Assembly (NCBI GenBank): GCA_963829545.1
Contig: CAWHIX010000008.1
Coordinates: 127,324 to 191,323 of the forward strand
Length of the DNA stretch: 64,000 nt
Reading direction: 5' to 3'
Source of the DNA: an uncultured Actinomycetes bacterium
Lineage (GTDB): Bacteria; Actinomycetota; Thermoleophilia; RBG-16-64-13
Shown: positions 1 through 64,000 of the stretch, piece by piece
Numbering within the stretch: the stretch's first letter is position 1
How the letters are laid out: each line of letters begins with the position of its first letter
The notes under the pieces: generated by a model
The model's database searches: none
Seen by the model: only the letters and a program-made list of their open reading frames with translations
Told to the model about the DNA's origin: nothing
Program-made: the position numbers and the translations under genes

Positions 1-1988
1 GCGAGAACCCCGACCGCGGCCTGTTCCAGGGCAACGGTGCCTTCGGCGGCGGCGTGGTCCAGCCCAGCGGCGACGTGCTCAGGCTGGGCTTCAACCACGT
101 CATCGGCCTGGCCAAGGCCGAGATGGAGAAGATGAAGACCGAAGGGTTCGGGGAAATGCGCGCGAGCACCAATGCGCTGCGCAAGTGGTACCTGCTCAAG
201 TCCATCGTCATCATGTTCGAGGCCCTCATAACCTTCGCCAAGCGGCATGCCGCGCTGGCGCGCGAGCTGGCCGAGAAGACGACCGATCCGGTCCGCAAGG
301 CCGAACTCCTCAAGATCGCCGACGTGTGCGAGCGCGTACCGGCCGAGCCGCCGCGCGATTTCTGGGAGGCCGTCCAGTCGGTGCGCTTCATGCATCTGTC
401 GGCCTGGAAAGAAAGCTCCGACCGCGCCGAGGTTCCAGTCGGTCGTATCGACCAGTTCTGGTATCCCTACTACAAGGCCGACATCGAGAGCGGCAAGATC
501 ACGCGCGCCCAGGCCGCCGAACTGATCGGGGCGATGTGGCTCAAGATCCGCGAGGTCGAGAACCTGGTCACCATCAAGCGCGAGCACCGCGCCGCCCCGG
601 GCAGCCAGTTGCCGAACGTCACGCTGTGCGGGCGCGACAAAGACGGCAACGATCTCACCAACGAGCTTTCCTGGATCGTCCTCGAGGTCATGGCTCAGAT
701 CCACTTGTCCGAGCCGGCCGTCTACGTGCGCTACCACGAGGATCAGGACGAGGACTTCATCGTCCATGCCCTCAAGTGCAACCGTGAGTTCGGCGGCGGC
801 AACCCCGCGTTCCTCAACGACGAGCTGGGCACTCGGCGCTACCTCGATCGCGGCGTACCCATAGAGGACGCCTGCAACTGGAACGCCAGTGGCTGCCTCG
901 GCTACCACATGGAGTGCGCGGAGCACATGGCCGGCGCGTTCAACTTGGTGCAGACCAAGGTCATGGAGGTGACCCTGCACGATGGTTTCGACCCGCGCAC
1001 CGGCAAGCAGATCGGCCTGCATACGGGCGACCCGAGGAACTTCACCTCCATCGAGCAACTCCACGAAGCCTTCCTCAAGCAGGAGGACTACTTCGCGGAG
1101 AAGATGCGCGAGCACTACTTCATCTGGTGGACCACCGAGGCCGCCAACAGCCCCATGAGCGGGCTGCGTGCCGGCATGCTGTTCCGCGACTGCATCCCCG
1201 CCGGTATCGCCTCACGCGAGGGCGGCTGCCGCTATCCCGTGGGGAAGGCCTCGTGGGTGGGCGACAAGGGCATCTGTGACTGCGCCGACTACATGGCCGA
1301 CATCCAGTACCTGGTCTTTGACGAGAAGAAAGTCACCATGGCGCAACTGCTCGAGGCCATGGACGCCAACTGGGAAGGCCACGAGGACATCCGCCAGATG
1401 TGCCTGAAAGCTCCCAAGTACGGCAACGACGACGACTACGTCGACGACTGGTATGTCCGTCTGTCGCGGGACACCCAGGCGATCCTGCAGAGCCGTCCCG
1501 ACCCCATCACCGGTGAGAAGCCCATGCTGTTCAAGGGTGCCGCAGCCGGTCATGTGACCCAGGGCAAAGCCGTGGGCGCCATGCCCAACGGCCGCTTCGC
1601 AGGCACTCCCATCTACGACGGCGGCACCTCCGCCATGGCCGGTGGAGACGTCAGCGGCCCGACGGCCCTCATACTGTCCGCCACCAAGTACCCGACCGCC
1701 TACGAATGCGCCGGTGTGGCCCATAACATGAAGTTCTCCAAGGCGGTCCTCAATTCGCCTGAGAAGCTGCGCAAGATGGCGGCGCTCATCAAGACCTTCA
1801 ACAAGCGCGACGGATGGCACATCCAGTTCAACATCCACAGTGCCGCCGAGCTCATGGAGGCCCGCGAGAAGCCCGAGGCCCACAAAGACCTGCTCGTCCG
1901 TGTGGGCGGCTACAGTGCGTACTTCGTCGATCTGCCGCCCGAACTCCAGGAGGAGATCGTAGAGCGCACCATGCACGAAGTCGGGTAA
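1..1988 (+). CDS. Glycyl radical enzyme (GRE), C-terminal about 650 aa; the 5' end lies upstream of the window. It belongs to the PFL2 / eliminase-decarboxylase-like clade and the substrate is unknown.
   Basis: The reading frame is open back to base 1 (E-N-P-D-R-G...). The C-terminus RVGGYSAYFVDLPPELQEEIVERTMHEV carries the conserved glycyl-radical motif RVxGYSA(F/Y)F and the downstream ...Q.(D/E)II.RT.HE pattern of non-PFL GREs. A cognate activase gene follows immediately. Confidence 0.85.
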   Translation, partial: ENPDRGLFQGNGAFGGGVVQPSGDVLRLGFNHVIGLAKAEMEKMKTEGFGEMRASTNALRKWYLLKSIVIMFEALITFAKRHAALARELAEKTTDPVRKAELLKIADVCERVPAEPPRDFWEAVQSVRFMHLSAWKESSDRAEVPVGRIDQFWYPYYKADIESGKITRAQAAELIGAMWLKIREVENLVTIKREHRAAPGSQLPNVTLCGRDKDGNDLTNELSWIVLEVMAQIHLSEPAVYVRYHEDQDEDFIVHALKCNREFGGGNPAFLNDELGTRRYLDRGVPIEDACNWNASGCLGYHMECAEHMAGAFNLVQTKVMEVTLHDGFDPRTGKQIGLHTGDPRNFTSIEQLHEAFLKQEDYFAEKMREHYFIWWTTEAANSPMSGLRAGMLFRDCIPAGIASREGGCRYPVGKASWVGDKGICDCADYMADIQYLVFDEKKVTMAQLLEAMDANWEGHEDIRQMCLKAPKYGNDDDYVDDWYVRLSRDTQAILQSRPDPITGEKPMLFKGAAAGHVTQGKAVGAMPNGRFAGTPIYDGGTSAMAGGDVSGPTALILSATKYPTAYECAGVAHNMKFSKAVLNSPEKLRKMAALIKTFNKRDGWHIQFNIHSAAELMEAREKPEAHKDLLVRVGGYSAYFVDLPPELQEEIVERTMHEVG

Positions 1989-2076
1989 GCAAGACCGTTC
2001 ATCCCTGGGGCGCCGCCGCCGAAGGCGGCGGCGCCCCGAAGGGTTCTCTCATGATTCGAGCGAGGAGTGATCGGCA

Positions 2077-2988
2077 GTGACCAGCGTTACTGGGACCGTT
2101 TTCAATATCCAAAGGTACAGCATCGACGATGGTCCGGGCATCCGCACTACCGTCTTCTTCAAGGGTTGCCCGCTGAGTTGCGTGTGGTGCTCCAACCCGG
2201 AGTCTCAGAGCCCGGAGCCGGAACTCATGCATCGCGAATCCCTCTGCAAGCGCTGCTACCGCTGTGTGGAGGCCTGCTCCGTCGGTGCGGTCAGCATCGG
2301 CCCTGACGGTGTCGTCATCGACCGAGACCTCTGCACCGTCTGCGGGGATTGCGTTGAGGCTTGTCCGCACGACGCCATGCGCATCACAGGCAAACAGATG
2401 TCGGTGGATGAGGTGATCGCGGTGGCGGAGCGCGACCTGGACTTCTACCGCGACTCGGGTGGCGGCGTCACCCTTTCCGGGGGTGAGGTGCTGCTTCAGC
2501 CGGAGTTCGCCCTGGAGATCCTCAAGCGCCTGCACGACGCCGGCCTCCATACCTGCCTGGATACCTCTGGGCTGGGAGACACGGAAGGGCTGCGCAAGCT
2601 CCTTCCCTTCGTCGACCTCGTCTACTTCGACATCAAACACATCGACCCGAAGATCCACAAGGCCCAAGCCGGCCGTACGAACGAGGCCATCCTGCGCAAC
2701 TTTGGCGAGGTGGCCGCGAGCGGCGTCGAACTGGTGGTGAGGGTGCCCGTCGTCCCCTATTTCAACGATTCAAGCGACGCCATCTCCGACATCGCCGAGT
2801 TGGTCGCCGTGCATGCGCCGGGCGCGACCGTCCATCTGCTGCCCTATCATCGCTACGGACAGCAGAAGTACGGGATGCTCGGTCTGGACTACGAGCTGGC
2901 GGCGGCCGAATCTCCGTCACAGGACTTCATGAAGGCGGCCTGCAAGATCCTGCAGACCCGTGGGCTTACCTGCGAGGTGGCCGTCTAG
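2077..2988 (+). CDS. Glycyl-radical-enzyme activating enzyme (radical SAM) with two extra ferredoxin-like [4Fe-4S] motifs.
   Basis: N-terminus VFNIQRYSIDDGPGIRTTVFFKGCPLSCVWCSNPES is the PFL-activase radical-SAM CxxxCxxC signature. Two CxxCxxCxxxCP motifs lie between residues 50 and 100. It sits directly 3' of the GRE gene. Confidence 0.9.
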   Translation: MTSVTGTVFNIQRYSIDDGPGIRTTVFFKGCPLSCVWCSNPESQSPEPELMHRESLCKRCYRCVEACSVGAVSIGPDGVVIDRDLCTVCGDCVEACPHDAMRITGKQMSVDEVIAVAERDLDFYRDSGGGVTLSGGEVLLQPEFALEILKRLHDAGLHTCLDTSGLGDTEGLRKLLPFVDLVYFDIKHIDPKIHKAQAGRTNEAILRNFGEVAASGVELVVRVPVVPYFNDSSDAISDIAELVAVHAPGATVHLLPYHRYGQQKYGMLGLDYELAAAESPSQDFMKAACKILQTRGLTCEVAV

Positions 2989-3021
2989 CGTCGGCCGCCG
3001 ACTATCAGAGAGAGGGGACTG

Positions 3022-3456
3022 ATGGAGGACCATCTGGGCACTGTCATCACAGGGACCATCGGCGTCGACGCCCATGTGATAGGCACGAAGGTCATATCGA
3101 GGGCTCTGCGCGAAGCCGGCTTCAAAGTCGTAGAACTGGGCGCCCAGACACCGGCCGAGGAGTTCATCATGGCCGCCCAGGAGACTGCGGCGGACGCCAT
3201 GATGATCAGTTCTCTGTACGGCATGGCCGAGATGGATCTCGAGGGTTTCAGGGACAAGTGCACCGAGGCGGGTCTGGAAGATATCCTGCTCTACGTGGGC
3301 GGCATCCTGGGCGTGTCGCGGCGCAACTTCGCCGAGGACGAAGCCAAGTTCAAGGGGATGGGGTTCGATCGCGTATATCCGCCGGAGACCGATATCCGTG
3401 AGGGTATCGCCGATCTCAAGGCCGACCTCAGCCTTAAGCTTGCCGAGCGCCCCTAA
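3022..3456 (+). CDS. Glutamate mutase S (sigma) subunit-like B12-binding protein (MutS/GlmS type, 144 aa).
   Basis: DxHxxG motif (GVDAHVIGTKV). The conserved blocks SSLYGMAEMDLEGFRDKCTEAGL and FKGMGFDRVYPP match, from memory, the Clostridium glutamate mutase S protein ([23 protein letters not shown] / FKAMGFDRVYPP). Confidence 0.8.
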   Translation: MEDHLGTVITGTIGVDAHVIGTKVISRALREAGFKVVELGAQTPAEEFIMAAQETAADAMMISSLYGMAEMDLEGFRDKCTEAGLEDILLYVGGILGVSRRNFAEDEAKFKGMGFDRVYPPETDIREGIADLKADLSLKLAERP

Positions 3457-3494
3457 GGTCCGGCGGGCGGATCTTCACGGGTAGGTCGGTCTTC

Positions 3495-4937
3495 GTGAGC
3501 GACATCCGGCTCTTCGTCGATTTCGGCAGTACCTTCACCAAGCTGGTGGCCTTCGACCTGGAGGCCGAGGAACTTCTGGGCCGGGTACAGGTGCCGTCAA
3601 CGGTCGATCGAGATATCACCGTCGGCCTCGAAGAAGCCTTCTCTCTCCTGGCTGAGACGGTCCCCATCGGAGAGGCCGAGCGCCGGCGCACGGTGGCCTG
3701 CAGCAGCGCCGCCGGCGGGCTCAGAGTCGTGTGTGTCGGCCTGGTGCCGGAGTACACCACCGAAGCGGGTCGGAGGGCGGCTCTGGGGGCCGGAGCCAAG
3801 ATCGTCGGCTCCTACTCCTTCGAGTTGACCGAGGCCGAGCTGCGCGAGATCGGGGAGATAGCTCCGGATATCGTCCTGCTCACAGGGGGGACCGACGGCG
3901 GCAATCAGAAGGTGATCACGCACAACGCCGCCATGCTGGCACGGTCGGGGCCCGGCGTGACGAACATCATCGTGGCGGGTAACAAGTCGGCCTACGACGC
4001 CGTCGAGGCGCTGTTCTCCGGCTCCGGCAAGAACGTCATCTACACCTCCAACGTCATGCCCGAGATCGGCGTGCTCGAGGTCGATGCGGCCAACGGCAAG
4101 ATTCGCGACCTGTTCATCGCCCGCATCACCGAGGCCAAGGGCATCGGCCGGGCTCGGAGCATGATCGCCGACGTGATCATGCCCACGCCGGCGGCCGTCC
4201 TCGAGGCTGCGAAGCTGCTCGCCGACGGCACCGCCGGGCAGCCGGGTCTGGGCGAGTTGCTGCTGGTAGATGTCGGCGGGGCCACGACGGATGTGTACTC
4301 CGTCGCCAAAGGAACACCCGCAAACGGCTCGGTCCACGTCGTCGGCCTGCCCGAACCCTACGCGAAGCGAACGGTCGAGGGCGATCTCGGCCTGTTCCAC
4401 AATCTGGATACCTTGCAGGAGACCGTGGAACCGGACAACATGCCTCCGGGCTTCCCCGAGGCGGTTGCAGCCATGCGTGCCGAGAACAGCGTGCCCTCGG
4501 GAGTGGAGCAGGTCGCCTGCCACCTCTTGCTGACCAAGGCGGCCGTCCGCTCGGCGGTGAACCGTCACGCGGGTTCGCTCAAGTCTGTGGCGACTCCCAA
4601 CGGAGAGGTATGGCTGCAGCGGGGCAAGGACCTCACTGAGGTCGGCTGGCTGGTGGGCGCCGGGGGTCCCGTCTGCTTCTCGGCCGATCCCGTCCAGGTG
4701 CTCGAGGGCGCAGTGTTCGAGCCCGGCTTCCCCATGTTGCTCAAGCCCAAGGCGCCGCAGATGCTCCTCGACGCACACTACATTCTCTTTGCCCTGGGCC
4801 TCCTCGCCCAGAGCGAACCCTTGAAGGCCCTGGCGCTGATGCGGAGGTACGTGACGCCTCTGCAGTCTCCACGATCGCCGGCTCACGAGGAACGCACGAC
4901 CAGCCAGGAAAGGACGGAGGAACATGTCGGGGTCTGA
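3495..4937 (+). CDS. GlmL/MutL-like ATPase (glutamate mutase accessory protein family; actin/ASKHA fold).
   Basis: GTG start. N-terminus RLFVDFGSTFTKLVAFD is the phosphate-1 motif of the GlmL family. The protein is 480 aa and sits directly after the glmS-like gene, as in clostridial glmS-glmL-glmE operons. No glmE follows. Confidence 0.7.
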   Translation: MSDIRLFVDFGSTFTKLVAFDLEAEELLGRVQVPSTVDRDITVGLEEAFSLLAETVPIGEAERRRTVACSSAAGGLRVVCVGLVPEYTTEAGRRAALGAGAKIVGSYSFELTEAELREIGEIAPDIVLLTGGTDGGNQKVITHNAAMLARSGPGVTNIIVAGNKSAYDAVEALFSGSGKNVIYTSNVMPEIGVLEVDAANGKIRDLFIARITEAKGIGRARSMIADVIMPTPAAVLEAAKLLADGTAGQPGLGELLLVDVGGATTDVYSVAKGTPANGSVHVVGLPEPYAKRTVEGDLGLFHNLDTLQETVEPDNMPPGFPEAVAAMRAENSVPSGVEQVACHLLLTKAAVRSAVNRHAGSLKSVATPNGEVWLQRGKDLTEVGWLVGAGGPVCFSADPVQVLEGAVFEPGFPMLLKPKAPQMLLDAHYILFALGLLAQSEPLKALALMRRYVTPLQSPRSPAHEERTTSQERTEEHVGV

Positions 4938-5397
4938 TGCGCAGAAGTACTTTGTTAGTAGACCGGCCTACGAGATCGTCCCGGCCGTCGAGGTGGCGGG
5001 TCGCATACCCGCCATGACCCTGCTGAGCAACAACCTTATCCCCGGCGCCGACAACTACGTGGAGGCCGGCTGGATACTGGCCATGCCCGATCCGCCGACC
5101 CACATCTTCGAGCACGTGCACGACTACGACGAGATCGTCATGCACATCGGCACCGATCCCAACGATCCGGAGGATCTGGGGGCCGAGATCGAGTTCGTTG
5201 TGGACGGAGAGCCGCTCATACTCACCAAGACCTCTTCCGTGTTCGTGCCCAAGGGTGTGAAGCATGGTCCCTTGACTTGGAAGTCGTTCAGCAAGCCCCA
5301 CTTGGAGATGACGGTCATGCTCGGCGCCGGCAGTCTGGCCGAAGCCGATCCCGGTGGCCACATGGAGAAGATGGAACAGGGCGGTGTGGAGAAGTGA
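4924..5397 (+). CDS. Small metal-binding cupin, 157 aa, function unknown (family A, copy 1).
   Basis: Cupin motif 1 HVHDYDEIVMHIG (HxHxxxE) and motif 2 VPKGVKHGP (PxGxxH). It overlaps the end of the GlmL-like gene. Confidence 0.6.
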   Translation: MSGSDAQKYFVSRPAYEIVPAVEVAGRIPAMTLLSNNLIPGADNYVEAGWILAMPDPPTHIFEHVHDYDEIVMHIGTDPNDPEDLGAEIEFVVDGEPLILTKTSSVFVPKGVKHGPLTWKSFSKPHLEMTVMLGAGSLAEADPGGHMEKMEQGGVEK

Positions 5398-5876
5398 GCG
5401 AGTCGAAGTACGGCAAGTACATCCTCACCGAGGACCGCATGCCGCCCATGCCCGAGGCGATGGTCAAGGCCATGGATGATCAGGCGAAAGAGGGCAAGAC
5501 ACTCGACCGGACGATGCTGCTGGGCATCATGGACTCCATCGTGCCCGGGTGCTCGCTCTTCGCGGGCTGCGAGATCCTGTGGGGACTCCCCGGGGGCCAA
5601 CCGGTCGACATCGAGATACCTCACAGCCACGATTTCGACGAGATCATTGGGTTCGGCGGGACGAACCGGAACTACCCCCGGGAACTGGGCGGCGAGATCG
5701 AGTTCCACATGGGGGGCGAGACGCACACCATCACCAAGACCTGCCTCATCTTCGTGCCCAAGGGCGTGGAACACTGTCCGGTCACCCTCAAGCGTATCGA
5801 TACCCCCATCTTCATGTTCGAAGCGGCCAACGACCCCGACTACGTGAAGCAGTTCCAGCCTGAGACCGTAGAATGA
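5395..5876 (+). CDS. Small metal-binding cupin, paralogue of the preceding gene (family A, copy 2).
   Basis: GTG start overlapping the stop of the previous gene (GTGA). Motifs HSHDFDEIIGFGG and VPKGVEHCP. It aligns along its whole length with 4924..5397. Confidence 0.6.
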
Positions 5877-5886
5877 GGAGAGACTC

Positions 5887-6381
5887 ATGGCGATGACCTA
5901 CGACGAGTTCGCTGCCTGGATAGACGAGTACTTCGAGGCCTTCAACCTTTATGGCCAGGACCCGGCTGAGATCCACCGCATGGACAAGTACTTCTCCAAG
6001 GATGTGGTGTACAACCCCTACATCGCCTACGTGGGCAAGGTGACCGGCCGGGACAACTGGTACAAGGTACTCACGTCACACCCCTCCGGCATCGAGCGGT
6101 TGACCCCCGAGCACTTGGTCATCGATGAAGGGCGGCAGGTCTTCGTCGCCCAGATAAGGACCGACATAATCGACCGCGACACCCAAGAGCTACTGCTCAC
6201 CAAGCGCTATCTGTGCCGCTATCCCCTGGTGGAAGAGGACGGTGTCATGAAGATCGAGCGCCTCGACTTCTTCTGGGAGATCCTGCCGGCGGGCGCCCTG
6301 GAGATCGACGATGTCTTCGAACGTGACTGGAAACAGAACGCCGACGGACCGCAGCGCATGCTCGGAGGAGGAACAGAATGA
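5887..6381 (+). CDS. NTF2/SnoaL-like (ketosteroid-isomerase-fold) protein, copy 1.
   Basis: 164 aa. N-terminal pattern (D/E)xxxWxDEYFEAFN and overall hydrophobic patterning are typical of the SnoaL/NTF2-like superfamily. It is paralogous to the following ORF. Confidence 0.55.
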   Translation: MAMTYDEFAAWIDEYFEAFNLYGQDPAEIHRMDKYFSKDVVYNPYIAYVGKVTGRDNWYKVLTSHPSGIERLTPEHLVIDEGRQVFVAQIRTDIIDRDTQELLLTKRYLCRYPLVEEDGVMKIERLDFFWEILPAGALEIDDVFERDWKQNADGPQRMLGGGTE

Positions 6382-6839
6382 AACCGACGCGCGACGACAT
6401 CGTGAAGTGGATGAACGACTATTTCGCCGAGTACAACGCCAGCGCGCAGGACGCTGAGACCGTTCACGCCATGGACACGTACTTCGCCCCCGACCTCACC
6501 TTCATACCTTATATGAGCGCCTTCGGCGGGCCGGGAGCGGCGATCACCGGCAGTGAGAATTTCTACCGTACGCTGACCACTCATCCCGACGACTACGAGA
6601 GGTTCGAAGTACTCGACATCTTCGTCGACGAGGAGCGCCTGGTGTCGGTCGCGTTTCTGATCGCGCGGATCTTCAGTACGAAGACCGACGAACTGCTGGT
6701 GCAGAAGCACTACCTGCCTCTCTATGAACTGGCCATCAACGACGACGGCGAGCTGAAGATCAAGACCATCCGGTTCTTCTGGGAAGCCTCTCCCCCGGAG
6801 GTCGACGCAAACTACTCAGGCGCGGCGAAGGGACGATAG
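6378..6839 (+). CDS. NTF2/SnoaL-like protein, copy 2 (tandem paralogue).
   Basis: 153 aa. IVKWMNDYFAEYNA corresponds to FAAWIDEYFEAFNL in copy 1. The ATGA overlap indicates translational coupling. Confidence 0.55.
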   Translation: MKPTRDDIVKWMNDYFAEYNASAQDAETVHAMDTYFAPDLTFIPYMSAFGGPGAAITGSENFYRTLTTHPDDYERFEVLDIFVDEERLVSVAFLIARIFSTKTDELLVQKHYLPLYELAINDDGELKIKTIRFFWEASPPEVDANYSGAAKGR

Positions 6840-6843
6840 CAAG

Positions 6844-8937
6844 ATGACGTCTAAGTACGAGAAGCTCCTTGAGCCCGGCCGCATCGGGCCCGTGACCACC
6901 CGCAACCGCATCCTCAAAACCGGTGCGGGCATGCTCATGTGGCACGAGGACGACGTCCACATGCGGCCGGAGATGCTGGCCTTCTACGAGCGCATGGCGC
7001 GCGGGGGCACCGGTCTCATAATCGTCGAGTCGCCCACCATCGACTACCCCGCCGGGGCGCGCTGGCGCCAGCGCTACCGTATCGACGACGACCGCTTCAT
7101 CGAGGGGATGAAGGAACTGGTAGACGTCATGCACAAGCATGGCTGCCCGACCTTCATGCAGATGAACCACGATGGTCCCTGGCAGGTCAATCTGTCCCAC
7201 ATCGAGCCCAACCAGGTGTTCGCGGGGCCGCCCTTGGGCGCCTCGCCGGTCTCGGTGCCCTGCGTAGCCGATTTCCACAACGAGGTCCCGCGCGAGATCA
7301 CCATCGCGGAGATCGAAGGCCTGGTGGACAAGTTCGCCGCGGCGGCGGAGCGGGCCAAGAAGGCGGGCTTCGACGGCGTCGACGTCAACGCCGCCAGCAG
7401 CCATCTGCTCCACAACTTCCTGTCCCCGTTCTGGAATCGCCGCACCGATATCTACGGCGGCTCGAGCGAGAACCGCTCCCGCTTTCCCGGCCAGGTGATC
7501 ACCGAGATCAAGCGCCGCTGCGGCAAGGACTTCGCCTGCACCGTCATCATCAACGGGCTCGAGGTCGGCCAGGTCCTGGGCTTCGAAGACAGCCAGATGC
7601 TCACCCCGCAGATCGCTCGCGAGAACGCGCGTTGGCTCGAGAAGGCCGGGGCCGACGCCATCATGGTGAGAAGCCACTGGCTCGGCTACCACGTTCCCGG
7701 GTATCTCACCGACCTGCTCTTCTACCCCGAGCCGCCCATCCCGCTGGAGGACTTCCCCAAGGAGTACTACGCCAAGGAACTGGGGGCAGGTGCCAATACC
7801 CTGCTTGCCGCCGGTATCAAGAAAGAGGTCTCCATCCCGGTCACGGTCGTGGGCAGGCTCGACGCCGACATGGGCGAGAGGGTTCTTGAAGCGGGCATGG
7901 CCGACTTCATCGGCATGACCAGACGCCTCCACGCCGATCCGGACTACGTGAACAAGTTGCGCGAAGGCCGTCTGGACGACATCGCCCCGTGCACCGGCTG
8001 CGACAATTGCCTGGGTACCAAGCGTTGCAGGATCAACGCTCTGCTGGGCACGCCCTACACCGACATCGAGAAGGCCGACAAGAAGAAGAAGGTTCTCGTG
8101 ATCGGCGGCGGTCCGGGCGGTATGGAAGCCGCCCGTGTCTCGGCCCTTCGCGGCCACGACGTGACCCTGTACGAGAAGGCCCCCAAGCTCGGCGGGCTGC
8201 TTCCCATCGCCGCCATCGTCAAGGGTCCTCATCCCGAGGACGTGCCCCTGATCGCCGAATACCTCGAGGGCCAGATTCGCAAGCTGGGTGTGAAGGTGGT
8301 CACAGGCAAAGAGGCCGGCATGGCCACGGTCGAGCAGATCAAGCCGGACGTGGTCTTCATGGCCACCGGCGCCACGGCGACCATCCCGGCCATCAAGGGG
8401 ATCGACCGGTCGAACGTGGTGAGCGGCGCGGCCTTGCACAAGAAGCTCAAGATGGCCACACGCTTCGTGTCGCCCTACAGGCTTCGCTACCTTACGAAGT
8501 TCTACATGCCCATGGGCAAGAAGGTCGTCGTGATCGGCGGCGCGCTTCAGGGTTGCGAGCTGGCCGAGTTCTTGGTCAAGCGCGGCCGCACCGTGACCAT
8601 CGTCGAGCAGGCGGAGATGCTGGGCGACGGTATGATCGACGCCGTCCTTGGCAATCTCATGATCTGGTTCGAGAAGAAGGGCGTTCGCATGCTCTCCGGC
8701 GTGAAGGAGTACGTGGAGATCACCGACCGGGGTCTGACGCTGGTGACCGGCGACGGGATGACCGTGACCCTGGAGGCCGACACCTTCGTCTCCGCACTAC
8801 CGCTGACGTCGAACGCGGATCTTCTGCCGGCGCTGAAGGAGAAGGTGGCGGAGGTCTACCCCATCGGTGACGGGAATCAGCCCGGCCTCATCGCCGACGC
8901 CATCGGCACGGGCCTGCGCACGGCTCGGGAAGTGTGA
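6844..8937 (+). CDS. OYE-family NADH:flavin oxidoreductase / enoate reductase with a C-terminal FAD/NAD(P)-binding domain and a [4Fe-4S] motif (2-enoate reductase / 2,4-dienoyl-CoA reductase architecture).
   Basis: 697 aa. N-terminal OYE TIM-barrel segment. CTGCDNCLGTKRC cluster motif. Rossmann dinucleotide fold VLVIGGGPGGMEAAR...LYEK. Confidence 0.85.
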   Translation: MTSKYEKLLEPGRIGPVTTRNRILKTGAGMLMWHEDDVHMRPEMLAFYERMARGGTGLIIVESPTIDYPAGARWRQRYRIDDDRFIEGMKELVDVMHKHGCPTFMQMNHDGPWQVNLSHIEPNQVFAGPPLGASPVSVPCVADFHNEVPREITIAEIEGLVDKFAAAAERAKKAGFDGVDVNAASSHLLHNFLSPFWNRRTDIYGGSSENRSRFPGQVITEIKRRCGKDFACTVIINGLEVGQVLGFEDSQMLTPQIARENARWLEKAGADAIMVRSHWLGYHVPGYLTDLLFYPEPPIPLEDFPKEYYAKELGAGANTLLAAGIKKEVSIPVTVVGRLDADMGERVLEAGMADFIGMTRRLHADPDYVNKLREGRLDDIAPCTGCDNCLGTKRCRINALLGTPYTDIEKADKKKKVLVIGGGPGGMEAARVSALRGHDVTLYEKAPKLGGLLPIAAIVKGPHPEDVPLIAEYLEGQIRKLGVKVVTGKEAGMATVEQIKPDVVFMATGATATIPAIKGIDRSNVVSGAALHKKLKMATRFVSPYRLRYLTKFYMPMGKKVVVIGGALQGCELAEFLVKRGRTVTIVEQAEMLGDGMIDAVLGNLMIWFEKKGVRMLSGVKEYVEITDRGLTLVTGDGMTVTLEADTFVSALPLTSNADLLPALKEKVAEVYPIGDGNQPGLIADAIGTGLRTAREV

Positions 8938-8996
8938 GCATGGTCCACGCGGGCGATACCACGAGCGGAAGCGGCGCCAGGGCGCGGCACGGCTAC

Positions 8997-10859
8997 ATGG
9001 GGAAGCTGCTGTTCGTCGACCTGACGAACAGGACGTTTCACGAAGAGGAGCTGTCGGAGGATACGGCGCGCCACTTCGTGGGCGGCTACGGCATCGGCGC
9101 TCGCATAATCATGGAGCGCACCAAGCCGGGGATCGACCCCCTGGGCCCGGAGAACATCTTCGGGATCGGGACCGGTCCGCTCACCCTTTCCGGTGTCTAC
9201 TCCACCTGCCGCTTCTCCACGATGGGCAAATCGCCGCTGACCGGCTACTGGGGCGATGCCAACTGTGGGGGCGATTTCGCCAATGCCTTCAAGGCCTCCG
9301 GCTACGATCTCGTCTTCTTCTCGGGGAAGGCCCCGTATCCCGTCTATCTGCTCATCACCGATGGGAAGGTGGAGCTGAAGGACGCCCGTCACCTGTGGGG
9401 CAAGGACACCACGGTCACCGAGGAGCTCATCAGGCAGGAGAACGTCAACAAGAAGCTCAAGGTGGCCGTCATCGGCCAGGCGGGCGAACGTCTCAGCCGG
9501 ATCGCGGCCGTGATGAACGACCGGGGACGGGCCGCCGCGCGCTCGGGGCTGGGAGCGGTCATGGGCTCGAAGAACCTCAAAGCCGTGGCCTGTACGGGCA
9601 GCGTGCGGCCTGAGCTGGTGGACAAGCCCCGCATCCAGGCCCTCATGAAGGAGATGATCAGACAGACGAAGGAGACCCCCTCGGGCATGTTCTATGGCCT
9701 CAGCCACGGGGGTACGCCAGGCGCCATGGTAATGCACATGCACGACCACGACGTGCCCATCAAGAACTGGAGCGGCAACACCGTCGACGACTTCCCCGAG
9801 TCCAGGTGGGGCTCGGTCGCGCTCGACGGCATGCTCAAGTACATCAAGAAGAGCTACGCCTGCACGGGCTGCCCGGTGGCCTGCGGCTCGGAGCTCACGG
9901 TCGAGGAGGGCAAGTACCCGGTCCGCGACTCGCACAAGCCCGAGTACGAGACCCTGGCCGCCTTTGGGCCCATGTGTCTGAACGACAACATGGAATCGCT
10001 GATCTACCTGAACGAACTGTGCAACCTGCACGGCATGGACACCATCTCGGCGGGCGCCACTCTGGCCTTCGCCATCGACTGTTACGAGAACGGCATCCTC
10101 TCCAAAGCAGACACCGACGGCCTCGAGCTGACCTGGGGCAACAGCGACGCCCATGTGGCGGTGCTGGAGAAGATGTGCCGACGCGAGGGCATCGGCGACA
10201 TCTTGGCCGACGGGGCCAAATGGGCCGCGGAGAAGATCGGCGGGGGCTCGGAAAGCCTGGCCATGCACGCCGGCGGAGAGATGCTCGCCATGCACGATCC
10301 CCGCTGCTTCCCCGGCTGGGGGGCCACCTACATCTCCGATGCCACCCCGGGCAGACATACACGGGGAGGAACGGCCTTTCCCGAGCACGGCGGCGTGAAC
10401 GAGATCGTGTATGCGGGCCTGGGCGTGCCCTTCAAACTGGACCCCTACGATTCGACCGACAAGGGGAAGTACCATGCCCTGCTTGCCGGATGGCAGCATT
10501 GGGTGAACACTTCGGGTGCCTGTCTCTTCGGCGTCGACAGTATGCCTCTCGACTTCGTGGGCTGCATGCGCGCCATAACCGGTTGGGACCTCGACTACGA
10601 CGAGATCATCGAGACCGGTAACCGCATCACCACGCTCCTCCACGCCTTCAACCTACGGGAGGGCTTTCAGCCGGGCGACTTCAGGCTTCCGGAGAGGGCG
10701 AGGGGCAATCCTCCGCTGGAAGCAGGCGGTCTTGAGGGCGTGACCGTGGATTCCGAGGGTCTCAAGCGGCAGTTCTACGAAGCCATGGGTTTCGACCCGG
10801 CGACGGGGGCCATCGCTCCCGAGCGGATCGTCGCCCTGGGACTGGATGATGTGCTGTAG
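8997..10859 (+). CDS. Tungsten-type aldehyde:ferredoxin oxidoreductase (AOR family), copy 1.
   Basis: N-terminus YMGKLLFVDLTNRTF and internal AVMGSKNLKAV are typical of the AOR N-terminal domain. About 620 aa. Alternative starts GTG 8934 or ATG 8940 overlap the OYE stop. Confidence 0.85.
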   Translation: MGKLLFVDLTNRTFHEEELSEDTARHFVGGYGIGARIIMERTKPGIDPLGPENIFGIGTGPLTLSGVYSTCRFSTMGKSPLTGYWGDANCGGDFANAFKASGYDLVFFSGKAPYPVYLLITDGKVELKDARHLWGKDTTVTEELIRQENVNKKLKVAVIGQAGERLSRIAAVMNDRGRAAARSGLGAVMGSKNLKAVACTGSVRPELVDKPRIQALMKEMIRQTKETPSGMFYGLSHGGTPGAMVMHMHDHDVPIKNWSGNTVDDFPESRWGSVALDGMLKYIKKSYACTGCPVACGSELTVEEGKYPVRDSHKPEYETLAAFGPMCLNDNMESLIYLNELCNLHGMDTISAGATLAFAIDCYENGILSKADTDGLELTWGNSDAHVAVLEKMCRREGIGDILADGAKWAAEKIGGGSESLAMHAGGEMLAMHDPRCFPGWGATYISDATPGRHTRGGTAFPEHGGVNEIVYAGLGVPFKLDPYDSTDKGKYHALLAGWQHWVNTSGACLFGVDSMPLDFVGCMRAITGWDLDYDEIIETGNRITTLLHAFNLREGFQPGDFRLPERARGNPPLEAGGLEGVTVDSEGLKRQFYEAMGFDPATGAIAPERIVALGLDDVL

Positions 10860-10890
10860 TGCATACAACTCGACCATACGGAGCCGACTG

Positions 10891-11721
10891 ATGTATCTCG
10901 AGAACAGAGTGGCGATAGTGACCGGCGGAGCCAAGGGCATGGGCAGAGGCATCGCCCTCAAGTTCGCCGAGGAGGGAGCGGACGTGGTGGTCTGCGACCT
11001 GGACCTGCCGGGCGCGCAGAGCGTGGCCCGGGAGATCGAGGCCTTGGGCCGAAAAGGCCTGGCCTTCAGGACCGACATCACGAACAGCTCGGAGATCAAG
11101 GAGATGGTGGCCGGCACCCTCGAGGGGCTGGGTACCATCGATGTGCTGATCAACTGCGCCGGCGGGGTGGGGGGAACCCACGGTTCGGGCGCAACTGGGA
11201 CCATGAGCGAGGAAGAATGGGACAGGGTGCTCGCGATCAACCTCAAAGGCCCCTGGCTGGTGACCGAAGCCGTGCTGCCCACCATGAAAGAGAAGAAGTA
11301 CGGCAAGATAGTCTTCATCTCCTCTACGGGGGCCGTGTCCCCGGTGGTGTCGGTGCTTCACTACCATGCCGCCAAAGCCGGCGTGATCGGCCTCGCTCTG
11401 AACCTCGCTTTTGAGCTGGCACCACAGAACATTTGCGTGAACACGATCGTCCCGGGGCCGGTCGAGACTCCCTTCTGGGATGCGCTCATGCCTGCCGGCC
11501 CGGAGCGCGACACTTTCTTCGCGGCCGTCTCGAAGCACGAGGTACCGCTGGGCAGGATGGGACAACCGAAGGACATCGCCGGGGCCTGCCTCTTCCTCTC
11601 CTCGGAACTCTCCGACTACGTGACCGGGCAGACCATCTGCGTGGCAGGAGGCCAGCCCATGCTGTCCCAGCAAGCCACCTTCAACATCGAAGCCTATCTG
11701 AAAGATCGAGGCCTACTATGA
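10891..11721 (+). CDS. Short-chain dehydrogenase/reductase (SDR).
   Basis: RVAIVTGGAKGMGRGIA glycine-rich NAD(P) motif, YxxxK present, about 276 aa. Confidence 0.85.
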   Translation: MYLENRVAIVTGGAKGMGRGIALKFAEEGADVVVCDLDLPGAQSVAREIEALGRKGLAFRTDITNSSEIKEMVAGTLEGLGTIDVLINCAGGVGGTHGSGATGTMSEEEWDRVLAINLKGPWLVTEAVLPTMKEKKYGKIVFISSTGAVSPVVSVLHYHAAKAGVIGLALNLAFELAPQNICVNTIVPGPVETPFWDALMPAGPERDTFFAAVSKHEVPLGRMGQPKDIAGACLFLSSELSDYVTGQTICVAGGQPMLSQQATFNIEAYLKDRGLL

Positions 11722-12597
11722 GCGACCTACAGGGAAAAGTCGCCCTGGTCACAGGAGCGGCGGCCAAGAGGAGCATGGGTCGCGCCATCGCCGCGCAACT
11801 GGCCAAGGACGGGGCCGACGTGGCCGTGGCGGACAAGTTCTCTGCTCCCGCCAGCATCTGGCCCGGCGATGAGGGCTGGACTGGGCTCGACGCGGTGGTG
11901 GAGGAGATCGAGGCGCAAGGTCGGAAGGGTCTGGCCATCGCCGGTGACGTCAGCGCGAGCGCCGACGTCGACGCCATGGTGGCTCGGACGCTGGAGAAGT
12001 TCGGGAAGATAGATATCCTGGTCCATTGCGTGGGCGTCCGCGGTCCCGTACCGGTGCCCATCGTCGAACTGGACGAATCCACGTGGAGGATGCTCCTCGA
12101 CGTCAACCTGACGGGCGCCTTCCTGATCTCCAAAGCGGTGGCCAAGAACATGATCCCGGACGCAGCGCCGGGGGCGCCCCCGGCTTCCGCCGAGGGCAAG
12201 AAGATCAGTCCTCATCTCTTCCATGGCCGGGGTGGGGCCCTATCCCGGCGGGGCCGGCTACTGCGCCTCCAAGCATGGGGTGCTGGGACTCATGAAGACC
12301 CTGGCCCGAGAGCTGGCGCCCTACAAGATCAACGTCAACGCCATCAACCCCGGGGGCTTCGACACCAACTTCCGGGACGACAGTCTCATCAAGCAGGCGG
12401 AGCAGCGGGGCATCAGCGTGGAGGAATCGCTCAAGACCCCGCCGGCCGGACCCACCGGGAACGCCGGCCCGCCGCCCATCCCCTTGGGTCGCCTGGGTAC
12501 CCCGCAGGATGTCGCCGATCTGGTGTCGTTCCTCGTGTCAGACCGTGCCAAGTACATCACCGGCGAAGACGTCAACCTGGCCGGGGGCGCCAGCTGA
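11718..12597 (+). CDS. SDR with one apparent frameshift near position 12170-12210.
   Basis: N-terminal part (KVALVTGAAAKRSMGRAIA...) is in frame 0 up to about 12200. C-terminal part (ISSMAGVGPYPGGAGYCASKHGV..., ORF 12223..12597) is in frame +1. The break is at a G/C-rich run. Confidence 0.7.
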
Positions 12598-12637
12598 GAC
12601 CGACGGTCTCGCCGAGCTGGAGAAGGAGGTATCTCGC

Positions 12638-14474
12638 ATGCCACAAGAGCCATATACGCTGCGCATCATCCGCGTCGATCTGAGCACCGGGGAAGTCAGC
12701 GAAGAACTGATCGACGGCGAAACGACCCGGCAGTACGTGGGGGGCACGGGCCTGGCCACCAAATACCTGTGGGAAGAAGTCCCGGCCGGTGTGGAATGGT
12801 CGGATCCCGAGAACCTGCTCACCTTCTTCACCGGCCCTCTGGCGGGAACCAGGGTCTCGGGCTCGGGGACCTTCTCGGTGACTACCCTGGGAGCGTGCAC
12901 GGGTATGTGCGGCACCGCACAGGCCAACGGGTTCCTCGGCGCCTTCATGCGCCAGAACGGCATCGACGGCGTGCTCGTGCAGGGCGCGGCGGAGAAGTGG
13001 ACCCGCCTTCACATCGAGGATGGCACGGTCCATCTTCTCGATGCGGAGCATCTGCTCGGGCAAGGACACCTGGGAGACCGAGGATGCCGTGAAGGAGGAG
13101 ACCGAAGGCCGGTGCAGCGTCTTCAGCATCGGGCCGGCTGGCGAGAACCTGGTCCGCTTCGCGGCCATCGTCGGCGACCGGGGCCACGTGGCGGCCCACA
13201 ACGGAGTGGGCGCCGTCATGGGCTCCAAGAAGCTCAAGTGCATCTCGGCCGTGAAGGGCGATCTGAAGCCTCGGGTGGACGACCCCGAGCGTCTCCTCGA
13301 GAACGCCAAGAAGCTGGGCGCGTTCACCAAGGAGGTCGACCAGGGCCTCGTCAACTTCGGCACCAACGCCGGGCTGGCGCCACTGGCTGCCATGGGCGCC
13401 GTGCCCATGCGGAACTACACCACCAACGTCTTTCCCGAGGACAACAAGTACGTGCCTGAGTACATGCGGGCGCATTTCAAAGCCAAGCCCTCGTCCTGCT
13501 GGGCCTGCGTCGTGGCGCACTGCCGCATCATGGAGGTCACCGAAGGCAGGTACGCCGGCTTTGTCGGTGAGGAACCTGAATACGAGGGGACGGCCGAGAT
13601 GGGTCCCCTCATCGGGATGACCGAGCCGGGCGAGACTGTCTACTTGTGCAACATGGTGGACCGGCTGGGCTTCGACATCAACGAGTCCGGATACCTGATC
13701 GCGTGGCTCATGGAATGCTACGAGAAGGGATACGTGACCAAAGACGATCTGGATGGCGTGGAGCTGAGGTGGGGCGACTCGGAAGCGGTCGACGTCATGC
13801 TGAAGAAGATCGCCTACCGCGAAGGCTGCGGGGACCTCTTCGCCGAGGGCACGAAACGGTCGGCCGAGAGGGTGGGGGGTCCAGCCCAGGACTGTTGTGT
13901 CTACACGCTCAAAGGGGCTACGCCCCGCGGCCATGACCACCGTGGCCACTGGATGGAGTTCATCGACACCTGCCTCTCCAACACGGGCACCATCGAGACC
14001 AGCGGCCACCTCTTCACGCCCCCCAACCTGGGCCTGGAACGGGTGAAGGATCGCTTCGACCCCATCGCCATGTCCACCATGAACGCCCTGCTCAACGGGG
14101 GCAGGAACGTGGAGGATTCGCTGGGCATCTGCCGCCTCTGTACGCCCAATCTGGCCCTCACCCTGGAATGCATCAACGCGGTCACGGGGTGGGACTGGAC
14201 GGTGGAGGACGCCAAGGAGATGGGGCTCCGCATCGTCAACCTCATGCGCATGTTCAACTTCCGGCACGGGCTGACCAAAGAGATGGAGGCGCCGTCGGTG
14301 CGCTACAGCTCCACGCCCGTCGATGGGCCGGCGGCGGGCATCGGCATCCGCGAGCACTGGGATGCCATCCGGGACAACTACTACGAACAGATGGGCTGGG
14401 ATGTGCGAGACGGGCCGTCCCCTGCCCGAGACGCTGCAGAAGTACGGCTTGGAAAAACTTTGTGTACCAAAATG
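12638..14474 (+). CDS. AOR-family aldehyde:ferredoxin oxidoreductase, copy 2, with two apparent frameshifts.
   Basis: Good GGAGG ribosome-binding site before the ATG at 12638. The frame switches at about 13060 (..HLLG | KDTWETEDAVKEETEG..) within a ggg run, and again at about 14410. The C-terminus in the shifted frame reads PETLQKYGLEKL, the canonical AOR ending. Confidence 0.75.
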
Positions 14475-14563
14475 ATTCTATGTGCTGAAATATAGTTTGC
14501 CGATGACCAACGACGAGCGACGGCAGCCGGCAGGCGGCCGTCGCCCATCCAGGGGGTGAACGT

Positions 14564-17173
14564 ATGTCGCAAGAGGCGAAGGATGGACAAGGGGAAAGGA
14601 CTGTCTACCGCGGGCTGAGTTTCATAGGCATCGCGGCCGATGCGAACAGCGTGCGCGTGGAGTGCAAGGATGGCAGGATCATCCGCATCCGGCCTCTTCA
14701 ATACGACGAGAAGTATCCCGGCCTGGAGCCGTGGAAGCTGGAGGCTCGGGGCAAGAGCTTCTCCCCCAAGATGCTGTCGGCCGTTCCGCCGCTCAGCCTC
14801 GGCTACAAGAACCGGGTCTATTCCCCCAACCGGGTGCTGTATCCGCTGAAGAGGGTGGATTGGGACCCGACGGGCGCCCCCGGGTCCACCGGCCCCGGCG
14901 GGCGCAACCCGCAGAACCGCGGTCTCAGCAAGTACGAGCGCATCTCCTGGGATGAAGCTCTCGACATCGTGGTGGCCGAGATCGAGAGGGTCAAAGAGAA
15001 GTACGGCATGGAGGCCATCCTCTCCCAGTCCGACGGGCACGCCGAGACGAAGACCATCCATTCCGCTCACGGCTGTCACCGCCGTCTCCTCAGGATGCTG
15101 GGCGGCTACACGCTCCAGACCCGCAACACCGACAGTTGGGAGGGCTGGTACTGGGGCGCCAAACACGTGTGGGGTTGCGAGCTCCTGGGACAGATGGTGC
15201 CGGTCGCCAACGTCATGTCGGACGTCTCCAACAACTGCGACGGCATCCTCTTCTGGGGCTGTGACCCTGAGACCACTCCCTGGGGCTTCAACGGGCAAAC
15301 GGCCAGTCGGCTGAGCTACTGGTGGACCGAGTTGGGCATCAAGCAGATCTACATCGCTCCCGACTGCAACTACGGCAACGCCGTCCACGCCGACAAATGG
15401 ATCCCGGTGCTGCCCAACACCGACGCCGCCCTCTACCTTGCCATCGCTCACGTGTGGTTGACTGAGGGCACCTACGATCAGGAGTACGTCGAGACCCATG
15501 CCGTGGGCTTCGAGAAGTTCCGGGCCTACGTCCTGGGCGAAGAGGACGGCGTTCCCAAGAACCCCAAGTGGGCCGCGCCCATCACGGGCGTGCCTTCCTA
15601 CACCATCAGGGCCCTGGCCCGCTACTGGGGCAAGAAGACCGTCTCCATAGCCATCGGCAACGGTGGCCCGGGCATCAGGGGCCCGTACTCCACCGAGCCG
15701 GCCCGCCTGCAGGTATTGCTTCTGGCCATGCAGGGCGTCGGCAAACCCGGGGTGCACCAGTTCAAGATGATGGAGTGGGGGCTCTACAACAAGAAGTCCA
15801 ACAACCCCCTGCCCCCGCCCAAGTACATACCCCTCATGATGGGGGCCAACCGCGGCTGGCTCTACACGGACACACCGCCGCAGTTCATCCCCAAGGACCT
15901 CATCCCCGACGCCATCCTCAAGCCGCCCCTGAGTTGGTACGGCACCACGCTCTCCCGGGACTCGGTCGATCAGCAGTTCATCAAATACACCTATCCGCGT
16001 GAGGGCGGCACCGAGATCCACATGATCTGGACCGACAGCCCCTCCTGGATGACGTGCTGGAACGACACCAATTCGTTCGTCCGGGCTGCGCGCGACCCCA
16101 AGATCGAGTTCGTGCTCGCTCAGCACCCCTGGATGGAGAACGACTGCCAGCTCGCCGACCTGGTGTTGCCCTCGCTCACCATGATGGAGGTCGACGACAT
16201 CGGCTGTGATTCGCTGAGCGCCATCTTCTACGTCGTGTTCCATGAGCCCCGGGCCATCGAACCCAGGGGCGAATCGAAGAGCGACTACGAGATCGTCTGC
16301 GCTATCGCCGAGCGCTTCGGGATATTGGAGGAGTACACAGGCGGCAACAGTGTCGACGACTGGATCAAGGTCGGATACGAGACCTGCGGCGTGGCCGGCG
16401 ACATCAGCTTCGAAGAGCTGAAGGAGAAGGGGTACTTCGTAGTCCCGCACGATACCGAAGTGCCGAACGACGGCAAGGCCGGCCTGCTCGACTTCTACGA
16501 GGACCCGGAGGGCCATCCTCTGACCACGCCCAGCGGCAAGATCGAGTTCTACTCCGAGCGGCTGGCCACGCACTTCCCCGACGATAACGAGCGGCCGCCC
16601 ATGCCGCGTTGGATCCCGGAGGGAGAGTCGCACCAGGAGAGTCGGGACGGGGAGCGGGGCAAGAAGTATCCGCTGCTCGTCATCAGCAACCATCCCAGGT
16701 GGCGCGTGCACTCCCAGCACGACGACATGACCTGGCTGCGCGAGATCCGTACCTGCAAGGTCAAGGGTCCGGACGGATACCAGTACGAGCCGCTCTGGAT
16801 CCACCCCTCCGACGCCGAGGCGCGTGGCATCGCCGACGGCGAGGTGGTCACCATCTACAACGAGAGAGGCGCGGTGCTGGCCGGGGCCTGGGTCACGGAG
16901 AGGATCAGGCCGGGAGCGGTCTACATCGATCACGGGGCCCGCTGGGACCCCATCGTGCCCGGGGAGTTGGACCGTGGCGGTGCCATCAACACCATCACTC
17001 CCCACAACATCACCTCCAAGAACGCCACGGGCATGGTGTGCAGCGGCTTCCTGGTGGAGGTGGAACGGGCCGATCTGGATGCTCTGAGGAGGGCGTATCC
17101 GGAAGCGTTCAAACGGCCGTACCGCGCCGACGCCGGTCTCCGCTTGGAGCGCGTGCTGGAAGGGGGTCGGTGA
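14564..17173 (+). CDS. Pyrogallol-phloroglucinol transhydroxylase-like molybdopterin enzyme, large (alpha) subunit, module 1 (DMSO-reductase superfamily, cytoplasmic).
   Basis: 869 aa with no Tat signal. Blocks WKLEARGKSFSP, YPLKRVDWDP, YERISWDEALDIVVAEIERVKEKYG and DSWEGWYWG match the Pelobacter AthL sequence as I recall it (KIEARGKTFTPP, YERISWDEATDIVVAEINRIKHAYG, DSWEGWHWG). Confidence 0.85.
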   Translation: MSQEAKDGQGERTVYRGLSFIGIAADANSVRVECKDGRIIRIRPLQYDEKYPGLEPWKLEARGKSFSPKMLSAVPPLSLGYKNRVYSPNRVLYPLKRVDWDPTGAPGSTGPGGRNPQNRGLSKYERISWDEALDIVVAEIERVKEKYGMEAILSQSDGHAETKTIHSAHGCHRRLLRMLGGYTLQTRNTDSWEGWYWGAKHVWGCELLGQMVPVANVMSDVSNNCDGILFWGCDPETTPWGFNGQTASRLSYWWTELGIKQIYIAPDCNYGNAVHADKWIPVLPNTDAALYLAIAHVWLTEGTYDQEYVETHAVGFEKFRAYVLGEEDGVPKNPKWAAPITGVPSYTIRALARYWGKKTVSIAIGNGGPGIRGPYSTEPARLQVLLLAMQGVGKPGVHQFKMMEWGLYNKKSNNPLPPPKYIPLMMGANRGWLYTDTPPQFIPKDLIPDAILKPPLSWYGTTLSRDSVDQQFIKYTYPREGGTEIHMIWTDSPSWMTCWNDTNSFVRAARDPKIEFVLAQHPWMENDCQLADLVLPSLTMMEVDDIGCDSLSAIFYVVFHEPRAIEPRGESKSDYEIVCAIAERFGILEEYTGGNSVDDWIKVGYETCGVAGDISFEELKEKGYFVVPHDTEVPNDGKAGLLDFYEDPEGHPLTTPSGKIEFYSERLATHFPDDNERPPMPRWIPEGESHQESRDGERGKKYPLLVISNHPRWRVHSQHDDMTWLREIRTCKVKGPDGYQYEPLWIHPSDAEARGIADGEVVTIYNERGAVLAGAWVTERIRPGAVYIDHGARWDPIVPGELDRGGAINTITPHNITSKNATGMVCSGFLVEVERADLDALRRAYPEAFKRPYRADAGLRLERVLEGGR

Positions 17174-17174
17174 C

Positions 17175-18006
17175 ATGGGCAAGGTGATGGTCATAGACAT
17201 CACGAAGTGCAACGGCTGCTACAACTGCCAGATAGCCTGCAAGGACGAGCACTGCGGCAACGACTGGTCGCCTATCGCCAAACCGCAGCCGCTCAGCGGC
17301 CAGTTCTGGCACAAGGTCACCGACCGGGTGCGCGGCCAGGTACCCAAGGTCAAGGTGGCCTACGAGCACACCATCTGCCAACACTGCGCCGATGCGCCAT
17401 GCATGACGGCCTGTCCCGAGAAGGCCATCTACAGGCGCTCTGACGGAGCCGTGGTCATCGATCCGCAGGTCTGCAAGGGCAACCACAGTTGCGTGGAGAG
17501 CCTGCCCCTACGAGGGCGTGGTGTACTTCAACGAGGACCTCAAGATCGCGCAGAAGTGCACGTTCTGCGCGCATCTCCTCGACAAGGGATGGACCCAGAC
17601 CCGCTGCTCGGAGGCCTGTCCCACCGGGGCCATCTCCTTCGGGGAAGAAGAGGAACTTGCAGAACTGATCGCCGGAGCGGAACTGCTCCGTCCCGATCTG
17701 GATACAGGTCCGCGCGTGTACTACATCGGCTTGCCCAAGACCTTCATCGGGGCGACCGTCTATGACCCCGAAGCAGACGAGGTGGTGGAGCAGGCCCTGG
17801 TGACTCTGGAGCGGCTGGGAGACGAGGCGCCGGTGACGGCGCATACCGACGAGTTCGGCGACTTCTGGGTCGACGGCCTGCAGACCGGCGTCTACAACGT
17901 ATCCGTGGCGAAGGATGGCTACGTCACCATCGACATGGCGGCGGTGACGGTCGACAAGGACCTGAATCTCGGCGACCTTCCCATGCAGCAAGAGCGGAGG
18001 CGGTGA
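17175..18006 (+). CDS. Transhydroxylase-like small (beta, ferredoxin-type) subunit, module 1, with one apparent frameshift near 17505.
   Basis: MVIDITKCNGCYNCQIACKDEH corresponds to BthL MVIDVAKCQDCNNCFMGCMDEH. The C-terminal part is in the second ORF (17518..18006) with KPRVYY...GDFW...DLNLGDL. Restoring ..VESCPYEGVVYF requires a 1-nt indel in a cc run. Confidence 0.8.
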
Positions 18007-18302
18007 ACGTGAGAGCCATAGTGAACATGATGTCCGGCAAGGTGGGCGGCGTTGTGGGCTGGCGTGCCCGTGAGATCCGCGTGGACAAGCCTACCGTGAC
18101 CGTTGAGGACATCTTCCGGTCGGTGACCCTGAAGGATAGCGACACGACCCTGTACGACCTGATCTGCGAGGAGCAGGGGCTCAAGCCGGAGTATGCGGTG
18201 TTCATCGGCGGCGAGTTCATGCGGGGCGCCTACGACTGGCAGCGCCCCATCATCGACTCCGAGCAGATCCACGTGGCCGACTGGCCAATGAGCGACTCCT
18301 AG
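18003..18302 (+). CDS. Small hypothetical protein (99 aa) between transhydroxylase modules. Possible MoaD/ThiS-like beta-grasp fold without the terminal Gly-Gly.
   Basis: GTG start overlapping the stop of the previous gene. The C-terminal segment YAVFIGGEFMRGAYDWQRPIIDSEQIHVADWPMSDS resembles the MoaD pattern VAVNGEFV...L.DGDEV.I.PPVSGG but ends in DS. The fold assignment is inferred. Confidence 0.45.
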   Translation: MNVRAIVNMMSGKVGGVVGWRAREIRVDKPTVTVEDIFRSVTLKDSDTTLYDLICEEQGLKPEYAVFIGGEFMRGAYDWQRPIIDSEQIHVADWPMSDS

Positions 18303-18318
18303 ACAAGGGGCGGACACG

Positions 18319-20907
18319 GTGGAAAAGACGGTATTGAAGGCCCTGGGTCAGTGCTCTTTCACCCGGAACGGAGATCCGGCGTCCATCGACGTGAAGGACG
18401 GCAGGATACTGCGCATCCGGCCCCTCCACTTCGAGGACAAATACACCAAGAAAGAGCTCAAGCCGTGGAGACTCGAGAAGGACGGAAAGGTACTCGATCT
18501 CGCGCTCAAGAGCTACCTGGCCCCCTACATGCTCGGCTACAAGAAGCGCGTCTACTCGCCCAACCGGATCCTCTATCCCCTCATCAGAGAAGACTGGGAT
18601 CCAAACGGGGAGCGCAACGTCGAGAACCGGGGCAAGAGCAAGTACAGGCGCATCTCCTGGGACGAGGCGACCACCCTCATCGCCGGCGAGATCAAGCGGG
18701 TACGCGAGACCTACGGACCCTATGCCGTTCTCTGCCACGGTGACGGCCACGGCGAGACCAAGTGCGTGCACGGTCCCCATTCGTGCCAGATGCTGCTGAT
18801 GGAGAAGGTGGGCGGCTATACGCAGGCCGTGCGCAACGCCGACAGCTGGGAGGGCTGGTACTGGGGCGCCGAGCACGTGTGGGGAGAGGGCATCCAGGGT
18901 CACCCCATGCCGGCCGACAACCTGCTCAACGACATCACCCAGCACACGCAGATGCTGGTCGCCATCGGCTGCGACTTGGAGACCACGCCTTGGGGCTTCG
19001 GCGGCCAGTTCCCCAGCAACGTCTGCTACTTCTGGTCCGATCTGGGGATCAAGCAGATCTCCATCGCCCCCGACCTCAACTACTACGCCGGCGTCCACGC
19101 CGACAAGTGGATCCCCATCCTGCCCAACACCGACGCCGCCCTGCAACTCGCCATCGCCTACACCTGGATCAAGGAGGGCATCTACGACAAGGAGTACGTC
19201 GCCACCCACGTGGTCGGTTTCGAGACCTTCCGCGCGTACGTCATGGGCGAAGAAGACGGCGTGCCGAAGTCGCCGGAATGGGCGGCCGAGAAGACGGGCG
19301 TCTCCGAATGGACCATCAAGGCGCTGGCCCGCCAGTGGGCGGAACAGATCACCTCGACGCTGCACTACTACGGCGGCTCGTACATCCGCGGCCCCTTCGC
19401 GCACGAGCCGGCGCGGCTGGAGTGCGTCCTCATGGGCATGCAGGGACTGGGCAAGCCGGGTCGCCACGTCTACGCCAAGATGGGCGACGGACTGTCCCAG
19501 GGCGACCTACCCAGGCCGACCGTCGCGCTCCAGCTGGGCATCATCCGCAGCCAGGTGTGGAGCGGTCGTGCCCTGCTCGAACTCACGCCCCAGATCATCC
19601 CCAAGACCCAGCTTCACCAGGCCATCCTCGACGGTTCGGTGAGCTCCTGGGGGAGCACGTCGCTCTACGCGCACATCGAAGATCAGTTCAAGAAGTACAC
19701 CTACCCCATCCCCGAGGAAGAGGGCGGGAGCGAGGTGCACATGATGTGGATGGACAACCCCTGCCGGACCACCTGCTGGAACAACAGCATGGAGTCCATC
19801 CAGGCCTACCGCAGCCCCAAGCTGGAGTGCATCGTCGTGCAGCACCCCTGGCTGGAGAACGACACCGTCTTCGCCGACATCATCCTGCCCATCAACACCA
19901 AGTTCGAAGAGGAAGACTTCGCCCAGATCTCGAGCGCGTCCCCGCTCAAGGGCATTGCCTACGAGAAGAAGGCCATCGAGCCTCTCGGCGAATCGCTGAG
20001 CGACTACGAGGCCGTCGGTGAGGTGGCCAAGAAGATGGGTCTCTACGAGGAGTACACCTCCGGCATGACCGTGCCTGAGAAGATCAAGTGGGCCTACGAG
20101 GTGTGCGGACTCAAGGACAACCTCACCTGGGAGGAGTTCCAGGACAAGGAGTACTACTACATACCCACCGAGGACGACTGGGAGAAGTACCCGGCCGGCA
20201 TGCGGCTCTTCTACGAGGATCCCGAGGCCAATCCGCTGATCACTCCCAGCGGCAAGCTCGAGTTCTACTCGCAGCGTCTGGCCGACCACTTCCCCGACGA
20301 CGAGGAACGTCCTCCCTATCCCAAGTGGATCGAGAAGGGGCCCAGCCACGACGAGCGCCTGTCCAGCGAGAGGGCTGAGAAGTACCCCTTCCTCTTGGTC
20401 AGCAACCACGCCCGCTGGAGGACCCACGCCGAGAACGACGACATCACCTGGCAGAGGGAGATCCGCACCTGCAAGATCAGGGGTTACGACGGCTACCAGT
20501 ACGAACCGGTCTGGATCCATCCGGAAGACGCGGCCTCCAGAGGTATCAAGGACGGGGATCTCGTCAAGCTCTTGAACGAGCGGGGCACGGTGTTGGGTGC
20601 CGCTCTGGTGTGGGAACGCATCATGCCCGGCGTGGTCTACCAGGACCACGGGGCTCGGGCGGATCTCATCAGCACCGAGGCCGGCAAGTCCATCGATCGG
20701 GGTGGGGCCAACAACCTCATCTCCCCGGCCAACGGCACCTCCCAGAACTGCTGGGGCATGGCCACGAGCGGCTTCCTGGTAGACGTGCAGAAGGTCAGCA
20801 TGGCCGAGATGGAGGAGTGGCGTCAGAAGTATCCCGATGCCTTCACGCGGGAGTACTCGCCGGCCGCGGGTCTGCGCTTCACGAGCTGGATCAAGGGAGA
20901 GGAGTAG
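18319..20907 (+). CDS. Pyrogallol-phloroglucinol transhydroxylase-like molybdoenzyme large subunit, module 2 (intact).
   Basis: 862 aa, paralogous to 14564..17173 (ELKPWRLEKDGK, YRRISWDEATTLIAGEIKRVRETYG, DSWEGWYWG). Confidence 0.85.
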   Translation: MEKTVLKALGQCSFTRNGDPASIDVKDGRILRIRPLHFEDKYTKKELKPWRLEKDGKVLDLALKSYLAPYMLGYKKRVYSPNRILYPLIREDWDPNGERNVENRGKSKYRRISWDEATTLIAGEIKRVRETYGPYAVLCHGDGHGETKCVHGPHSCQMLLMEKVGGYTQAVRNADSWEGWYWGAEHVWGEGIQGHPMPADNLLNDITQHTQMLVAIGCDLETTPWGFGGQFPSNVCYFWSDLGIKQISIAPDLNYYAGVHADKWIPILPNTDAALQLAIAYTWIKEGIYDKEYVATHVVGFETFRAYVMGEEDGVPKSPEWAAEKTGVSEWTIKALARQWAEQITSTLHYYGGSYIRGPFAHEPARLECVLMGMQGLGKPGRHVYAKMGDGLSQGDLPRPTVALQLGIIRSQVWSGRALLELTPQIIPKTQLHQAILDGSVSSWGSTSLYAHIEDQFKKYTYPIPEEEGGSEVHMMWMDNPCRTTCWNNSMESIQAYRSPKLECIVVQHPWLENDTVFADIILPINTKFEEEDFAQISSASPLKGIAYEKKAIEPLGESLSDYEAVGEVAKKMGLYEEYTSGMTVPEKIKWAYEVCGLKDNLTWEEFQDKEYYYIPTEDDWEKYPAGMRLFYEDPEANPLITPSGKLEFYSQRLADHFPDDEERPPYPKWIEKGPSHDERLSSERAEKYPFLLVSNHARWRTHAENDDITWQREIRTCKIRGYDGYQYEPVWIHPEDAASRGIKDGDLVKLLNERGTVLGAALVWERIMPGVVYQDHGARADLISTEAGKSIDRGGANNLISPANGTSQNCWGMATSGFLVDVQKVSMAEMEEWRQKYPDAFTREYSPAAGLRFTSWIKGEE

Positions 20908-20909
20908 CC

Positions 20910-21737
20910 GTGGCCGGGAAGGTGTTTGTCATCGATATAGCCCGCTGCAACGGTTGCTACTGCTGCCAGCTTTCCTGCAAAGACGAGCACGTGGGCAACG
21001 ACTGGACGCCCTATGCCAAGCCGCAGCCCGACACCGGGCAGTTTTGGCTCAAGCTGAACGAGTTCGTGCGGGGCACGGTACCCAAGGTGAAGCTCCACTA
21101 TATGGGCGTGCCCTGCCAGCACTGCGACCAGGCTCCCTGCCTGGAGTCCTGCCCTGTCGAGGGCGCCATCTACAAGCGCGACGACGGCCTGGTCATCATC
21201 GACCCGCAGAAATGTACCGGCTGCAGAGAGTGCCTGCTCTCCTGCCCGTACGACGCCCTGTTCTTCAACGACGACCTGAACATCGCCCAGAAGTGCACCG
21301 GTTGCGCCCATCTGCTCGACAAGGACTGGAAGGTCCCCCGCTGCGTGGATTCCTGCCCGACAGGGGCGATGAAGTTCGGGGACGAAGCGGAGTTCGCCGA
21401 AGAGATCGCCAGAGCCACTCTGCTCGGGCCCGCCGGCGAGACCAAGCCTCGCGTCTACTACCTCAACGTCCCCAAGCGCTTCGTCGGAGGGCTCGTGTAC
21501 GACCCGGTGGAGAAGGAGATCGTGCGGGGGGCCCGCTGCACTCTGGTGGACGCGGAGACCGGCGAGCAGCGGATCGTGGAGACCGATGGCTTCGGCGACT
21601 TCTGGTTCAAGGATCTGGAGGAGAGGACGTACTCGCTCACTATCGAAGCGGAGGGCTTCGCTCCCGTGCAGTACCCGTCGCTGGACACCAGCGACGACAT
21701 CAACCTGGGTGAGATCGCCCTCAGCCGCCCGACATGA
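20910..21737 (+). CDS. Transhydroxylase-like small ferredoxin-type subunit, module 2 (intact).
   Basis: GTG start 3 nt after the stop of the large subunit. VFVIDIARCNGCYCCQLSCKDEH and further CxxCxxC(x)3CP motifs. C-terminal beta-sandwich region (GDFWFKDL...DINLGEIAL). Confidence 0.85.
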   Translation: MAGKVFVIDIARCNGCYCCQLSCKDEHVGNDWTPYAKPQPDTGQFWLKLNEFVRGTVPKVKLHYMGVPCQHCDQAPCLESCPVEGAIYKRDDGLVIIDPQKCTGCRECLLSCPYDALFFNDDLNIAQKCTGCAHLLDKDWKVPRCVDSCPTGAMKFGDEAEFAEEIARATLLGPAGETKPRVYYLNVPKRFVGGLVYDPVEKEIVRGARCTLVDAETGEQRIVETDGFGDFWFKDLEERTYSLTIEAEGFAPVQYPSLDTSDDINLGEIALSRPT

Positions 21738-21954
21738 ACGGGATGACCATCACGTGGTCGCCGTCCTGCAGACGATGGTGAAGCCGGACGTAGACCCCGT
21801 TGACGAGGATCGCTTCGGTGTCGCCGGGAACGTGGAGGATCTCGAGCAGATCGTCCAGGGTCATGCCGTCTACGAGCGGCACGCAAACAGTCGGACGACC
21901 CTCCCTGGCCGGGAAGGTCTCCACGGTGACCGTGCTCTGTCTTTCGGCGTTCAT
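21721..21954 (-). CDS. MoaD/ThiS-family beta-grasp sulfur-carrier-like protein (about 77 aa) on the opposite strand.
   Basis: Ends ...LQDGDHVMVIPFMSGG (canonical C-terminal Gly-Gly). It overlaps the 3' end of the preceding small-subunit gene by 17 nt. The longer ORF (93 aa, start 22002) is the alternative. Confidence 0.6.
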   Translation of the reverse strand: MNAERQSTVTVETFPAREGRPTVCVPLVDGMTLDDLLEILHVPGDTEAILVNGVYVRLHHRLQDGDHVMVIPFMSGG

Positions 21955-22025
21955 GCCTGCCAGTTTACTCGCTGTGGGCCGTGCATGTGGCAAAGAGTCC
22001 ACGTCTAGTGGAGGGTTAGACTAAC

Positions 22026-24311
22026 ATGGGCGTCGAAGAGAAGAAGATCGTCTGCTGGGCGTCGCCGGGCTGCATCCATCAGTGCGGACTCATCGCCACC
22101 GTGAAGGACGGCGAACTGGTCGGCCTACGGGGCAACCCGGACTATCCCACCCCCAATCACGGCTGCGGCGACCGCATGCCTCACCACGCCAAGTGGCTGT
22201 ATAGCTCGGAGCAGCTTCTCTATCCGCTGAAGAGAAAGGGCGAGAGGGGCGAGAACCAATGGGAACGCGTCTCCTGGGATCAGGCCCTGGATGAGATAGC
22301 GACTAAGCTCGTCGACCTCAAGCAGGAGTACGGCGCCGAGACCCTCGCCGTCCAGGAGGGGACCTATCGCAACGATCACTACGGCCTGCGCGCCCGCTTC
22401 CTGCATCTCTTCGAAAACCCCATGAACATCGGCTGCGCCGGCACCATCTGCCGCTGCAACACTATCGCCCTCAACTACGCGCTCCTGGGCATGACCAACT
22501 CCAGACCGAAGCTGCCCAACCTCAAGTGTCTGGTCATCGAGGGCTGCAACCTCAGCGACACGGCCCCGCTCGATTTCCAGCGGCTCAAGAAACGCATGGC
22601 GGAAGGCGACCTCAAGCTCATCGTCATCGATCCCCGGCGCACCGAGGCGGGCAGGCTCGCCGACATCTGGGTGCAGTTGCGTCCGGGCACCGACACGGCT
22701 CTCTTCATGGCCTGGATCAATGTGATCATCGAGGAGGGTCTGTACGACAGGTCTTTCGTCGAGCAGTGGACCTTCGGCTTCGACGAGTTGCGCGCCCGGG
22801 CCGCCGAGTACACCCCCGAGAGGGTCGCGGAGATCACCTGGGTCTCCGCGGATGTCATCCGGGAATCGGCGCGCATGTACGCTACCAATTGGCCGGCGGG
22901 CTTCCACTGGGGAAGCGCCACCGACATGCTGGGGCGCAACTCCATCAGGGTCGAGCAGGCAAGGATCTGCCTGCGGGCCATCACGGGCAACCTGGCCATC
23001 GGCGGCGGGGAGGTGATCGTCGGGCCCGGGCCCATCATCGGCGGCACCATCGGCGTGCGCGATTCCATGCTCGCCCTGCCCGAGAAGGTCAGCCCCGAGC
23101 AGCGGAAGAAACAGCTCGGCGCCGATAGGTTCAAGCTTCTCGGGTGGCCGGGCTACGAGGCCATGGGCAAGTATCACGAGGAGACCTACGGCGTGCCCTT
23201 CCCCACGGCGGCCCACAACTTCGTGGCGGTGCAGCCTCTCATCTGGAAGGCGGTCCTCGAGGAAGACCCCTATCCGGTGAAGGCCATGATCACCTGGGGC
23301 AGCAACGTGCTCCTCAACGGGGGAGACGTCAAGACCATCTACAAGGCGCTCAAGAGTCCCAACCTGGAGTTGCACGTGGTGCTGGAGCACTTCATGACGC
23401 CCACGGCACTCCTGGCCGATTACGTGCTTCCCATAGCGAGCAAGCTCGAAAAGCCCATGTGCGCCACCCACGAGGACTTCGCACCCAACATCGCCTGCGG
23501 CGAGGCGGCGGTGGAGCCGCGGGGCGAGCGCCGCGGCGACTTCTTCGTGTGGAAGGGGCTTGCCGACCGCCTGGGCTTCGGCGAGTACTTTCCCTGGGCG
23601 ACGGAGGAGGAGTTGGCCGACTATCGCCTGGCTCCTCTGGGCCGGACTTTCAAGGAAGTCGCCACCCAGGAGTACTTCGTGCGTAGCGACGAGCCCTGGA
23701 CCTACGACACCATCAACCCCAGGACGGGCAAGCGGACCGGGTTCGCCACTCCGTCGGGCAAGGTGGAACTCTACTCCAACGTGCTGGAGCAGCTGGGCTA
23801 CGACCCCCTGCCCTTCTACGAGGAACCCCCGGAGAGCCCCATCAGCACCCCGGAGGTGGCCGTGGAGTACCCGTACATACTCATCACGGGCGGCAACTTC
23901 CGGCCCATGTTCCACTCCGAGAACCGGCAACTGGGTGTCGGCACCCGCGAGCAGTACCCCGACCCCATCATGGACATCCACCCGGACACCGCCCGAGAGC
24001 ACGGCATCGAGGAGGGCGACTGGGTGTTCGTCGAGACCCGCAAAGGCGTGATCCGGCAGCGGGCCAAGCTCACGGACGAGATCGACCCACGGGTGGTCAA
24101 CGTGCAGAGCCACTGGTGGTTCCCGGAGCAGCCGGCTCGAGAGCCGTGGCTGCATGGTCTTTGGGAGTCGAACTGCAACGTGCTCACTGCCGCGGACGAC
24201 CCGGATACCTTCGACCCGGTGACCGGCGGTTGGCCGCTGCGTGCGCTCCTGTGCAAGGTCTACAAGGCGGAGACCGTCGGTGGGCGGACTCCATCGCCCC
24301 GAAGTACGTGA
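22026..24311 (+). CDS. Cytoplasmic molybdo/tungstopterin oxidoreductase of the DMSO-reductase superfamily, acetylene-hydratase-like clade (tentative).
   Basis: 761 aa. N-terminal Cys motif VCWASPGCIHQCG...HGCGD ([4Fe-4S]) and no Tat signal. Blocks YPLKRKGERGENQWERVSWDQALDEIA, LKSPNLELHVVLEHFMTPTALLADYVLP and the C-terminus PLRALLCKVYKAE resemble what I remember of acetylene hydratase. Confidence 0.8.
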   Translation: MGVEEKKIVCWASPGCIHQCGLIATVKDGELVGLRGNPDYPTPNHGCGDRMPHHAKWLYSSEQLLYPLKRKGERGENQWERVSWDQALDEIATKLVDLKQEYGAETLAVQEGTYRNDHYGLRARFLHLFENPMNIGCAGTICRCNTIALNYALLGMTNSRPKLPNLKCLVIEGCNLSDTAPLDFQRLKKRMAEGDLKLIVIDPRRTEAGRLADIWVQLRPGTDTALFMAWINVIIEEGLYDRSFVEQWTFGFDELRARAAEYTPERVAEITWVSADVIRESARMYATNWPAGFHWGSATDMLGRNSIRVEQARICLRAITGNLAIGGGEVIVGPGPIIGGTIGVRDSMLALPEKVSPEQRKKQLGADRFKLLGWPGYEAMGKYHEETYGVPFPTAAHNFVAVQPLIWKAVLEEDPYPVKAMITWGSNVLLNGGDVKTIYKALKSPNLELHVVLEHFMTPTALLADYVLPIASKLEKPMCATHEDFAPNIACGEAAVEPRGERRGDFFVWKGLADRLGFGEYFPWATEEELADYRLAPLGRTFKEVATQEYFVRSDEPWTYDTINPRTGKRTGFATPSGKVELYSNVLEQLGYDPLPFYEEPPESPISTPEVAVEYPYILITGGNFRPMFHSENRQLGVGTREQYPDPIMDIHPDTAREHGIEEGDWVFVETRKGVIRQRAKLTDEIDPRVVNVQSHWWFPEQPAREPWLHGLWESNCNVLTAADDPDTFDPVTGGWPLRALLCKVYKAETVGGRTPSPRST

Positions 24312-24352
24312 AGCGTTCTGGGGGCGAGAGCGCCGCAGAGAAGGAGAGGCTC

Positions 24353-27257
24353 ATGTCGAGTGACGGACTTCGTGGCATCGAGCCGGCGGGTGGTCGGGGA
24401 GAGCAGTCGTTCGTTCACCACCCGCTTATCCCGTACGACCCGAATGTCGCCCTGTATTTCGCCGCCGGCCCCGTGCTGCTCCCCTTCGAGTACACCGGGT
24501 GGCAGGACGAAGTGATGTCGTACAAGCAGTCCTGTTACATCAGAGGTTCTGGCCATGAGCGTGAAGGACCGAGGCTCGACATCGGGGCCGAGCGGCAGGT
24601 CATCCGCGGAACCGGTCTACTCGGGCCCGGAGACTCGGGACCGCCGGCCCTCGTGCACGTCAAGGAAGACAGGATCACGAGGATCAGGCCCCTGAACTAC
24701 GAGCTCGAGTACGACAAGAAGGACTTCAATCTCTGGAAGATGGAGGCGAGGGGAAAGACCTTCGCACCTCCCCTGCGTGCAGTCCTAGGTCCCATCGGTC
24801 AGGCCTACAAGAAGCGCGTGTACTCCAAGAACCGAGTGCGTTATCCGCTCAAGCGGGTGGACTGGGACCCCGAGGGCGCTTCGGGGTCCGACGGTCCCGG
24901 CGGGCGCAACACCCAGAACCGGGGGCGGAGCAAGTACGTGCGCATCGGCTGGGACGAGGCCGCCGAGTTGGTGGCGGCGGAACTGAAGAGGATGAAGGAG
25001 ACCTACGGTCCCGAGGCCGTGCTCTCCCAGTCCGACATGCATGGCGAGACGAAGCACCTCAGTCCCAGCCATGGCTGTGCCAACCGCCTCCTCTCCCTGT
25101 TGGGTGGCTACACCGTCCAGATGCGCAACCTGGACAGCTGGGAAGGGCAGAACTGGGGCGCCAAGCACGTGTGGGGTTGCGAGCCGGTAGGGGAGATGGG
25201 GCCGACGGCCAACCTCTACCCCGACATCGCCGAGCACGGGGAACTGCTCCTCTTCTGGGGTTGCGACCCGGAGACCACCGCCCATCCCATCCAGGGCATG
25301 CTGGCCAGCCGGCTCTGCTACTGGCTCTCGGACGTCGGTCTGAAGTCCGTCTACGTCTGTCCCGACCTCAACTACGGCGCCGCCGTGCATGCGGATAAGT
25401 GGATCCCCGTCCTGCCCAACACCGATGCCGCGCTGCAGCTGGCCATCGCTTACGTGTGGATCACCGAAGGCACCTACGACAAGGACGTACATCGCCACCC
25501 ATTCCTACGGCTTCGACAAGTTCGAGGACTACGTCCTGGGCAAAGAGGACGGCGTGCCCAAGACGCCGGCGTGGGCGTCTGAGAAATGCGGCGTACCGGA
25601 CTTCACCATCAAGGCGCTCGCTCGCGACTGGGCCGATAAGATCACCAGCCTCATCCACGGCAATGCCGGCCCGGGCATAAGAGGCCCTTACTCCACTGAG
25701 CCGGCCCGCCTGGAGGCCATGCTCCTGGGCATGAGCGGACTGGGCAAGCCCGGCGTCCACCAGGCCAAGATGATCGAGTGGTTCCTGTGGCACAAGTGGC
25801 TGCCCTTGCCGTATCAGGGCAAAGTCACGCCCGCCCTGCCCCTGTTCGCCGAGCAGGTGCGCCCGGCAGGAGCAATGACCTTCAAGGACGGCATGATGGG
25901 CACCTACGCGGGTACTCACCCCGAAATGCGGGCCCTGACCGCACCCGCGGCCAATCCGCCTCTCCAAGTCATCCCCAAGTGCCTCATCCACGACGCCATC
26001 CTCGACCCGCCCATCAGCTGGTGGGGCCTGCACGGTTTTCTCGAACCGGTCGCGGAGCAGTTCAAGGAGCACACCTATCCGGCTCCGGGATGCTCGGAGG
26101 TGCACATGATCTGGACCGACTCCCCCTGCTGGATCACCTGCTGGAACGACTCCAACAGCTACATCAAGGCTCTCCAGTCGCCCTCCGTCGAGTGCATCGT
26201 GGCCCAGCATCCCTGGCTGGAGAACGACTGCCTCATGGCGGACATCATCCTGCCGGTAGGGACCCGCTACGAGATGCTCGACATCGGTGAGGACGTGGGT
26301 AGCGGTGTCGTCATGTCCATCTATCTGCAGGATCACTGCGTGAACCCAGTGGGGGAATCGCTGTCCGACTTCGACGTGGTGGCGAAGATCGCCGAGAAGC
26401 TGGGTCTGCTGGAGGATTACACACAGGGCAAGACCATGGAGGAGAAGCAGAGACTGGCCTTCGACGGCTCCGGCGTGGAAGACCTCATCTCCTGGGAGGA
26501 TCTAAGGAGAAGCAATACTTCGTCATCCCCTGCAGCGACGACGTGAAGGACCAGCCGCCCGGCCTGCGCGATTTCGCCGACGACCCGGCAAGGCCAGCCC
26601 TCTGAGCACCCCCACCGGTCTGCTGGAGTACTCGTCGAGCGCTCTGGAGGAGCACTTCCCCGACGACCCGGAGCGGCCGCCGGTGGCGCACTGGATCGAG
26701 AAGGGCGAGAGTCACGACGAGCGGCGCAGCAGCGAGCGGGCTGCGGAGTATCCGCTGCTCTGCATGTCGAACCACCCTCGCTGGCGCATGCACGCCCAGG
26801 GCGACGACATCACCTGGACCCGCGAAATACCGACGATGAAGATCACGGGAGCGGACGGTTATCAGTACGAGCCGGTGTGGCTCAACACCGCCGAGGCGGA
26901 GCTGCGGGGCATCGCTCAGGGCGATATCGTCAAGATCTACAACGAACGGGGCATCGTCCTGGGCGGCGCCTTCGTCACCGAACGGCTCATGCCCGGCGTG
27001 GCCTACATGGACCACGGAGCCAGGTGGGACCCCATCATCCCCGGCAAGCTGGACCGGGGGGAGCCATCAACACCATCACGCCGCACAAGGTCACCTCCAA
27101 GAGGGCGACCGGCATGGTGGTGAGCGGGTTCCTGGTCGAGGTGGCCAAGGTGAGCGACGAGGAGATGGCCGGCTGGCGCCGGGACTACCCGGAGGCCTTC
27201 GACAGAGACTACGACGCTCGTGACGGGCGTGTCCCTGTCCGGCTGGCTTCAGGAATA
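24353..27257 (+). pseudogene. Transhydroxylase-like large subunit, module 3. It has an unusual N-terminal extension of about 75 aa and at least 4 apparent frameshifts.
   Basis: Ribosome-binding site AAGGAGAGG before the ATG. After the extension the protein aligns with modules 1 and 2 (LDIGAERQVIRGTG.., WKMEARGKTF, VRIGWDEAAELVAAELKRMKETYG). The frame breaks at about 25490, about 26510, about 27060 and about 27200. The true end is probably ..SGWLQE* at 27257. Confidence 0.7.
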
Positions 27258-27267
27258 AGGAGGAGAG

Positions 27268-28084
27268 ATGGCCAAGAGCATTCGTCATAGACGTGGGACG
27301 CTGCTGCGGCTGCTACAACTGCCAGCTCGCCTGCAAGGACGAGCACGTCGACAACGACTGGACTCCCTACGCCAAGCCGCAGCCGGACACGGGGCAGTTC
27401 TGGCTGAAGATAGAAGAGAACGTGTGCGGCACCGTCCCCAAGGTGCGGATGCATTACATCCCCCGGCTCTGCAACCACTGCGCGAACGCACCCTGCATCG
27501 ACTCGTGCCGGGATGCTGCTATCACGCGGCGCGATGACGGGCTGGTGATCATCGAACCGGAGAAGTGCACGGGGTGTGAGGCCTGCGTGACGGCTTGCCC
27601 GTACGAAGCCATCTATTTCAACGACGAACTCGCCCTCGCGCAGAAGTGCACAGGCTGCGCGCATTTGCTGGACAACGGCTTCAAACTGCCCCGTTGTGTC
27701 GAATCCTGCCCCACGGATGCTATACGCTTTGGCGAGGAAGAAGACCTGCAGGAGCTCATCGCCGGTGCCGTCGTCCTCAAGCCGGAGACGGGCAGCCGGC
27801 CGCGCGTCTACTACCGGAACATACCCGGCAAGTTCATCAGCGGCACGGTGTTCGACCCGGTCGAGCGGGAGGTCGTCATCGGAGGGCGCTGCCTGCTGAC
27901 CTCGGGTGGCAAGGTGGTCGAGACCTTCACCGATGCCTACGGCGACTTCTGGTTCAACGACCTGGCGGTGGGCAGGTACGACGTGAGTATCGAGGCCGAC
28001 GGGTTCACGCCCAGGTACTTCTCCGCTCTCGATACCGCCAAGGACGTCAACCTGGGCGAGATACCGCTCACTCGGAAATCCTGA
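27268..28084 (+). CDS. Transhydroxylase-like small ferredoxin-type subunit, module 3 (frameshift right after the start codon, or GTG start at 27293).
   Basis: Ribosome-binding site AAGGAGGAGAG then ATG. MAKS.. is followed in the +1 frame by AFVIDVGRCCGCYNCQLACKDEH... The rest of the gene is intact (263 aa ORF from 27293) with four Cys clusters and C-terminal GDFWFNDL..DVNLGEIPL. Confidence 0.75.
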
Positions 28085-28104
28085 GGGGCTGGGGAGCAGC
28101 TCAC

Positions 28105-30862
28105 ATGGACATCGGCGCGGACAAGCAGGTCATCCGGGGCTCGGGCCTCATCGGATCGGGAGATTCCGGTCCCCCCACCCTCGTGGACGTCAAGGACGGC
28201 AGGATCACGAGGATCAGGCCCCTCGACTACGAGTCGAAGTACGACAAGAAGGACTTCAACGCCTGGAAGATGGAGGCGAAGGGAAAGACGCTCGATCCTC
28301 CCCTGCGCGCCTCGCTGGGTCCCATCGGCCAGGCCTACAAGAAGCGGGTCTACTCCAAGAACCGGGTGCGCTATCCGCTCAAGCGCGTGGACTGGGACCC
28401 GGGAGGGGCGCCGGGGTCCGTCGGCCCCGGCGGGCGAAACACCCAGAACCGGGGCACGAGCAAGTACGTGCGCATCTCCTGGGACGAGGCCGCCGAGTTG
28501 GTGGCGGCCGAGTTGCGGCGCATGAAGCAAGACCTACGGTCCCGAGGCCGTGCTCTCCCAGGCCGACATGCACGGAGAGACGCAAGCACCTCAGCCCCAG
28601 CCACGGCTGCGCCAACCGGCTGCTCTCGCTGCTGGGCGGCTACACCATCCAGATGCGCAACCTGGACAGCTGGGAAGGCCAGAACTGGGGCGCCAAGCAC
28701 GTGTGGGGCTGCGAGCCGGTGGGGGAGATGATGCCGGCCGCCAACCTCTACCCCGACATCGCCGAGAACGGGGAGCTGTTGCTGTTCTGGGGCTGCGACC
28801 CAGAGACCACGTCCGCACGCCATCCAGGGCCAGTTCGCGAGCAACCTGTGCTACTGGCTCTCCGAGGTCGGCCTCAAGTCCGTCTACGTCTGCCCCGACC
28901 TCAACTACGGCGCCGCGGTTCATGCCGACAAGTGGATCCCCATCCTTCCCAACACCGACGCCGCGCTGCAGCTCGCCATCGCTTACGTGTGGATCACCGA
29001 AGGCACCTACGACAAGGAGTACATCGCCACCCACTCCTACGGCTTCGACAAGTTCGAGGACTACGTCCTCGGCAAAGAGGACGGCGTGCCCAAGACGCCC
29101 GCGTGGGCCTCGGAGAAGTGCGGCGTCCCCGACTTCACCATCAAGGCGCTGGCCCGCGACTGGGCGAAGAAGACCACCAGCCTCATCCACGGCAACGGCG
29201 GGCCCGGCATCAGAGGGCCGTTCTCCTCCGAGCCGGCCCGGCTCGAAGCCATGCTCCTGGGCATGCAGCGGCCTGGGCAAACCCGGCGTCCACCAGGCCA
29301 AGATGCTCGAATGGTGGATCTGGGGCGAGTGGTTTCCCATCCCCTATCAGGGCAAGATCAGGCCCAACCTGGCCGGCTTCTCCGAGCAGTGCCGCCCGGT
29401 CGACTGCATGGACCCGACGCGGATGATCCCGCCCCTCTACTTGGGCGCCCATCCGGAGATGCTGGAACTGACCAAGCTCACCGACCAGCCTCCACTCGCA
29501 GGCCATCCCCAAGTGCCTGATCCACGACGCCATCCTCAACCCGCCCATCAGCTGGTGGGGCCTGCACGGCTTCCATGGAGCCGGCAGAGGAGCAGTTCAC
29601 GCAGCACACCTATCCGGCCCCGGGGCTGCTCGGAGATCCACATGATCTGGACCGACTCGCCCTGCTGGATCACCTGCTGGAACGACTCCAACACCTACAT
29701 CCAGGCCCTGCAAAGTCCCTCGATCGAGTGCATCGTGGCCCAGCATCCCTGGCTGGAGAACGACTGCCTCATGGCCGACATCATCCTTCCGGTCAGCACG
29801 AGGTTCGAGATGCTGGACATCGGCAACGACCTGGGCAGCGGCGTGCTTCACCTCCGTCTTCCTGGAGGAGCCACTGCATCGACCCCGTGGGCGAGTCGCT
29901 CTGCGACTTCGACGTCGTGGCCAAGATCGCCGAGAAGCTGGGGCTGTGGGAGGAGTATACTCAGCGGCAAGACCATGGAGGAGAAGCAGAAGCTCGCCTT
30001 CGATGCCTCGGGCATGGACGAGCTGGTCATCCTGGGAGGAGCTGCAAGAAGAAGCAGTACTTCGTCATGCCCTGCAGCGACGAGGTCAAGGACCAGCCGC
30101 CCGGCCTCAGCCCGTTCGCGCAACGACCCGAAGAACAATCCGCTGACCACGCCCACCGGCCTCCTCGAGTATTCCTCGAGCGCCCTGGAGAAGCACTTCC
30201 CCGACGATCCCGAGCGACCGCCTGTGGCTCACTGGATCGAGAAGAGCGAGAGCCACGACGAGCGCCTGAGCAGCGAGCGGACCGAGCAGTATCCGCTCCT
30301 CTGCATGTCGAACCATCCGCGGTGGCGCATGCACGCCCAGGGCGACGACATCACCTGGACGCAGAGAGGTTCCCGACCATGAAGGTCAAGGGTCCCGACG
30401 GCTATCTCTACGAACCGGTGTGGCTCAACCCCGCGGAGGCGGACTCCCGGGGCATCGCGCACGGCGACATCGTGAAGATCTTCAACGAGCGGGGCATCGT
30501 GCTGGGCGGCGCCTACGTCACGGAGCGGCTCATGCCCGGGTGGCCTACATGGATCACGGGGCCAGGTGGGACCCGATCATCCCCGGCAAGCTGGACCGCG
30601 GGGGGGCGATCAACACCATCACACCGCACAAGGTCACGTCCAAGAACGCCACGGGCATGGTCGTGAGCGGGTTCCTGGTCGAGGTGGCAGAAGGTCGACC
30701 GACGAGGAGATGGCCGGCTGGCGCCGGGACTACCCGGAGGCGTTCAGCCGGGACTACGACCTGGCGACGGGCGTGTCGCTGTCGGGCTGGCTGGAGCAAT
30801 CAGGCGCGGCGCTGCCCAGGCGGACCCGCAGAAGGAGTGAGACACCACATGTACACGTGTAA
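28105..30862 (+). pseudogene. Transhydroxylase-like large subunit, module 4. It is a recent duplicate of module 3, heavily disrupted with at least 7 apparent frameshifts.
   Basis: MDIGADKQVIRGSGLIGSGDSGPPTLVDVKDGRITRIRPL... is about 90% identical at the nucleotide level to module 3. An example stretch is gtcctgcccaacaccgatgccgcgctgcagctggccatcgcttacgtgtggatcaccgaaggcacctacgacaag, which occurs in both copies. The reading frame jumps between at least six partial ORFs (27595.., 28550.., 28653.., 28987.., 29575.., 30420..). Confidence 0.7.
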
Positions 30863-32897
30863 ATACCCGCATCTCTTCGCGCCCATCCGCCTGGGCGGAG
30901 CCGTCTTCGCCAACCGTCTCTTCTCCGCTCCCATGGGCTACGAGTACCTGTCGTCCAGGAACTACCCCCTGGACGAGACCATCGCCTTCTACGAGCGCCG
31001 CGCGGTGGGGGGCGCGGGCGCAGTGAGTGTGGGCTCTGCAGTGGCGGACAGCAGACGGGGTTGCATCGGGCTCAGCAACACCTATCTCGACGACCCGACC
31101 GCGCTGCCCCCTATCTACCGTCTGGCGTCGGCCATCAACCGGCACGGAGCCGTGGCCGCGATCGAGCTGCAGCACTCCGGGGCCAACTCCTATCATTCGG
31201 CGGCGCAGGGCAACCAGATCTACGGGGCCGTCGACGGGGAGAACGCTCTGGGCCAGTTCGTCCCGGCCATGCCGGCCGAGATCATCGAAGAGACCATCGA
31301 GGCCTACGGCGACGCGGCGGCCTTCGCCAAGTTCTGCGGCTTCGGCCTGGTGACCGTTCACGCCGGTCACGGCTGGTTGCTCAACCAGTTCCTCGACCCC
31401 AACGTGAACGATCGCAAGGACGAGTGGGGTGGCGGCCGAGAGAACCGCTGCCGCTTCCTGCTCCGTATCGTGGAGCGCATCAAGCAGAAATGTGGTTGCG
31501 GATTCCCCGTCGACGTCCGCATGAGTGGGTCGATGTGCCACGAAAGCGGATACGGCATCGACGAGGGCATCGCTATCGCCAAGCAACTCGACGGTAAGGT
31601 GGACCTCATCCACGTGTCGGCGGGCAGCCACGAGATCCCCGAGGTCTTCACGGTCACGCATCCCAGCATGTTCATGCCGGATGGGCCCAATGTGGTGTTC
31701 GCGGCTGAGATCAAGAAGCACGTCCAGACTCCGGTGGCGGCCGTGGGTGCCCTTGGCGACCCCGAACTCATGGAGGAGATCATCGCCTCCGGCCAGGCGG
31801 ACGTGGTGTACGCCGCCCGAGCCCTCATGGCCGACCCCGACCTGCCCCGGAAGGCCCGCGCCGGGCAGGATGAAGAGATCAGGCCCTGCATCCGTTGCTT
31901 CGAGTGCTTCGCCGGCATCACGACCAAGCGCCAGTACCGGTGCGCTGTGAACCCGGAAATAGGTTTCGAAGAGGAAAGCCGGCACGCTCTGCCGACGGCG
32001 AAGCCGAAGCGGGTCCTGGTCGTGGGTGGGGGAGTGGCCGGGCATGCAGGCCGCCCTCACCGCTGCCGAGCGGGGGCATGAGGTGATCCTGTGCGAGAAG
32101 TCCGACCGCCTGGGCGGTGTGCTCCGGTGCGAGGAGAAGGTGCCGTTCAAGAGGCTTCTGTCCCAGTATCTGGACCAGCAGGCGGGGATGATCAGGCGGG
32201 CGCCCATCGACGTCCGGCTCGGCACCTCAGTCACGCCCGAACTGGCGGAAGCCGTCGAGGCCGACGTCGTCCTGGCAGCCCTGGGCGCCCGTCCCTGCGT
32301 TCCCGGAATCCCGGGGATCCACGGCCCCAACGTCCTCGGGGCTGAAGAGGCCTACCTGTCGCCGGAGCGGACCGGCGATGGGGGCGACAGCGTCGTCGTC
32401 CTGGGCGGAGGACTGGTGGGCATCGAGTTGGCCGTCTTCCTCGCCGGTCTGGGGCGCGACGTGACCATCATGGAGATGATGGAGACTCTCAGCGACGGAG
32501 GCAACCCCGTTCAAGGCCTCGCCCTGATGAAGGAGATCAAGCGCTTGGGAATCAAGGTCTCCACCTCTACCAGAGCTTCAGAAGTCGACGAAGAAGGGTG
32601 TCATAGGGGAGTACGTGGGGAGCGCCTATACGCTGCCGCCATGCCGCACGGTGCAACAGGCGGTGCTGCAGTCGAACAGCTTCGGCAGGGCCGTGCGCGC
32701 CGACATCGAGGTGGGGAGCAAGACGCTGTTCGCCGCCGATACCGTCGTCTACGCGACGGGGCAACAGCCGCTCCAGGACGAAGCGGACGCGTCTGCGCTT
32801 CTGCGCACCCGAGTTCTATCAGATCGGGGACTGCTGGAGACCGAGGAACATGGTGGAGGCCACGCGCATGGCCTTTGCCGTCGCGCGCGACCTGTGA
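30849..32897 (+). pseudogene. Second OYE-family enoate reductase with FAD/NAD(P) domain, with at least 3 apparent frameshifts.
   Basis: MYTCKYPHLFAPIRLGGAVFANRLFSAPMGYE... is the OYE N-terminus. HAGHGWLLNQFLDP is the active-site region. CIRCFECFAG is a Cys cluster. The dinucleotide fold VLVVGGG[P]AGMQAALTAAERGHEVILCEK is broken by a 1-nt indel near 32040. Further breaks lie at about 32600 and 32820. It ends ..MAFAVARDL* at about 32897. Confidence 0.7.
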
Positions 32898-32924
32898 GCG
32901 ACCAAGGAGGAGGGGAGGATGTCA

Positions 32925-33872
32925 TGAGTTCGTCAGAATATGAGAGGTTCGCGGTTCGCTGGCCGGAGCCGCAGGACGGGTCTCTCGGGGTCGGGACGGG
33001 GCAGGGATCCGCCGTCACCCTTCTGAGTGACGCGCAGGTGCCGGGGGCCGGCCATCACGTCCGCCTCGCCTGGATCCGTGGCATCCCGGAGGCCGGGCCC
33101 GGGCAGGTCGAGCAGGTTCTCGACCACGACCAACTGCTCCTGCACGTGGGCATGGACCATACGACGCCGCAGGATCTGGGCGCCACCGTCCGCCTCTACC
33201 TCGGCGGTCAGCCCGTGGTGTTCAACACCACGACCGCGGTCTTCATCCCCAAGGGCACCCCCTACGGCCCCTTCACTTGGGAGGAGTTCCGCCGGCCGTA
33301 CGTGCAGCTCTCGCTGGTGTTCGGGTCCGGGGAGAGCCCGGCTCCGAAGGCCGCCGAAGATGCCGCTGCTGGCCGTGATGGCGCCATCCCACGCAAGAGG
33401 GAGGTCTTCGACTACGAGCAGTACGTGGTCCGCAGCCCCATGCGAGAGGCGGGACCGGAGTTCGTGGAGGGCCGGCAGAACCCCACCATGACCTACCTCA
33501 GCCGCACCCAGGTCAATGCCGTGAACAACTATCTCGAGTTTGGCTGGATATGGGACGTGCCCCGGCCATCCATCCCCAAGATGCGCCACGACAACTTCGA
33601 CGAGATCGTGCTCCACATCGGCAGCGACCCCGACCATCCCGAAGACCTGGGCGGGATACTCCAGTTCGGCATCGGTGACGAGCTGCTCGAGTTCGACACC
33701 ACCCATTGCGCCTACATCCCCAGGCGGGTGGATCACGGTCCCCTCATCTGGAAAGAAGTGCGCCGGCCCCTCATCGAGATGGCTCTCATGCTGGGCGCCG
33801 GCGATCTATGCCGAGGGATGGGAGAACAGCTTCTTCGACCTCCCCGATGGAGAGCGCCGCGGCGCCAGGTAA
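32925..33872 (+). CDS. Tandem double-cupin protein (two family-A cupin domains fused), with a possible frameshift near 33800.
   Basis: The first half (..VFIPKGTPYGPFTWEEF..) is a degenerate cupin lacking the His ligands. The second half (MRHDNFDEIVLHIGSDPDHPEDLGG...IPRRVDHGPLIWKE..MLGAG) aligns with 4924..5397. The end is ambiguous between 33872 and 33946. Confidence 0.5.
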
Positions 33873-33887
33873 CCACCCGCAGGAAGG

Positions 33888-34371
33888 ATGTCCACCATGC
33901 CCGAATCCGATCACAGCAAGTACATCATCACCGAGCGCAGACGTGACTCCCGCGACGCGGTCATGCCGCCCGGGGTCGATCCGGCCTCGATCACCGACAC
34001 CAAGTCTCATTTCAAGCTGATGAGCCTGGACGACCACGTGCTCAAGGGTTCCCTCTACACCGAGGTGGTGTGGATGTGGCCCGGCGGGAGCGACGTCTAC
34101 CCGGAGACGGCCGAACCCGCGCCCCACGCCCACGAGTACGACGAAGTGCTGGGCTTCTTCGGGAGCGACTTCGACGCCCCCTACGATCTGGGCGGCGAGA
34201 TCGAGTTCTGGTTGGAGGACGAGAAGTTCCTTGCTCACCAAGAGCTGCCTCATCTTCGTCCCCAAGGGCATGTACCACTGCCCTCTGGTGATCCGGGAGG
34301 TAAGAAGGCCCATCTTCCACTTCTCATCCGGCCCGGGAGGCACCTACGTGCAGGAGACGGCAGAGGCGTGA
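33888..34371 (+). CDS. Family-A cupin, fourth locus copy, with one apparent frameshift near 34235.
   Basis: HAHEYDEVLGFFGSDFDAPYDLGGEIEFWLEDEKF is followed in the +1 frame by LLTKSCLIFVPKGMYHCPLVIREVRRPIFHFSSGPGG..*. Both cupin motifs are present. Confidence 0.5.
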
Positions 34372-34422
34372 GCGAACACGGCCCGGAAGCCGGGCGCCCG
34401 AGCGACGCCGGCAGGGAGCCGA

Positions 34423-35226
34423 TGAGCAGGCCCATCACCGACCTTGCGCGGGTGATGGACGTCTCGGGTCGCAAGGTGATCGTCACGGGCGGGAGCCGCG
34501 GTATCGGGTGGGGTATCTGCCAGGCATTTGCGCAGCGGGGCGCCGACGTGGCCATCCTGGACATCGACGTGGCGGCCGGTGAGGCTGCCGCCCAGGAGCT
34601 TCGCGAGAGCGGGGGCGACCACGTGTTCGTGGAGTGCGACGTCACCGACAGGGGCATGGTCGAACGTGCCGTCGGCAGCGGTCGGCCGCCCGTTTCGGCC
34701 ACATCGACGTGCTGGTGAACAACGCCGGCATCGCCGCCATCAAGCCCTTCCTCGACATGGACGACGACCTTCCCGAGTATCACCGGGTGATCGCCGTGAA
34801 CCTGCACGGCACCGTGTACATGACGCATGCCGTCGCCCGGGTCATGCGCGCCGCCGAGCGGGGGCGGCCTCGATCATCAACATCTCGTCCATCGGCGGAG
34901 CTCGTTGCTCCGGATCGAAGGATCTGCCCCAGGTGGGCTACGTGGCCTCGAAGGCGGCGGTGAACCACCTGACGGCGTTCCTGGGCCATCGAGTTCGCCG
35001 AGCACGACATCCGCGTGAACTGCATCATGCCCGGACCGACGCGCTCCAAGCTGGACGAGCAACTGACGCCGGAGTGCCGGGCGAGGATGATGCAGGGCCT
35101 CCTCGACCGGCGCTACGGCGAGCCGCTCGAGATCGGTGCGCTCTGCGTGTTCTTCGCCTCAGCGGAGGGGGCCCATCTGAACGGCGTGGTCATGCCGCAC
35201 GACGGCGGTTTCCTATGCATCAACTA
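34423..35226 (+). pseudogene. SDR-family oxidoreductase split across 3 or 4 reading frames.
   Basis: KVIVTGGSRGIGWGI (frame a); IDVLVNNAGIA...NLHGTVYMTHA (frame b); IINISSIGG...YVASKAAVNHLT (frame c); IRVNCIMPGPT...NGVVMPHDGGFL* (frame d). Confidence 0.6.
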
Positions 35227-35347
35227 GGCAGTTCGATCGGACCAGGATCGAGCGGACGCGAGGTTCCTGGGTGTACGTGTACAGTAGGCGGCATCGAAGC
35301 GAAGGCGACAGCAGGCAACATCGAGCAAAGCGGGGGTCGACATCCAC

Positions 35348-36731
35348 ATGAGCACCAACACCAGCAATGATTCAAAGCCCGGGATCCCACAGGATCCGAT
35401 GTTCTCCGGGTGGGAGCAGCTGGACTGGAAGGAACGCCGCGAGCGCCGCTTCGAGCGCTGGAAGAGTGCCCCGGACGTCCAGTTTGCGAGCGAGTCGGTC
35501 AAGCGCGACTACCAAGAGCGCGCCCAGAACCTCATCGATGCCATCACCCTCAAGAAGCCGGCCCGCGTGCCGACCACTGCCTCGGTCGGCTACTACGTGG
35601 GCAAGTACAGCGGGCTCAGCAAGAAGGAGTCCATGTACGATTACGAGAAGTCGGCGGCGGCTCTCGTCAAGTATCACGAGGACTTTCGCCCCGATTTCCA
35701 GACCTCGGCGGTGGCTCCGGCCAAGGTCTTCGAGAAGCTCGGCCTCGAGCTCGTCGACTGGCCGGGCAGGGGCCTGGCGGACGACACGCCCTGGCAGTAT
35801 CTCGAGACGGAGTACATGCGTGAGGACGAGTACGACGCCCTCATCGCCGATCCGGAGGTCTACTTCCGGCGCAGCCTGCTGCCCCGCTTCGGGTCGGCTT
35901 TCGCTCCCCTGGCCGGGCCGGCGCCCTTTACCGACATGATGGAAGCCACCACCATGCTCTTCAGCATCCTGCCCTTCGCCGATCCGGCGGTGGTTGAGGG
36001 AGTGCAGAGGCTGGCCGACGCCGCTCGGGAGTGCCTTGCCTACCTGACAGCCATGGGGGCCGCCGGCGCGGATGCGGCCGGGCGATTGGGCATCCCGTCT
36101 TCGTTCGGGGGTCTCGCCAAAGCTCCCTACGACATCCTGGCCGACACCCTGCGGGGCACGAAGGGCATAATGGTCGACCGCTTCCGCCGGCCGGAGAAGA
36201 TCCTCGAAGCCTCCGAGCGGCTGGTGCCCATCGTGGTCGAGTGGTGCACCCGCCAAGCCTCGCGGCCGGGTGGACCGCTCATCATCTTCGTTCTGCACAA
36301 GGGCGCCGACAGCTTCATGTCCGATGCCGACTTCCGCACCTTCTACTGGCCGACGCTGAAGGCGGTCATGAAAGGCGTCATCGAACAGGGCATCGTGCCC
36401 ACCATGTTCGCGGAGGGGGGCTACAACAAGAGGCTGGAAGTGATCGCCGACCCCGAACTGCCCACCGGCAGCGTGCTGTGGCTGTTCGACCAGACCGACA
36501 TGGCGCGCGGCCAAGCGGGCGCTGGGCGGCCACTCCTGCATCGCCGGCAACGTCCCCACGGCGCTACTGGCCTTGAGCACCGTCGACGAGGTGAAGGCCT
36601 ACACCACCGACCTGCTCGACACCTGCGCCAGGGACGGCGGCTTCATGCTCGAGAACGGTGCCGTCCTGGACGATGCGAAGCCCGAGAACCTCAAGGCCAT
36701 GCTGGAGACGGGTCAGAACTGGCGCGGCTGA
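35348..36731 (+). CDS. Uroporphyrinogen-decarboxylase (UroD/MtaA/CmuA)-fold family protein, one apparent frameshift near 36515.
   Basis: About 460 aa. The C-terminal region in the shifted frame (GGHSCIAGNVPTALL..GT.DEVKAYTTDLLDTCARDGGFMLENG..ENLKAML) is the typical UroD-like ending. This fold is used by corrinoid-dependent methyltransferases and decarboxylases. Confidence 0.55.
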
Positions 36732-36829
36732 TGACCTGCGAACTCAGGCGCGGTTTCTTCGGCCGCGGTTTCTGTTGATCGACAACAAACTAGCGCGCAT
36801 CGGCGCCCTGGTGAGAACGGAGGCACGAC

Positions 36830-37939
36830 ATGAGTGACATACCCAAGACCTGCAAGGCGGCGGTGCTGGTGGAGTACGGCCGGCCTCTCGAGATCCAGGA
36901 GGTGGCTATCCCCGAACTCGAGAGCGGGGCCATCTTGGTGAAGGTGGAGATGGCCGGCATCTGCGGCACCGACGTCCACCAGCAGAAGGGCGAACTGACC
37001 ATCAAGAGCCCCCTGCCCAACATCCAGGGTCACGAGACCATCGGTCGGATCGTCAAGATGAGTGAGGGACGGGTCATCGACGCCGCGGGTGAGCCGATCA
37101 AGGTCGGCGATCGCATCATGTGGGCCCACGCCGACTGCGGCGAATGCTACTGGTGCCAGATCGAGCGGGACCCCGTCCTCTGCGCGAAGAGATCCGGGTA
37201 CGGCTGGGCGCCGCCCGTCGCGCTCCGGGGTGGTTTCGCCGAGTACGAATACGTCACGCCCAAGACCAACGTCGTGAGAGTGCCCGACGAACTGACCGAA
37301 GAGGAGTCGGTCGGGGTCGGTTGTGCCTTCCGGAGCGTCATCGCTGGATACGACCGCTTTGGCAAAGTGGGACTCATGGAGGACTTCGTCATCCAGGGTT
37401 GCGGTCCGATCGGGCTCTACTCCACGGTGGTCGCGCGCGAGAGCGGTGCCCGCAACATCATAGTGGTGGGAGCCCCTCAGAATCGTCTGGAACTTGCCAA
37501 GCGCTGGGGAGCCGACCACGTTATCAACATCGACGAGGTCAAGACTCCCGAAGAACGGAAAGAGATCATCCTCGGTCTCACGAAGGGCAGGGGCCCGGAG
37601 AATGTGGTCGAAGCGGCCGGCGTGCCTGCAACGGTAGCCGAAGGTCTGGACATGATCCAGAAGGGCGGGAAGTACCTCATCCTGGGTCAGACTTCGGCCG
37701 CTGCGACACCCATCATCGTCAGCCGCATCAATGAGAAGGGGCTCACCATCGTGGGGAGCGTCTCGGCCCACGTCGTCCACTTCTACAGAGCCCTGCAGTT
37801 CATCAAGACACATCGCAGCAGGTATCCCTTCGGCGAGATCGTGACCGGCAAGTACCGACTCGAGGACATCAACGAGGCCCTCGCCAACATGGCGGCCGGC
37901 AAGGACATCAAGCCGGTCATCGACAATCGCGGCCGGTAG
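36830..37939 (+). CDS. Zinc-dependent medium-chain alcohol dehydrogenase (MDR family).
   Basis: GICGTDVH, GHETIGRIV, structural-zinc Cys cluster CGECYWCQ, Rossmann GCGPIGL. 369 aa, intact. Confidence 0.85.
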   Translation: MSDIPKTCKAAVLVEYGRPLEIQEVAIPELESGAILVKVEMAGICGTDVHQQKGELTIKSPLPNIQGHETIGRIVKMSEGRVIDAAGEPIKVGDRIMWAHADCGECYWCQIERDPVLCAKRSGYGWAPPVALRGGFAEYEYVTPKTNVVRVPDELTEEESVGVGCAFRSVIAGYDRFGKVGLMEDFVIQGCGPIGLYSTVVARESGARNIIVVGAPQNRLELAKRWGADHVINIDEVKTPEERKEIILGLTKGRGPENVVEAAGVPATVAEGLDMIQKGGKYLILGQTSAAATPIIVSRINEKGLTIVGSVSAHVVHFYRALQFIKTHRSRYPFGEIVTGKYRLEDINEALANMAAGKDIKPVIDNRGR

Positions 37940-37951
37940 GAGGCACGAGAA

Positions 37952-38761
37952 ATGACCTTCAAACCCTTCCTTCGACCCAACAAGGTCCTAGCGGCCCTGG
38001 AGGCGGGCGAGACCCCCTTGGGCATGCAGATGTACACGCACGACCCGGACCTGGTGGAGATCGTCGGCTACGCCGGTTTCGATTTCGTGATGCTCGACAT
38101 GGAGCACAACCGCACCAACCCGGAGACCATGGTGAGCCTCATCCGGGCGGCGGAAGTGTCCGGGCTCACGCCGCTGGTCAGGGTCGGGGCGAACGACACC
38201 TTCCTCATCCGTTCGGCGGTGGAATCGGGCGCTCAGGGTATTGTCGTCCCCCACGTGAAGAGTGCCCAGGAAGCCGAAGCTGCTATGGCGGCCTCGCACT
38301 ATCCGCCTGAGGGTAAGTGCGGCATCTGCCCCGCCATCCGCGCATCGGGCTACTCCCAGGAGAACTGGGAGGAGTACATGGCTGCGGCGAACCGTCAGAT
38401 CATGTTCATACCCCTGCTGGAGGACGTGGAGGCCATCGACAACGCCGAAGAGATCATCGGGCTGCTGAAGCCGGGCCGCGACGCCGTGGGAGTGGGAGGA
38501 GCGGACATCGCCAACGCCCTGCTGACGGAGCCCGGGGAGAAGGTGCAGTGGGCGCACCCCTATCTGCGGGAAGCCAATCTGAAGGTGAAGGCGATCTGCG
38601 AAGACAAAGGCATCCCCAGCATGGGCATGGCCTTTCCCACCTCAGATCGAGCCGGTGTGGAGGCAGCGAAAGCCAACGGGACGAAGATCGTCATCTTCTA
38701 TCCCGACAGCCACATCTGGATGGAAGCGTGCCGGAAGATCATCAAAGACGTCCGGGGCTGA
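37952..38761 (+). CDS. HpcH/HpaI-family 2-keto-3-deoxy-acid aldolase.
   Basis: 269 aa. The sequence FVMLDMEHN...PLVRVGAND..GAQGIVVPHV matches the family pattern. Confidence 0.8.
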   Translation: MTFKPFLRPNKVLAALEAGETPLGMQMYTHDPDLVEIVGYAGFDFVMLDMEHNRTNPETMVSLIRAAEVSGLTPLVRVGANDTFLIRSAVESGAQGIVVPHVKSAQEAEAAMAASHYPPEGKCGICPAIRASGYSQENWEEYMAAANRQIMFIPLLEDVEAIDNAEEIIGLLKPGRDAVGVGGADIANALLTEPGEKVQWAHPYLREANLKVKAICEDKGIPSMGMAFPTSDRAGVEAAKANGTKIVIFYPDSHIWMEACRKIIKDVRG

Positions 38762-38807
38762 TCGCGGTGCCCGGTCGGTTGTTGCAGCCCGAGGATGGTG
38801 AAGCCGG

Positions 38808-39551
38808 ATGAAGCTCTTCGTCTTGGACGGGGGCCGCGCGCACCTGCCCGACATGAACCACCTGACGCCGGACCGCAACGTGGGCAAGCCCATCACCATC
38901 CCCATCGTGATGTTCCTGATCGACCATCCCAAGGGACTGGTGGTGTTCGACACGGGTGTGGATACCGACGATAAGGACGATCCCTTCCTCGACGCCGAGC
39001 CCGGGCAGCGCATCGACAGGCAGATCGAACGTTTGGGCTACAAGACGAGCGATGTCAAGTATGTGGTCGTATCTCACCTGCACATCGACCACATCGGGGG
39101 CATGGTCTTCTTCCCCGATGCCACCTTCATCGTCCGGCGCCAGGAACTGCGGGCCGCCTGGTGGCCGGACGCTTCCGAGCGGGGCTACGACTTCGAGAGG
39201 CTTCTGCCCACCCGCGGTCTCAGATATCTGCAGCCCGCCGAGGGGGAGACCGTGGACGTGTTCCAAGACGGCTCTCTGTTGTGCATCGACACCAAGGGGC
39301 ACACGGAGGGCCACCAGTCGCTTGTCGTTCGGCTGCCCGAATCGGGCACGAGTGGTCCTCGCCGGTGACGCGGTCCAGGTGGCCGAGAACCTGGACGCTG
39401 TCGTGCCTCCCGGCCCGTGCTGGAGCAACCGCTGGGCGGTCCAGCAGATCGAGATGCTGCAGCACATGCGGGCCGAGGGGGCGCTGGTCATACTGGGGCA
39501 CGAACTGGCCCAGCTGGATACTTTGAAGCTGGCGCCCGCTTACTACGACTG
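38808..39551 (+). CDS. Metallo-beta-lactamase-fold hydrolase (N-acyl-homoserine-lactonase-like), one apparent frameshift near 39350.
   Basis: HLHIDHIGG (HxHxDH) motif. C-terminal part in ORF 38956..39552 (..VVLAGDAVQVAENLDAVV..ILGHELAQL..). Confidence 0.65.
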
Positions 39552-39629
39552 ACCAAAACAGAGGCCGGGCGCCCCGAGGCGCCCGGCCGCGTCGACACGC
39601 TGGCGCTGTGGCTCTCGCCGTCCCTCCCG

Positions 39630-40376
39630 CTACTTCAGCCCCGCGATGATGTCGGCCAGCCCGTTGGCGGCCGCGCCGAGGCAACTCTTCGTGATCGTGG
39701 CGACCACGGTGTTGTAGCCCTTCGACTTGTAGGTCGTGTACAAAGTCCGGTAGTAGGGATGGGACAACACGGCAGCTGCCACCGTCTTCGCATAGGCGGC
39801 TTCGGCGTCGGCGATCGGTTCAAGGCTGTCCAGAACAGCCCATCCGGAGTTGGTGGTCGCCGACCTGGTCAGCGTGTCCACCTTCAGCTCATATCTGTTG
39901 TGCGTGAAGCCCTCCGTGTAGTAGTTGTCGGTATGCAGGGGATTGCACACGTCCGCGTAGTAGTGGGCCAGAATGCCCAAGGCTTTGCTTGCAGCGGACT
40001 TGTTGCCGGCGGCTACGTACGTCTTCACCTGCGCGTAGTAGAGCTTCACCTGGTCCGGGGCGGTGCCGTAGGTGGCAGGCACCGGGGTGGTGTCCGGCGC
40101 TAGCACCGCCGGGTGGTAGTTGTGATTGGCGTCAGGGGTACCGGTGTAGTCGGGATCGTCGCAGGCTGCCAGGGCGGTGCTCATCACCAGCCAGGGGACG
40201 GCGCTGGTGCCGCCCGCCAGTCTGACTGCTTGGGATACGATCCAGTCGTGGCCGCCGTAGGAACTCAGGTTTCCTTCGCCGTTCGCCCATCCCTGCGCGG
40301 CGGTTGCCGGCGCCAGCAAGGCGACCAAAATCATGATGAAGAAGAGAACGTAGAGAAGTGGATGCCGGCGTGTCAT
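39630..40376 (-). CDS. Secreted zinc-dependent phospholipase C / P1-nuclease superfamily protein.
   Basis: N-terminal signal peptide MTRRHPLLYVLFFIMILVALLAPATAA. HDWIVSQAV and HYYADVCNPLHTDNY correspond to Bacillus cereus PLC HLWIVNRAI / HYLGDVNQPMH, as I recall it. Confidence 0.6.
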   Translation of the reverse strand: MTRRHPLLYVLFFIMILVALLAPATAAQGWANGEGNLSSYGGHDWIVSQAVRLAGGTSAVPWLVMSTALAACDDPDYTGTPDANHNYHPAVLAPDTTPVPATYGTAPDQVKLYYAQVKTYVAAGNKSAASKALGILAHYYADVCNPLHTDNYYTEGFTHNRYELKVDTLTRSATTNSGWAVLDSLEPIADAEAAYAKTVAAAVLSHPYYRTLYTTYKSKGYNTVVATITKSCLGAAANGLADIIAGLK

Positions 40377-40502
40377 GACGCGTACCTCCTCGCGACACTT
40401 GGATGCGAACGGCTCTCTGGATAATCTCAGTATAGGCCGCGCCGTAGGCCGGTCAATCACCCCTTCTGCCCTCGTGGCGGGCGACGCCGCCCGCGGGCCT
40501 AG

Positions 40503-40549
40503 CTAGGTCGGCTTGACCCAGCGGGCTCTAGGTCGGCTTGACCCAGCGG
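40503..40549. repeat. 25-bp tandem duplication at the 3' end of the methyltransferase gene (22-bp unit ctaggtcggcttgacccagcgg x2 with a 3-nt spacer).
   Basis: Direct repeat read from the sequence. It alters and extends the methyltransferase C-terminus (..AAAGSSRPRARWVKPT*). Confidence 0.5.
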
Positions 40550-41210
40550 CTGCCACAAAGGCCCCCGTCTCCAGGTGGTGCGCGCGTCCGGCCTCCTCGA
40601 CCCGCAGGACCTGCTCGGGGGGATCGTCCTTCTGGAAATGGACTACCGTCTCGGTGTGTCCGGGGACGGAGGTCAGAGCCAGCAGTTCGTCGGGCGATCG
40701 GAAGTAGGCCTTCTCCAGGACGTGCTCCTGACCGCGCTCCGTCTTGGCCCGGCGCCGGGCCGCCCAGGGGCTGAGGCTGTTGAGGGTTCCGACCACGATA
40801 AGTCCGCCGGGTTTCGTGACCCGAAAGAGCTCGGCCACCGCCCCGGTGCCGTCCTCGATGAACTCGAGAGCAGTCACCGACACGGCCTTGTCGAACGACC
40901 CGTCGGCGAAAGGCAGCTGCGCCATGTCGCCGCTCACTGCCCGGAAGGGATAGCCTGCCGCCTTGCGGGTGGCCGCGTCCAGCATCGGTTGGGAGATGTC
41001 CAGCCCCACCACCTCAGCTCCCGCAGCCAGATAGTCGATGGTGAACACGCCCGTCCCACAGCCGGCGTCGAGTATCCTGTCATCCCCGCTCGGGCGCAAC
41101 ATCTCCAGTATCAGCCGGCCCTCGACCTCTCTAACGAGGTGTCCGATGGGCGTGGCGAACCAGGCGTCGTAGCGCTCGGGCCAATCGTCGAACAGTTCTT
41201 TCTCGGTCAT
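40503..41210 (-). CDS. Class I SAM-dependent methyltransferase.
   Basis: ILDAGCGTGVFT (motif I) and VGLDISQPML. The C-terminus is altered by a 25-bp tandem duplication at the 3' end. Confidence 0.75.
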   Translation of the reverse strand: MTEKELFDDWPERYDAWFATPIGHLVREVEGRLILEMLRPSGDDRILDAGCGTGVFTIDYLAAGAEVVGLDISQPMLDAATRKAAGYPFRAVSGDMAQLPFADGSFDKAVSVTALEFIEDGTGAVAELFRVTKPGGLIVVGTLNSLSPWAARRRAKTERGQEHVLEKAYFRSPDELLALTSVPGHTETVVHFQKDDPPEQVLRVEEAGRAHHLETGAFVAAAGSSRPRARWVKPT

Positions 41211-41337
41211 GCCGACCTCTTCTCGATCTCTCAGGCAGTGCCCCAGCTTAGCCCCCCTCCGGCTGGGATGGAAACGAACGGATGCTGTAGTGGTGTAGGC
41301 TGGTCGTGGATATCCCTTTCCGTCCTCTGGGGGGAAC

Positions 41338-41865
41338 ATGGATCTGAGTCGGTTCGAAGAGATGGACGCCGCCGAACTCCGCGAGTACCTGGAGTTCCTC
41401 CTGTGGCACTACCGAGTGGTCGATAGCTTCTGGTTCATCTATGTGGAAGAGGGGCGGGGCAGGGCCGAGGCCGAGAGGTTGAACGAGCGCGTGTGGGAGA
41501 GGGTCTCGGGGCTGGCGGCGCGTGATCTGGTGTCGAGGTTCGGCATCACCGAGGGGGGTCTGAAGGGCTTTGTCAGACTTCTTCGCCTCTATCCCTGGGC
41601 CACGCTACTCGGTTACGAGTTCGAAGAGTCACCGGACGAGGTGGTGCTCACCGTACCCGTCTGCGCCACCCAGGAAGCACGCCGGCGCCGCGGCCTGCCC
41701 GAGTACGAATGCTGCGAGATGCATCGCCAGGAGTTCGTCGAGTTGGCCAAGGTGGTCGACCCTCGCCTGCGCGTATCGTGCGATTTCGCCCCGCCGGGCC
41801 CGCGGCCGGCCGGGGTAGACTGCCGCTGGCGGTACACGCTGGAGTCGGACGCGGCAGACACGTGA
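41338..41865 (+). CDS. Hypothetical protein (175 aa), no family recognised.
   Basis: Intact ORF with balanced composition. Start coincides with the end of the divergent methyltransferase region. Confidence 0.4.
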   Translation: MDLSRFEEMDAAELREYLEFLLWHYRVVDSFWFIYVEEGRGRAEAERLNERVWERVSGLAARDLVSRFGITEGGLKGFVRLLRLYPWATLLGYEFEESPDEVVLTVPVCATQEARRRRGLPEYECCEMHRQEFVELAKVVDPRLRVSCDFAPPGPRPAGVDCRWRYTLESDAADT

Positions 41866-41896
41866 TTCCCGCTCGCTGAACGGCCGTCATTCCCAC

Positions 41897-42406
41897 CGTT
41901 CGTAGCAGACGATCTCGCCGAGGGGCTTGCGCTGCTTGGGCCGGGGAGGCGGCGTCGGCCGCGGGGTAGCCAAGGGTCATGAGTTCGATCACTTTGGCCG
42001 ACTCCGGGATCCCCAGAACCTCCCGGACGGGGTCCTGATCGAAGGCTCCGATCCAGCATGTTCCGAGGCCCTCGGCCGCAGCGGCCAACGCCAGATGCTC
42101 CATGGCGATGGCGAGGTCGACCGCATCCCCCGGCACTCCGCAACGCATCACGCGGTCGGGCATCAGGCCCACGCCGGCGACGACCACCGGGGCCTCGGCG
42201 ACGTGCCGCTGGTTGGCGCAGGCCACGGATAGGCGGGCACGGATCTCGCCGTCACGTACCACCACGAACCTCCACGGCTGGCGATTGGAGCCCGAGGGGG
42301 CCAGGCGGACGGCCTCGAGCACCCGCTCCAGCTTCTCCTGCTCGACAGGTCGGGGTTCGTACGAGCGGACCGAATGACGCGCGCTCACAAGCTCCAGAAA
42401 GTCCAT
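41897..42406 (-). CDS. Nitroreductase-family protein, one apparent frameshift near 41955.
   Basis: ARHSVRSYEPRPVE...SGSNRQPWRFVVV. After a 1-nt shift in a ccccggccc run the C-terminus reads PKQRKPLGEIVCYERWE*, the canonical nitroreductase ending. Confidence 0.75.
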
Positions 42407-42481
42407 GGTTATCTCCGTTCATAGCCCGTGGCTTGCGGGGCGCGCGGGTAGCTCTGCTTCCCGCAGGCTGCGGGAGGTCTC

Positions 42482-42751
42482 TCAGCCGCCGCCGATGGGA
42501 GGCATGATGCGGATCTCGTCTCCCTCCGCGAGGGGGGTGTCCAGCCCTCCGGCCTGACGGACGTTCCTTCCGTTGAGGAACACGCCCACCCACACGGTGC
42601 CGTCCTCGCGAAACACTCTGCTACGCAGCCGTGGTTCCTTGTCCACGCAGTCTGCGAGGGCCTCTCCGACCGTGGCCCCCCGGCATTCGAGGCGAGAGGT
42701 CCCGGCCGCGCCGACGAGGCCGGGCGGCAACTTGATGTAGGCGAGAGGCAT
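42482..42751 (-). CDS. MoaD/ThiS-family beta-grasp protein (89 aa).
   Basis: Ends ...LAEGDEIRIMPPIGGG. It lies between the ferredoxin gene and the nitroreductase gene of the AOR unit. Confidence 0.7.
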   Translation of the reverse strand: MPLAYIKLPPGLVGAAGTSRLECRGATVGEALADCVDKEPRLRSRVFREDGTVWVGVFLNGRNVRQAGGLDTPLAEGDEIRIMPPIGGG

Positions 42752-42766
42752 CGCCGGCCGGCGCGG

Positions 42767-43243
42767 TCAGACTACCGTCAGGGCGCGGTCGGCCTTGCTC
42801 GTCTTGACCTCGACCGCAAGGACGTGTGGGTTCTGGCAGAAGGCGACGCACTGCGGCTCGCCGTCGCACAGGTCGCACTTGAAGGCCACGTGGCGCTCAG
42901 GATGCTCGAAGATCACGCCATGCGGGCACACTTCATAGCATTCCCCGCAGTTGGTGCAGAGCGTCTCGTCCACCCGCAGCACGTAGCCGGAGACGGCGTC
43001 GCCACCCGTGGGGTGCACCACGATCTCGTGCCGCTGGATGGCCTGCGCGGGGCAGACCTCCTCGCATTTGGCGCAGGCCGTCTGCAGGCAGGTGCGCCCT
43101 TTCACGACTATGACCGTCGGGTCCACGTCCACGCGCAGCCGGGAGACCGAGGGCCGATAGGCGCCCTCGTGCCAGGCCGAGCAGGCGAGCTCGCACATGT
43201 GGCAGCCGGTACACTTCTTGTTGCTGATCATGACGTGTGGCAT
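42767..43243 (-). CDS. Poly-[4Fe-4S] ferredoxin (AOR electron-transfer subunit type).
   Basis: 158 aa with four CxxCxxCxxxCP-type motifs (CTGCHMCELAC, CAKCEEVCP, CTNCGECYEVCP, CDLCDGEPQCVAFC). The ATG corresponds to 'cat' at 43241-43243. The rest of the 533-aa ORF is antisense to the AOR gene. Confidence 0.8.
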   Translation of the reverse strand: MPHVMISNKKCTGCHMCELACSAWHEGAYRPSVSRLRVDVDPTVIVVKGRTCLQTACAKCEEVCPAQAIQRHEIVVHPTGGDAVSGYVLRVDETLCTNCGECYEVCPHGVIFEHPERHVAFKCDLCDGEPQCVAFCQNPHVLAVEVKTSKADRALTVV

Positions 43244-43269
43244 GGGATCGCCTTTCCTCGCGCCTGGGA

Positions 43270-45069
43270 TCAGAGACGCACGTCGACGCCGACCTCGGCC
43301 AGCTTGGCCTCGGTCGGCACCCCGTTCTCGTCCCATCCCCGCAGCCGATAGTATTCTCTTAGGCCCTCCGCGAACGCCTCCCGGCCTATGGCCTTGCCGG
43401 CCGCTGGGCCTTCGGAGAAGGCGTCGCCGAGCTCGACGAGCTTCGCAGGAACCGCGTCGGCCTCGACTCCTTCGCGCAGGTTGAAGAGCCGGCCCAGGTT
43501 CCAGATGCGCTCCCCGAGGCGCATGACGTCGTCCTCGGTCCACTCCTTGTGCCACACGTGGCGCAGCATCTGCGAAAGCTGGTCGGGGTCGACGCCCCAG
43601 AAGTCGCACCAGATGCCGCTGAACTTGGCCGAGCTGAAGTTCTGGCCGATGAAGCCGTCGGCCACGCGGCCGCCGATGACTTGGGCCGCCTTGCCCTCCA
43701 GGCTGTCGGGCGGACGCGAACCCTCCAGGATCTCGTCGGCTACCGGATAGGTGCGCATGTGACAGCCACCCCGGTCGGAAGTGGCGTAGGCCAGGCTCAT
43801 GCCGAAGGTGCCCCGGGGATCGTAGCCGGGCAGTTCGAGGTTCTTGACCTCCATGGCCAGCTCGGGCACGCCATACTTGGCCGCCAGAGCCCGCGCGCCG
43901 AGCGCCAGCTCCGCTCCTGCGTCCCGACGAGCGGCGATGAGCTCGGGCATGCGCAGGTAGCCCTCCGGTTCGCCGAAGCGGACGCCGAAGTCGGCCACGC
44001 CTCGCTCGGTCATGTCCATGGCCAGGGCCACGACCGAGCCGGTGGAGATGGTGTCGAGCCCCCACTCGTCGCACTCGCGGTTGAAGCGCATGAGGGCTTC
44101 GATGTCGCCCATGCCGCAGTTGGTGCCGCACAGGGCGATGGTCTCGAACTCCGGGCCCTCGGACTTCACATCCCCGATCTCGTGCACCTGCCGGCAGGAC
44201 AGGGAGCACTGATAGCAGCCCCGATTGCCGACCTTGATCTTCTGAAAGGCCTCGGAGTTGATGTTGCCCACCTCTTCGAAGCTGCCGGCGGACCAGTTGC
44301 GCGTGGGGATGGCACCCGCCCCGTCCACGGGGTCGACGAGGATGGGCGTGCCCTCCTCGTTGGCCCACAGGTTGGCGTCGGTGAGCACGTACTCCTTGTG
44401 CATGCGGACCATGTCGGCCAGGAAGGCCCGCGCGTCGCCCACGGACACCGACCCGGTGCCGCGAACGGCTACGGCCTTCAGGTTCTTGGCGCCGAAGAGG
44501 GCGCCGTGGCCGCCCCGTCCGGCCTTGTGGAACTGGTCGGTGCTGAGGCAGGCCCAGGGTAGGCGGTTCTCGCCTCCGGGTCCGATGGAAAGCACCTTCG
44601 CCTGGGGGTCGAGATCACGCCGCAGCGCCGCTTCGACCTCGGAGGTCTTCAGACCCCAATACTCCTCGGCGGGCAGGAACTCCACCTTGCCGTCCGCGAT
44701 CCAGACCACCGTGGGGGAGGAGGCGGCGCCACTGATGATGACGATGTCGTAGCCCGCGAACTTCAACTCCGGGGCGAAGGAGCCGCCCACATAGCTGTCG
44801 TCGAGGATGCCGGTGGTGGGGCTCTTGGCTCCCACGACCAGGCGGGAAGCGGTGCTGACGTTGGTGCCCGCGAAGGGGCCGGTGACCAGGAAGACCGGGT
44901 TGTCCGGCGACCAGGGGTCGACTCCCGGTGGGACGTACTCCCACATGTAGCGGAGGAGGAGCCCTTTGCCTCCCAGATACAGCTCCGCCCAGTCCATGTT
45001 GAGCGGCTCGGTCGTCGCCGTGAGACTGGTGAGATCGACGCGAAGGACGCGTCCCTGGTAGAAGTCCAC
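43270..45069 (-). CDS. Tungsten-type aldehyde:ferredoxin oxidoreductase (AOR), copy 3, intact.
   Basis: 599 aa. MDFYQGRVLRVDLT.., LFGAKNLKAVAV, ..GREAF..YRLRGWDENGVPT..L.E.G are the AOR N-terminal and C-terminal signatures. Confidence 0.9.
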   Translation of the reverse strand: MDFYQGRVLRVDLTSLTATTEPLNMDWAELYLGGKGLLLRYMWEYVPPGVDPWSPDNPVFLVTGPFAGTNVSTASRLVVGAKSPTTGILDDSYVGGSFAPELKFAGYDIVIISGAASSPTVVWIADGKVEFLPAEEYWGLKTSEVEAALRRDLDPQAKVLSIGPGGENRLPWACLSTDQFHKAGRGGHGALFGAKNLKAVAVRGTGSVSVGDARAFLADMVRMHKEYVLTDANLWANEEGTPILVDPVDGAGAIPTRNWSAGSFEEVGNINSEAFQKIKVGNRGCYQCSLSCRQVHEIGDVKSEGPEFETIALCGTNCGMGDIEALMRFNRECDEWGLDTISTGSVVALAMDMTERGVADFGVRFGEPEGYLRMPELIAARRDAGAELALGARALAAKYGVPELAMEVKNLELPGYDPRGTFGMSLAYATSDRGGCHMRTYPVADEILEGSRPPDSLEGKAAQVIGGRVADGFIGQNFSSAKFSGIWCDFWGVDPDQLSQMLRHVWHKEWTEDDVMRLGERIWNLGRLFNLREGVEADAVPAKLVELGDAFSEGPAAGKAIGREAFAEGLREYYRLRGWDENGVPTEAKLAEVGVDVRL

Positions 45070-45406
45070 TTTGCCCCCTTACCGGCACGTGAGGGTGATC
45101 CGAATCTGCCTCGAGGATCGTGCCCGCGCCTGGCGGACGCCGTCGCCGCCATTGTACTCGCGGCCCCTATCGACAGCAATGTATATGCTGTTGCTTTATG
45201 CACCCTCTCTGTGAGATGTTGGGGGCGGTGACGTTCTCCGCGCCACGCTTCAAAGTGCGACGGTCGCCTCCCCTGTGCCGCGGCATTTCGCTTGAAGCAT
45301 GGCCGCACTCACTGGCGTTGCTCGTGAGGGCCCACGGCGCGGGGGGAGAATCCGTAGGGCGCCTGTTAGACCGGCCGTAAAGGAGGGCACCACGTGGCTG
45401 CAGATG

Positions 45407-46755
45407 ACGAACGCCCGGTGAAGTTGGACGTCGGCGAACACGGGCTCAAACAGCACGACCTTCGAGTCTGCGACCGTCATCTTCATGGTCTTCTCCCTCG
45501 TGGCGGCGGGCGCCTACGGCATCGAGGAGATGATCCCTGCGTCGGGTCGCGGGCCTGACGCTGGTCATGCTCATGGTGCTGCCCTTCTTGTGGGGATTGC
45601 CGTTCGGTCTGGTGGCCTCAGAACTCGGCTCCGTGAGGCCTCAAGAGGGCGGCTACTACAAGTGGGTGCAGGAAGCGCTGGGCGAGTTCTGGGGCTTTCA
45701 GGCCGGCTGGTGGAGGACCATCTCCGTCTATATCGACAACACCCTCTACGTGATCCTCGCAGGCGGCTATCTCGCATCTCAGTGGAACTTCAACGGCTAC
45801 GAGGAGTTCGCGATCAAAGCCGCCATGATCCTCATCTTCACGTACATCAACATCCGCGGCGTCAGGGATGTCGGCTTCATCACCACGATACTGTCCGTCC
45901 TCGTCATCGCCGCGTTCGCCATCGTCGCGATCGCCGGCTTTCTCAACTGGGACATGAACCCGTTCGTAGCCCTTCACGTCGCACGGCGAGATCCTGGGCG
46001 TGGCGGGCATCTCCTTCGCCGAGTGGATCATGTTCATCGGCGCGGGCCTGGCCATCGGCATGTGGATGTACTCCGGCTATGAGTCCATGTCCACCCTTGC
46101 CGGAGAGCTCAAGAACCCGCAGGTCATCCCCAAGGCCACCCTCTCACCATTCCCCTGATCATGGCCGTCTACATACTGCCGACGATGGCAGGCCTTGCCT
46201 CCATAGGCCAGTGGGATAGCTGGGGTACGACTGCCGACAGTGTCGGGTACGCGGATGTCGTCACTACCTTCTGGGGGGCCGGATTCGGCATCTTCTTCGT
46301 CATCGTCGCGGTCCTGGCTCAGTGTTCGATCTACAACACGTACATCGCCTCGGGATCACGAGGGTTCTTCGCGCTGGCCGATGACCATCTGGCGCCGAAG
46401 ATCCTGGTCAAGGTCGACAAGAAGCACGGCGTGCCGTACGTCGCGGTCATGTCTGTGGCGCATCGTCAACCTGATACTGTGCAACTTCGCTTTCACGACG
46501 GTCGTCATCGTGGACGTGTTCCTGCTGATCTCGTCGTACATCCTGGTCTACATCTCGGCGATGATCCTCAGGAAGAGGATCCCCGAGGAGGAGTACAAGT
46601 TCAAGATCCCGGGCGGGTACCCCTTTCTCGTGTTGCTCTGCGTCGTTCCCATCATCATCGGAGTGGTGTCGTTCTTCATCAACGGCACCGACTTCTTCAT
46701 AGGCGGCCTGATCGGCATTGTCACAGGGCCGATCATGTACGTCATCTGGAAGTGA
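45407..46755 (+). pseudogene. APC-family amino acid/polyamine permease with about 5 apparent frameshifts.
   Basis: Transmembrane segments are distributed over at least 5 frames (VIFMVFSLVAAGAYGIEEMIPASG | LTLVMLMVLPFLWGLPFGLVASELGS...NPFV | GISFAEWIMFIGAGLAIGMWMYSGYE.. | IPLIMAVYILPTMAGLA... | IVNLILCNFAFTTVVIVDVFLLISSYILVYISAMILRK..*). Confidence 0.6.
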
Positions 46756-46840
46756 TGTACGGCGGTCTTGCCAAGAAGGATCCGGTCGAACTACCCGCTC
46801 AATCCCACGGACGCGTCTGGGCGTCGGCGACCTGAAGCGG

Positions 46841-47146
46841 ATGGCCGGCGTCTTCTTCGGTTTCGCGGTCGTGGGTTTCGTGGCCGTTCCGTGGCTGAGA
46901 TGGTTCGAGGGAGACTGGGCGGAGGAGTACTACCGCGAGACCTACGGTCTCCTGGTCTCCGGGTTCTTGGGCAGCTTCGACAGCATGTTGACCGCCATCC
47001 TCGTCATCGCGGGGATCTTCTGTGGCGATAGCCATCGCCTGTACTATCGCCGCAATCAAGCTCGAGCCGAAGAAGGGTGCGGTGCCGCCGTCGTCCGTGG
47101 ACTCGGACTAGTACCTGCAACACACGGCATAGCGAGGTCCAGATGA
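46841..47146 (+). CDS. Possible small membrane protein (2 transmembrane helices). It may be a spurious GC-frame ORF.
   Basis: ORF only. MAGVFFGFAVVGFVAVPWL and ILVIAGIF are hydrophobic stretches. No family recognised. Confidence 0.2.
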   Translation: MAGVFFGFAVVGFVAVPWLRWFEGDWAEEYYRETYGLLVSGFLGSFDSMLTAILVIAGIFCGDSHRLYYRRNQARAEEGCGAAVVRGLGLVPATHGIARSR

Positions 47147-48357
47147 AGGTTCTGCTGGTGGGCGTAGGAGGCGTGGGCGAGGCCATCGCCGTTCTGACCA
47201 AGGACAAGCCCTGGGTGGAGAAGCTGGTGCTGTGCCGACTACAACGTCGACCGGGCCAAGGAGGTCTACGCCAAGGTGGGCTCGCCCGCCAAGATGCCGG
47301 TGGAGTTCATCGACGCGAGCGACCAGAAGCAGATAGAGGCGCTGGCCCGCAAGCACGAGGTCGACCTGATCCACAACGCGGTCGACCCGGTGTTCAACGA
47401 GGCCATCTTCGACGCCGCCTACGAGGTGGGCTGCAACTACATGGACATGGCCATGACCCTGTCCACGCCGCATCCGAAGACCCCTACAACGACCTGCGGC
47501 GTCAAGCTGGGCGACTACCAGTTCGAGCGGGCGGAGAAGTGGGAGAAGAAGGGCCTGCTCGCCTTCGTGGGTATGGGCGTCGAGCCCGGCATGGCCGACG
47601 TCTTCGCCAAGTACGCCGAGAAGAACCTCTTCGACGAGATCGAAGAGATCGGCGTGCGCGACGGCGCCAACCTGGAGGTGCGGGGCTACGAGTTCGCCCC
47701 CAACTTCTCCATCTGGACCACCATCGAGGAGTGCCTCAACCCGCCGGTGGTCTGGGAGAAGGACAAGGGCTGGTGCACCACCGAGCCGTTCTCCGAGCCC
47801 GAGGTCTTCGAGTTCCCCGAGGGCATCGGGCCGGTGGAGTGCGTCAACGTGGAGCACGAAGAGGTGCTGCTGGTGCCGCGCTGGGTCAAGTGCAAGCGGG
47901 TGACCTTCAAGTACGGCCTGGGCGACGAGTTCATCGGCGTGCTCAAGACCATCAAGATGCTCGGCCTCGACAACCGCTTCCCCATCGACGTCAAGGGCGT
48001 CAAGGTGGCGCCGCGCGATGTGGTGGCGGCCTGCCTGCCCGACCCGGCCCACCTGGGCGACCAGATGTTCGGCAAGACCTGCGCCGGCACCTGGGTCAAG
48101 GGCACCAAGGACGGCAAGCCGCGTCAGGTCTATCTCTACCAGGTGGCCGACAACGAGACCTGCATGAAGAACTACGGCGTGCAGGCCGTCGTGTGGCAGA
48201 CGGCGGTCAACCCGGTCATCGCCTGGGAACTGCTGGAGACGCGGAGTGTGGAAGGGCGAGGGCGTGCTCGGGTCCGGAGGCGTTCGACCCCGATCCGTTC
48301 ATGGAGCTGATGCCGAAGTACGACTTCCCCTGCGGCCTCAAGGAGATGAAGGCCTGA
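47143..48357 (+). CDS. Saccharopine-dehydrogenase-family NAD(P) oxidoreductase, with about 3 apparent frameshifts.
   Basis: MKVLLVGVGGVGEAIA Rossmann start. The main body is in ORF 47276..48310. The C-terminal tail ..DPFMELMPKYDFPCGLKEMKA* is in the original frame. Confidence 0.6.
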   Translation: MKVLLVGVGGVGEAIAVLTKDKPWVEKLVLCRLQRRPGQGGLRQGGLARQDAGGVHRRERPEADRGAGPQARGRPDPQRGRPGVQRGHLRRRLRGGLQLHGHGHDPVHAASEDPYNDLRRQAGRLPVRAGGEVGEEGPARLRGYGRRARHGRRLRQVRREEPLRRDRRDRRARRRQPGGAGLRVRPQLLHLDHHRGVPQPAGGLGEGQGLVHHRAVLRARGLRVPRGHRAGGVRQRGARRGAAGAALGQVQAGDLQVRPGRRVHRRAQDHQDARPRQPLPHRRQGRQGGAARCGGGLPARPGPPGRPDVRQDLRRHLGQGHQGRQAASGLSLPGGRQRDLHEELRRAGRRVADGGQPGHRLGTAGDAECGRARACSGPEAFDPDPFMELMPKYDFPCGLKEMKA

Positions 48358-48496
48358 GAGCGAGTGGTCGACGACGTGAAGAAAGCGCCCTAGCGCACCC
48401 CGCTCCGACGGAGTGCGCAAGCTGGCGTGTCAAGGGCGGTGATAGCTCCCGGTGACCTGGCCGCGGTGCTCGTCGCAATAAAGGAGCTGTGAAGCA

Positions 48497-49892
48497 ATGA
48501 CCGCATCGCATGCTACGATCGACCGCAAGCTCGTCGCCGAACTGACGGAGCGCGAGGAGAAGCGCCTGGAGGACGAGACCCCCAAGTCATACGAGATGTT
48601 CAAGCGGGCGTCCAAGATCGCTGGTCAACGGGGTCTCGTCCACCTACCAGGTGCGCGACCCCTACCCGATCTACTTCACGCCACGGCAAGGGCATCGAAG
48701 ATCTACTCGGTGGACGGCCAGCGAGATCAGCGACTTTCACAACGGCTTCGGCTGCATGGTGCAGGGCCACGCCCATCCGGCCATCGTCGAGACCATCAAG
48801 AAGCGCTGCGAGCTCGGCACGCAGTTCGCCCTGCCCACCGAGGACTCCATCATCGTGGCCGAGCATCTGGCCAAGAACTTCCGTCTGCCCAAGTGGCGCT
48901 TCGTGAACTCGGGCTCCGAGGCCACCATGGACGCCATCCGCATCGCCCGCGCCTACACCGGCCGCGACGTGATCATCAAGATCTTCGGCTCCTACCACGG
49001 CCACCACGACTACGTGATGGTGAGCCTGGGTGTCGCCGATTTCGGGAGACATCGGGCCCCGCGACAACTACAAGTCGATCTCCTACGGCGCGCGGCATCC
49101 CGCAGTCGTCCATCGACATGACCGTGGCGGTGCCCTTCAACGACGCCGAGAGCATGGGAAGCCCGCATCGAGCGGCTGATCGCCGAGGGGCGCAAGCCGG
49201 CCTGCGTCATCATGGAAGCGGCCATGATGAACCTGGGCGTGGTCCTGCCCGAGCCGGGCTACCTGGAGGCAGTGCGCGACATCACCAAGAAGCACGGCAT
49301 CGTGCTCATCTTCGACGAGGTCAAGACCGGCATCTGCACGGCTCCCGGCGGCGCGGTGGAGCGCTTCGGCGTGGTGCCCGACATGGTCACCCTGGCCAAG
49401 GCCCTGGCCGGCGGGCATGCCCTCGGGCGCCATCGGCGGCAGCGAAGAGGTCATGGACGGTGGTCGCCGAGCGGCAAGGTCTACCAGGTGGGCACCTACA
49501 GCGGCAACCCCCTGGCCATGGCCGGCGCCCGCACCAGCCTGGAGGAGGTCATGACCCCGGACGCCTACAAGCACCTCAACTACCTGAACGACCGGCTCAT
49601 CAGCGAGTGCGACGCCATCGGCGCCAAGTACGACTTCCCCGGCTACACCGTGGGCATCTCGTCCAAGGGCTGCGTCAACTTCGCCACCGGCAAGATCACC
49701 GACTACGAGTCGTTCATCAAGTACCAGGACGTGGAGCTGTGCACACTGGCCTGGCTCTACAACATGAACCGAGGCGTGATCATCGCGCCGGGGCGCGAAG
49801 AAGAATGGACCCTCTCCGTGCAGCACACCGACGAGGACATCGACCGCTACGTGAACGCCTTCGAGGAGATGGTGAAGGAAGTGACGAGGTAA
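48497..49892 (+). pseudogene. Class-III (PLP) aminotransferase (glutamate-1-semialdehyde aminomutase-like), with at least 4 apparent frameshifts.
   Basis: Fragments SGSEATMDAIRIARAYTG, IFDEVKTGI, TLAKALAGG and QVGTYSGNPLAMAG are spread over at least 4 frames. Ends ..NAFEEMVKEVTR*. Confidence 0.6.
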
Positions 49893-51218
49893 TGAGCGAG
49901 ATGAGGGACACCGAGCAACTTCTCGGCGCTGCGGAACCAGAACGTTCCCCGCGGGGTGACGCAGTACAATCCCATCTTCGCCGACCACGCCAAGAACTCC
50001 ATCATCACCACCGTCGACGGGCGTGAGTACATCGACTTCGCCGGGGGCATCGGGGTCATGAACGTCGGTCACTGCCCATCCCAAGGTGGTTGCGGCCGTA
50101 CAGGGCCAGGTGGAGAAGTTCTCGCACACCTCGTTCAACGTGGTCATGTACGAGTCGTACCTGCGCCTGGCCGAGAAGCTCAACCAGTCCACGCCCGGTG
50201 ACTTCCCAAGAAGACCATGTTCGTGAACTCGGGCGCCGAAGCGGTAGAGAACGGCATCAAGATCGCCCGCTACTTCACAGGCCGCCAAGCCGTCATCGCC
50301 TTCGAAGGGGCCTTCCACGGGCGGACGCTCATGGGCATGACCCTGACCTCCAAGGTGCTCCCCTACAAGACGGGCTTCGGGCCCTTCGCCCCGGAGATCT
50401 ACCGCATCCCCTACGCCTACTGCTACCGTTGCCCGCTGTCGCTCTCCTATCCGGAGTGCGGGGTCCGCTGCGCGGAGCTTCTGACCCAGGCCTTCCAGCA
50501 ATACGTGGAAGCCGAGACGGTGGCGGCGGTGATCGTCGAGCCGGTCCTTGGCGAGGGCGGGTTCGTGGCGCCCCCGCCGGAATACCTGCGGCGGCTGAAG
50601 GAGATCTGTGAGGACAACGGCACCGTCTTCATCTGCGACGAGATCCAGACGGGGATGGGTCGCACGGGGAGCCTGTTCGCCATCGAGCGCAGCGGCGTGG
50701 TGCCCGATATCCTCCTGACCGCCAAGTCGCTGGGTGCGGGCTATCCTCTGGCCGGCATCACCGGGCGCGCCGACATCATGGATGCTCCCCCGCCAGGGTC
50801 GATAGGGGGGACGTACGGGGGTAATCCCGCGGCCTGCGAGGCCGCTCTGGCGGTGTTCGACATCATGGAGGAAGAGGGCCTGCCGGCGCGGGCGGAGGCC
50901 ATCGGCAGGCGTACGCGGGAGCGCTTCGAGGCGCTGCAGCAACGCTTTCCGGTAGTCGGTGACGTGCGTGGCGCGGGCGCCATGATGGCCATGGAGCTGG
51001 TCGAAGACCGCCAGACGAAGGCGCCTGCGGCTGCGCTTGCCAAGGAGGTGCGCCTGGAGCTGTTCGAGCGCGGGGTCCTCTGTCTGCTGGCGGGAGTGGG
51101 CGACAACGTGGTCAGGCTGCTCGTGCCTTTGACCATCGAAGACGAGGTCCTCGACCGGGGCCTGGATATGATCGAGGCCGGCCTGGAGGCCGCGCTAGCG
51201 AAACGGAGCGCCGGCTAG
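49893..51218 (+). CDS. Class-III aminotransferase, 4-aminobutyrate aminotransferase-like, with about 3 apparent frameshifts in the first 350 nt.
   Basis: After the shifts it reads ..VPRGVTQYNPIFADHAKNS..DFAGGIGVMNVGH..HPKVVAAVQGQVEKFSHT.. and is then intact from about 50217 (GAEAVENGIKIAR.. ICDEIQTGMGRTG .. TAKSLGAGYPL ..). Confidence 0.65.
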
Positions 51219-51255
51219 AAGCTCTTTGGAGGGCCCGGGCAGTCAGCGGCCGGCG

Positions 51256-52566
51256 CTAACCCGCCGTCGCGAATGCCCTTTCCAGGAGCCTCAGCGCCTC
51301 GTCCACCTCGGCCGCCGAGACGATCAGCGGCGGCGTGAGGCGGATGACGTTGCCGTAGAGTCCACCCTTGCCGATGAGCAGGCCCAGGCGGCGCGTCTCC
51401 TCGAATATGCGCAGCACCTTCTTGGGGTCGGGTGCCTTGCCGTCGGGTGAGGCCGGATCGATGATCTCCAGGGCCTGCATGAGGCCCATGCCTCGGACGT
51501 CTCCGATGCTGGGATATTTCTCCTGCAAGGCTTCCAGTCCCTCACGCAGTCGGCGGCCTTGTACCTCGGCGTTGTCGGGCAGGCGGTTCTGTTCGATGAA
51601 GTCGATGGTCGCCAGCGCGGCGCGACAGCTGACCGGGTTGCCGCCGAAGGTGGCGATGGAGAGACCGCTGAAGGTGTCGGCTACCGCCGCCGTGGCCGTG
51701 GTGGCCCCCATGGGGATGCCGTTGGCGATGCCCTTCGCAAAGGTCATGATGTCCGGTTGCACGCCCCAGTGCTCGATCCCGCACCAGGCGGTGCCGGTGC
51801 GCCCCCAGCCCGTCTGCACCTCGTCGCAGATGAACAGGCCTCCGTACTTGCGGGCGATGGCAAGGACTTCCTGGAAGTACTCCTTGGGTGGGGTGATGAA
51901 GCCGCCCACGCCCTGGATGGGCTCGGCCATGAACGCGGCGATCTCTCCCGTGGTCGTCGTCTGGATGAGTTCCTCCACGTCGCGCGCGCAGCGCAGTTCG
52001 CAGGAGGGGTAGGTGAGTCCCAGGCTGCAGCGGTAGCAGTAGGGGTTGTGGGCGTGCTTGATATAGGGGATGGCACTGGGCATGGTCCGCCAAGGGGCGT
52101 GCGCGGTGATGTTGAGAGTCACCTCGCTGCGTCCGGAATAGGCGTGCCGCAGGGCGACGATGTCGGAGCGTCCGGTGGCGTGACGGGCCAGAAACACGGC
52201 GGTCTCATTGGCCTCGGTGCCCGAGGAGGTGAAGAAGCTCTTCTGAAGGGCGCCCGGGGTGATCTCGGCGATCTTCTCGGCCAGCTTGACCTGGGGCGCG
52301 GTGAGGTACAGGGTCGAGGTGTGCTGCAGGGTCTCGTTCTGGTCGATGATGGCCCGGTTCACCTCGTCGTTGCAGTGGCCCACGCTGACCGTGAGGATGC
52401 CACCGAAGAAGTCCAGGTAGTCCGTGCCCTGGTCGTCGGTGAGGTACATGCCCTTGCCGCGGACCAGGGTGAGGGGCTGTTCGTAGTACGTGCCTACGCA
52501 GGGAAAGAGGTATTCGCCCTGCAGACGCTCGATCTCGGCTCCCATGCGACCCTCGCTTGTCATCAC
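51256..52566 (-). CDS. Class-III (PLP) aminotransferase, intact (436 aa).
   Basis: SGTEANETAVFLAR, ICDEVQTGWGRTG, TFAKGIANGIPMGA (Schiff-base lysine region). Confidence 0.9.
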   Translation of the reverse strand: MMTSEGRMGAEIERLQGEYLFPCVGTYYEQPLTLVRGKGMYLTDDQGTDYLDFFGGILTVSVGHCNDEVNRAIIDQNETLQHTSTLYLTAPQVKLAEKIAEITPGALQKSFFTSSGTEANETAVFLARHATGRSDIVALRHAYSGRSEVTLNITAHAPWRTMPSAIPYIKHAHNPYCYRCSLGLTYPSCELRCARDVEELIQTTTTGEIAAFMAEPIQGVGGFITPPKEYFQEVLAIARKYGGLFICDEVQTGWGRTGTAWCGIEHWGVQPDIMTFAKGIANGIPMGATTATAAVADTFSGLSIATFGGNPVSCRAALATIDFIEQNRLPDNAEVQGRRLREGLEALQEKYPSIGDVRGMGLMQALEIIDPASPDGKAPDPKKVLRIFEETRRLGLLIGKGGLYGNVIRLTPPLIVSAAEVDEALRLLERAFATAG

Positions 52567-52738
52567 GCATCCTCCTCCAGTTGCAGCGGCACGTTCTCAC
52601 TTATAGCCAATGTCCGCGCCCGTGTCAAAGCGGTGACTCGGGGCGCTCTGAGGGCCTGCTGCTCGAGCCGGGAACCGACAACGACCCGTGCCGTCTGGTA
52701 TCTTGTAGCGTCCCCTCGAATCAGGAGCATGACTTTTC

Positions 52739-54616
52739 TTGGCTACGAAGAAGGCTGCCCACAAGCGTAAGCGCTCTCACAAGAGACGGCGCATCCTCCT
52801 AGCTGCTGGGATCGTCATCCTGGTTCTAGTGCTCGGGTTCCTCATCGACTCTGCCCTCTACTACAACAAGGTGCACGCGGGTGTGACAGTGTCCGGGCAG
52901 GATTTCGGCGGACTTACCCGCGACGAAGCCACTGTGGCCCTCCGCGACCTGGTGGAGGAGGCCGCGGAGAAACCCGTCACCCTGACGAGCGGCAATCGCA
53001 CATGGCCCGTCATGCCGGACGATGTGGGTACCAAGATCGACGTCGTGGGAGCAGTCCTGCAGGCCATGGGCGTCTCCCGGGACAGCAATCTGCTGGTAGA
53101 CGGCTTCGAGCGCATACTCCTTCATTTTCGGACCACCGACGTGCCTCTGGTAGGCAAGGTGGACGAGCAGAAGATGGACCAACTCCTGGCCGGGATCGCC
53201 AAGGAGATCGAGGTGCCCCCGGTGAATCCTGGTCTGGCCATCTCTGGGACGCAGATCAAGCCGGTGGAGGGACGCAAGGGGCGGATGGTCGACGAGGAGA
53301 CGCTGCGCTCCGAGCTGAAGGCTCTGCTGTTGACGCTCCATTCCACCGAACTCGACATTCCCATGGTTATCAAGGAGCCGACACTGCAGGCGGAGGACAC
53401 TGTCCAGGCTGTCGCGCAGGCGAAGACCATGATCGGCGCGCCGATCACTCTCACGCAGGGCGACAACTCCTGGAAACTCACCGCGGAGCAGGTCGGTGCC
53501 TACATGGACTTCACGACCGAGGATCGGAACGGTGTGGCCACGCTGGTCCCCTTCCTCTCGGCCCAGAAGATGGAGCCCTTCTTCGCGGAGATCGCCGACG
53601 CGGTCTACCGGAAGCCGGTCAATGCCACCTTCAAGGGCGACGGCACGCAGGCCTGGGTGGTGCCTGCGGTGGAAGGACACAAGCTCGACCCGGAGAAGAC
53701 GGCCGCCGCGCTGACGGCGGCGGCGCTGAAGCGGGAAGGGCGCGCCGCCAAGGTGGCGCTGACCGTCACCCAGCCCGACCGCACGACCGAAGAGGCTGAG
53801 GCGATGGGCGTCCATGACAAGCTGGCTGCCTTCACCACCACGTGGGAGGGGACCAAGGACCGGCAGACCAACGTCCGCATCACGACGAAGTACGCAAACA
53901 ATGTTCTCCTGGCTCCCGGCGACGTCTTCAATTTCGACGAGCAGATCGGCCCGCGCACGGAAGAGCGGGGCTACAAGATGGCGCCGGGTATCACGGCCGG
54001 CCAGCTGGAGGACCAGTTGGGGGGCGGGATCTGCCAGGTGTCCACCACCCTGTTCAACGCCGCCTTCTTCGCCGGCCTGGACATCCTGGAACGCAAGAAC
54101 CACTCCATCTACATCGATCACTATCCCAAGGGCCGCGACGCCACGGTGAGCGGCGGGAGTCCGAACATGCGCTTCCGTAACGACACCGGCAACTACATCC
54201 TGGTCCGTGGGGCGTCCGACGGTGTCACGACGACCTTCGTGATCTACGGCACTAAGACCGGTCGCAAGGTCGAGTACACCACCAGCGAGTTCTACGACGT
54301 CGTCCCCATGGAGAAGGTGGAGTACAACAAGTCGGCACTGAGCCCCGGCAAGACGGAGATCAAGACGGCCGGGCAGGATGGCAAGTCGATCAAGGTGGTG
54401 CGGGTGGTCAAGTCGTCCAGCGGCGAGGTGATCCACAAGGACACCTTCATCAGCATCTGGAAGATGATGCCGCGTGAGACTTATGTGGGCGTCGGCTCGA
54501 CGACCACCACCAAGGGCGAGTCGACGACCACCACGAAGAAGCCGGCGACGACTACCACTGTCACCGAGCCGACGACGACTACGGTGCCCGCGGAGCCGGA
54601 GGAAGGCACCGGCTAG
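52739..54616 (+). CDS. VanW-family protein with N-terminal membrane anchor and C-terminal Thr-rich tail.
   Basis: KRKRSHKRRRILLAAGIVILVLVLGFLI is the anchor. Central VanW-domain pattern (..YKMAPGITAGQLEDQLGGGICQVSTTLFNAAFFAGLDI..RKNHS.YI.HYP.G.DATV). 625 aa. Confidence 0.8.
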   Translation: MATKKAAHKRKRSHKRRRILLAAGIVILVLVLGFLIDSALYYNKVHAGVTVSGQDFGGLTRDEATVALRDLVEEAAEKPVTLTSGNRTWPVMPDDVGTKIDVVGAVLQAMGVSRDSNLLVDGFERILLHFRTTDVPLVGKVDEQKMDQLLAGIAKEIEVPPVNPGLAISGTQIKPVEGRKGRMVDEETLRSELKALLLTLHSTELDIPMVIKEPTLQAEDTVQAVAQAKTMIGAPITLTQGDNSWKLTAEQVGAYMDFTTEDRNGVATLVPFLSAQKMEPFFAEIADAVYRKPVNATFKGDGTQAWVVPAVEGHKLDPEKTAAALTAAALKREGRAAKVALTVTQPDRTTEEAEAMGVHDKLAAFTTTWEGTKDRQTNVRITTKYANNVLLAPGDVFNFDEQIGPRTEERGYKMAPGITAGQLEDQLGGGICQVSTTLFNAAFFAGLDILERKNHSIYIDHYPKGRDATVSGGSPNMRFRNDTGNYILVRGASDGVTTTFVIYGTKTGRKVEYTTSEFYDVVPMEKVEYNKSALSPGKTEIKTAGQDGKSIKVVRVVKSSSGEVIHKDTFISIWKMMPRETYVGVGSTTTTKGESTTTTKKPATTTTVTEPTTTTVPAEPEEGTG

Positions 54617-54723
54617 GGCCTGCTGCGTCGGGACGCCCCGGTTCGAGGCAGGTGCGCGCAGGGCCGGGCGCATGCGGAGCGGGGGGCGCGCGGGCGGGGC
54701 GCTGCGGGCCAGACAGACAGCGA

Positions 54724-54760
54724 AACGGGGCGCAGACCCATTCTGGGTCTGCGCCCCGTT
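54724..54760. terminator. Bidirectional intrinsic-terminator-like hairpin between the convergent VanW and repeat-protein genes.
   Basis: Perfect 17-bp inverted repeat aacggggcgcagaccca-ttc-tgggtctgcgccccgtt. Confidence 0.55.
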
Positions 54761-54797
54761 CACTAGAGAGTCCTTCTCGGGAGAGTTCCTCTAGGCG

Positions 54798-55545
54798 TCA
54801 GTCCTGGTTGGGGCAGTCACCGGTGCCGTCGCCGGCTCCGTTCGGGCCTCCAGGACCATTGGCGCCGGCGCCGCCGGCCTGAGAGCCGCCCGCGGGCACG
54901 CCGGTGCCGTCACAGTCGCCGTCCTGCAGCCGCTGCCGATCCTGAGTCTGATCACCGGCAGCCGTTCCTGCGCCGGTATCGTCGCACGTGCCATCACAGT
55001 CCTGCGCCTGCTCCTGCGTCTGCTGCCGGACCTGCGCTGCCGTTGTGGTGGCCTGGGCGGTCTGCGCAGCGGTCTGCTGCTGCGCCTGGGTGCGGACCGT
55101 GGCCTGCGCGCGGGCCGTGGTCGTGGTGCCGGCCGGGTCGCCTGCCTGCACCGCGGCGGCGGTCATCACGGCCGCGGTCACGCCGGCGGGGGCCACACTC
55201 GCGCCAGCTACGGTGGTCGCCGTAGCGCGCGGTCTGGGTCTGGTCGCCGTCGCAAGTGCCGTCGCAGTCGCCATTGCACGCGCCGGCGCCTTCGCCGTCA
55301 CACGTACCGTCACACTCGCCATCGCAGGTTCCGTCACAGTTCTCGCCTGTGCCGTCGCGCATCTGCAGTTGGTCGGCGCCGTCGAGACAGGTCGTGTTGG
55401 GACTGGCGAGGTTCTGATACTGGTTCGCCGCGCCGTTGGGCGCCTTGTCCGGACCCCCAGCGCCGGCCGCCAAGGCCGAGCCGCCGACGGCAAGCACCAG
55501 AGCGGCCACGACCGCGAGGGTCACCCACATCTTGCGTGTTCTCAT
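54798..55545 (-). CDS. Secreted Cys/Asp/Gly-rich repeat protein (CDGT-type repeats), with 1 or 2 apparent frameshifts.
   Basis: Signal peptide MRTRKMWVTLAVVAALVLAVGGSALAAG. Repeats DGTGENCDGTCDGECDGTCDGEGAGACNGDCDGTCDG are encoded by the gccgtcgca/gccgtcaca periodicity at 55200-55330. The second half lies in an overlapping frame (54798..55493). Confidence 0.45.
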
Positions 55546-55682
55546 CGAATACCTCCTGATCGACTTCGGGGTTTCAGCCCCGGGCGGTCACTTGAACCGC
55601 CTGTCATCAGTCTGAGGCCTCTCCCTAAGTGGACCATTAGACGCAGATGAGACATTCCTTATCGAGCTAGAATACTTCGATC

Positions 55683-56749
55683 ATGGGAAACATCGATCGC
55701 AGGACGTTTCTCCTAGTCTCGGGGCGCTGGTTGCTGTTGGCGGGGCTTACGCCGCTCGTGTCCGGCTGCGGCCGGGTGCTCAGCTGGTCGGAGTCTCAAG
55801 GGGGTTCCCCGGAGCCATACGGCGCCATTTCTGAGACCGTTTCCTCTACGAGCGTCTCCGTGTCCGATGCCGTCCCCCCCTCTACTACTACGGCTCCCGG
55901 CTTCGACTCGACCACTTCGTCCACGTCCCAACCGACGCCTGGGGCCGCGCCTGATCTGGTGGTCGTCAGCGGCGAAGCGCCCGACCAGAACGTGCGCGCC
56001 GCTATCTCGCGGCTGGGGGGTATGGAGCGGTTCGTAAGGCGGGACGCGAAGGTGGTCATCAAGCCCAACGTCCTCACGGGTAGACCACCTGAGTACGCGA
56101 CTACCACCAACCCTTTGGTCGTTTCGGCGCTCATCCGCATGTGCCTCGAGGCAGGGGCGGCGGAGGTCACCGTACTCGACTATCCCACCAGCAGTCCGCG
56201 CGCGGCGTTCAAGGAGTCAGGGATCGCGCAGGCGACCGAGGAGGCGGGAGGCAGGCTGAAGTATCTGGAGGACCGCCATTTCGAGCGGATGGAGATCCCC
56301 GAAGGCCGCTCCATTACTCCTGGCCGTTCGTGACCGATGTCTTTGAGGCCGACACTTTCATCAACGTCCCCATCGGCAAGACACACGGCATGGCCGGCCT
56401 CACCCTGGCCATGAAGAACCTCATGGGCGTGATGGGCGACCCGAGGGGTCGCATCCACACCGACTTCCCCCAGAAGATCACGGACGTGAACACGCTCATC
56501 AAACCGCACCTGGTGGTCCTCGACGCATACCGTATCCTCGTACGCAACGGTCCAACAGGCGGGGATCTGGATGACGTGGAGATGCCCAAGACGGTGGTGG
56601 TGGGGACGAGCCAGACGGCGGTGGATGCATATGGTGCCACCATCATGGGCTGGAAGCCGACCGATCTGCCCTCGCTTGTGGAGGCGGCCGAGCGGGGACT
56701 GGGGGAGATCGATCTATCCAAGCTCCGCATCGAACAGGCGACTGCGTGA
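55683..56749 (+). CDS. DUF362-domain protein with Tat signal / lipobox, one apparent frameshift near 56300.
   Basis: MGNIDRRTFLLVSG...LVSGC (twin-arginine plus lipobox). The DUF362 core spans the two frames (..VVIKPNV.. | ..FINVPIGKTHGMAGLTLAMKNLMG..). Confidence 0.6.
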
Positions 56750-58314
56750 CGGCAAGCGATACAGCCGCAGTGCGCCGCCGGGGACTCCATCGCTACAGAC
56801 GCGTCTTCCAGATCTTCTTCCTTCTTCTGTTCCTTGCACTGTTGACTCTCACCGTGTGGCCGGTGGCTACCCTTGTCTTCAGCGGCTTCCTGCTTGCCGA
56901 CCCTCTAATCGCCATCAACTCCCTGGTCAACGGGGTGCTCGAGTGGGAGTTTCTGCTGGCCGTACCCGTATTGCTGAGTCCGCTGTTCATCGGAAGAGCC
57001 TTCTGCGGCTATGTGTGTCCCACCGGGTTCCTGATCGAACTGTTCGGGCCGAAGCGCGAGCGCCATCCGGGGCCGCGGGCGCGCAGCGTGCTGAGAAGGG
57101 TCCCGCTCTTCGTGCTGGTGGGCGTCCTCGGGCTCATCCTCTTTGGTAGCGCGCTCTTTCTGGTCTTCGACCCCCTTTCTCTTCTCACCCGCGGCGCGAC
57201 CACTCTTCTCTACCCGGCTATAGACCGGGGTCTCGGCCTGGCCGGCGACGTCCTCTATCTGGTCCCACCGCTCCAAGGCGGGGTCGACCGGGTGGGTGAG
57301 GTGCTGACGGGCCGTCTGATCTTCTCCAACGGCCTCGTCTACAGGATGCAACTCTTCATGCTGGTGATGCTCGTGGGGATCGTCGCCGTCTCGTACTGGG
57401 AACGGCGACTCTGGTGCCGTCACCTCTGCCCGCTGGGGGCGTTGCTCGGTCTGGTGGGGAGGGCGGCGCTCTTCGGGCGCGTGGTCGATCGCCAGGCCTG
57501 CACCTCTTGCGGGGCCTGCACGGCCTCTTGTCCCATGGACGCTGTGCGCGACGAAGGCGCTTCCACCGACTGCTCCCGCTGCGAGATGGGATTGGAGTGC
57601 GCCGACACGTGTCCGCAAGGGGCCATACGCTGGGGCCGCAGACCCTTGAAGCAGTACGAGTACGACCCTAGCCGGCGCGCGTTGCTCAAGGCGGGAGGCC
57701 TGGCTGTGGTCGGGGGCTTCTTCCTCTACACGGGGCTCGGCAGAATCCAGCGCTCTCCCGGTCTCATCCGTCCTCCGGGCGCTCGTGCCGAACTCGACTT
57801 TATGGCCACCTGCGCCCGGTGCGCTCAATGCATGAAGGCCTGCCCGACCAACGTCATCCAGCCGGCGGTCTTCGACGCCGGCTGGGAGGGGTTTCTGACT
57901 CCGCAGATGGACTACCGGCGTGGCTACTGCGACTGGAGTTGCAACGAGTGCGGACAGGTGTGCCCTAGCCAGGCCATCCGCACACTACCCTTGGAGGAGA
58001 AGCGGCTCAAGGTGATAGGACGGGCTGTCATCGACCGTAACACCTGCATCCCTTGGGCGGAGGGGAGGGAGTGCCTCGTCTGCCAGGAGTTGTGCCCCAT
58101 CCCCGAGAAAGCCATCGTCTTGAGGGCAGGCGAAGCGGGAACTGAGGGCGCCTCGAGTTCGGGCACGAGGGGGTCTCACGCCGGCGTCAAGCTGCCGGTG
58201 GTGGTACCGGAACGCTGCATCGGGTGCGGTATATGCGAGTACAACTGCCCCGTAGGGGTCCTATCCGCCATCCGCGTGCGTGCTGTGCAGCAGACGGGCC
58301 TGTTCTCGAAGTAG
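56746..58314 (+). CDS. Membrane-bound polyferredoxin (NapH/MauN-like 4Fe-4S protein).
   Basis: N-terminal transmembrane helices with the CGYVCPTG motif. Multiple CxxCxxCxxxCP motifs in the C-terminal half. Start overlaps the stop of the DUF362 gene. Confidence 0.8.
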   Translation: MTASDTAAVRRRGLHRYRRVFQIFFLLLFLALLTLTVWPVATLVFSGFLLADPLIAINSLVNGVLEWEFLLAVPVLLSPLFIGRAFCGYVCPTGFLIELFGPKRERHPGPRARSVLRRVPLFVLVGVLGLILFGSALFLVFDPLSLLTRGATTLLYPAIDRGLGLAGDVLYLVPPLQGGVDRVGEVLTGRLIFSNGLVYRMQLFMLVMLVGIVAVSYWERRLWCRHLCPLGALLGLVGRAALFGRVVDRQACTSCGACTASCPMDAVRDEGASTDCSRCEMGLECADTCPQGAIRWGRRPLKQYEYDPSRRALLKAGGLAVVGGFFLYTGLGRIQRSPGLIRPPGARAELDFMATCARCAQCMKACPTNVIQPAVFDAGWEGFLTPQMDYRRGYCDWSCNECGQVCPSQAIRTLPLEEKRLKVIGRAVIDRNTCIPWAEGRECLVCQELCPIPEKAIVLRAGEAGTEGASSSGTRGSHAGVKLPVVVPERCIGCGICEYNCPVGVLSAIRVRAVQQTGLFSK

Positions 58315-58330
58315 CGGTCACGCATGCGGT

Positions 58331-59314
58331 CTACAGCATGCCCTGGCGGCGGAACCAGCGGAGCGTGTCGTCCAACGTCTCGGTCAGTGGGCGGGGCGCG
58401 AAGCCCAGTTCGTGCTCGGCCTTTCCCCGATCCATGCAGTGGTTGGAGTTGATCACGTCGACTGAATAGGTGGTGAACAGCGGTCGCTGTCTTCGCAACC
58501 GGTAGTAGGCGGGGGCGACGACGCCCGCCGCCCGCGCCACTTTCACGGGGAAGCGCAGCCGGGGTGCGGGGACGCCGGAAAGGCGCTCCAGTTCCTTGAG
58601 GAGGTCGATCACGCTTATCACGTGTCCGGCCAGGATGTACCCCTCGCCGGACCGGCCCTGGTCGGCGGCGGCGATCAGCCCTTGGGCGACGTCTCGGACA
58701 TCGACGAAGTCGTAGGCGCCGTCTACATACGCCCACAGGCGGCGATGGAAGCAGTCCAGGACCAACTGACCCGTATGCGAGACCTTGTAGTCGTGGGGTC
58801 CGATGATCCCCGATGGATAGGCCACAACGGCGTCGAACCCCTGCTGTGCCGCTTGGAGCACGAGCAGGGTGGCCTCGGCCTTGGTCTTCGCGTATGGGTC
58901 GGGTGACCGAGCAGGGTCGATGGGGGTGTCCTCCGTGGTGCACGCGCCGGCGGGGGGTTCGACGAAGGCATGGACCGAACTGGTATAGACGAGGCGCCCG
59001 ACGCCACTCGCGCGGCAGGCGGCAATCACGTTGCGCGTGCCCTCCACGTTAGCCCGGCGCAACCGTTTCAGCCCGCTGTTGGTTATGGAGACCACACCGG
59101 CGGTGTGGAAGACGACTTCCGCACCCCGGAAGGCCGCGGCCAGGGACGCTGGGTCGAGCACGTCACCGGAGACGATCTCAACCTCAAGCTCAGCCAGAGC
59201 TGCGCTGTTCCCGCCCCGGCGGACCATCGCCCGCACGGGGCCGCGATGCGCGGCCAACAGGGAACGTACCAGCACGTTCCCCACGTGCCCGGCGGCTCCG
59301 GTGACGACGATCAT
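58331..59314 (-). CDS. NAD-dependent epimerase/dehydratase (extended SDR).
   Basis: MIVVTGAAGHVGNVLV glycine-rich motif. 327 aa. Confidence 0.85.
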   Translation of the reverse strand: MIVVTGAAGHVGNVLVRSLLAAHRGPVRAMVRRGGNSAALAELEVEIVSGDVLDPASLAAAFRGAEVVFHTAGVVSITNSGLKRLRRANVEGTRNVIAACRASGVGRLVYTSSVHAFVEPPAGACTTEDTPIDPARSPDPYAKTKAEATLLVLQAAQQGFDAVVAYPSGIIGPHDYKVSHTGQLVLDCFHRRLWAYVDGAYDFVDVRDVAQGLIAAADQGRSGEGYILAGHVISVIDLLKELERLSGVPAPRLRFPVKVARAAGVVAPAYYRLRRQRPLFTTYSVDVINSNHCMDRGKAEHELGFAPRPLTETLDDTLRWFRRQGML

Positions 59315-59330
59315 ATGGTCCCCCGTCTCG

Positions 59331-59717
59331 TTAGTGGTGGTTCTTAACGCTCTCGGCCGTACGATATTGGACCATGCGACGGATCAGGTCCAGCGGCATA
59401 GGCCGATCGAGGGGGAACTGCACGGAGCCCTTGCCTCGCTTGTAAGGTGCGAGTTCTGAAGCGAAGGCCTCGGAGGCGCCGGTGGTGACCGGGTAGAAGC
59501 CGATGTGGTGGGCGTAGCCCGCGAAATGCACGAGGTGGCGTCCGCCGAGATCGAAGGTGGGGATTGCGTAACTCATTGTCTCCACGGCCTCCGGTGCGGC
59601 CGCGTGTATGGTCGCCCGCACCTCGTCGAGCACCTCCTGGACCTCGGGCGGGAACTCGGCTATGTACTCGTCGATAGAACGGGCAGCCGACCTCTTCTGT
59701 GTCGCTCTCTCTTCCAT
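59331..59717 (-). CDS. DUF1801 (YdhG-like) domain protein.
   Basis: About 128 aa from MEERATQKRS. The pattern ..IDEYIAEFPPEVQEVLDEVRATIHAAAPEAVE..MSYAIPTF.. is typical of DUF1801. Confidence 0.55.
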   Translation of the reverse strand: MEERATQKRSAARSIDEYIAEFPPEVQEVLDEVRATIHAAAPEAVETMSYAIPTFDLGGRHLVHFAGYAHHIGFYPVTTGASEAFASELAPYKRGKGSVQFPLDRPMPLDLIRRMVQYRTAESVKNHH

Positions 59718-59926
59718 GCCATCGTCCCCTTCCCTTGGCCTCGGCGCGCGTCTCACAATCCGGCTGGGCGAAAACCTGCATCGGAACCCCATCGGGTGGT
59801 CGCATGTGTCCCGTCCCGTCTTTTCCCGCCCCTTGGCCTCCCAAACGCGCCTGAGTCCCGCTGGACCTCAGCCCGCGACTGACGTACTCTACCTCTCAGT
59901 CACGAGCGACCGCAGGAGGACCTGGG

Positions 59927-60748
59927 ATGAGACTGGAAGGCAAGACCGCTCTGATCACCGGTGGGGGCGCCGGGATCGGCTGTTCCATAGCGGAAGTGTT
60001 CGCCGCTGAGGGTGCGAACGTGTGTATCACCGGCCGGCGGCAGAGTGCGCTTGACGAGACGGCGGGGACATTGCCCTCCGATTGCGTGCTCACCTGCGCC
60101 GGAGACGTCTCGAAACAGGAAGATGCCGAGCGCATGGTGCAGACGGCGCTCGGCTTCAACGGTAAGCTCGACATCCTCGTCAACAACGCCGCCATCGATC
60201 CGGCAGGCTCGGTGGTGGATATCGACGTGGATCTGTGGCGGCAGGTAATCGAGATCAACCTGACCGGTCCGTTCCTGATGATGAAGCACGCCATCCCCCG
60301 CATGATCGCAGGTGGCGGCGGATCCATCGTCAACATCGCCTCTCTGGCGGGCATCCGTTGCCTACCGGGCATGCCGGCGTATTGCTCGTCGAAAGCAGGG
60401 CTCATCATGCTGACCAAGCAGGTGGCGCTCGACTACGGGCCCGAGGGCGTCCGCTGCAACGTCGTGTGCCCGGGGGGGACGCGGACGGAGATGCTGGAGA
60501 ACTCGCTGGCTCCCGCCGCCAAGGCGCTTGATACCGACCTCGACGGCGTCTTCGCGAGGATGTCGGCCAAGAGCCCCCTGCGCAGGATGGCGACGCCCGA
60601 AGAGATCGCGCGCATCTGCCTTTGCTTGGCCGGCGACGATTTCTCCTTCGTCACCGGGGCCGAGATTGTGGCCGATGGCGGTGCGCATATCGTCGACGTC
60701 AACGGCACCTGGCTCAGCGACGCGGGTCTCAAGTGGGGCGAAGCCTGA
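59927..60748 (+). CDS. SDR-family oxidoreductase (3-oxoacyl-ACP-reductase-like).
   Basis: KTALITGGGAGIGCSIA; NIASLAG...YCSSKAG; 273 aa, intact. Confidence 0.85.
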   Translation: MRLEGKTALITGGGAGIGCSIAEVFAAEGANVCITGRRQSALDETAGTLPSDCVLTCAGDVSKQEDAERMVQTALGFNGKLDILVNNAAIDPAGSVVDIDVDLWRQVIEINLTGPFLMMKHAIPRMIAGGGGSIVNIASLAGIRCLPGMPAYCSSKAGLIMLTKQVALDYGPEGVRCNVVCPGGTRTEMLENSLAPAAKALDTDLDGVFARMSAKSPLRRMATPEEIARICLCLAGDDFSFVTGAEIVADGGAHIVDVNGTWLSDAGLKWGEA

Positions 60749-60813
60749 GCCGCCGCAGCTGTCTGCGGATGGGCACGGCGCCCGCGCCGCGGGCATGACG
60801 CCCAGCGACCAGT

Positions 60814-62487
60814 ATGCGTAGCGACCAACTCACGAACGGGCCCGCCCGGGCTCCTCATCGCTCGCTTCTGCGCGCCCTGGGTATCGGCCGCGCCGACGCC
60901 GGCCGTCCGCTCATCGGGGTGGCGAACTCGTTCAACGAACTAATCCCCGGACACATGCACCTGCGCTCCATCGCCGAGCAGGTGAAGTACGGCGTGTACC
61001 AGGGGGGCGGCATCCCGGTGGAGTTCGACGTCATCGGGGTGTGCGACGGGCTGGCCATGAACCACGAGGGCATGAACTACTCGCTGGTCAGCCGCGAGGT
61101 GATAGCCGACTCAGTGGAGATCATGGCCCGGGCGCACGCGTTGGACGGCCTGGTGCTCATCCCCAACTGCGACAAGGTGGTGCCGGGCATGGTCATGGCC
61201 GCCGCCCGCCTGGACATCCCCGCCGTGATCGTCTCCGGCGGGCCGATGCTGGCCGGTTTCCATCAGGGCCGCAGGATCGAGAACAAGGACGTGCTGGAGG
61301 GAGTGGGCGCCTACTTCCGCGGGAGGATGACCGCCGACGAGTTGTGTGCGTTGGAGGACGCTGCCTGTCCCACCTGCGGCTCCTGCGCGGGCCTGTTCAC
61401 GGCCAACTCCATGAGCTGTCTGACCGAGTGTCTGGGGCTGAGCCTTCCGGGTGACGGCACCATACCCGCTGTCTACTCTGCCCGTCTTTCCCTGGCGAGA
61501 GCGACCGGGGCCCGGGCGGTGGAAGCCGTGCGGCGCGCGTGGAACGCCCGCCGCTACCTGTCCTCTGCAAGCCTGTCGAACGCTCTGGTGCTCGACGCGG
61601 CCCTGGGCTGTTCCACCAACACGGTGCTCCACCTGGTGGCCATCGCCAAAGAGGTGGGCCTCGATCTTCCCCTGCGGACCTTCAACGAGGTCTCCGCCCA
61701 GACGCCTCACCTGGTCAAGCTCTCCCCGGCCGGTTCCTGGTACATGGAAGACTTTCACCGGGCGGGTGGCGTCATGGCCGCACTCCACCGCCTTGGAGAG
61801 GCCGGGCTCGTAGACGGTGGCGTGCCGACCATTTCGGGGCGCACGCTGAAGGAGCAGTACGAGACGGCCGTCCCCACCGACGCCGAGATCATCAGGCCCC
61901 TCGACCGTCCCTACAACCCCACGGGCGGGCTGGCGATCCTCTTCGGCAACCTGGCTCCCGACGGCGCCGTCGTCAAAGAAGCGGCTGTGCTGCCCCAGAT
62001 GCTCGTCCACCGGGGTCCGGCGCGGGTGTTCGACGACGAGGACTCGGCCGTGGCTGCCATCGCGGCCGACGATATCGAACCGGGATGCGTGGTCGTCATC
62101 CGCTATGTAGGTCCACAGGGGGGGCCGGGTATGCCCGAGATGCTGACGCCGACCTCCACCCTGGCGGGGGCCGGTCTCGACGATCGCGTGGCCCTGGTCA
62201 CCGACGGACGCTTCAGCGGTGTGACGCGGGGGGCGTGCGTGGGCCACGTCGTTCCGGAAGCGGCCGAGGGCGGTCCCATCGCCCTGATCGAGGATGGAGA
62301 CACGATCTCCATCGACATCCCCGGGCGCCGCCTCGCTCTGGAGGTGCCCGAGACGGAGTTGAGCCGCAGGCGGGCCGCGTGGCGGCGCCCCGCGCCTCGG
62401 GCCACCAAGGGAGTCCTGGGTCGCTACGTGAGACTCGTGCAGGGCGCCGACAAGGGCGCCGTCCTGGGCGACGAGCCGCGCGCGTAG
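60814..62487 (+). CDS. IlvD/EDD-family dehydratase (dihydroxy-acid dehydratase-like).
   Basis: Motifs [25 protein letters not shown] and [16 protein letters not shown] ([2Fe-2S]/[4Fe-4S] ligands). 557 aa. Confidence 0.85.
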
Positions 62488-62620
62488 CAGCACCGCCGCT
62501 TCGCCTCGACGCGCCGTCGGTCGGCACCACAGGAGCGCGATTTGCGGGCTCTTTCCGTATACCCGAGCCAGTATTCTGGTATCATTCTCCAAGTCCGTAA
62601 CGTCGACTTAGGAGCACGAC

Positions 62621-63433
62621 ATGCGGCTGCGAGACATACTTACAAGAGCGGGGCTGACGGCGGCGGCCGTGGGCCTCGGCGCCGGGTTGGCAGTGCAGGG
62701 TGTGGGGTGCGGCACCGGCCAGAGCGATCGCGAGTCGGGAATCGCCGAGGGAACCGGTTCGTCGGCTCAGCCGGCCCTTCCGGCACTCGATCTGAACGCA
62801 CCTGCGGAGTTCCAGACCGCCACCTTCGCCTACGGCTGATTCTGGGGCACAGAGGCTCAGTTAGGGAGCCTCCCAGGAGTCATCCGGACGAGAGTGGGAT
62901 ACACGGGAGGGAGTACCGCGGACCCCACCTACTACAACTTGGCCGACCACACCGAGACCGTCCAGCTTGATTTCGATCCGACAAAGGTCGGCTATCAGGA
63001 GCTGGTCGAGGACTTCTTCGCCCTCCACGATGCCACTCGGTCTTCGTCGAAGGCGCAGTACAAGTCGGCCGTCTTCGTCGGCGACGCCGAGCAGGAGCGG
63101 ATCGCCCGGGCGGTGATGGAGCGGGTGCAGGGGCAGACGAAGGGAACGCTCAAGACCGAGATCCTCCCGGCCGGCAAGTTCTACCTGGCCGAGGACTATC
63201 ACCAGAAGTATGCGCTCCAGGGCAACTCCCGTTACTTCGGCGAGTTCCGGGCCATGTATCCGGACTTCTGGGACATCGTGGATTCGCCGGCGGCCACTCG
63301 CGTGAATGCGTATCTATACGGATTCGGCGCAGAAGAGCAGCGGGTTGCGGAACTGGACAGCCTCGGTCTCTCCCAGACGGCCAAGGAATCCCTGGGGAAG
63401 GTGCGCTCGGTCGCGGCCTGTCCGGTCGACTAG
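62621..63433 (+). CDS. msrA: Peptide-methionine (S)-S-oxide reductase MsrA with an N-terminal signal/lipoprotein region. Predicted selenoprotein (in-frame UGA at 62837-62839).
   Basis: ORFs 62621..62839 and 62894..63433 are in the same frame. Read-through gives ..[40 protein letters not shown].., the MsrA G(C)FWG active site with the catalytic Cys position occupied by TGA. Confidence 0.8.
62852..62872 (+). promoter_or_regulatory. Candidate bacterial SECIS hairpin downstream of the msrA UGA.
   Basis: Perfect 7-bp stem GAGGCUC / GAGCCUC with 7-nt loop AGUUAGG, starting 12 nt after the UGA codon. Confidence 0.5.
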
Positions 63434-63470
63434 GGGCCGAGGCGCGATTCTCACGCCGGCCCGGGCCTGC

Positions 63471-64000
63471 TCAGGCCGACGAAGCCCGGCGCGACCGCTG
63501 GTCGCGCCACCAGAGGTAGTAGGCCAGAGGGATCACGATAGCTATGGTCACCAGAGCGATGACCTGCGCCTCCCTGAGCCCGAACACGATCACCTTGTTG
63601 ACACGCAGGAACGACAGGAAGAACCTGCCCAACGAGTAGAGGCCGATGTAGAGCAGGAAGGCCATCCCATCTATCTTGATCCTGGGTATGGCGACGAGCA
63701 GGATACCCACTACGATGAGCAGCCAGATCTGCTCGTAGATAGGATTGGGATGGGTGGCCACGCCCAGCAGGCGGTCGGGGATGAACGACGCCGGGTTGAC
63801 GTAGGTGATCCCCCAGGGAAGGTTCGTAGGATCGCCCCACGTGTCTCCGTTGATAATGTTGGCCGTCTTGCCGATTATCTGCGCCACGGGGAAGGCCAAC
63901 GCGGTGCTGTCGAGGACTTTGAGCAGCGGGAGCTTCTTCCACAGGCAGTAGATGACGAGCCCCGCCAGTCCGCCCCCGATCACTCCGTATATGGCCAGTC
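63471..64000 (-). CDS. lgt: Prolipoprotein diacylglyceryl transferase, 3' part (the 5' end lies beyond the window).
   Basis: Lgt C-terminal region: GDTWGDPTNLPWGITY, HPNPIYEQIWLLIV, LYSLGRFFLSFLR. The ORF continues to the window edge. Confidence 0.8.
   Translation of the reverse strand, partial: LAIYGVIGGGLAGLVIYCLWKKLPLLKVLDSTALAFPVAQIIGKTANIINGDTWGDPTNLPWGITYVNPASFIPDRLLGVATHPNPIYEQIWLLIVVGILLVAIPRIKIDGMAFLLYIGLYSLGRFFLSFLRVNKVIVFGLREAQVIALVTIAIVIPLAYYLWWRDQRSRRASSA

What the first reader, a model, noticed from the sequence alone, without database searches (positions are those of the whole stretch)
1..4937. Glycyl radical enzyme plus activase immediately followed by an orphan glmS-glmL pair (no glmE)
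- The GRE/activase pair belongs to the non-PFL eliminase/decarboxylase clade. Its substrate is unknown.
- It is contiguous with a clear glutamate-mutase S (B12-binding, DxHxxG) gene and a GlmL-like ATPase. The catalytic glmE (large subunit) that normally follows glmL is absent.
- Two cupin genes follow instead.
- So either the B12-binding protein and its ATPase serve a different partner here, or glmE lies upstream of the window.
- I do not know of a described system that combines a radical-SAM-activated GRE with a B12-binding/GlmL pair in one operon.
Basis: partly seen in the sequence, partly recalled or inferred. Interest (0 to 1): 0.65.

Follow-up and report, generated by a model that had tools for sequence, protein, structure and literature searches.

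The report
Glycyl-radical enzyme with split B12 mutase
The B12-binding protein and helper ATPase beside this glycyl radical enzyme are not orphans, because their catalytic partner gene lies about 16-18 kb upstream in close relatives; together they expose an undescribed pairing of two radical enzymes, found in several kinds of bacteria, both with altered active sites and unknown chemistry.

Summary
The window holds a 5'-truncated glycyl radical enzyme (GRE), its activase, a GlmS-type B12-binding protein, a GlmL ATPase and two cupin-like genes. It holds no glmE.

The "orphan" reading fails. Two same-species contigs (97.6% and 96.4% nucleotide identity) carry a GlmE-like gene plus a PrpD-like gene 15.2-16.5 kb upstream of the GRE, on the same strand. 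Two other Actinomycetota lineages show the same layout.

Low-GC loci, some from named Bacillota genomes, carry the same set as one compact operon: GRE-activase-GlmE-GlmS-GlmL(-PrpD). In 56 of 120 relatives GlmE is fused to a GlmS domain that is 61-77% identical to the window's GlmS.

This is still not an ordinary glutamate mutase operon.
- All 121 GlmE-like proteins keep the three carboxylate-binding arginines but have Pro in place of catalytic Glu171.
- No methylaspartase gene was seen in any annotated locus.
- The GRE family has the Cys loop SGCLGYH. It lacks the CXE glutamate that a 2026 review reports in every characterised eliminase and isomerase. It passes no curated family cutoff.
- Glm genes lie within 10 kb of the GRE in 44 of 92 loci.
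- Seven full-text searches found no description of the pairing.

Substrates remain unknown.

The parts
3..1988 (+). Glycyl radical enzyme, C-terminal 661 of 851 residues. It belongs to a distinct family with the Cys loop SGCLGYH.
   Evidence: Pfam PFL-like and Gly_radical. 100% identical to P0001. Fails every NCBIfam cutoff, including TIGR01774 (470.7 vs 678.2).
888..908 (+). GRE Cys loop S-G-C-L-G-Y-H. Gly occupies the position of the CXE glutamate found in eliminases and isomerases.
   Evidence: Coordinates. An SGCLGYH-type loop occurs in 107 of the 120 closest homologues, and 7 more have close variants. Pairwise alignments to HpzG, HypD, IslA and GD support the mapping.
1899..1925 (+). Glycyl radical motif RVGGYSAYF.
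   Evidence: Coordinates. Present in 114 of 120 homologues.
2077..2988 (+). GRE-activating radical SAM enzyme. The CPLSCVWC motif is at 2167-2190, and there are two ferredoxin-like cluster motifs.
   Evidence: TIGR02494 scores 350.7 bits against a cutoff of 174.35. Pfam Radical_SAM and Fer4.
3022..3456 (+). GlmS-type adenosylcobalamin-binding subunit (DAHVIG at 3067-3084). Inferred partner of the GlmE-like gene about 16-18 kb upstream of window position 1.
   Evidence: Passes the NCBIfam methylaspartate mutase S cutoffs. 52% identical to C. cochlearium GlmS. 61-77% identical to the S domain of natural GlmE~GlmS fusions. dN/dS 0.02-0.09.
3495..4937 (+). GlmL/MutL-family ATPase, the presumed chaperone or reactivase of the mutase.
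   Evidence: PF13941 scores 4e-149 and NF040745 scores 511.9 against a cutoff of 475. 61% identical to the GlmL of the compact Bacillota operon L015. dN/dS 0.11-0.20.
4924..5397 (+). Cupin-like protein A.
   Evidence: Weak Cupin_2 hit. Profile hit to solved cupins at E = 1e-4. Conserved in most Actinomycetota loci.
5394..5876 (+). Cupin-like protein B. GTG start overlaps the stop codon of cupin A.
   Evidence: The start position is inferred from the ortholog alignment.
5887..6839 (+). Two NTF2/SnoaL-like proteins (5887-6381 and 6378-6839).
   Evidence: SnoaL_2 weak hit. Conserved synteny.
6844..8937 (+). Fe-S flavoenzyme of the OYE / 2-enoate-reductase type.
   Evidence: Pfam Oxidored_FMN and Pyr_redox_2. 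Closest NCBIfam models are the mycofactocin-system FadH/OYE, bilirubin reductase and BaiCD, all below cutoff. The family was clustered in 26 of 95 GRE loci.
8934..10859 (+). Tungsten-type aldehyde:ferredoxin oxidoreductase.
   Evidence: AFOR_N and AFOR_C. Conserved synteny.
10846..11721 (+). Short-chain dehydrogenase, the last gene of the tightly packed run.
   Evidence: adh_short. Synteny.

Best explanation
glmS and glmL encode the cobalamin-binding subunit and the accessory ATPase of a split, divergent glutamate-mutase-like enzyme.

Its catalytic subunit gene (GlmE-like), together with a PrpD-like gene, lies about 16-18 kb upstream of window position 1. It is on the same strand, inside one large catabolic island. 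This is shown in two same-species contigs and inferred for the window's own genome.

GlmS plus the upstream GlmE-like protein would form an E2S2-type adenosylcobalamin carbon-skeleton mutase, with GlmL servicing its cofactor. This is inferred by homology and from natural E~S fusions.

The mutase is probably not a glutamate mutase. It keeps the three arginines that hold two carboxylates but has Pro for the Glu that contacts the substrate amino group, next to an aromatic-rich stretch. Its substrate is most likely a dicarboxylate without a free alpha-amino group (inferred).

The mutase module is a recurrent companion of one distinct GRE family that lacks the general-base Glu of eliminases. The two radical enzymes most likely act at different steps of one CoA-independent pathway. 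The alcohol, aldehyde and enoate oxidoreductases that surround them (Fe-ADH, SDR, AOR, OYE) would process the hydroxyl, carbonyl or enoate intermediates (inferred from context; the substrate is unknown).
For: - Location. contig_32116 is 97.6% identical to window 1-13437. It carries an identical GlmS and an intact 489-aa GlmE-like gene on the same strand, 16.5 kb upstream of the GRE start. contig_110167 (96.4%) has it 15.2 kb upstream. L100/L003 has it about 15.9 kb upstream, and L044 about 8.5 kb upstream.
- Only one GlmS. No second GlmS lies next to the upstream GlmE.
- Natural fusions. 56 of 120 GlmE-like homologues are E~S fusions. Their S domain is 61-77% identical to the window's GlmS, which is only 52% identical to canonical GlmS.
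- Compact operons. GRE-activase-GlmE-GlmS-GlmL(-PrpD) occurs as one operon in low-GC loci, some from named Bacillota genomes. The window's GlmS and GlmL are 74% and 61% identical to those.
- Co-occurrence. 44 of 92 non-redundant GRE loci have Glm genes within the retrieved flanks, and 20 of 28 do when at least 6 kb is available on both sides. The linkage is spread over all major GRE clades.
- Selection. GlmS has the lowest dN/dS in the cluster.
- GlmE-like active site. R66, R100, R149, Y181 and E330 are kept. E171 is Pro in 121 of 121, and T152 is Arg in 117.
- No methylaspartase Pfam family appears in the gene lists of L015, L016 and L099-L103.
- GRE Cys loop. CXE is reported for all characterised eliminases and isomerases (PMC13450708).
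Against: - The sequence upstream of the window itself was not seen. The location of glmE is inferred from relatives with 96-98% nucleotide identity.
- No assembly or activity data exist.
- The GlmE-like proteins still just pass the NCBIfam methylaspartate-mutase-E cutoff (401-409 vs 390), so residual glutamate mutase activity is not excluded.
- About half of the GRE loci show no Glm gene within 10 kb. One close relative (83% identical GRE) has none. The GRE therefore does not strictly require the mutase.
- L017 has GlmL with the GRE and PrpD but no GlmS or GlmE within 10 kb.
- The order of the two enzymes in the pathway, and the substrates, are guesses.
Confidence: 0.72

Rival explanations
1. 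The pair is truly orphan. GlmS and GlmL serve a partner other than GlmE, either the GRE or its activase directly, or the adjacent cupin/NTF2 proteins.
For: - In Actinomycetota, glmS-glmL are always directly next to GRE-activase, while glmE is 8.5-16.5 kb away.
- In L017, GlmL sits beside the GRE and PrpD without GlmS or GlmE.
Against: - A GlmE-like gene without its own GlmS is present in the same island.
- Natural E~S fusions carry an orthologous S domain.
- Low-GC loci carry E-S-L together.
- The cupins are missing in some loci that keep S and L, such as L005 and L010.
Confidence: 0.05
2. The GRE and the B12 mutase are B12-independent and B12-dependent isozymes for the same reaction, like the GRE and B12 forms of diol dehydratase or ribonucleotide reductase.
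For: - There are precedents of GRE/B12 enzyme pairs (own knowledge).
- The GRE lacks the eliminase base, so other chemistry is conceivable. However, all three known GRE isomerases keep CXE, so this gives only weak support.
- Many GRE loci lack Glm genes.
Against: - Both sit in one tightly packed operon rather than under separate control.
- No cobalamin riboswitch or any other Rfam family was found in the window, L099, L015 or L020.
- No known GRE performs a carbon-skeleton rearrangement (review).
Confidence: 0.08
3. This is an ordinary glutamate mutase for glutamate fermentation or 3-methylaspartate supply, lying near an unrelated GRE by chance.
For: - GlmS and GlmL pass the NCBIfam equivalog cutoffs.
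- GlmE-like proteins narrowly pass TIGR01503.
Against: - Glu171 is Pro in 121 of 121 sequences, and the neighbouring segment is remodelled.
- No methylaspartate ammonia-lyase appears in any annotated locus.
- The linkage to this GRE family recurs in both high-GC and low-GC loci.
- The surroundings are aromatic or alicyclic-type oxidoreductases.
Confidence: 0.08
4. GlmS is a corrinoid methyl-carrier protein and GlmL its activator, serving an O-demethylase system in this island, which appears to handle lignin-type aromatic compounds.
For: - LigM/DesA-like GCV_T genes lie upstream in relatives, and a URO-D-like gene lies in the window.
- The B12-binding domain gives weak hits to methyltransferase corrinoid proteins.
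Against: - The corrinoid-protein models score 37-49 bits against cutoffs of 215-370, whereas the GlmS models pass.
- There is no B12-binding_2 cap domain; the protein is only 144 aa.
- LigM/DesA-type demethylases use tetrahydrofolate and need no corrinoid (own knowledge).
- The fusion and synteny evidence ties this S domain to GlmE.
Confidence: 0.02

Closest known systems
Adenosylcobalamin-dependent glutamate (methylaspartate) mutase GlmS/GlmE with accessory GlmL (Clostridium cochlearium, C. tetanomorphum; PDB 1CCW, 1I9C, 6H9E)
   Same: - A separate small B12-binding subunit with DxHxxG, 52% identical to the canonical one.
- A GlmL that passes the equivalog cutoff.
- A GlmE-like subunit 39% identical over its full length.
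- Arg66, Arg100, Arg149, Tyr181 and Glu330 are conserved.
   Different: - Glu171 is Pro, His150 is Ser/Cys and Thr152 is Arg. Residues 172-178 change from GGGISYN to NSFFGWI in the whole subfamily.
- No methylaspartase was seen nearby.
- The genes are split by about 20 kb in Actinomycetota.
- The genes are linked to a GRE and a PrpD-like gene.
GRE 1,2-eliminases and isomerases (HypD, HpzG/HpyG, IslA/IseG, HpsG, GD, PD, CutC, HplG, YbiW, PflD)
   Same: - Best sequence matches, with E values of 1e-112 to 1e-83.
- One catalytic Cys on the Cys loop.
- A C-terminal glycyl motif.
- A dedicated activase with extra Fe-S motifs.
- Neighbouring alcohol and aldehyde oxidoreductases.
   Different: - The Cys loop is C-L-G, not C-X-E.
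- The positions of GD His164 / IslA Gln193 and of IslA Arg678 align to a small residue (Ala or Gly) and to Phe. These mappings are tentative.
- The protein scores far below every equivalog cutoff and below the TIGR01774 subfamily cutoff.
Alkylsuccinate synthase pathways for anaerobic n-alkane degradation, in which a GRE step is followed by a B12-dependent carbon-skeleton rearrangement
   Same: This is the only described pathway type I know in which a GRE and a B12 mutase act in the same catabolic route. A paper on anaerobic n-hexane degradation (PMC7028053) came up in the search for these terms; I did not read it. The pathway description is from my own knowledge.
   Different: - There the GRE is an X-succinate synthase with small subunits.
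- The mutase is of the methylmalonyl-CoA mutase type and acts on CoA esters.
- Here the GRE is eliminase-like, and the mutase is GlmE-type, a family that acts on free acids.
Nicotinate fermentation cluster of Eubacterium barkeri (2-methyleneglutarate mutase and downstream enzymes)
   Same: A B12 mutase rearranges a non-amino branched or unsaturated dicarboxylate produced by ring degradation, together with molybdenum hydroxylases and reductases (own knowledge). The window's island likewise holds molybdenum enzymes, reductases and a mutase for a probable non-amino dicarboxylate.
   Different: That mutase belongs to a different family, and no GRE is involved. The resemblance is a lead only and was not tested here.

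Membership tests
Methylaspartate (glutamate) mutase, subunit S | B12-binding Rossmann-type domain with DxHxxG, scoring above the curated equivalog cutoffs | tested here: met
   NF002612 188.8 vs 110 and TIGR01501 164.4 vs 135.8. DAHVIG at 3067-3084.
Methylaspartate (glutamate) mutase, holoenzyme | Cognate E subunit with the glutamate-binding set, including Glu171, which contacts the substrate amino group | tested here: not met
   Glu171 is Pro in 121 of 121 GlmE-like homologues, including P0148 and P0165 from same-species contigs. The three arginines are kept. The role of Glu171 is from my own knowledge of the literature.
Methylaspartate (glutamate) mutase, holoenzyme | Pathway context: methylaspartate ammonia-lyase and mesaconate-pathway genes nearby | tested here: not met
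   No MAAL Pfam family in the gene lists of L015, L016, L099, L100, L101, L102 and L103.
Methylaspartate (glutamate) mutase, holoenzyme | Glutamate to 3-methylaspartate activity | not testable with these tools
   Needs an enzyme assay.
GlmL / MutL accessory protein | PF13941 over the full length and the NF040745 equivalog cutoff | tested here: met
   PF13941 4e-149. NF040745 511.9 vs 475.
Glycyl radical enzyme superfamily (PFL-like) | PFL-like barrel, a Cys loop with a catalytic Cys, the C-terminal RVxG glycyl motif and an adjacent radical SAM activase | tested here: met
GRE 1,2-eliminases / isomerases | [quoted passage not shown] | tested here: not met
   The loop is C-L-G. This is conserved in the family. 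The motif definition is from PMC13450708.
GRE 1,2-eliminases / isomerases | Score above a curated equivalog or subfamily cutoff (HypD, HpsG, CutC, TIGR01774) | tested here: not met
   Full-length P0001 scores 476 vs 1000, 456 vs 1100, 392 vs 1050 and 471 vs 678.
X-succinate synthases (GRE hydroalkylases) | BssA/AssA-type large subunit with small accessory subunits and a BssD-type activase | tested here: not met
   The activase scores 242 vs 496 on TIGR04003. BSS and MASS are weaker PDB matches than the eliminases. No small-subunit genes lie between the GRE and the activase, where the gap is 88 bp.
Corrinoid methyl-carrier proteins of methyltransferase systems | B12-binding plus cap domain, scoring above the family cutoffs | tested here: not met
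   37-49 bits against cutoffs of 215-370. Only PF02310 was detected in this 144-aa protein.
2-Methylcitrate dehydratase PrpD (for the upstream PrpD-like gene) | Score above the PrpD equivalog cutoffs | tested here: not met
   35-40 bits against cutoffs of 458-950. Only Pfam MmgE_PrpD family membership holds.

The most novel reading that the evidence does not exclude
The GRE with the SGCLGYH loop and the Pro171 GlmE-like mutase are two new radical-enzyme activities. The GRE would be a reaction type that needs no active-site Glu. The mutase would be the first GlmE-family enzyme acting on a substrate that is not an amino acid. Together they would form a previously unknown, CoA-independent catabolic route found in anaerobic Actinomycetota and in low-GC (partly Bacillota) genomes. 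One possibility is rearrangement of a 2-substituted C5 or C6 dicarboxylate, coupled to a radical lyase step whose carbonyl or enoate products go to Fe-ADH, AOR and enoate reductase. A more extreme reading is that GlmS/GlmL act on the GRE itself. That is not strictly excluded, but I put it at about 3%.
Probability: 0.35. Interest if true: 0.8.

Novelty: new variant of a known kind. Interest (0 to 1): 0.6.

Why it matters
Glycyl radical enzymes and adenosylcobalamin mutases are the two main ways anaerobes carry out difficult radical chemistry. Apart from anaerobic alkane degradation, I know of no pathway in which they work together.

Here one conserved gene module couples a GRE family lacking the catalytic Glu of all characterised eliminases and isomerases with a GlmE-type mutase lacking the Glu that defines glutamate recognition. 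Both are currently auto-annotated as "pyruvate formate-lyase" and "methylaspartate mutase". Those names are probably wrong for hundreds of database entries.

The module sits in islands rich in enzymes resembling those of polyphenol and lignin-monomer catabolism, in uncultured soil and sediment Actinomycetota. It also occurs in low-GC loci of unidentified origin.

Working out the two reactions would probably add a new GRE reaction class and the first non-glutamate GlmE-family mutase. It would also fill in an unknown step of anaerobic carbon turnover.

A practical lesson follows for genome scans. An apparently orphan subunit at the edge of a window can have its partner tens of kilobases away in the same island.

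Tried and rejected
- Exact look-up of the window's activase found nothing on record. Look-ups through GRE, GlmE and GlmS relatives worked instead.
- 10 kb upstream of the GRE in the twin contig holds no glmE. That looked at first like support for "orphan". It was overturned when L044 showed GlmE 8.5 kb upstream and a GlmE search located it farther upstream.
- tblastn for GlmE in the window and in the flanks of the 11 Actinomycetota loci retrieved through GlmL (10 kb where the contig allowed) was negative. This was because the flanks were too short.
- The Rfam gathering scan of the window, L099, L015 and L020 gave no hit, so there is no cobalamin riboswitch to support isozyme-type regulation. 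A first attempt exceeded the size limit.
- Seven full-text literature searches for GRE combined with glutamate mutase, GlmL, PrpD, B12 mutase or Pelotomaculum returned nothing relevant. The Pelotomaculum hit was only a reference-list entry.
- Cluster-member look-up to name the cultured carriers gave no organism names.
- The corrinoid methyl-carrier reading was rejected on HMM scores.
- The X-succinate-synthase reading was rejected on HMM scores and PDB match ranking.
- All-against-all clustering of neighbouring ORFs mostly recovered families already known, plus antisense shadow ORFs. The one new recurrent neighbour was an iron-containing alcohol dehydrogenase.
- I did not run structure prediction. 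The model coordinates cannot be inspected here, so pocket analysis would not have been possible.

Full report
**1. What is in the window**

Positions 1-11721 hold a run of + strand genes with gaps of at most 88 bp or overlaps:
- a 5'-truncated glycyl radical enzyme (GRE, 3-1988)
- its radical SAM activase (2077-2988)
- a 144-aa B12-binding protein (3022-3456)
- a 480-aa MutL/GlmL ATPase (3495-4937)
- two cupin-like proteins
- two NTF2/SnoaL-like proteins
- an OYE-type Fe-S flavoenzyme
- an aldehyde:ferredoxin oxidoreductase (AOR)
- a short-chain dehydrogenase (SDR)

Pfam and NCBIfam confirm the four genes of the finding. The B12 protein passes both curated methylaspartate-mutase-S cutoffs and has the DxHxxG motif. 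GlmL passes its equivalog cutoff, and the activase passes TIGR02494. The GRE fragment is 100% identical to the 851-aa protein P0001. A GlmE query finds nothing in the 64-kb window.

**2. The arrangement is conserved**

A scan of species-representative genomes with GlmL returned 11 loci, all from uncultured Actinomycetota. They are labelled Actinomycetes, Thermoleophilia, Gaiellales and RBG_16_64_13. All 11 keep the order GRE-activase-GlmS-GlmL-(cupins)-NTF2-OYE-AOR-SDR-SDR-AOR. GlmS has the lowest dN/dS of the cluster (0.02-0.09), and GlmL has 0.11-0.20. These are working genes, not remnants.

**3. Where glmE is**

Ten kilobases upstream of the GRE in a near-identical contig showed no glmE. 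GRE homologues at about 65% identity pointed elsewhere. In a Bacillota genome the GRE sits in a compact operon, GRE-activase-GlmE-GlmS-GlmL-PrpD. The window's GlmS and GlmL are 74% and 61% identical to those.

A metagenome scan with a GRE alignment gave 80 further loci. One Actinomycetota-type locus, L044, has a GlmE-like gene about 8.5 kb upstream of the GRE. Searching with that GlmE found close relatives on the very contigs that carry the GRE cluster.

| Contig | Identity to window | GlmE stop to GRE start |
|---|---|---|
| contig_32116 | 97.6% over 13.4 kb | 16.5 kb |
| contig_110167 | 96.4% | 15.2 kb |
| L100/L003 (a third species) | not compared with the window | about 15.9 kb |
| L044 | not compared with the window | about 8.5 kb |

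- On contig_32116, the intact 489-aa GlmE-like gene P0148 lies at record positions 301971-300502. The GRE lies at 283992-281437. A GlmS identical to the window's lies at 280402-279968. All three are on the same strand.
- In window coordinates the gene would lie at about -18.5 to -15.8 kb.
- The upstream block is IclR-PrpD-like-SDR-AOR-GlmE-like-flavoprotein-SDR-ThiS-like-ABC transporter and so on.
- No second GlmS lies there.

**4. GlmS belongs with that GlmE-like protein**

Of the 120 closest GlmE-like proteins, 56 are natural fusions to a C-terminal B12 domain. That domain is 61-77% identical to the window's GlmS (median 71%), whereas the window's GlmS is only 52% identical to canonical GlmS. 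One such fusion lies in a 4.87-Mb genome in the order Fe-ADH-Fe-ADH-GRE-activase-GlmE~S-x-x-GlmL. Together with the compact operons, this argues strongly that GlmS is the B12 subunit of the upstream GlmE-like protein and that GlmL is its accessory factor. That inference rests on homology, fusion and synteny. No assembly data exist.

**5. It is not an ordinary glutamate mutase**

I aligned the subfamily to C. cochlearium GlmE, with which it shares 39% identity. In all 121 members:
- Arg66, Arg100, Arg149, Tyr181, Asn123 and Glu330 are kept.
- Glu171 is Pro in 121 of 121.
- His150 is Ser or Cys.
- Thr152 is Arg in 117.
- Residues 172-178 change from GGGISYN to the aromatic-rich NSFFGWI.

From the literature as I know it, Glu171 contacts and deprotonates the substrate amino group, and the three arginines hold the two carboxylates. 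The likely substrate is therefore a di- or tri-carboxylate without a free alpha-amino group.

The proteins only just pass TIGR01503 (401-409 vs 390). The PrpD-like proteins are very far from true PrpD (35-40 bits vs 458-950). No methylaspartase family appears in any annotated locus.

**6. The GRE is also atypical**

The best PDB matches are eliminases: HpzG (8IOF), HypD, CutC, IslA and GD. However, the Cys loop reads S-G-C-L-G-Y-H. An SGCLGYH-type loop occurs in 107 of the 120 closest homologues, and 7 more carry close variants. Gly occupies the position of the CXE glutamate in every pairwise alignment.

The 2026 review by Imrich et al. states that all characterised 1,2-eliminases and all three GRE isomerases keep CXE. 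It also says that entire clades remain without experimental validation (PMC13450708). Two further mappings are tentative. The positions of GD His164 / IslA Gln193 and of IslA Arg678 align to a small residue (Ala or Gly) and to Phe. Full-length P0001 fails every NCBIfam cutoff, including the broad PFL2/glycerol-dehydratase subfamily (471 vs 678).

**7. Strength of the GRE-mutase link**

- Among 92 non-redundant GRE-bearing loci, 44 have GlmE, GlmS or GlmL within the retrieved flanks.
- Among the 28 loci with at least 6 kb on both sides, 20 do.
- Eleven of the 92 loci were retrieved through GlmL and are therefore biased.
- In the Actinomycetota the E gene lies beyond 10 kb, so the counts for E are lower bounds.
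- On a neighbour-joining tree of the GREs, the linked loci are spread over all major clades.
- Exceptions exist. A Thermoleophilia genome with an 83%-identical GRE has only the activase. One clade has PucR-SDR-Fe-ADH-GRE-activase without Glm genes. L017 has GlmL, the GRE and PrpD but no GlmS or GlmE. Pelotomaculum thermopropionicum SI keeps activase-GlmE-GlmS-PrpD without a GRE, flanked by mobile elements.

**8. How it most likely works**

- Shown: gene content, synteny, fusions and active-site substitutions.
- Inferred: GlmS and the GlmE-like protein form an adenosylcobalamin mutase, serviced by GlmL, that rearranges a non-amino carboxylic acid. The GRE, activated by its own radical SAM enzyme, performs a separate radical step in the same pathway.
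- The recurrent neighbours suggest free-acid, hydroxyl, carbonyl and enoate intermediates rather than CoA esters. They are Fe-ADH, SDR, AOR and 2-enoate-reductase-type flavoenzymes, with no CoA ligase or transferase inside the core.
- The island in the window also holds four pyrogallol-transhydroxylase-like molybdenum enzymes. Relatives carry genes upstream that most resemble vinylphenol reductase and LigM/DesA-type O-demethylases, all below cutoff. This hints at polyphenol or lignin-monomer catabolism.
- The actual substrates and the order of the two radical steps are unknown.

**9. Rivals**

- A true orphan pair serving the GRE or the cupins is disfavoured by the fusions and by the GlmS-less upstream GlmE.
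- B12-dependent and B12-independent isozymes are disfavoured by co-operonic organisation and the absence of a B12 riboswitch.
- An ordinary glutamate mutase is disfavoured by Pro171 and the missing methylaspartase.
- A corrinoid methyl carrier is rejected on HMM scores.

**10. Verdict**

The "orphan glmS-glmL" puzzle has an ordinary answer: the partner gene is upstream, outside the window. It is a recurrent, apparently undescribed module that couples a GRE family and a GlmE-type mutase family, each with a changed catalytic residue. I file it as a new variant of known kinds, with interest 0.6.

Noticed in passing
window 11703-14438, 17175-18006, 24116-26546, 48.6-49.9 kb: Several genes are split between reading frames: a second SDR, a second AOR, a molybdenum alpha subunit, a beta subunit and an aminotransferase. 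The SDR and AOR are intact in relatives L003-L009. The sibling contigs also differ from the window by many indels (24 gap openings in 13 kb). This points to long-read assembly errors rather than real pseudogenes.
   Followed up: partly
window 14564-28084: Four paralogous pyrogallol-transhydroxylase-like molybdopterin alpha subunits (three carry the AhtL-like first domain). They lie alongside three beta-like subunits (Fer4_11 plus CarboxypepD_reg domains). This suggests hydroxyl-transfer or dehydroxylation chemistry on polyphenols.
   Followed up: partly
window 30420-34718: A paralogous mini-cluster: a second OYE-type flavoenzyme, three more cupin-like genes (33-40% identical to cupin A/B) and an SDR. 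It is followed by a URO-D-like protein, a Zn-ADH and an HpcH/HpaI-type aldolase (35.3-38.8 kb).
   Followed up: no
L103:2639-7212 compared with L099: A hydantoinase A/B pair (the acetone/acetophenone carboxylase or oxoprolinase family) is inserted between the PrpD-like gene and the SDR in one same-species contig. It is absent in the other, so island content varies at strain level.
   Followed up: no
L101 (Pelotomaculum thermopropionicum SI, AP009389, 2518921-2540390): A cultured organism carries MFS-GRE-type activase-GlmE-like-GlmS-PrpD-like with no GRE and no GlmL within 10 kb. Transposase, integrase and reverse-transcriptase genes flank it, so it is probably a decayed copy of the module.
   Followed up: partly
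P0177-P0240; L102:10001-11914: About half of the GlmE-like subfamily (56 of 120) are single-chain GlmE~GlmS fusions of about 640 aa. Databases name them either subunit E or subunit S.
   Followed up: yes
L073:5301-12502; L066:6601-13735: A clade of the same GRE family without Glm genes has the order PucR-type regulator-SDR-Fe-ADH (one or two copies)-GRE-activase. The same Fe-ADH pair precedes the GRE in the Glm-linked locus L102. The GRE's substrate or product is probably an alcohol or a carbonyl compound.
   Followed up: partly
L017/L018:4415-14206: In two 6.6-7.4 Mb genomes, GlmL lies with SnoaL, OYE, MFS, the GRE and a PrpD-like gene. No activase, GlmS or GlmE lies within 10 kb. GlmL may have a role that does not depend on a nearby B12 subunit.
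   Followed up: no
L002:10001-15828; L027: The closest GRE outside the Glm-linked Actinomycetota clade (83% identical, Thermoleophilia genome) has only the activase, followed by a two-component system. The mutase module can therefore be absent from the neighbourhood even in close relatives.
   Followed up: partly
L044:6324-7856; L001:7247-8605; L100:18045-19436: The upstream flavoproteins score best against vinylphenol reductase VprA (332-346 vs cutoff 600). A GCV_T protein scores best against the syringate and vanillate O-demethylases DesA and LigM (172 vs 580-800). All are below cutoff, so these are hints only that the island handles lignin-derived phenolics.
   Followed up: no

Follow-up and report, generated by a model that had tools for sequence, protein, structure and literature searches.

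Bases 1-39552 of the window (the whole 64,000-nucleotide stretch of DNA analysed here) are probably part of a truncated array of at least 50 kb, built of coupled blocks, whose start and missing functions would lie upstream of the window and whose frameshifts would mostly be assembly errors. The segment would represent the downstream two-thirds of this same-strand catabolic array, in what appears to be an uncultured, anaerobic soil actinobacterium of the Thermoleophilia/Gaiellales type. We suggest that the array consists of translationally coupled blocks in a chain and is not a single operon without a regulator (Table 1). Block A, the conserved one, comprises the glycyl radical enzyme (GRE) with its activase, the S and L genes of glutamate mutase, cupins and NTF2-like proteins (two of each) and an enoate reductase, followed by a tungsten aldehyde oxidoreductase, a pair of SDRs and another aldehyde oxidoreductase. 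Block B is a probable lineage expansion, with four pyrogallol-transhydroxylase-like alpha(/beta) sets flanking an acetylene-hydratase/catechol-dehydroxylase-like gene that is preceded by a conserved ThiS/MoaD-like gene in reverse orientation. Block C holds a second enoate reductase and further cupins, one SDR and one URO-D-type protein, and closes with genes for an alcohol dehydrogenase, an HpcH-type lyase and an MBL hydrolase.

Table 1. Genes and hairpins of the array (window coordinates; OYE, enoate or dienoyl reductase; AOR, aldehyde oxidoreductase; SDR, short-chain dehydrogenase; TH, transhydroxylase-like).
Feature	Coordinates	Strand	Basis or remark
GRE, C-terminal 661/851 aa, start upstream of window	3..1988	+	PFL-like and Gly_radical domains
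GRE-activating radical SAM enzyme	2077..2988	+	Radical_SAM and Fer4 domains
Glutamate (methylaspartate) mutase S subunit, B12-binding	3022..3456	+	PDB 1I9C, E 1.5e-41
GlmL/MutL mutase accessory protein	3495..4937	+	PF13941, E 4e-149
Two cupin-like genes	4924-5397, 5394-5876	+	Weak Cupin_2 matches
Two NTF2/SnoaL-like genes	5887-6381, 6378-6839	+	Weak SnoaL_2 match
OYE1, OYE-type FMN and FAD/NAD(P) enoate or dienoyl reductase	6844..8937	+	Oxidored_FMN and Pyr_redox_2
AOR1, tungsten aldehyde:ferredoxin oxidoreductase	8934..10859	+	AFOR_N, AFOR_C; best PDB 1AOR, E 3e-98
SDR1	10846-11721	+	Pfam
SDR2, 1-nt insertion at 12207	11718-12597	+	Pfam; indel placed by aligning three relatives
AOR2, 1-nt insertion at 13057	12638..14495	+	AFOR_N, AFOR_C across two frames
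TH alpha 1	14564-17173	+	AhtL-like_1st, Molybdopterin, Molydop_binding; PDB 4V4C, E 2e-137
TH beta 1, 1-nt insertion at 17501	17175-18006	+	Fer4_11 and CarboxypepD_reg
Conserved 99-aa ORF of unknown function	18003..18302	+	97-aa gene in L085
TH pair 2	alpha 18319-20907, beta 20910-21737	+	Pfam
ThiS/MoaD-like, 77 aa, ends Gly-Gly	21721..21954	-	PF02597, E 2e-10
Acetylene-hydratase/catechol-dehydroxylase-like bis-MGD enzyme	22026..24311	+	PDB 2E7Z, E 5e-133; Pfam
TH alpha 3, several frameshifts; start uncertain (in-frame ATG 24353 or 24515)	24353..27290	+	Pfam fragments
TH beta 3	27293..28084	+	Fer4_11 and CarboxypepD_reg
TH alpha 4, tandem duplicate of alpha 3 (84% DNA identity)	28105..30862	+	
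OYE2, frameshifts near 32030 and 32600	30849..32943	+	Oxidored_FMN, then Pyr_redox_2 in a different frame
Second cupin-like set, double A-type copy then B-type, frameshifted	32950..34440	+	DNA similarity to 5120-5779
SDR3, spread over three frames	34455..35227	+	
URO-D-family protein, frameshift near 36510	35348..36731	+	PF01208 in two frames
Terminator-like hairpin, T-rich tail	36749..36767	+	3' of URO-D-like gene
Zn alcohol dehydrogenase	36830-37939	+	
HpcH/HpaI aldolase/lyase	37952-38761	+	
MBL-fold hydrolase, frameshift near 39340	38808-39552	+	
Hairpin, 11 G-C pairs	39563..39588		Between array and convergent minus-strand gene

Codon-usage frame scoring, together with Pfam searches of every coding segment, gave about 30 plus-strand genes and one minus-strand gene in 1-39552. 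The same-strand runs of 18 and then 12 genes are far beyond chance; in the remaining 24 kb of the window the strand changes at about every second gene. The initial annotation had placed every gene from the GRE to the MBL hydrolase on the plus strand, which holds for about 30 of them, but one gene, the conserved ThiS-like one, is on the minus strand and breaks the unidirectional run. Its estimate of about 35 genes drops to about 31, since at least 25 single-base frameshifts break genes apart. Strand, junctions and gene content do uphold its picture of anaerobic catabolic genes packed tightly on one strand over a very long distance, and the mix of radical, B12, Mo/W, flavin and NAD(P) chemistry is backed by Pfam, NCBIfam and PDB matches. 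Most junctions are indeed short: about 24 of the 31 overlap or span ≤ 41 nt, the bigger gaps being 88, 68, 71, 120, 98 and 46 nt. Five of the seven proposed ATGA/GTGA couplings are true 4-nt overlaps (5397, 6381, 8937, 11721 and 18006), while those at 4937 and 30862 are 14-nt overlaps (ATG at 4924 and 30849). The many 4-nt overlaps imply translational coupling.

Transcription most likely starts from promoters upstream of the window and in the few gaps that span 68-120 nt; a promoter consensus scan gave nothing useful. The hairpin behind the URO-D-like gene may separate two transcription units within the array. The second hairpin (folding -36 kcal/mol, z = -4.3; U-rich tail on the minus strand only) marks the array's 3' end, and transcription would stop there.

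The first base of the window falls 190 codons into the GRE gene (the encoded part is 100% identical to residues 191-851 of protein P0001), and the array is therefore truncated. Comparison with related MAGs, as the initial annotation had proposed, showed that the gene order recurs and that the array extends upstream there. Bases 1-12000 are syntenic in more than 15 Thermoleophilia/Gaiellales/Actinomycetota MAGs, and in close relatives the same-strand array goes on for a further 10-19 kb upstream with a LIV-type ABC transporter, an NADH/ferredoxin-type electron module and the glutamate-mutase E subunit. In L080 (96.4% nucleotide identity to the window) the order, all on the same strand, is ABC permease, two ATPases, AKR, ABM, NuoF/NuoG-like, FAD enzyme, SDR, SnoaL and GRE; L082, a clean assembly, has the identical upstream order. 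L084, L002 and L086 form one contig (contig_89230) in which at least 42.6 kb run continuously on one strand; GlmE precedes the GRE there by 14.5 kb, and OYE2 is the last gene. On contig 1 of the well-assembled GCA_026415615.1, L083 has a same-strand IclR gene, and L087, with the same orientation and 6.5 kb (unread) past L083, spans MutL to OYE2. A JGI metagenome contig carries, among others, IclR (same strand), PrpD, SDR, GlmE, SBP and ABC genes. Judged from these relatives, at ≤ 96% nucleotide identity, the functions missing from the window (LIV-type ABC uptake, an NADH/ferredoxin-type electron module and mutase E) would sit upstream, in a part that in some relatives would also encode an IclR-family regulator. 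The assembly has many errors and contains 84%-identical tandem paralogs, which can mislead assemblers, but a chimera as the source of the co-directional layout is very improbable, as the gene order matches in independent assemblies from other samples or projects (L080, L082, L085, L086 and L087).

Pfam searches of all ORFs of coding-like composition (E ≤ 0.01-0.1) found no transcription factor, two-component, transposase or integrase gene in the 64 kb, and tblastn with the relatives' IclR, OmpR-type regulator and histidine-kinase proteins gave no match in the window. These searches agree with the earlier statement that the stretch has no regulator or mobile-element gene and the rest of the window no regulator. 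Pfam likewise found no transporter within 1-39552, as had been noted; beyond the array, at 45.4-47.1 kb, there is an APC amino-acid permease gene with frameshifts. The description of a regulator-free super-cluster, however, does not hold: the array looks regulator-free mainly because the window cuts away the upstream part, which in relatives carries the ABC transporter and, in two of five upstream contexts, an IclR gene. In contig_89230 the upstream stretch of at least 18.8 kb that precedes the GRE has no IclR gene, and no regulator of any kind occurs in 42.6 kb or more of array, so regulator scarcity is a real trait of such arrays and not merely an edge effect.

Control had been placed either outside the window or at the post-transcriptional level. 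As the window shows no detectable regulator gene, the former stands; the latter has no support from Rfam, whose gathering thresholds no riboswitch reached and whose only matches at E ≤ 1 were eukaryotic or viral noise. We consider a self-contained super-operon with no regulator of its own, either constitutive or controlled by riboswitch, attenuation or RNA stability, quite unlikely. Such an arrangement would fit the 64 kb free of regulator domains, the likewise regulator-free contig_89230 and the numerous coupled overlaps, but the window edge falls inside the first gene, homologous arrays have an IclR gene upstream, no Moco, cobalamin or other riboswitch reaches the Rfam thresholds, and the widest intergenic gap of 120 nt leaves scant room for leader RNAs. 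It is also unlikely that control rests with regulators from other parts of the genome (global ones for anaerobiosis or carbon, or a two-component system at a distance) and that the relatives' IclR serves only neighbouring genes. The IclR-free upstream part of contig_89230 is consistent with this, as is the GRE-activase pair of GCA_026415615.1, which lies on another contig beside an OmpR-type response regulator and a histidine kinase; that two-component pair, however, has no homolog in the window, and embedded IclR-type regulators are the usual arrangement in actinobacterial aromatic catabolic clusters. We favour the truncated array and infer control by an IclR-family regulator.

At least 25 frameshifts break SDR2, AOR2, TH-beta1, TH-alpha3, TH-alpha4, OYE2, cupin B2, SDR3, the URO-D-like gene and MBL. 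As part of the favoured explanation, we regard most of them as consensus errors of a long-read assembly. The opposing view, that alpha3/alpha4 and the 32-35 kb region especially are a decaying, pseudogenised paralog expansion with real frameshifts, is unlikely. It draws on the concentration of about 20 of the frameshifts in 24-35 kb, on indels that are not within long homopolymers and on a GCV_T remnant at 24.4-24.5 kb (the first ~65 codons of alpha 3 resemble a GCV_T N-terminus; tblastn with the L001 GCV_T protein, E 1e-5 at 24416-24541). Compared with L085 and alpha3, alpha4 also has about 20 inserted single bases, an odd, clustered error profile that could be real decay. Against decay, substitutions between alpha3 and alpha4 are strongly skewed to the third codon position (10.4%, 7.0% and 26.5% at positions 1, 2 and 3), the coding signal persists across every shift, and an insertion-only bias is untypical of genuine bacterial gene decay. 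Further window genes are affected too, e.g. the permease and aminotransferases, and sister assemblies break at other places: the beta1 shift at 17501 is not present in L085 (98% identical; an intact 276-aa gene), while L080 is broken within genes that are intact in the window. The URO-D-like ortholog in L086 is an intact 451-aa gene; the URO-D family includes corrinoid methyltransferases.

Within Block A, the cupin-like pair is kept in all close relatives and has paralogs at 32950-34440; the NTF2/SnoaL-like pair is paralogous, mutually similar and conserved in relatives. In Block B, pair 2 shares ~ 66% DNA identity with pair 1. The 99-aa ORF has zero Pfam or NCBIfam matches and an AlphaFold2 model of low confidence. 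The ThiS/MoaD-like gene overlaps the stop of the preceding beta gene by 17 nt and is 71 nt from the next plus-strand gene, which has a GGAGG ribosome-binding site upstream. L085, L086 and L087 likewise have the ThiS/MoaD-like gene on the minus strand, immediately upstream of their acetylene-hydratase-like gene. The pyrogallol-phloroglucinol transhydroxylase of Pelobacter acidigallici (PDB 4V4C) consists of a large bis-MGD subunit and a small Fe-S subunit. The window alphas (~ 860-870 aa) share its AhtL-like first domain, and the betas (~ 275 aa), directly after alpha, carry Fer4_11 and a C-terminal CarboxypepD_reg-type domain. Unlike the Pelobacter system, the array has four alphas (66-84% mutual DNA identity) and three betas; its copies are actinobacterial, adjoin an acetylene-hydratase-like enzyme and are likened to the transhydroxylase by sequence.

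The catechol dehydroxylases of gut Eggerthellaceae (Eggerthella, Gordonibacter) are bis-MGD enzymes of the anaerobic metabolism of plant phenolics (PMC7028382). The window enzyme resembles them by sequence match: it too is a bis-MGD enzyme from an actinobacterium, with acetylene hydratase as the closest characterised relative. It differs as one soluble-type gene within a 40-kb array, preceded by a divergent ThiS-like gene and with no adjacent regulator in the window. The anaerobic dihydroxybenzoate cluster of Thauera aromatica AR-1 is reportedly likewise large, aromatic-catabolic and equipped with a molybdoenzyme; its LysR regulator DbdR is said to control four promoters, hence several transcription units under one regulator, to which counterparts in the array may exist. 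That cluster reportedly belongs to another phylum, has other enzymes and encodes its LysR regulator internally, in contrast to IclR in the window's relatives and to no regulator within 40 kb in the window.

The mutase genes resemble the clostridial glutamate mutase operon (S, L, E): S (NCBIfam equivalog NF002612, 188.8 versus a cut-off of 110) and GlmL/MutL (NF040745, 511.9 versus 475) pass their cut-offs, S has the DxHxxG motif (DAHVIG), and relatives of the array encode a Met_asp_mut_E protein. Unlike in that operon, E is absent from the window and lies ~ 14 kb upstream in actinobacterial relatives, and a GRE accompanies the mutase genes. The GRE clade adjoins glutamate-mutase genes in several phyla; in Firmicutes, Desulfobacterota and others an E-S fusion sits between GRE activase and GlmL. 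The searchable literature holds no description of a mutase-GRE link for glutamate fermentation.

The GRE scores far under every NCBIfam GRE cut-off, and its best structural-sequence matches are GRE eliminases (HypD, HpzG, glycerol dehydratase, CutC and IslA; E ~1e-105 to 1e-112). As in these, the glycyl loop (RVGGYSAYF) and catalytic Cys (ASGCLGYH, invariant in 114 homologs) are conserved, and there is a dedicated activase (TIGR02494, 350 bits versus a cut-off of 174; CX3CX2C motif at residue 31). The C-O-cleaving GRE eliminases reviewed in PMC13450708 keep the Glu of a Cys-x-Glu motif, whereas the window GRE has Gly in its place. It represents an unnamed clade without the eliminase motif and is the most interesting element of the array. 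The array's four transhydroxylase-like alphas, acetylene-hydratase/catechol-dehydroxylase-like enzyme, two tungsten AORs and two enoate reductases suggest that it serves to process plant phenolics anaerobically, and the substrates would be plant-derived hydroxylated or methoxylated aromatics.

The window has a G+C content of 64%, and a scan of species-representative genomes anchored on its glycyl radical enzyme (GRE) identified uncultured Actinomycetota labelled Thermoleophilia or Gaiellales as the nearest relatives (up to 94% amino-acid identity), several of them from long-read soil MAG projects. Six-frame codon-usage scoring revealed that the coding signal switches frame within single genes in many places. 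Gene models were therefore reassembled piece by piece, guided by sequence matches to Pfam, NCBIfam and PDB. The rebuilt array (1-39552) comprises ∼ 30 genes on the plus strand and one on the minus strand, fewer than the ∼ 35 of the initial annotation. No tRNA genes were found in the window.

Rebuilt gene map of the array (SDR, short-chain dehydrogenase; OYE, enoate-type reductase)
Feature	Position	Strand
GRE, C-terminal 661 of 851 aa	3-1988	+
GRE activase	2077-2988	+
Glutamate-mutase S subunit	3022-3456	+
GlmL	3495-4937	+
Cupin-like genes (two)	4924-5876	+
NTF2/SnoaL-like genes (two)	5887-6839	+
OYE-type reductase	6844-8937	+
Aldehyde:ferredoxin oxidoreductase, first	8934-10859	+
SDR1 and SDR2	10846-12597	+
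Aldehyde oxidoreductase, second	12638-14495	+
Transhydroxylase-like alpha1/beta1	14564-18006	+
99-aa ORF	18003-18302	+
Transhydroxylase-like alpha2/beta2	18319-21737	+
ThiS/MoaD-like gene, 77 aa	21721-21954	-
Acetylene-hydratase-like molybdo/tungsto-enzyme	22026-24311	+
Transhydroxylase-like alpha3, beta3, alpha4	24353-30862	+
OYE reductase, second	30849-32943	+
Cupin set, second	32950-34440	+
SDR3	34455-35227	+
URO-D-family protein	35348-36731	+
Zn alcohol dehydrogenase, HpcH/HpaI lyase, MBL hydrolase	36830-39552	+

The statement that every gene lies on the plus strand holds for all but the ThiS-like gene. This gene has an ATG start, a C-terminal Gly-Gly and a ThiS match (E 2e-10), and it is also called on the minus strand directly 5′ of the acetylene-hydratase-like orthologue in a strain with 98% identity and in two relatives with 81%; it is real. 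A single operon would have all its genes on one strand, and here a conserved minus-strand gene lies inside the run. Packing is as tight as described at ∼ 24 of 31 junctions, which overlap or are separated by at most 41 nt, but there are also gaps of 88, 68, 71, 120, 98 and 46 nt. The proposed 4-nt start/stop overlaps are exact at 5397, 6381, 8937, 11721 and 18006, but not at 4937 and 30862 (14 nt). A hairpin at 39563-39588 (11 G-C pairs, -36 kcal/mol, z = -4.3) separates the last array gene from a convergent minus-strand gene and has a U-rich tail on the minus strand only. Inside the array, where gaps of 68-120 nt also occur, a weaker terminator-like hairpin lies 3′ of the URO-D-like gene (36749-36767). 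A sigma-70 promoter consensus scan gave fewer matches than in shuffled sequence, and is therefore uninformative for the host actinobacterium.

Alignment with three relatives located single-base insertions at 12207 and 13057. Between 15662 and 24368 the window is 98.1% identical to its sister assembly (locus L085) and differs by four 1-nt indels only, one of which is the beta1 frameshift at 17501; beta1 of L085 is intact (276 aa). Across alpha3-beta3-alpha4 there are 33 one-base indels between the two, with L085 96.6% identical over 24555-30862. In alpha4 the window has ∼ 20 extra bases, each coinciding with a frame switch; all of these indels are insertions and none falls in a long homopolymer. 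Alpha3 and alpha4 are tandem copies whose DNA sequences are 84% identical. Their substitutions are concentrated at the third codon position (10.4%, 7.0% and 26.5% at positions 1, 2 and 3); both have thus evolved as coding genes. In another relative (L080, 96.4% identical) genes such as MutL and OYE are broken, though intact in the window. We conclude that most frameshifts are consensus errors, worst near tandem paralogues. The insertion pattern of alpha4 reflects either an odd error profile or real decay, and alpha4 may be truly decaying. As a practical warning, consensus errors in long-read MAGs raise the number of genes called and can look like pseudogenes. The stretch from the acetylene-hydratase-like gene to alpha3 contains an in-frame ORF of 66 codons (24353-24553), which has a good ribosome-binding site. 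It weakly matches (E 1e-5) the N-terminus of a GCV_T gene found upstream in relatives, and may be a remnant of rearrangement.

The absence of regulators and mobile elements was confirmed at the level of Pfam families. A Pfam survey of all coding segments of the 64 kb, plus ten further ORFs of coding-like composition, gave no match to a transcription factor, two-component system, sigma factor, transposase or integrase, and this covers 39552-64000 as well as the array. The ten ORFs, which have coding-like GC3 and lie in gaps or antisense to genes, had no Pfam match. The proteins without a family match are paralogues of the cupin/NTF2-like genes or small conserved ORFs, and contain no recognizable DNA-binding domain. 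Nor did tblastn find in the window any match to the IclR, OmpR-type or histidine-kinase proteins of relatives. Regulators might have been hidden in the frameshifted regions; enzyme homology accounts for these regions fully, so none is concealed there. Transporters are likewise missing from 1-39552, but not from the rest of the window, which has a frameshifted APC permease at 45.4-47.1 kb. Post-transcriptional control had been offered as one way to regulate the array. No Rfam family reached its gathering threshold, and at E ≤ 1 the matches were nothing but noise (snoRNA, miRNA and flavivirus families); riboswitch control is unsupported.

The other proposal, that control lies outside the window, was examined in five upstream contexts of relatives (L080, L082, L084/L002/L086, L083/L087 and a JGI contig). 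The window starts inside the GRE gene. In L080 the 10 kb upstream of GRE are all on the GRE strand and encode, in order, a LIV-type ABC permease, two ATPases, an aldo-keto reductase, an ABM protein, NuoF- and NuoG/GltD-like Fe-S flavoproteins, an FAD enzyme, an SDR and a SnoaL protein. This order recurs in L082, a clean short-read scaffold, where the ABC system is complete and a GCV_T gene is present. Three loci that overlap on one 642-kb contig (L084, L002 and L086) form a single-strand array of at least 42.6 kb. It starts with hydantoinase/acetone-carboxylase-like genes, an aldehyde:ferredoxin oxidoreductase and Met_asp_mut_E (the mutase E subunit), followed by an ABC system, GRE and the conserved block from the activase to the second aldehyde oxidoreductase. 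Its 3′ part consists of a minus-strand ThiS-like gene, an acetylene-hydratase-like gene, URO-D, one transhydroxylase alpha and the second OYE, where the array ends.

Regulators were found in some of these flanks only. No regulator was seen in the 642-kb-contig array, and no IclR gene within 18.8 kb upstream of GRE in L084. In GCA_026415615.1, L083 and L087 lie 6.5 kb apart in like orientation on contig 1; L087 runs from MutL to the second OYE, where the array ends, and L083 carries an HTH_IclR/IclR_C gene on the same strand, embedded among ABC, SDR, FAD and NuoF/G-like genes. A JGI contig also has a same-strand upstream IclR gene (MFS, SDR, NmrA, IclR, PrpD, SDR, GlmE, SBP and ABC genes). Two further observations concern the genome of L083. 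On another contig (L081 13734-15828) the orthologous GRE-activase pair stands alone, with genes for a response regulator of OmpR type and a HAMP histidine kinase directly after it. Just past the homologous array end, a convergent gene (L087 14973-15989, minus strand) encodes a winged-helix and NRD1_2 domain protein that may be a regulator.

Because the window is cut inside GRE and relatives have further genes upstream, it appears to be the regulator-poor downstream part of a larger array. An uptake system, an electron-supply module and the mutase catalytic subunit would be encoded upstream, together with an IclR regulator in some lineages. ‘Regulator-free’ thus fits the window, but not necessarily the whole system.

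Both the domain architecture and the gene order of the alpha/beta pairs agree with those of pyrogallol hydroxytransferase (4V4C, E 2e-137). As in pyrogallol-phloroglucinol transhydroxylase, the large subunit is predicted to be a bis-MGD protein with an AhtL-like first domain, and the small subunit a 3×[4Fe-4S] protein with a C-terminal Ig-like domain. The single molybdo/tungsto-enzyme gene between alpha2/beta2 and alpha3 encodes a protein that matches acetylene hydratase (E 5e-133), the closest characterized relative of actinobacterial catechol dehydroxylases (PMC7028382). The array also encodes aldehyde oxidoreductases, enoate-type reductases, SDRs and URO-D/GCV_T-type candidate demethylase parts, with a LIV-type ABC system upstream. 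Since transhydroxylase-like, acetylene-hydratase-like, reductase, demethylase-type and ABC families occur together, the most economical reading, judged by family membership, is that the array would serve to process plant aromatics with hydroxyl or methoxyl groups under anaerobic conditions. Assignment of the first aldehyde:ferredoxin oxidoreductase as a BamB-type benzoyl-CoA reductase was considered and dropped, as PDB matches to aldehyde:ferredoxin oxidoreductases were far better.

The conserved ORF between beta1 and alpha2 (97-99 aa; L085 2347-2640), whose start and the stop of beta1 share a 4-nt overlap, matches no family and shows no BLASTP similarity to the ThiS-like protein; a single-sequence AlphaFold2 model reached a mean pLDDT of 47 and, given this low confidence, was set aside. 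Past the array, on the minus strand (42485-45078), a third aldehyde:ferredoxin oxidoreductase is accompanied by a 4Fe-4S ferredoxin and by another ThiS/MoaD-like gene, the second in the window, whose product has Gly-Gly-Gly at its C-terminus. Genes of this ThiS-like type repeatedly adjoin Mo/W enzymes in the source genome. A separate amino-acid or polyamine module (45422-52596) contains the APC permease, which at least four frameshifts break up, together with a saccharopine dehydrogenase and three class-III aminotransferase genes. Of these three, two are on the plus strand (both frameshifted) and one is on the minus strand. A frameshifted minus-strand gene (54798-55587) encodes a secreted low-complexity protein without a Pfam match, in which a signal peptide precedes CDGTCDG(E)CDGTCDG repeats and long Ala/Thr/Gln-rich stretches.

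The GRE has a Gly_radical match (E 4e-26), a glycyl loop RVGGYSAYF that fits RVxG[FWY], and a Cys loop, ASGCLGYH; both loops are invariant in 114 homologues of 58-100% identity. The adjacent radical SAM activase scores above the TIGR02494 cut-off and has CX3CX2C at residue 31. GRE eliminases/dehydratases are marked by a Cys-x-Glu motif on the Cys loop (PMC13450708), whereas the loop in the window reads C-L-G, aligned with GCVET of HpzG and HypD. The enzyme falls below every NCBIfam GRE cut-off (best 476 bits versus 1000; TIGR01774 471 bits versus 678). A fumarate-adding enzyme (benzylsuccinate/alkylsuccinate synthase) was dropped as a candidate, as true BSS and MasD are only distant matches; 8IOF carries the label ‘benzylsuccinate synthase’ but is HpzG, a hydroxyproline dehydratase.

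The mutase S subunit exceeds the NF002612 and TIGR01501 cut-offs, contains DAHVIG (B12-binding DxHxxG) and matches PDB 1I9C (E 1.5e-41); GlmL scores 511.9 against an NF040745 cut-off of 475. No match to the E subunit was found in the window by tblastn; Met_asp_mut_E occurs upstream in relatives. The pairing of GRE and mutase was assessed in loci L011-L075 and in 3-4937 of the window. Among the 41 GRE-family loci with adequate flanks, from several phyla, 32 have an activase within 10 kb, 27 a GlmS homologue, 23 GlmL and 17 GlmE. Sporobacter termitidis (L032 13399-15318) has a fusion of E and S, a protein of 639 aa encoded between activase and GlmL. We found no description in the searchable literature of a GRE paired with glutamate/methylaspartate mutase, or of one in Thermoleophilia; a 2026 paper on a benzene-activation cluster proved unrelated. 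The GRE belongs to an unnamed widespread clade (ASGCLGYH, lacking the eliminase Glu); roughly two-thirds of its loci with adequate flanks, in Actinomycetota, Bacillota, Desulfobacterota, Bacteroidota and Acidobacteriota, have mutase-like S/E/L genes beside it. Tentatively, and with rather less than even confidence, we propose that GRE and the adenosylcobalamin enzyme may act successively on one substrate in an undescribed anaerobic pathway, and that the pair has become the core of a same-strand plant-phenolic array of > 50 kb in soil Thermoleophilia.

The super-cluster first noticed is real but has to be corrected on three counts: one gene is reversed, the genes are fewer, and the start of the window truncates the array. 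Long catabolic arrays with a regulator at one end are already known; the present organization belongs among the known large multi-unit catabolic arrays, and the position of the window start largely accounts for the lack of a regulator. What merits further work is the GRE-mutase module, a conserved, uncharacterized pairing of a GRE with B12-dependent glutamate-mutase-like proteins that is directly testable by heterologous expression. For the uncultured Thermoleophilia widespread in soil and digesters, the array would provide a concrete anaerobic toolkit for plant phenolics, which is relevant to the turnover of carbon in peat and anoxic soils.

Follow-up and report, generated by a model that had tools for sequence, protein, structure and literature searches.

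An undescribed family of paired cupins in operons of uncultured anaerobes, with a probable role in the breakdown of plant-derived compounds

Background

The described systems that come closest to the cupins studied here differ in host, setting and chemistry. MarH and a related non-heme-iron cupin epimerase/lyase (6j4b, 7eqk) are small single-domain proteins with a histidine-rich metal site, and cupins of the MarH type enolise a metal-bound keto-acid, a type of chemistry that we also propose below. The bicupin isomerases BacB and AerE (3h7j, 5zbf) have two cupin domains per functional unit; in bacilysin biosynthesis BacB uses its metal to shift a double bond in a cyclic intermediate of the enone type, after which reductases act. 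Quercetin 2,3-dioxygenase is likewise a bicupin-like unit, in which a 3His-1Glu site binds the keto-enol group of a flavonol. The KdgF/KduI/FdtA-type sugar isomerases, also small cupins, act after glycoside cleavage and either open the rings of keto-sugars or isomerise them; FdtA and RmlC-type enzymes are metal-independent.

A further comparison is a works-like analogy only. Bacterial chalcone isomerase (CHI) is not a cupin. In the route of Eubacterium ramulus and Flavonifractor plautii, a small non-redox isomerase was proposed to work together with an FMN/FAD/FeS-type reductase in anaerobic flavonoid cleavage, after deglycosylation and before C-C hydrolysis to phloroglucinol and the action of a short-chain dehydrogenase (SDR) (PMC8398226, PMC10470551). 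The reductase Fcr of E. ramulus was initially proposed to be an enoate reductase working in concert with CHI in this cleavage, but it is also able to act without CHI (PMC8398226).

Results and Discussion

The window, that is the whole stretch of 64,000 nucleotides analysed here, comes from an uncultured actinomycete and contains two cupin loci (Table 1). At the first, the adjacent genes of CupA and CupB had been taken in the preliminary description for translationally coupled paralogues carrying both metal-site motifs, which proved correct: the stop of CupA and the GTG start of CupB overlap as GTGA, and BLASTP aligns the two proteins with 40% identity over 94 aa (E=1.7e-20). The GTG start is confirmed by the conservation of the first 15 CupB residues in homologues. 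The intact HxHxxxE motif consists of H64, H66 and E70 in CupA and of H76, H78 and E82 in CupB, while PxGxxH supplies H114 and H126, respectively; these four ligand residues were invariant in alignments of 45 A-type and 36 B-type homologues. Further invariant residues of CupA are H74, H126, H146, W50 and W119, and the protein ends in an ADPGGH tail. CupB has an N-terminal helix, lacks the C-terminal His tail and carries one invariant (C127) and two nearly invariant cysteines (C58 and C116).

Table 1. Cupin genes of the window and their neighbours.
Feature	Position	Strand	Remarks
GlmS-like B12-binding subunit	3022-3456	+	
GlmL/MutL reactivase	3495-4937	+	stop overlaps CupA start by 14 nt
CupA, A-class cupin, 157 aa	4924..5397	+	ATG start; GGAGGA 5 nt upstream
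CupB, B-class cupin, 160 aa	5394..5876	+	GTG start
Two NTF2/SnoaL-like genes between CupB and ER1	5887-6381, 6378-6839	+	
ER1, ene-reductase, the cupin pair's commonest conserved neighbour	6844..8937	+	OYE FMN domain, CxxCxxC...C [4Fe-4S], FAD/NAD(P) domain (Pfam)
SDR1, short-chain dehydrogenase, conserved neighbour	10846..11721	+	Pfam
ER2, second ene-reductase, directly upstream of fused cupin	30849..32897	+	at least 2 frameshifts
Fused double A-class cupin (Dn~Dc)	32924..33872	+	1-nt frameshift near 33810
CupE, B-class cupin, complete HHEH site	33888..34371	+	1-nt frameshift near 34228
SDR2, directly downstream of CupE	34422..35227	+	frameshift near 34685

AF2 models of CupA and CupB (pLDDT 87.8 and 80.7) show the small beta-barrel (DSBH) fold by which members of the cupin superfamily are recognised. 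The metallo-cupin motifs HxH(x)3-4E and PxG(x)2H are found in CupA, CupB and CupE and are conserved in classes A, B, C and E. Throughout the set of loci, the ligands are retained in 90-91 of the 91 A domains and 44-45 of the 45 C domains, and in all 34 B and all 8 E domains. As modelled, CupA and CupB are true cupins with a canonical, predicted metal site. Their matches among known structures are of a general kind (identity 12-24%; TM-score, normalised to the query, about 0.5), so that a type of reaction is not readable from them.

The family could not be placed when it was first noticed, and our searches gave the same outcome. Matches to Pfam Cupin_2 (PF07883) span the C-terminal motif only and score 17.2 (CupA), 19.4 (CupB) and 18.6 bits (CupE), below the gathering threshold of 27.2 bits. 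The fused cupin has no Pfam match at E<=10, the precomputed Pfam field is '-' for all 240 listed homologues, and an HMM scan of NCBIfam (E<=10) returned no family for any of the four cupin proteins. A profile search of all PDB sequences gave nothing significant; a match to anthocyanidin synthase (E about 0.3) was judged to be due to chance. There was no sequence-level match to RmlC, mannose-6-phosphate isomerase or another characterised cupin, nor to quercetin 2,3-dioxygenase in Pfam, NCBIfam or the PDB. Dihydrophloroglucinol cyclohydrolase was rejected as an identity, being of the 'cyclase' family and not a cupin. A literature search found no paper on this cupin family, and an Rfam scan found no riboswitch that would hint at a ligand. 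Judged by their sequences, CupA/CupB and the fused cupin/CupE belong to the cupin superfamily, and within it to a family not described so far.

Proteins of the MarH group share 19-24% identity with the cupins of the window, are undetectable by sequence profile, and have about 120 aa against 157-160 aa, without the N-terminal extension and the ADPGGH tail; they do not form a two-class pair and serve secondary-metabolite biosynthesis in aerobic Streptomyces, whereas the present genes lie in probably catabolic operons of anaerobes. BacB and AerE (11-15% identity, no sequence-level relationship) are biosynthetic enzymes of aerobic hosts, and the cupins here are usually encoded by separate genes of two classes. 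With the KdgF/KduI/FdtA-type isomerases (8-13% identity) there is a parallel in the GH3 genes that adjoin several cupin loci; unlike the setting of those enzymes, however, the cupin neighbourhoods lack nucleotide-sugar/uronate genes.

The fused double cupin and single copy that had been reported 27 kb downstream were found again, with corrections. The fused gene starts at 32924 and not at 32925, and its true C-terminus at 33872 lies past a frameshift, the mechanical ORF continuing to 33946 in the wrong frame; 15 nt separate its stop from the start of CupE. All five cupin domains of the window are pairwise significant paralogues (BLASTP E-values from 1e-11 to 4e-36), in line with the view that they belong to one family, but they fall into two classes and only three of them have a complete site. 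In the N-half of the fused cupin the ligand positions hold Q/L/Q/Y, so that neither motif is present and the metal ligands are lost, and in the C-half they hold H/N/E/H, with three of the four ligands kept and the motifs partly present. To judge from this metal-less sequence, at least some of the domains are structural.

At least six frameshifts were counted between 30.8 and 36.8 kb, in the genes of ER2, the fused cupin, CupE and SDR2 and in a URO-D-like gene, against none between 0 and 11.7 kb. If they are real, the second locus may be non-functional, and it could be a decaying pseudogene copy that leaves only the first pair functional. We consider such decay possible but rather doubtful. The aligned segments are free of in-frame stops and have 57-64% identity to intact orthologues (L001/L011), and the ligand pattern of the two halves is the same in orthologues from other MAGs (L001-L003, L011), intact ones included, which makes it an established feature and not a sign of decay. 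Moreover, ORFs are fragmented in the same way in related long-read MAGs (L005, L008, L015, L061), which suggests assembly indels.

The family is large, with 1258 clusters at 50% identity. Among 20 cluster representatives neither an isolate nor a named member was found: all are metagenomic and are labelled 'hypothetical' or with generic automatic cupin-type names. The family is confined to uncultured anaerobes, which come from peat, soil, aquifers and digesters and include Dehalococcoidales, Desulfobacterales and MAGs of anaerobic-digester Actinomycetota. Identity across phyla is 63-97% for the A class and 68-88% for the B class; between Actinomycetota, Dehalococcoidales, Acidobacteriota and Desulfobacterales it is 63-88%.

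These two classes travel as a pair. Of the 84 loci, 63 have an A-class gene with a B-class gene directly behind it on the same strand, and 55 of these pairs are closely joined, 34 by a start/stop overlap and 21 by a gap of 1-30 nt. Both loci of the window have the paired arrangement, CupA with CupB and the fused cupin with CupE. In about 20 loci no partner was detected for the A-class gene. Of the top 150 cluster representatives (of 1258 clusters), 76 are two-domain fusions; in a Rosetta-stone test they were mostly of the same class, and since mixed A/B-class fusions are few and of low identity they lend weak support to the A-B pair. Divergence of the A-class protein, of its partner and of the ene-reductase is correlated (mirror-tree, r = 0.72-0.89), a correlation that is equally explained by co-inheritance in an operon and does not single out physical interaction.

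The distribution of the family over the 84 loci is strongly non-random. The cupins had been described as embedded in a redox/Mo-enzyme cluster, of which the redox part holds: an ene-reductase of the NCR/Fcr type (FMN-FAD-FeS) lies near the cupins in 39 loci and an SDR in 51, but Mo enzymes in only 11. In about 12 Actinomycetota MAGs the gene order is GRE-activase-GlmS-GlmL-A-B-NTF2-NTF2-ER-AOR-SDR-SDR-AOR, the two NTF2/SnoaL-like genes being syntenic with CupA-CupB. The minimal operon of Dehalococcoidales is ER-(B)-A-C, divergent from genes for a GH3 and an alpha/beta-hydrolase. ER1 has 2-naphthoyl-CoA reductase (6qkg, E=2e-61) as its closest solved structure, and its NCBIfam matches to BilR and BaiCD are sub-threshold; the best PDB match of SDR1 is BbsD (E=1.6e-51). 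O-demethylase-like genes also occur in the recurrent cupin operon. The glycyl radical enzyme (GRE) reaches none of the equivalog cut-offs and is no closer to one characterised GRE than to another, and thus gives no clue to the substrate.

An isomerase, decarboxylase or ring-modifying role, as suggested in the preliminary description, may apply to these cupins. From a conserved, unnamed family whose members are almost always paired and stand beside genes for ene-reductases and SDRs, we infer that the cupin pair probably performs a non-redox step in a pathway, not described so far, by which anaerobes break down compounds of plant origin, probably phenolic or alicyclic ones. We are inclined to regard the pair, at somewhat better than even odds (about 0.55), as a heteromeric, metal-dependent and O2-independent isomerase/lyase whose substrates, around the reductase steps, would be enolisable cyclic ketones. 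An A-class subunit, which adds further conserved histidines and a flexible ADPGGH tail to its 3His-1Glu site, would join a B-class subunit, whose 3His-1Glu site would be lined by aromatic residues and cysteines, in a (pseudo)dimeric bicupin-like enzyme. A divalent metal (Fe2+, Mn2+, Ni2+ or Zn2+) could serve as Lewis acid and bind the keto, enol or alpha-hydroxyketone group of the cyclic substrate, and a conserved histidine could transfer a proton. Taken as a whole, the reaction would need no O2 and would be an isomerisation, an epimerisation, a tautomerisation or a ring opening by beta-elimination/retro-Michael chemistry, by which the substrate of the adjacent ene-reductase and SDR would be prepared or processed.

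The cupins might instead be non-catalytic, substrate-presenting or accessory subunits of the ene-reductase or of another enzyme of the cluster, with a metal that is structural or ligand-binding only. They immediately adjoin the ene-reductase in the minimal Dehalococcoidales operon, their divergence tracks that of the reductase, their very high conservation is typical for multi-interface proteins, and the fused form has a metal-less pseudo-cupin half. Yet the four ligands and the extra pocket histidines are near-invariant, as would be expected for catalysis, and many loci (L001-L003, L040, L042, L063-L067) combine the cupin pair and SDRs with no ene-reductase within 10 kb. Together with the partnerless A-class loci, these indicate that the cupins are not tied to one enzyme, and we think an accessory role unlikely.

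A quercetinase-like dioxygenase that cleaves phenolic rings at trace oxygen is very improbable. Sites of the 3His-1Glu type are known in quercetinases and acireductone dioxygenases, and a few members carry the automatic JGI label 'quercetin dioxygenase-like cupin family protein'. Quercetin 2,3-dioxygenase, however, needs O2, whereas the operons of the cupin genes also encode oxygen-sensitive enzymes, namely a glycyl radical enzyme with its activase, tungsten-type AOR and a B12 mutase module. These are markers of anaerobic life, and the hosts are the anaerobes named above; no dioxygenase family was matched in Pfam, NCBIfam or the PDB profile search.

The B12 genes of the Actinomycetota allow another reading, in which CupA/CupB would substitute for GlmE as the catalytic or substrate-binding partner of an orphan GlmS-like subunit and GlmL. 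GlmS and GlmL pass the NCBIfam equivalog cut-offs, GlmL is translationally contiguous with CupA, and no GlmE was found in the 64-kb window or, for about 12 loci of Actinomycetota MAGs, in the surrounding 10 kb; B12/MutL modules also recur near the cupins in Dehalococcoidales and Acidobacteria. There, however, a normal MutE accompanies the module, 68 of the 84 cupin loci are without a B12 module in their vicinity, and GlmE could sit elsewhere in the genome. To our knowledge no cupin binds a B12 subunit, and we give this substitution hardly any credence; if true, it would define a B12-dependent enzyme on a cupin scaffold.

The family is of interest in several respects. It is unusually conserved and without a name in the databases searched, and its recurrent operon has the look of an anaerobic route, so far undescribed, for compounds of plant origin. 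Assignment of the cupin step would provide this route with a marker gene and with an enzyme that can be tested. A route of this kind has a bearing on how carbon is preserved in anoxic soils, the subject of the 'enzyme latch' debate (PMC10470551, PMC8084988). An obligate pair of two classes, in which one site looks catalytic and the other is divergent, would be unusual among small bacterial cupins.

A more specific version of the pathway takes up the parallel between the Dehalococcoidales genes (GH3 and alpha/beta-hydrolase, divergent from ene-reductase and cupins, with SDR) and the CHI/Fcr route. Deglycosylation by the GH3 would be followed by C-ring opening by the cupins in place of chalcone isomerase, and then by the ene-reductase, a C-C hydrolase and the SDR. 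This fits the gene set of Dehalococcoidales and, as it is drawn from gene content, is only a lead. It counts against this lead that phloretin hydrolase and chalcone isomerase, as known so far, have folds unrelated to that of the cupins, and a non-homologous replacement of chalcone isomerase that opens flavonoid-type heterocycles for an Fcr-like reductase seems to us unlikely. The setting of such a flavonoid route would be uncultured anaerobes of peat and soil.

Cupin genes at the two loci

The window (G+C content 64.8%) encodes five cupin domains, all of them mutually significant paralogues (E 1e-11 to 4e-36), in two gene clusters whose features are listed in the table. At locus 1 the adjacent, overlapping cupin paralogues with HxHxxxE and PxGxxH motifs that had been described from the sequence were confirmed: the GTG start of CupB and the stop of CupA overlap as GTGA, and the two proteins share 40% identity over 94 aa (BLASTP, E=1.7e-20). 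The motifs are H64-x-H66-x3-E70 and P109-x-G111-x2-H114 in CupA, and H76-x-H78-x3-E82 and P121-x-G123-x2-H126 in CupB. Conservation of CupB residues 2-15 among 35 homologues, with Y5 and D13 invariant, fixes its start.

The second locus does hold a fused double cupin and a single copy (CupE) of the same family, as the preliminary description had it, but both genes are frameshifted and the ligands in the fusion are degenerate, the four positions being Q/L/Q/Y in the N-half and H/N/E/H in the C-half. Moreover the fused gene starts one nucleotide before the 32925 initially given. Frame changes at this locus were mapped by tblastn using as queries the intact orthologues from two other metagenome-assembled genomes (MAGs; loci L001 and L011). 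Altogether at least 11 frameshifts lie between 11.7 and 36.8 kb against none in 0-11.7 kb, an excess that reflects either uneven assembly quality or partial pseudogenisation. It could also mean that locus 2 is a decaying copy, which would be compatible with the other alternatives discussed below; we consider this possible but rather doubtful, as in-frame stops are absent from the aligned segments and the ORFs of related long-read MAGs are fragmented likewise. The degenerate ligand patterns are common to the orthologues in L001-L003 and L011, so that the fused protein represents a stable pseudo-cupin/cupin architecture.

Features of the window, in gene order within each locus
Feature	Locus	Position	Strand	Remarks
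Glycyl radical enzyme (GRE)	1	54-1988		cut by window edge
GRE activase	1
GlmS-type B12-binding subunit	1	3022-3456
GlmL	1	3495-4937
CupA	1	4924-5397	+	ATG start, GGAGGA ahead of it; 157 aa
CupB	1	5394-5876	+	GTG start, in frame of ORF 5277-5876; 160 aa
NTF2/SnoaL-like pair	1	5887-6839		first gene 5887-6378; 164 and 153 aa, 4-nt overlap
ER1	1	6844-8937		FMN/[4Fe-4S]/FAD ene-reductase
AOR	1	8934-10859
SDR1	1	10846-11721
Second AOR	1	13020-14495		truncated; frameshifted
Five pyrogallol-hydroxytransferase-like Mo enzymes	1	14564-30400		tandem alpha subunits
Beta subunit		17518		frameshifted
Mo alpha subunits		24116-27123, 27595-30666		frameshifted
ER2	2	30849-32897		ene-reductase; frameshifted
Fused double cupin	2	32924-33872		ATG start; frame change near 33810
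CupE	2	33888-34371		frame change near 34228
SDR2	2	34422-35227		frame change near 34685
URO-D-like methyltransferase	2			frameshifted
Zn-ADH	2
HpcH aldolase	2
Metallo-beta-lactamase-fold protein	2
Third AOR		43270-45069
Class-III aminotransferase genes or fragments		49212-49892, 50217-51218, 51256-52566 (minus strand)	

Family placement and the two classes

These proteins certainly belong to the cupins, and both their fold and their kind of metal site are well established. The family itself, which could not be placed from the sequence, is not close to any solved or curated one. Pfam Cupin_2 scores of 17.2, 19.4 and 18.6 bits are below the cut-off of 27.2 and cover the C-terminal motif only, the fused cupin has no Pfam match, and NCBIfam gave nothing at E<=10. 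A profile of 45 CupA homologues found no significant match among all PDB sequences, and the best structural matches of the AF2 models have 8-24% identity and a query-normalised TM-score of about 0.5. In the databases and literature searched no Pfam or NCBIfam model, structure, isolate or paper on this family was found.

In a set of 5.8 billion proteins CupA has 536 relatives, the best 120 being 44-97% identical (at least 63% for the single-domain ones), all annotated as hypothetical or with a generic automatic cupin label and none with a Pfam domain. CupB has 257, the best 120 at 68-88%. A joint profile retrieved 50%-identity clusters, 1258 of them with E<=1e-3 and 745 with E<=1e-10; the 20 representatives looked up were all metagenomic, with no isolate and no functional name. 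In GTDB, with one genome per species, relatives are encoded on 185 stretches, of which the best 80 are all from MAGs of Actinomycetota (Gaiellales, Thermoleophilia), Dehalococcoidales, Acidobacteriota, Desulfobacterales and Anaerolineae.

When the five domains of the window were clustered with 192 others drawn from 84 loci, the result was two classes. CupA is one of the 91 domains of class A, in which the four ligands are accompanied by near-invariant H74, H126, H146, W50 and W119, and the C-terminal tail, disordered in the AlphaFold model, bears an invariant ADPGGH motif. Class B lacks this tail and carries aromatic or aliphatic residues at the positions of H74 and H126; the four ligands are kept in each of its sub-groups, B (34 domains, with CupB), C (45, the partner in Dehalococcoidales) and E (8, with CupE). 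CupB-type proteins have an invariant cysteine, C127, adjoining ligand H126, and two nearly invariant ones, C58 and C116. The halves of the fused cupin form small groups of their own. Two-domain fusions account for 76 of the top 150 cluster representatives, mostly same-class (A-A, E-E, B-B) and a few mixed, and their abundance speaks for a pair of cupin domains as the functional unit. What is new is this organisation in two classes that pair, the His tail that is both conserved and disordered and, in uncultured anaerobes, the fixed link to NCR/Fcr-type reductases.

Gene neighbourhoods

Neighbourhood statistics, proposed in the preliminary description as a check against a random distribution of the family, gave a distribution across the 84 loci that is far from random. 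An A-class gene is followed by a B-class gene on the same strand in 63 loci, with start/stop overlap in 34 of these pairs and a gap of 1-30 nt in 21. The redox part of the suggested redox/Mo-enzyme context held, with an SDR in 51/84 loci and an ene-reductase in 39/84, but a Mo enzyme alpha subunit is present in only 11/84; the conserved partners are thus ene-reductases and SDRs, not Mo enzymes. NTF2-like genes (18 loci), a B12-binding subunit with MutL (16), aldehyde:ferredoxin oxidoreductase (AOR, 16) and URO-D-like genes (13) also occur.

The order GRE-activase-GlmS-GlmL-A-B-NTF2-NTF2-ER-AOR-SDR-SDR-AOR is common to about 12 Actinomycetota MAGs. L001-L003 and L011 have both arrangements of the window, A-B-NTF2-SDR and fused-E-SDR, with an IclR regulator next to them; a Liv-type ABC transporter adjoins them in L002 as well. 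In Dehalococcoidales the minimal operon is ER-(B)-A-C, often followed by an SDR; genes for a GH3 glycosidase and an alpha/beta-hydrolase are transcribed away from it. This orientation is consistent in three loci (L004, L085, L088), which also have a heliorhodopsin gene a few kb away, and glyoxalase-fold genes flank the operon in L004 and L088.

Proposed role of the cupin pair

We hypothesized that the cupin pair is a metal-dependent, non-redox partner of the reductases, a general reading to which we give a probability of roughly 0.55. It draws on the cupin fold, the invariant 3His-1Glu sites in both classes and the class-specific pocket residues, as well as on the obligate-looking genetic pairing, the fusions and the genomic linkage, in oxygen-sensitive gene sets, with reductases that use flavin and NAD(P). 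The A/B pair would form a bicupin-like hetero-oligomer in which a divalent metal may coordinate a cyclic substrate through its keto, enol or alpha-hydroxyketone group, with A-class H74 or H126 as the putative proton shuttle. The reaction would not depend on O2: an isomerisation, epimerisation, tautomerisation or ring-opening beta-elimination, supplying the ene-reductase and SDR or acting after them. The proposal is compatible with the best structural neighbours, MarH/7eqk, DddK, BacB/AerE and FdtA, all of which catalyse non-redox reactions of the enolate type, although the matches are too distant to prove it.

That the cupins are instead accessory subunits of the ene-reductase seems unlikely: adjacency, correlated divergence (r = 0.72-0.89) and the half of the fused cupin with no metal ligands in its sequence point that way, while the existence of cupin loci without an ene-reductase and the invariance of the metal ligands speak against it. 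An O2-dependent dioxygenase is contradicted by the gene context and is very improbable.

In gut Clostridia flavonoids are degraded in series by deglycosylation, chalcone isomerase, the reductase Fcr, phloretin hydrolase and an SDR phloroglucinol reductase (PMC8398226, PMC10470551). The Dehalococcoidales set of GH3 and hydrolase, ene-reductase, cupins and SDR mirrors this list, and the window additionally encodes O-demethylase-like and pyrogallol-transhydroxylase-like genes. By analogy, a flavonoid-like route with the cupin in the place of chalcone isomerase is a concrete lead, but in this specific form we regard it as unlikely. The family as a whole offers a firm and experimentally accessible entry to an anaerobic pathway not yet described; as a mechanism it is not in itself surprising.

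Partner enzymes

The closest solved structure to ER1 is the dearomatising 2-naphthoyl-CoA reductase (E=2e-61), and its best NCBIfam matches, all sub-threshold, include bilirubin reductase and BaiCD. Such enzymes act on ring systems and reduce a C=C bond that is in conjugation with a carbonyl. For SDR1, the closest enzymes are BbsD and those of FabG type.

The GRE, full length in the related locus L012 (4509-7064), is about equidistant from all characterised GREs. Its eight best solved structures (8.8e-114 to 3.2e-106) include benzylsuccinate synthase alpha subunit, CutC, isethionate lyase, HypD and glycerol dehydratase, and it falls below every NCBIfam equivalog cut-off; as judged from these comparisons it therefore probably has a new specificity. 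The related Acidobacteria operon in L086 has, beside the GRE, an Fe-ADH and a pair of NAD-type aldehyde dehydrogenases instead of the AORs, which suggests that the product of the GRE is an aldehyde.

GlmS and GlmL, located directly after the GRE and activase, pass NCBIfam equivalog cut-offs and are 55-68% identical to Dehalococcoidales orthologues, upstream of which MutE (PF06368) is found; one Acidobacteria locus has a MutE::B12 fusion between a GRE activase and a CupB-type gene. No GlmE/MutE was found in the 64 kb of the window, nor within 10 kb in the approximately 12 related Actinomycetota MAGs (loci L005-L017 and L061); at the corresponding position these loci and the window have the GRE and its activase. 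Perhaps MutE is encoded at a distance in the same genome, perhaps the B12 subunit works with a different partner; that this partner is the cupin pair is hardly probable.

Other features of the window

For the NTF2/SnoaL-like pair, which travels with CupA-CupB in the Actinomycetota loci and also in L001-L003, neither Pfam nor NCBIfam gave a match above threshold, and the first protein found nothing when searched against PDB sequences; the two make up a second unplaced family within the operon. Rfam reported no family at gathering score in positions 1-64000, cobalamin and Moco riboswitches being absent although B12 and Mo/W enzymes are encoded. The molybdopterin alpha subunits, four with an AhtL-like first domain, stand alongside 4Fe-4S/CarboxypepD_reg beta subunits in an unusually dense paralogue array. 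The stretch 47276-52566 has no relation to the cupin clusters; besides a saccharopine-dehydrogenase-like gene it contains class-III aminotransferase genes or fragments, three in all, and some genes there look truncated.

Follow-up and report, generated by a model that had tools for sequence, protein, structure and literature searches.

Results

Gene content of the locus

The window analysed here, a stretch of 64,000 nucleotides, belongs to an uncultured anaerobe of 64% GC whose nearest relatives are metagenome-assembled genomes (MAGs) of Actinomycetota/Thermoleophilia. It contains four AthL-family large-subunit (alpha) genes, beginning at 14564, 18319, approximately 24555 and 28105, and three BthL-like small-subunit (beta) genes, beginning at 17175, 20910 and 27268 (Table 1). 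These positions agree with a first-pass annotation of the same DNA in all but one case: the third large subunit had been placed at 24353, where an ATG begins an unrelated 67-aa ORF whose frame continues into M3L, and the homology of module 3 begins only near 24555. The 67-aa ORF had no Pfam match, and no significant match in the PDB or among related loci. Two further genes within the array were absent from that annotation, namely the acetylene-hydratase-like (Ahy-like) gene and a 99-aa ORF between M1S and M2L. The latter likewise lacks a Pfam match; a 33%-identical ORF lies directly 3' of a beta gene in a Desulfospira MAG (locus L051; E = 4e-14).

Table 1. Genes of the molybdenum enzyme array and its immediate downstream neighbour (window coordinates).
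Feature	Position	Strand	Description
M1L	14564..17173	+	Intact 869-aa Mo-bisMGD large subunit of the AthL family (clade B)
M1S	17175..18006	+	BthL-like FeS small subunit; one frameshift near 17496; 15 Cys
99-aa ORF	18003..18302	+	Between M1S and M2L; coding-like GC3 frame
M2L	18319..20907	+	Intact 862-aa large subunit of the AthL family (clade B; Pfam); starts with GTG
M2S	20910..21737	+	Intact 275-aa small subunit; 16 Cys in four complete groups; C-terminal beta-sandwich domain
Ahy-like gene	22026..24311	+	Acetylene-hydratase-like Mo/W-bisMGD enzyme, 761 aa, intact; N-terminal Cys cluster; no partner subunit
67-aa ORF	24353..24553	+	Reads in frame into M3L (codon view)
M3L	24555..27258	+	Large subunit of clade B (QNWG subtype), about 900 aa; start and stop from codon views
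M3S	27268..28084	+	271-aa small subunit with 16 Cys; frameshifted once (+1) at 27277
M4L	28105..30862	+	Large subunit of clade B, paralogous to M3L; ATG start (MDIGADKQ...); 16 frameshifts
Enoate reductase	30849..32897	+	FMN/FAD enoate reductase of the OYE type, about 681 aa; 3 frameshifts; Pfam Oxidored_FMN

M1L is 81% identical to P0006, an intact protein from a Thermoleophilia MAG, and M2L shares 52% identity with M1L and 36% with AthL. M3L and M4L form a closer pair (84% identical in DNA, 82% in protein), and no separate small-subunit gene accompanies M4L. The conserved blocks previously attributed to the array are present in part: YERISWDEA occurs in M1L and DSWEGWYWG in both M1L and M2L, whereas M3L and M4L carry DSWEGQNWG. 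The predicted beta-subunit start is confirmed in M1S, which opens with MGKVMVIDITKCNGC. Beyond the array, Pfam confirmed the genes that had been named as context: a glycyl-radical enzyme and its activase, three AORs, enoate reductases of the OYE type, SDRs and an HpcH aldolase. The enoate reductase that follows M4L matches its counterpart in the related locus L081 at 555 of 681 residues (three events, no stops), and the two loci are syntenic, with the order large subunit, small subunit, enoate reductase in L081 and M3L-M3S-M4L-enoate reductase in the window.

Frameshifts in the array and beyond

The first-pass annotation described two modules as intact and two as decayed, yet module 2 alone is free of frameshifts. 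In M1S, a frame change was evident by tblastn, frameshift-aware alignment resolved a single event without stop codons, and the Fer4_11 and CarboxypepD_reg domains fall on two separate ORFs (Pfam). The event in M3S lies four codons past its ATG (codon view), and the corrected protein is identical to the small subunit of L081 at 222 of 271 residues (one event, no stops). In M3L, frameshift-aware alignment to the intact homologue P0153 located five events (25487, 26502, 26591, 27055 and 27219), and one more is inferred near 24575, just past the likely ATG at 24555. After correction for five and 16 events, respectively, M3L and M4L are identical to P0153 at 763 and 775 of 901 residues, each without a stop codon.

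One account of these events holds that modules 3 and 4, together with M1S, are true pseudogenes, a duplicated and now decaying portion of the array, and that the genome is in the course of losing these functions. The uneven density of frameshifts speaks for it, with 16 in M4L and five or six in M3L as against none in M1L, M2L, M2S or the Ahy-like gene, as does the missing partner of M4L. So too does the lineage ratio of nonsynonymous to synonymous changes (N/S), which is higher in M3L (0.83) and M4L (1.06) than the 0.40 of intact P0153 (M4L versus P0153, Fisher p = 9e-6). The same comparison, however, shows that the ratio in M4L is no different from that in M3L (Fisher p = 0.25) and far below a neutral ratio of about 3.4. 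Despite its many frameshifts, M4L has diverged no further than M3L from intact homologues (86% versus 85% corrected identity to P0153; 49 versus 60 lineage-unique amino acid changes), nonsense codons are absent, and dN/dS between the two genes is 0.21. Moreover, +1 insertions make up 13 of the 16 events in M4L and 20 of the 27 located events overall (~74%). Genuine bacterial pseudogenes reportedly show a deletional bias, to which this excess of insertions runs contrary.

Nor are the frameshifts confined to the array. Frame-tracking HMM and Pfam searches showed split genes at 11.7-13 kb (SDR, AOR), throughout 24-37 kb, where the enoate reductase behind M4L is one of them, and at 45.5-50.2 kb (permease, saccharopine dehydrogenase, aminotransferases); in all, at least 10 genes of the window that are unrelated to the array are split. 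Of the alpha genes in related loci, 3 of the 20 from MFD long-read MAGs were split, as against 0 of the 96 from other assemblies. The window stems from a 517-kb contig, which we also counted toward an artefactual origin; the M2L sequence is on record unchanged from this contig of 517,484 bp. Taken together, indel errors in a long-read metagenome assembly are the most probable source of the frameshifts in M1S, M3L, M3S, M4L and many neighbouring genes, such that all four modules would be functional in the organism; decay of modules 3 and 4, as first described, we regard as unlikely. Because the N/S ratios of M3L and M4L exceed that of the intact homologue, some relaxation of selection, or a recent genuine inactivation of M4L, may nevertheless have occurred.

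Family assignment of the subunits

The best solved-structure match of the large subunits is pyrogallol hydroxytransferase (4v4c_A), with E = 2e-137, or 1.3e-189 when a family profile was used, values which exclude a chance match. Pfam resolves the large subunits into an AhtL-like N-terminal domain followed by Molybdopterin and Molydop_binding domains; M1L matched PF21423, PF00384 and PF01568, and the PF21423 score of M2L (26.7 bits, versus 44.8 in M1L) falls slightly below the cutoff of 27. Direct reading of the four N-termini found neither an N-terminal Cys cluster nor a twin-arginine (RRxF) motif, in agreement with the earlier claim that a Tat signal is absent. The small subunits resemble BthL in consisting of a ferredoxin-type domain and a C-terminal beta-sandwich domain (Pfam Fer4_11 and CarboxypepD_reg-like, in both M1S and M2S). 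Their best match is 4v4c_B (E = 1.2e-50 for M2S), with which M2S aligns over residues 6-263, the C-terminal domain included.

In their alpha-beta composition, cytoplasmic location without a Tat signal and alpha domain content, the modules thus resemble AthL/BthL of Pelobacter acidigallici (PgtL; 4v4c). They also agree with the broad outline of the RhL/PgtL family, defined as Ser-ligated MopB enzymes (PMC10100899), in being Ser-ligated, in lying nearer to PgtL than to DorA, TorA, BisC or DmsA, and in having a BthL-like partner. The interval is a cluster of cytoplasmic bis-MGD molybdenum enzymes of the RhL/PgtL (AthL) family, within the DMSO-reductase superfamily, with four large subunits, three small subunits and one acetylene-hydratase-like enzyme. 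The AthL/BthL assignment of the first-pass annotation accordingly stands at the level of the family, on the evidence of domains and best solved relative; its description of the genes as transhydroxylase modules does not, given their sister-clade position, lost residues and four-cluster small subunits, as detailed below.

A sister clade to AthL

In related loci, the 110 alpha ORFs compared are bimodal in their identity to AthL: 15 lie at 46-52% and the rest at 31-39%; those of the low-identity ORFs that were listed are about 50-61% identical to M1-M4. M1L-M4L themselves are 36-37% identical to AthL. A neighbour-joining tree of AthL, the 15 AthL-clade ORFs, M1-M4 and the other aligned ORFs of related loci separated the AthL clade from the group containing M1-M4 in 100/100 bootstrap replicates, with a distance of 1.21 between the two clades and of about 0.6 inside each. 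The large subunits therefore sit within the AthL family and outside the AthL clade.

The active site tells a similarly divided story. Each large subunit retains the Mo-ligand Ser within a DSWEG motif, the adjoining Asp and Trp, and the conserved His; the corresponding H144, D174, S175 and W176 of AthL do not vary in M1L-M4L or in any of the 57 aligned family members, whichever of the two clades these belong to. Y152 and Y404 (each 16/16), and F468 and Y560 (each 14/16), are conserved within the AthL clade alone; in M1L-M4L and their clade, all four are replaced or deleted. Arg153 and Trp354 are also replaced or deleted in the window proteins, from which the loop that bears Tyr560 in AthL is missing. 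We take Ser175 of AthL to coordinate the Mo, and assign catalytic roles to His144, Asp174 and Tyr404; the molybdenum-binding core has been kept, and the Tyr and Phe residues that mark the AthL clade have been lost. M1-M4 are members of a large sister clade of AthL.

Iron-sulfur sites of the small subunits

With 15-16 Cys in four groups, the small subunits of the window exceed BthL, in which 12 Cys serve three [4Fe-4S] clusters. All four groups are complete in M2S and M3S (16 Cys each), and M1S has Asn in place of the second Cys of group III. By alignment, groups II and III are complete in M2S and degenerate in BthL (pattern 1001). Four complete groups were found in 53 of the beta genes of related loci (n = 80) and the BthL pattern in 15, the latter mostly beside large subunits of the AthL clade (12 adjoining alpha ORFs, with a median identity to AthL of 47.7%).

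The acetylene-hydratase-like gene

The intervening Ahy-like gene matches acetylene hydratase (2e7z_A) over its full length (E = 5.1e-133, residues 8-747), and shares with it an N-terminal [4Fe-4S] Cys motif and the Cys aligned with metal-ligand Cys141 (chain residue 138). The first Cys motif differs, being C-x5-C-x3-C rather than C-x2-C-x3-C, and Ile (in the motif G-C-I-H-Q-C) occupies the position of Asp13, the residue beside the second cluster Cys which we take to be essential for acetylene hydration. Compared by description, its nearest relatives are the catechol dehydroxylases of Eggerthella and Gordonibacter, which act on aromatic hydroxyls (PMC7028382).

Discussion

Four paralogous modules related to pyrogallol transhydroxylase raise the prospect of an array that moves hydroxyl groups between phenols with no net redox change, each paralogue serving one polyphenol or one step of a sequence. 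AthL/BthL are indeed the nearest solved relatives, with an identical domain architecture, and the Mo-ligand Ser, its adjacent Asp and Trp, and the His are kept. Large subunits of the sister clade and the AthL clade adjoin one another in several related loci, and the physiology of Pelobacter massiliensis, in the form in which it is cited in PMC3971608, involves sequential transhydroxylations that need several enzymes. Set against this, the large subunits of the window fall into a clade separated from that of AthL by every bootstrap replicate, Tyr152, Tyr404, Phe468 and Tyr560 are gone, and the small subunits retain the site of a fourth FeS cluster that BthL has lost. In addition, no gene of the phloroglucinol pathway described in PMC10470551 was found among the ORFs of the window that were scanned with Pfam, which extend to 56 kb. 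The lost AthL residues and the four-cluster small subunits together leave a strict transhydroxylase role without support and make redox (de)hydroxylation of phenolics more likely; we judge transhydroxylation here to be distinctly improbable.

Automatic JGI names suggest instead that the large subunits are soluble S- or N-oxide reductases of the DorA/TorA/BisC type, and although the source annotations read 'S/N-oxide reductase-like' and 'trimethylamine-N-oxide reductase', DMSO/TMAO reductases and bisC_fam are the second-best PDB (DorA/TorA, about 1e-76 to 1e-99) and NCBIfam matches, and a type III, Ser-ligated bis-MGD architecture with a catalytic subunit devoid of FeS clusters is held in common, we consider this identity very improbable, given that AthL scores well above DorA, that bisC_fam (373 versus 1018) and TorA (308 versus 909) fall far under their cutoffs, that the Tat signal is absent, and that the large subunits have an AthL-specific N-terminal domain and a dedicated BthL-like small subunit. 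DorA, TorA and BisC have neither a beta subunit nor an AhtL-like N-terminal domain, and DorA and TorA are periplasmic proteins with Tat signals. More generally, the first-pass annotation had named a different DMSO-reductase clade beforehand as the competing placement, and no NCBIfam model reached its curated cutoff, those for TorA, DmsA (dmsA_ynfE, 346 versus 778), BisC, Fdh and Nar included.

The explanation that best joins these observations, and which we hold to be probable, is that M1-M4 are molybdenum enzymes of the RhL/PgtL family that carry out redox (de)hydroxylation of phenolics or other aromatics, and that their frameshifts are assembly indels. Under this proposal each enzyme would possess a complete FeS wire from the Mo site to the protein surface. 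So equipped, their most likely chemistry would be a net two-electron conversion of phenols or other aromatics, either a water-dependent hydroxylation like that of resorcinol hydroxylase or a reductive dehydroxylation. A soluble partner would exchange electrons with them, in contrast to pyrogallol transhydroxylase, which transfers hydroxyl groups with no net redox change and depends on 1,2,3,5-tetrahydroxybenzene as cosubstrate. Resorcinol hydroxylase (RhLS) is a membrane-associated enzyme from a nitrate reducer, unlike the enzymes of the window, which have no obvious membrane anchor or respiratory partner. Set beside the window by description, RhLS of Aromatoleum/Azoarcus anaerobius and the 3,5-dihydroxybenzoate hydroxylase DbhLS of Thauera aromatica AR-1 belong to the same RhL/PgtL family (PMC10100899). 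Both perform water-dependent oxidative phenol hydroxylation in which electrons leave the enzyme, a reaction that the four-cluster small subunits of the window would suit.

For the M3/M4 subtype, linkage to the OYE-type enoate reductase suggests that (de)hydroxylation may be followed by reduction of a ring or enone. As we know of no characterised member of the sister clade, the putative substrate class and the direction of reaction of M1-M4 are proposed from homology and from the iron-sulfur argument. Gene neighbourhoods in this family are variable, so that functional links drawn from context are tentative. It is reasonable to regard the paralogues as a putative battery for different phenolic substrates.

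Multi-copy AthLS operons have been on record since 2013 (PMC3971608, PMC4959651), and with comparable arrays in 25 of 80 related loci, the window is one more example of an arrangement common in uncultured anaerobes. AthL-like genes have been used as metagenomic markers of anaerobic pyrogallol and polyphenol degradation in sediments and peat (PMC3971608, PMC4959651). Most of the AthL-like genes in the loci sampled here, and all four in the window, belong to the sister clade. For frameshifted genes in long-read MAGs, signatures of selection and the state of neighbouring genes should be checked before decay is called. More speculatively, and with rather less confidence than we attach to the reading of M1-M4 above, the sister clade may represent a large group, widespread in the environment and biochemically uncharacterised, of four-cluster cytoplasmic molybdenum enzymes. 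On this view they would perform net redox (de)hydroxylation of phenols derived from lignin or tannin and supply the enoate reductases linked to them, and metagenomic studies of carbon cycling would regularly mislabel them 'pyrogallol hydroxytransferase' or 'TMAO reductase'. As members of this clade lack the signature residues of AthL and are paired with four-cluster small subunits, transferring the annotation 'transhydroxylase' to them is probably unsafe.

Gene content and family assignment

The genes between 14.5 and 30.9 kb all lie on the + strand of a window with 64% GC, throughout which Rfam and tRNA scans found no RNA genes. They comprise four large-subunit (alpha) genes, M1L-M4L, and three small-subunit (beta) genes, M1S-M3S, interspersed with smaller ORFs and a further Mo/W enzyme gene which the first-pass annotation had missed. 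The starts it gave stand for all three small subunits and for every large subunit except that of module 3, where the position it chose, 24353, opens an unrelated ORF further upstream; M3L likely begins at an ATG at 24555, preceded by AGAGG and in a different frame, with one further frameshift inferred to follow. The sequence motifs it quoted were found in the proteins, and the Tat motif is absent from every N-terminus, as it had stated.

Coordinates of the array genes and the adjoining enoate reductase gene (Ahy-like, acetylene-hydratase-like)
Gene	Position	Strand	Length or condition
M1L	14564-17173	+	869 aa, intact
M1S	17175-18006	+	1 frameshift
Small ORF	18003-18302	+	99 aa
M2L	18319-20907	+	862 aa, intact
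M2S	20910-21737	+	275 aa, intact
Mo/W enzyme (Ahy-like)	22026-24311	+	761 aa, intact
Small ORF	24353-24553	+	67 aa
M3L	~24555-27258	+	5-6 frameshifts
M3S	27268-28084	+	1 frameshift
M4L	28105-30862	+	16 frameshifts
OYE-type enoate reductase	30849-32897	+	3 frameshifts

Pfam assigned AhtL-like_1st, Molybdopterin and Molydop_binding domains to M1L and M2L, and Fer4_11 followed by a CarboxypepD_reg-like domain to the small subunits. Among solved structures, the large subunits are closest to 4v4c_A, the large subunit of pyrogallol hydroxytransferase (E = 2e-137 for M1L alone, 1.3e-189 with a 14-sequence profile), which DMSO and TMAO reductases trail by far in the structure search; M2S matched 4v4c_B at E = 1.2e-50. 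None of the NCBIfam models for TorA, DmsA, BisC, Fdh, Nar and similar enzymes reached its curated cutoff, and the Mo-ligand residue Ser175 (AthL numbering throughout) is kept. As the proteins fall in no other DMSO-reductase clade and retain the Mo ligand, we assign them on sequence grounds to the RhL/PgtL family, broadly taken, which is defined within the MopB superfamily and includes resorcinol hydroxylase (PMC10100899).

The 99-aa ORF between M1S and M2L has coding-like codon bias and gave no match in a Pfam search. In a MAG of Desulfospira, an ORF with 33% identity to it (L051, 19438-19719) comes immediately 3' of a beta-subunit gene, and the 99-aa ORF may encode a small accessory protein of these Mo enzymes. 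The 67-aa ORF (MSSDGLRG...SCYIRGSG) has a reading frame that continues into M3L. Its reading as the N-terminus of a GcvT/LigM-type aminomethyltransferase was dropped, as no homologue was detected in Pfam, the related loci or the PDB (best E = 1.6, an unrelated protein).

A sister clade of AthL

The array had been described as pyrogallol-phloroglucinol transhydroxylase-like (AthL/BthL) modules, which proves correct for the family in its broad sense and for the Mo-ligand core, but not for the clade, the residues specific to AthL and its closest relatives, or the type of beta subunit. AthL residues 9-870 were reconstructed from the profile-search alignment and aligned with M1L-M4L and homologues. 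M1L-M4L are 36-37% identical to AthL and 52-57% identical to one another, save for M3L and M4L (82%). Among 110 alpha-type ORFs, drawn from 80 related loci in GTDB species representatives, identities to AthL are bimodal: 15 ORFs share 46-52% of their residues with AthL and 31-42% with M1-M4, whereas the others share 31-39% with AthL and, among those listed, approximately 50-61% with M1-M4. A neighbour-joining tree separated AthL and these 15 ORFs from all others, including M1-M4, with bootstrap support of 100/100; the tree samples M1-M4 and alphas of these loci, with AthL as its reference enzyme.

His144, Asp174, Ser175 and Trp176 are invariant across both clades, whereas Tyr152 and Tyr404 (each 16/16 in the AthL clade), Phe468 and Tyr560 (each 14/16) are replaced or deleted in that of the window. 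Messerschmidt and colleagues reportedly found in 2004 that Ser175 ligates Mo and that His144, Asp174 and Tyr404 participate in catalysis; the difference between the clades is independent of these roles. We conclude from the alignments that M1L-M4L are not AthL orthologues. To our knowledge, the chemistry of their sister clade is uncharacterised.

The small subunits differ in kind as well. In BthL, group II has lost its fourth Cys and group III all but its last, in keeping with a total of three [4Fe-4S] clusters; M2S and M3S, in contrast, have 16 Cys forming all four groups of the C-x2-C-x2-C-x3-C type, and M1S has 15, with one group III Cys replaced by Asn. The betas of the window therefore resemble electron-transfer subunits of the DmsB/PsrB type with a full set of four clusters. 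Among beta genes at the related loci, the four-group type accounts for 53/80 and the BthL type for 15/80, the latter mostly adjoining AthL-clade alphas (median identity to AthL 47.7% for the 12 alpha ORFs beside a BthL-type beta).

Alphas of the AthL clade and of its sister clade frequently stand side by side (L062, L070, L064, L060, L003, L017, L036, L044, L045, and L057), and in L062 and L070 they are directly adjacent, with a single beta gene detected. This suggests that both clades act in the same pathways.

Frameshifts in modules 3 and 4

Modules 3 and 4 had been interpreted as decayed, which we consider the less likely reading. In a frameshift-aware alignment against P0153, an intact large subunit from locus L081, M3L shows 5 located events and M4L shows 16, and one more is inferred at the start of M3L; the alignment puts frameshifts between codons by construction, such that the inserted base is ambiguous. 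Once corrected, M3L and M4L contain no in-frame stops, are respectively 85 and 86% identical to P0153, and yield a dN/dS of 0.21 (dS 0.52) against one another. Insertions of +1 account for 20 of the 27 located events, whereas genuine pseudogenes in bacteria are biased towards deletions. Nor is the damage confined to the large subunits: M1S, M3S, the enoate reductase, two short-chain dehydrogenases (SDRs), an AOR, a permease, a saccharopine-dehydrogenase-like gene and class-III aminotransferase genes are also frameshifted. At the related loci, frame-changed alpha genes were found in 3/20 cases from 'MFD' long-read MAGs vs 0/96 elsewhere, and the window is part of a 517-kb contig whose protein clusters include truncated members from other very long contigs. 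Together, these findings make assembly indel errors the likeliest cause, and we hold this with good though incomplete confidence.

True inactivation of M4L is the residual case. This gene has the highest event density, and the lineage N/S ratios of both M4L (1.06) and M3L (0.83) exceed that of P0153 (0.40); however, M4L has fewer lineage-unique amino-acid changes than M3L (49 vs 60), and its ratio does not differ significantly from that of M3L (p = 0.25) and is well under the neutral value of ~3.4.

The frameshifts attributed here to assembly are unevenly spread, from none in 1-11.7 kb to as many as ~6 per kb in M4L, and fall mainly at 11.7-13, 24-37 and 45.5-50.2 kb, and also at 17.5 kb. Those that could be located are not chiefly at homopolymer sites, and the affected genes are otherwise well conserved. 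Class-III aminotransferase sequence occurs in four pieces (48651-49121, 49212-49892 and 50217-51218 on the + strand; 51256-52566 on the - strand), which represent at least two genes, those on the + strand being broken by frameshifts.

Distribution and neighbourhood

The array is real but not unusual, and its apparent decay is probably technical. Two to five alpha genes occur within ~22 kb at 25/80 related loci, where alphas frequently outnumber betas and clades are frequently mixed. The family is a very large one: of the 8,000 candidates scored, 6,272 were matches, the best 120 of which all carry the AthL-type domain, and species-representative genomes, among them Dehalococcoidia, Desulfobacterota and Thermoleophilia, contain more than 595 further matching stretches. 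Multiple AthLS operons next to acetylene-hydratase-like genes were reported from sediment Chloroflexi in 2013 (PMC3971608), and in 2016 the single-cell genome of a member of the Dehalococcoidia was reported to have three copies (PMC4959651). The array is a typical case of a widespread, previously noted gene-family arrangement.

The 761-aa enzyme encoded within the array has acetylene hydratase as its best solved relative (2e7z_A, E = 5e-133). It keeps the metal-ligand Cys and has C-x5-C-x3-C as its first Cys motif, but Asp13 of acetylene hydratase is replaced by Ile. Its clade contains gut catechol dehydroxylases (PMC7028382).

The anaerobic-catabolism genes ascribed to the neighbourhood (AOR, SDR, enoate reductase, HpcH aldolase, and glycyl-radical enzyme) were verified with Pfam, and a URO-D-like and a B12-binding protein are also encoded. 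Such a setting suits anaerobic catabolism, yet the related loci do not preserve it: across all 80, AOR genes were counted at 3, OYE at 4, SDR at 8, and relatives of the acetylene-hydratase-like gene (31-41% identity) near AthL-family genes at ~5. As the neighbourhood is so variable, it indicates no pathway. Phloroglucinol-pathway enzymes (as in PMC10470551) were not recognised among the Pfam-scanned ORFs of the window, which lie in its first 56 kb. The locus with the closest match to M2L (L004, 82% identity) was discarded as a guide to intact neighbours, since what it shares with the window is limited to M2L and the pair of B12-binding and MutL-like genes.

That pair lies at the 5' end of the window, where 54-6839 (+) encodes a glycyl-radical enzyme cut by the window edge, an activase, a B12-binding-domain protein and a MutL-type (PF13941) protein; four ORFs in this stretch lack Pfam matches, and the top NCBIfam models for the glycyl-radical enzyme, hydroxyproline and sulfopropanediol dehydratases, scored under cutoff. 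Elsewhere, ~1.3 kb at 54643-55955 were called non-coding by a frame-tracking model, without Rfam or tRNA matches.

Proposed function

By their sequences, the array enzymes are cytoplasmic, Ser-ligated alpha-beta Mo-bisMGD enzymes with a substrate pocket unlike that of AthL and, judging by the Cys groups, a beta subunit whose FeS chain looks complete. They would catalyse a net two-electron reaction at an aromatic hydroxyl position, either hydroxylation with water, as by resorcinol hydroxylase of the RhL/PgtL family, or reductive dehydroxylation, rather than the redox-neutral, cosubstrate-dependent hydroxyl transfer of the AthL type. The intact P0153 is 86% identical to corrected M4L, and lies in the order large subunit-small subunit-enoate reductase, which the window matches as M3L-M3S-[M4L]-enoate reductase. 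This shared order suggests that the (de)hydroxylation step is coupled to an FMN/FAD/FeS reductase. As the first-pass annotation recognised, the sequence allows no substrate to be named. The point worth retaining is the clade assignment, with its different pocket and four-cluster beta subunit: by this classification, the genes of the window and most environmental 'pyrogallol hydroxytransferase' genes in the loci sampled belong to the sister clade of AthL.
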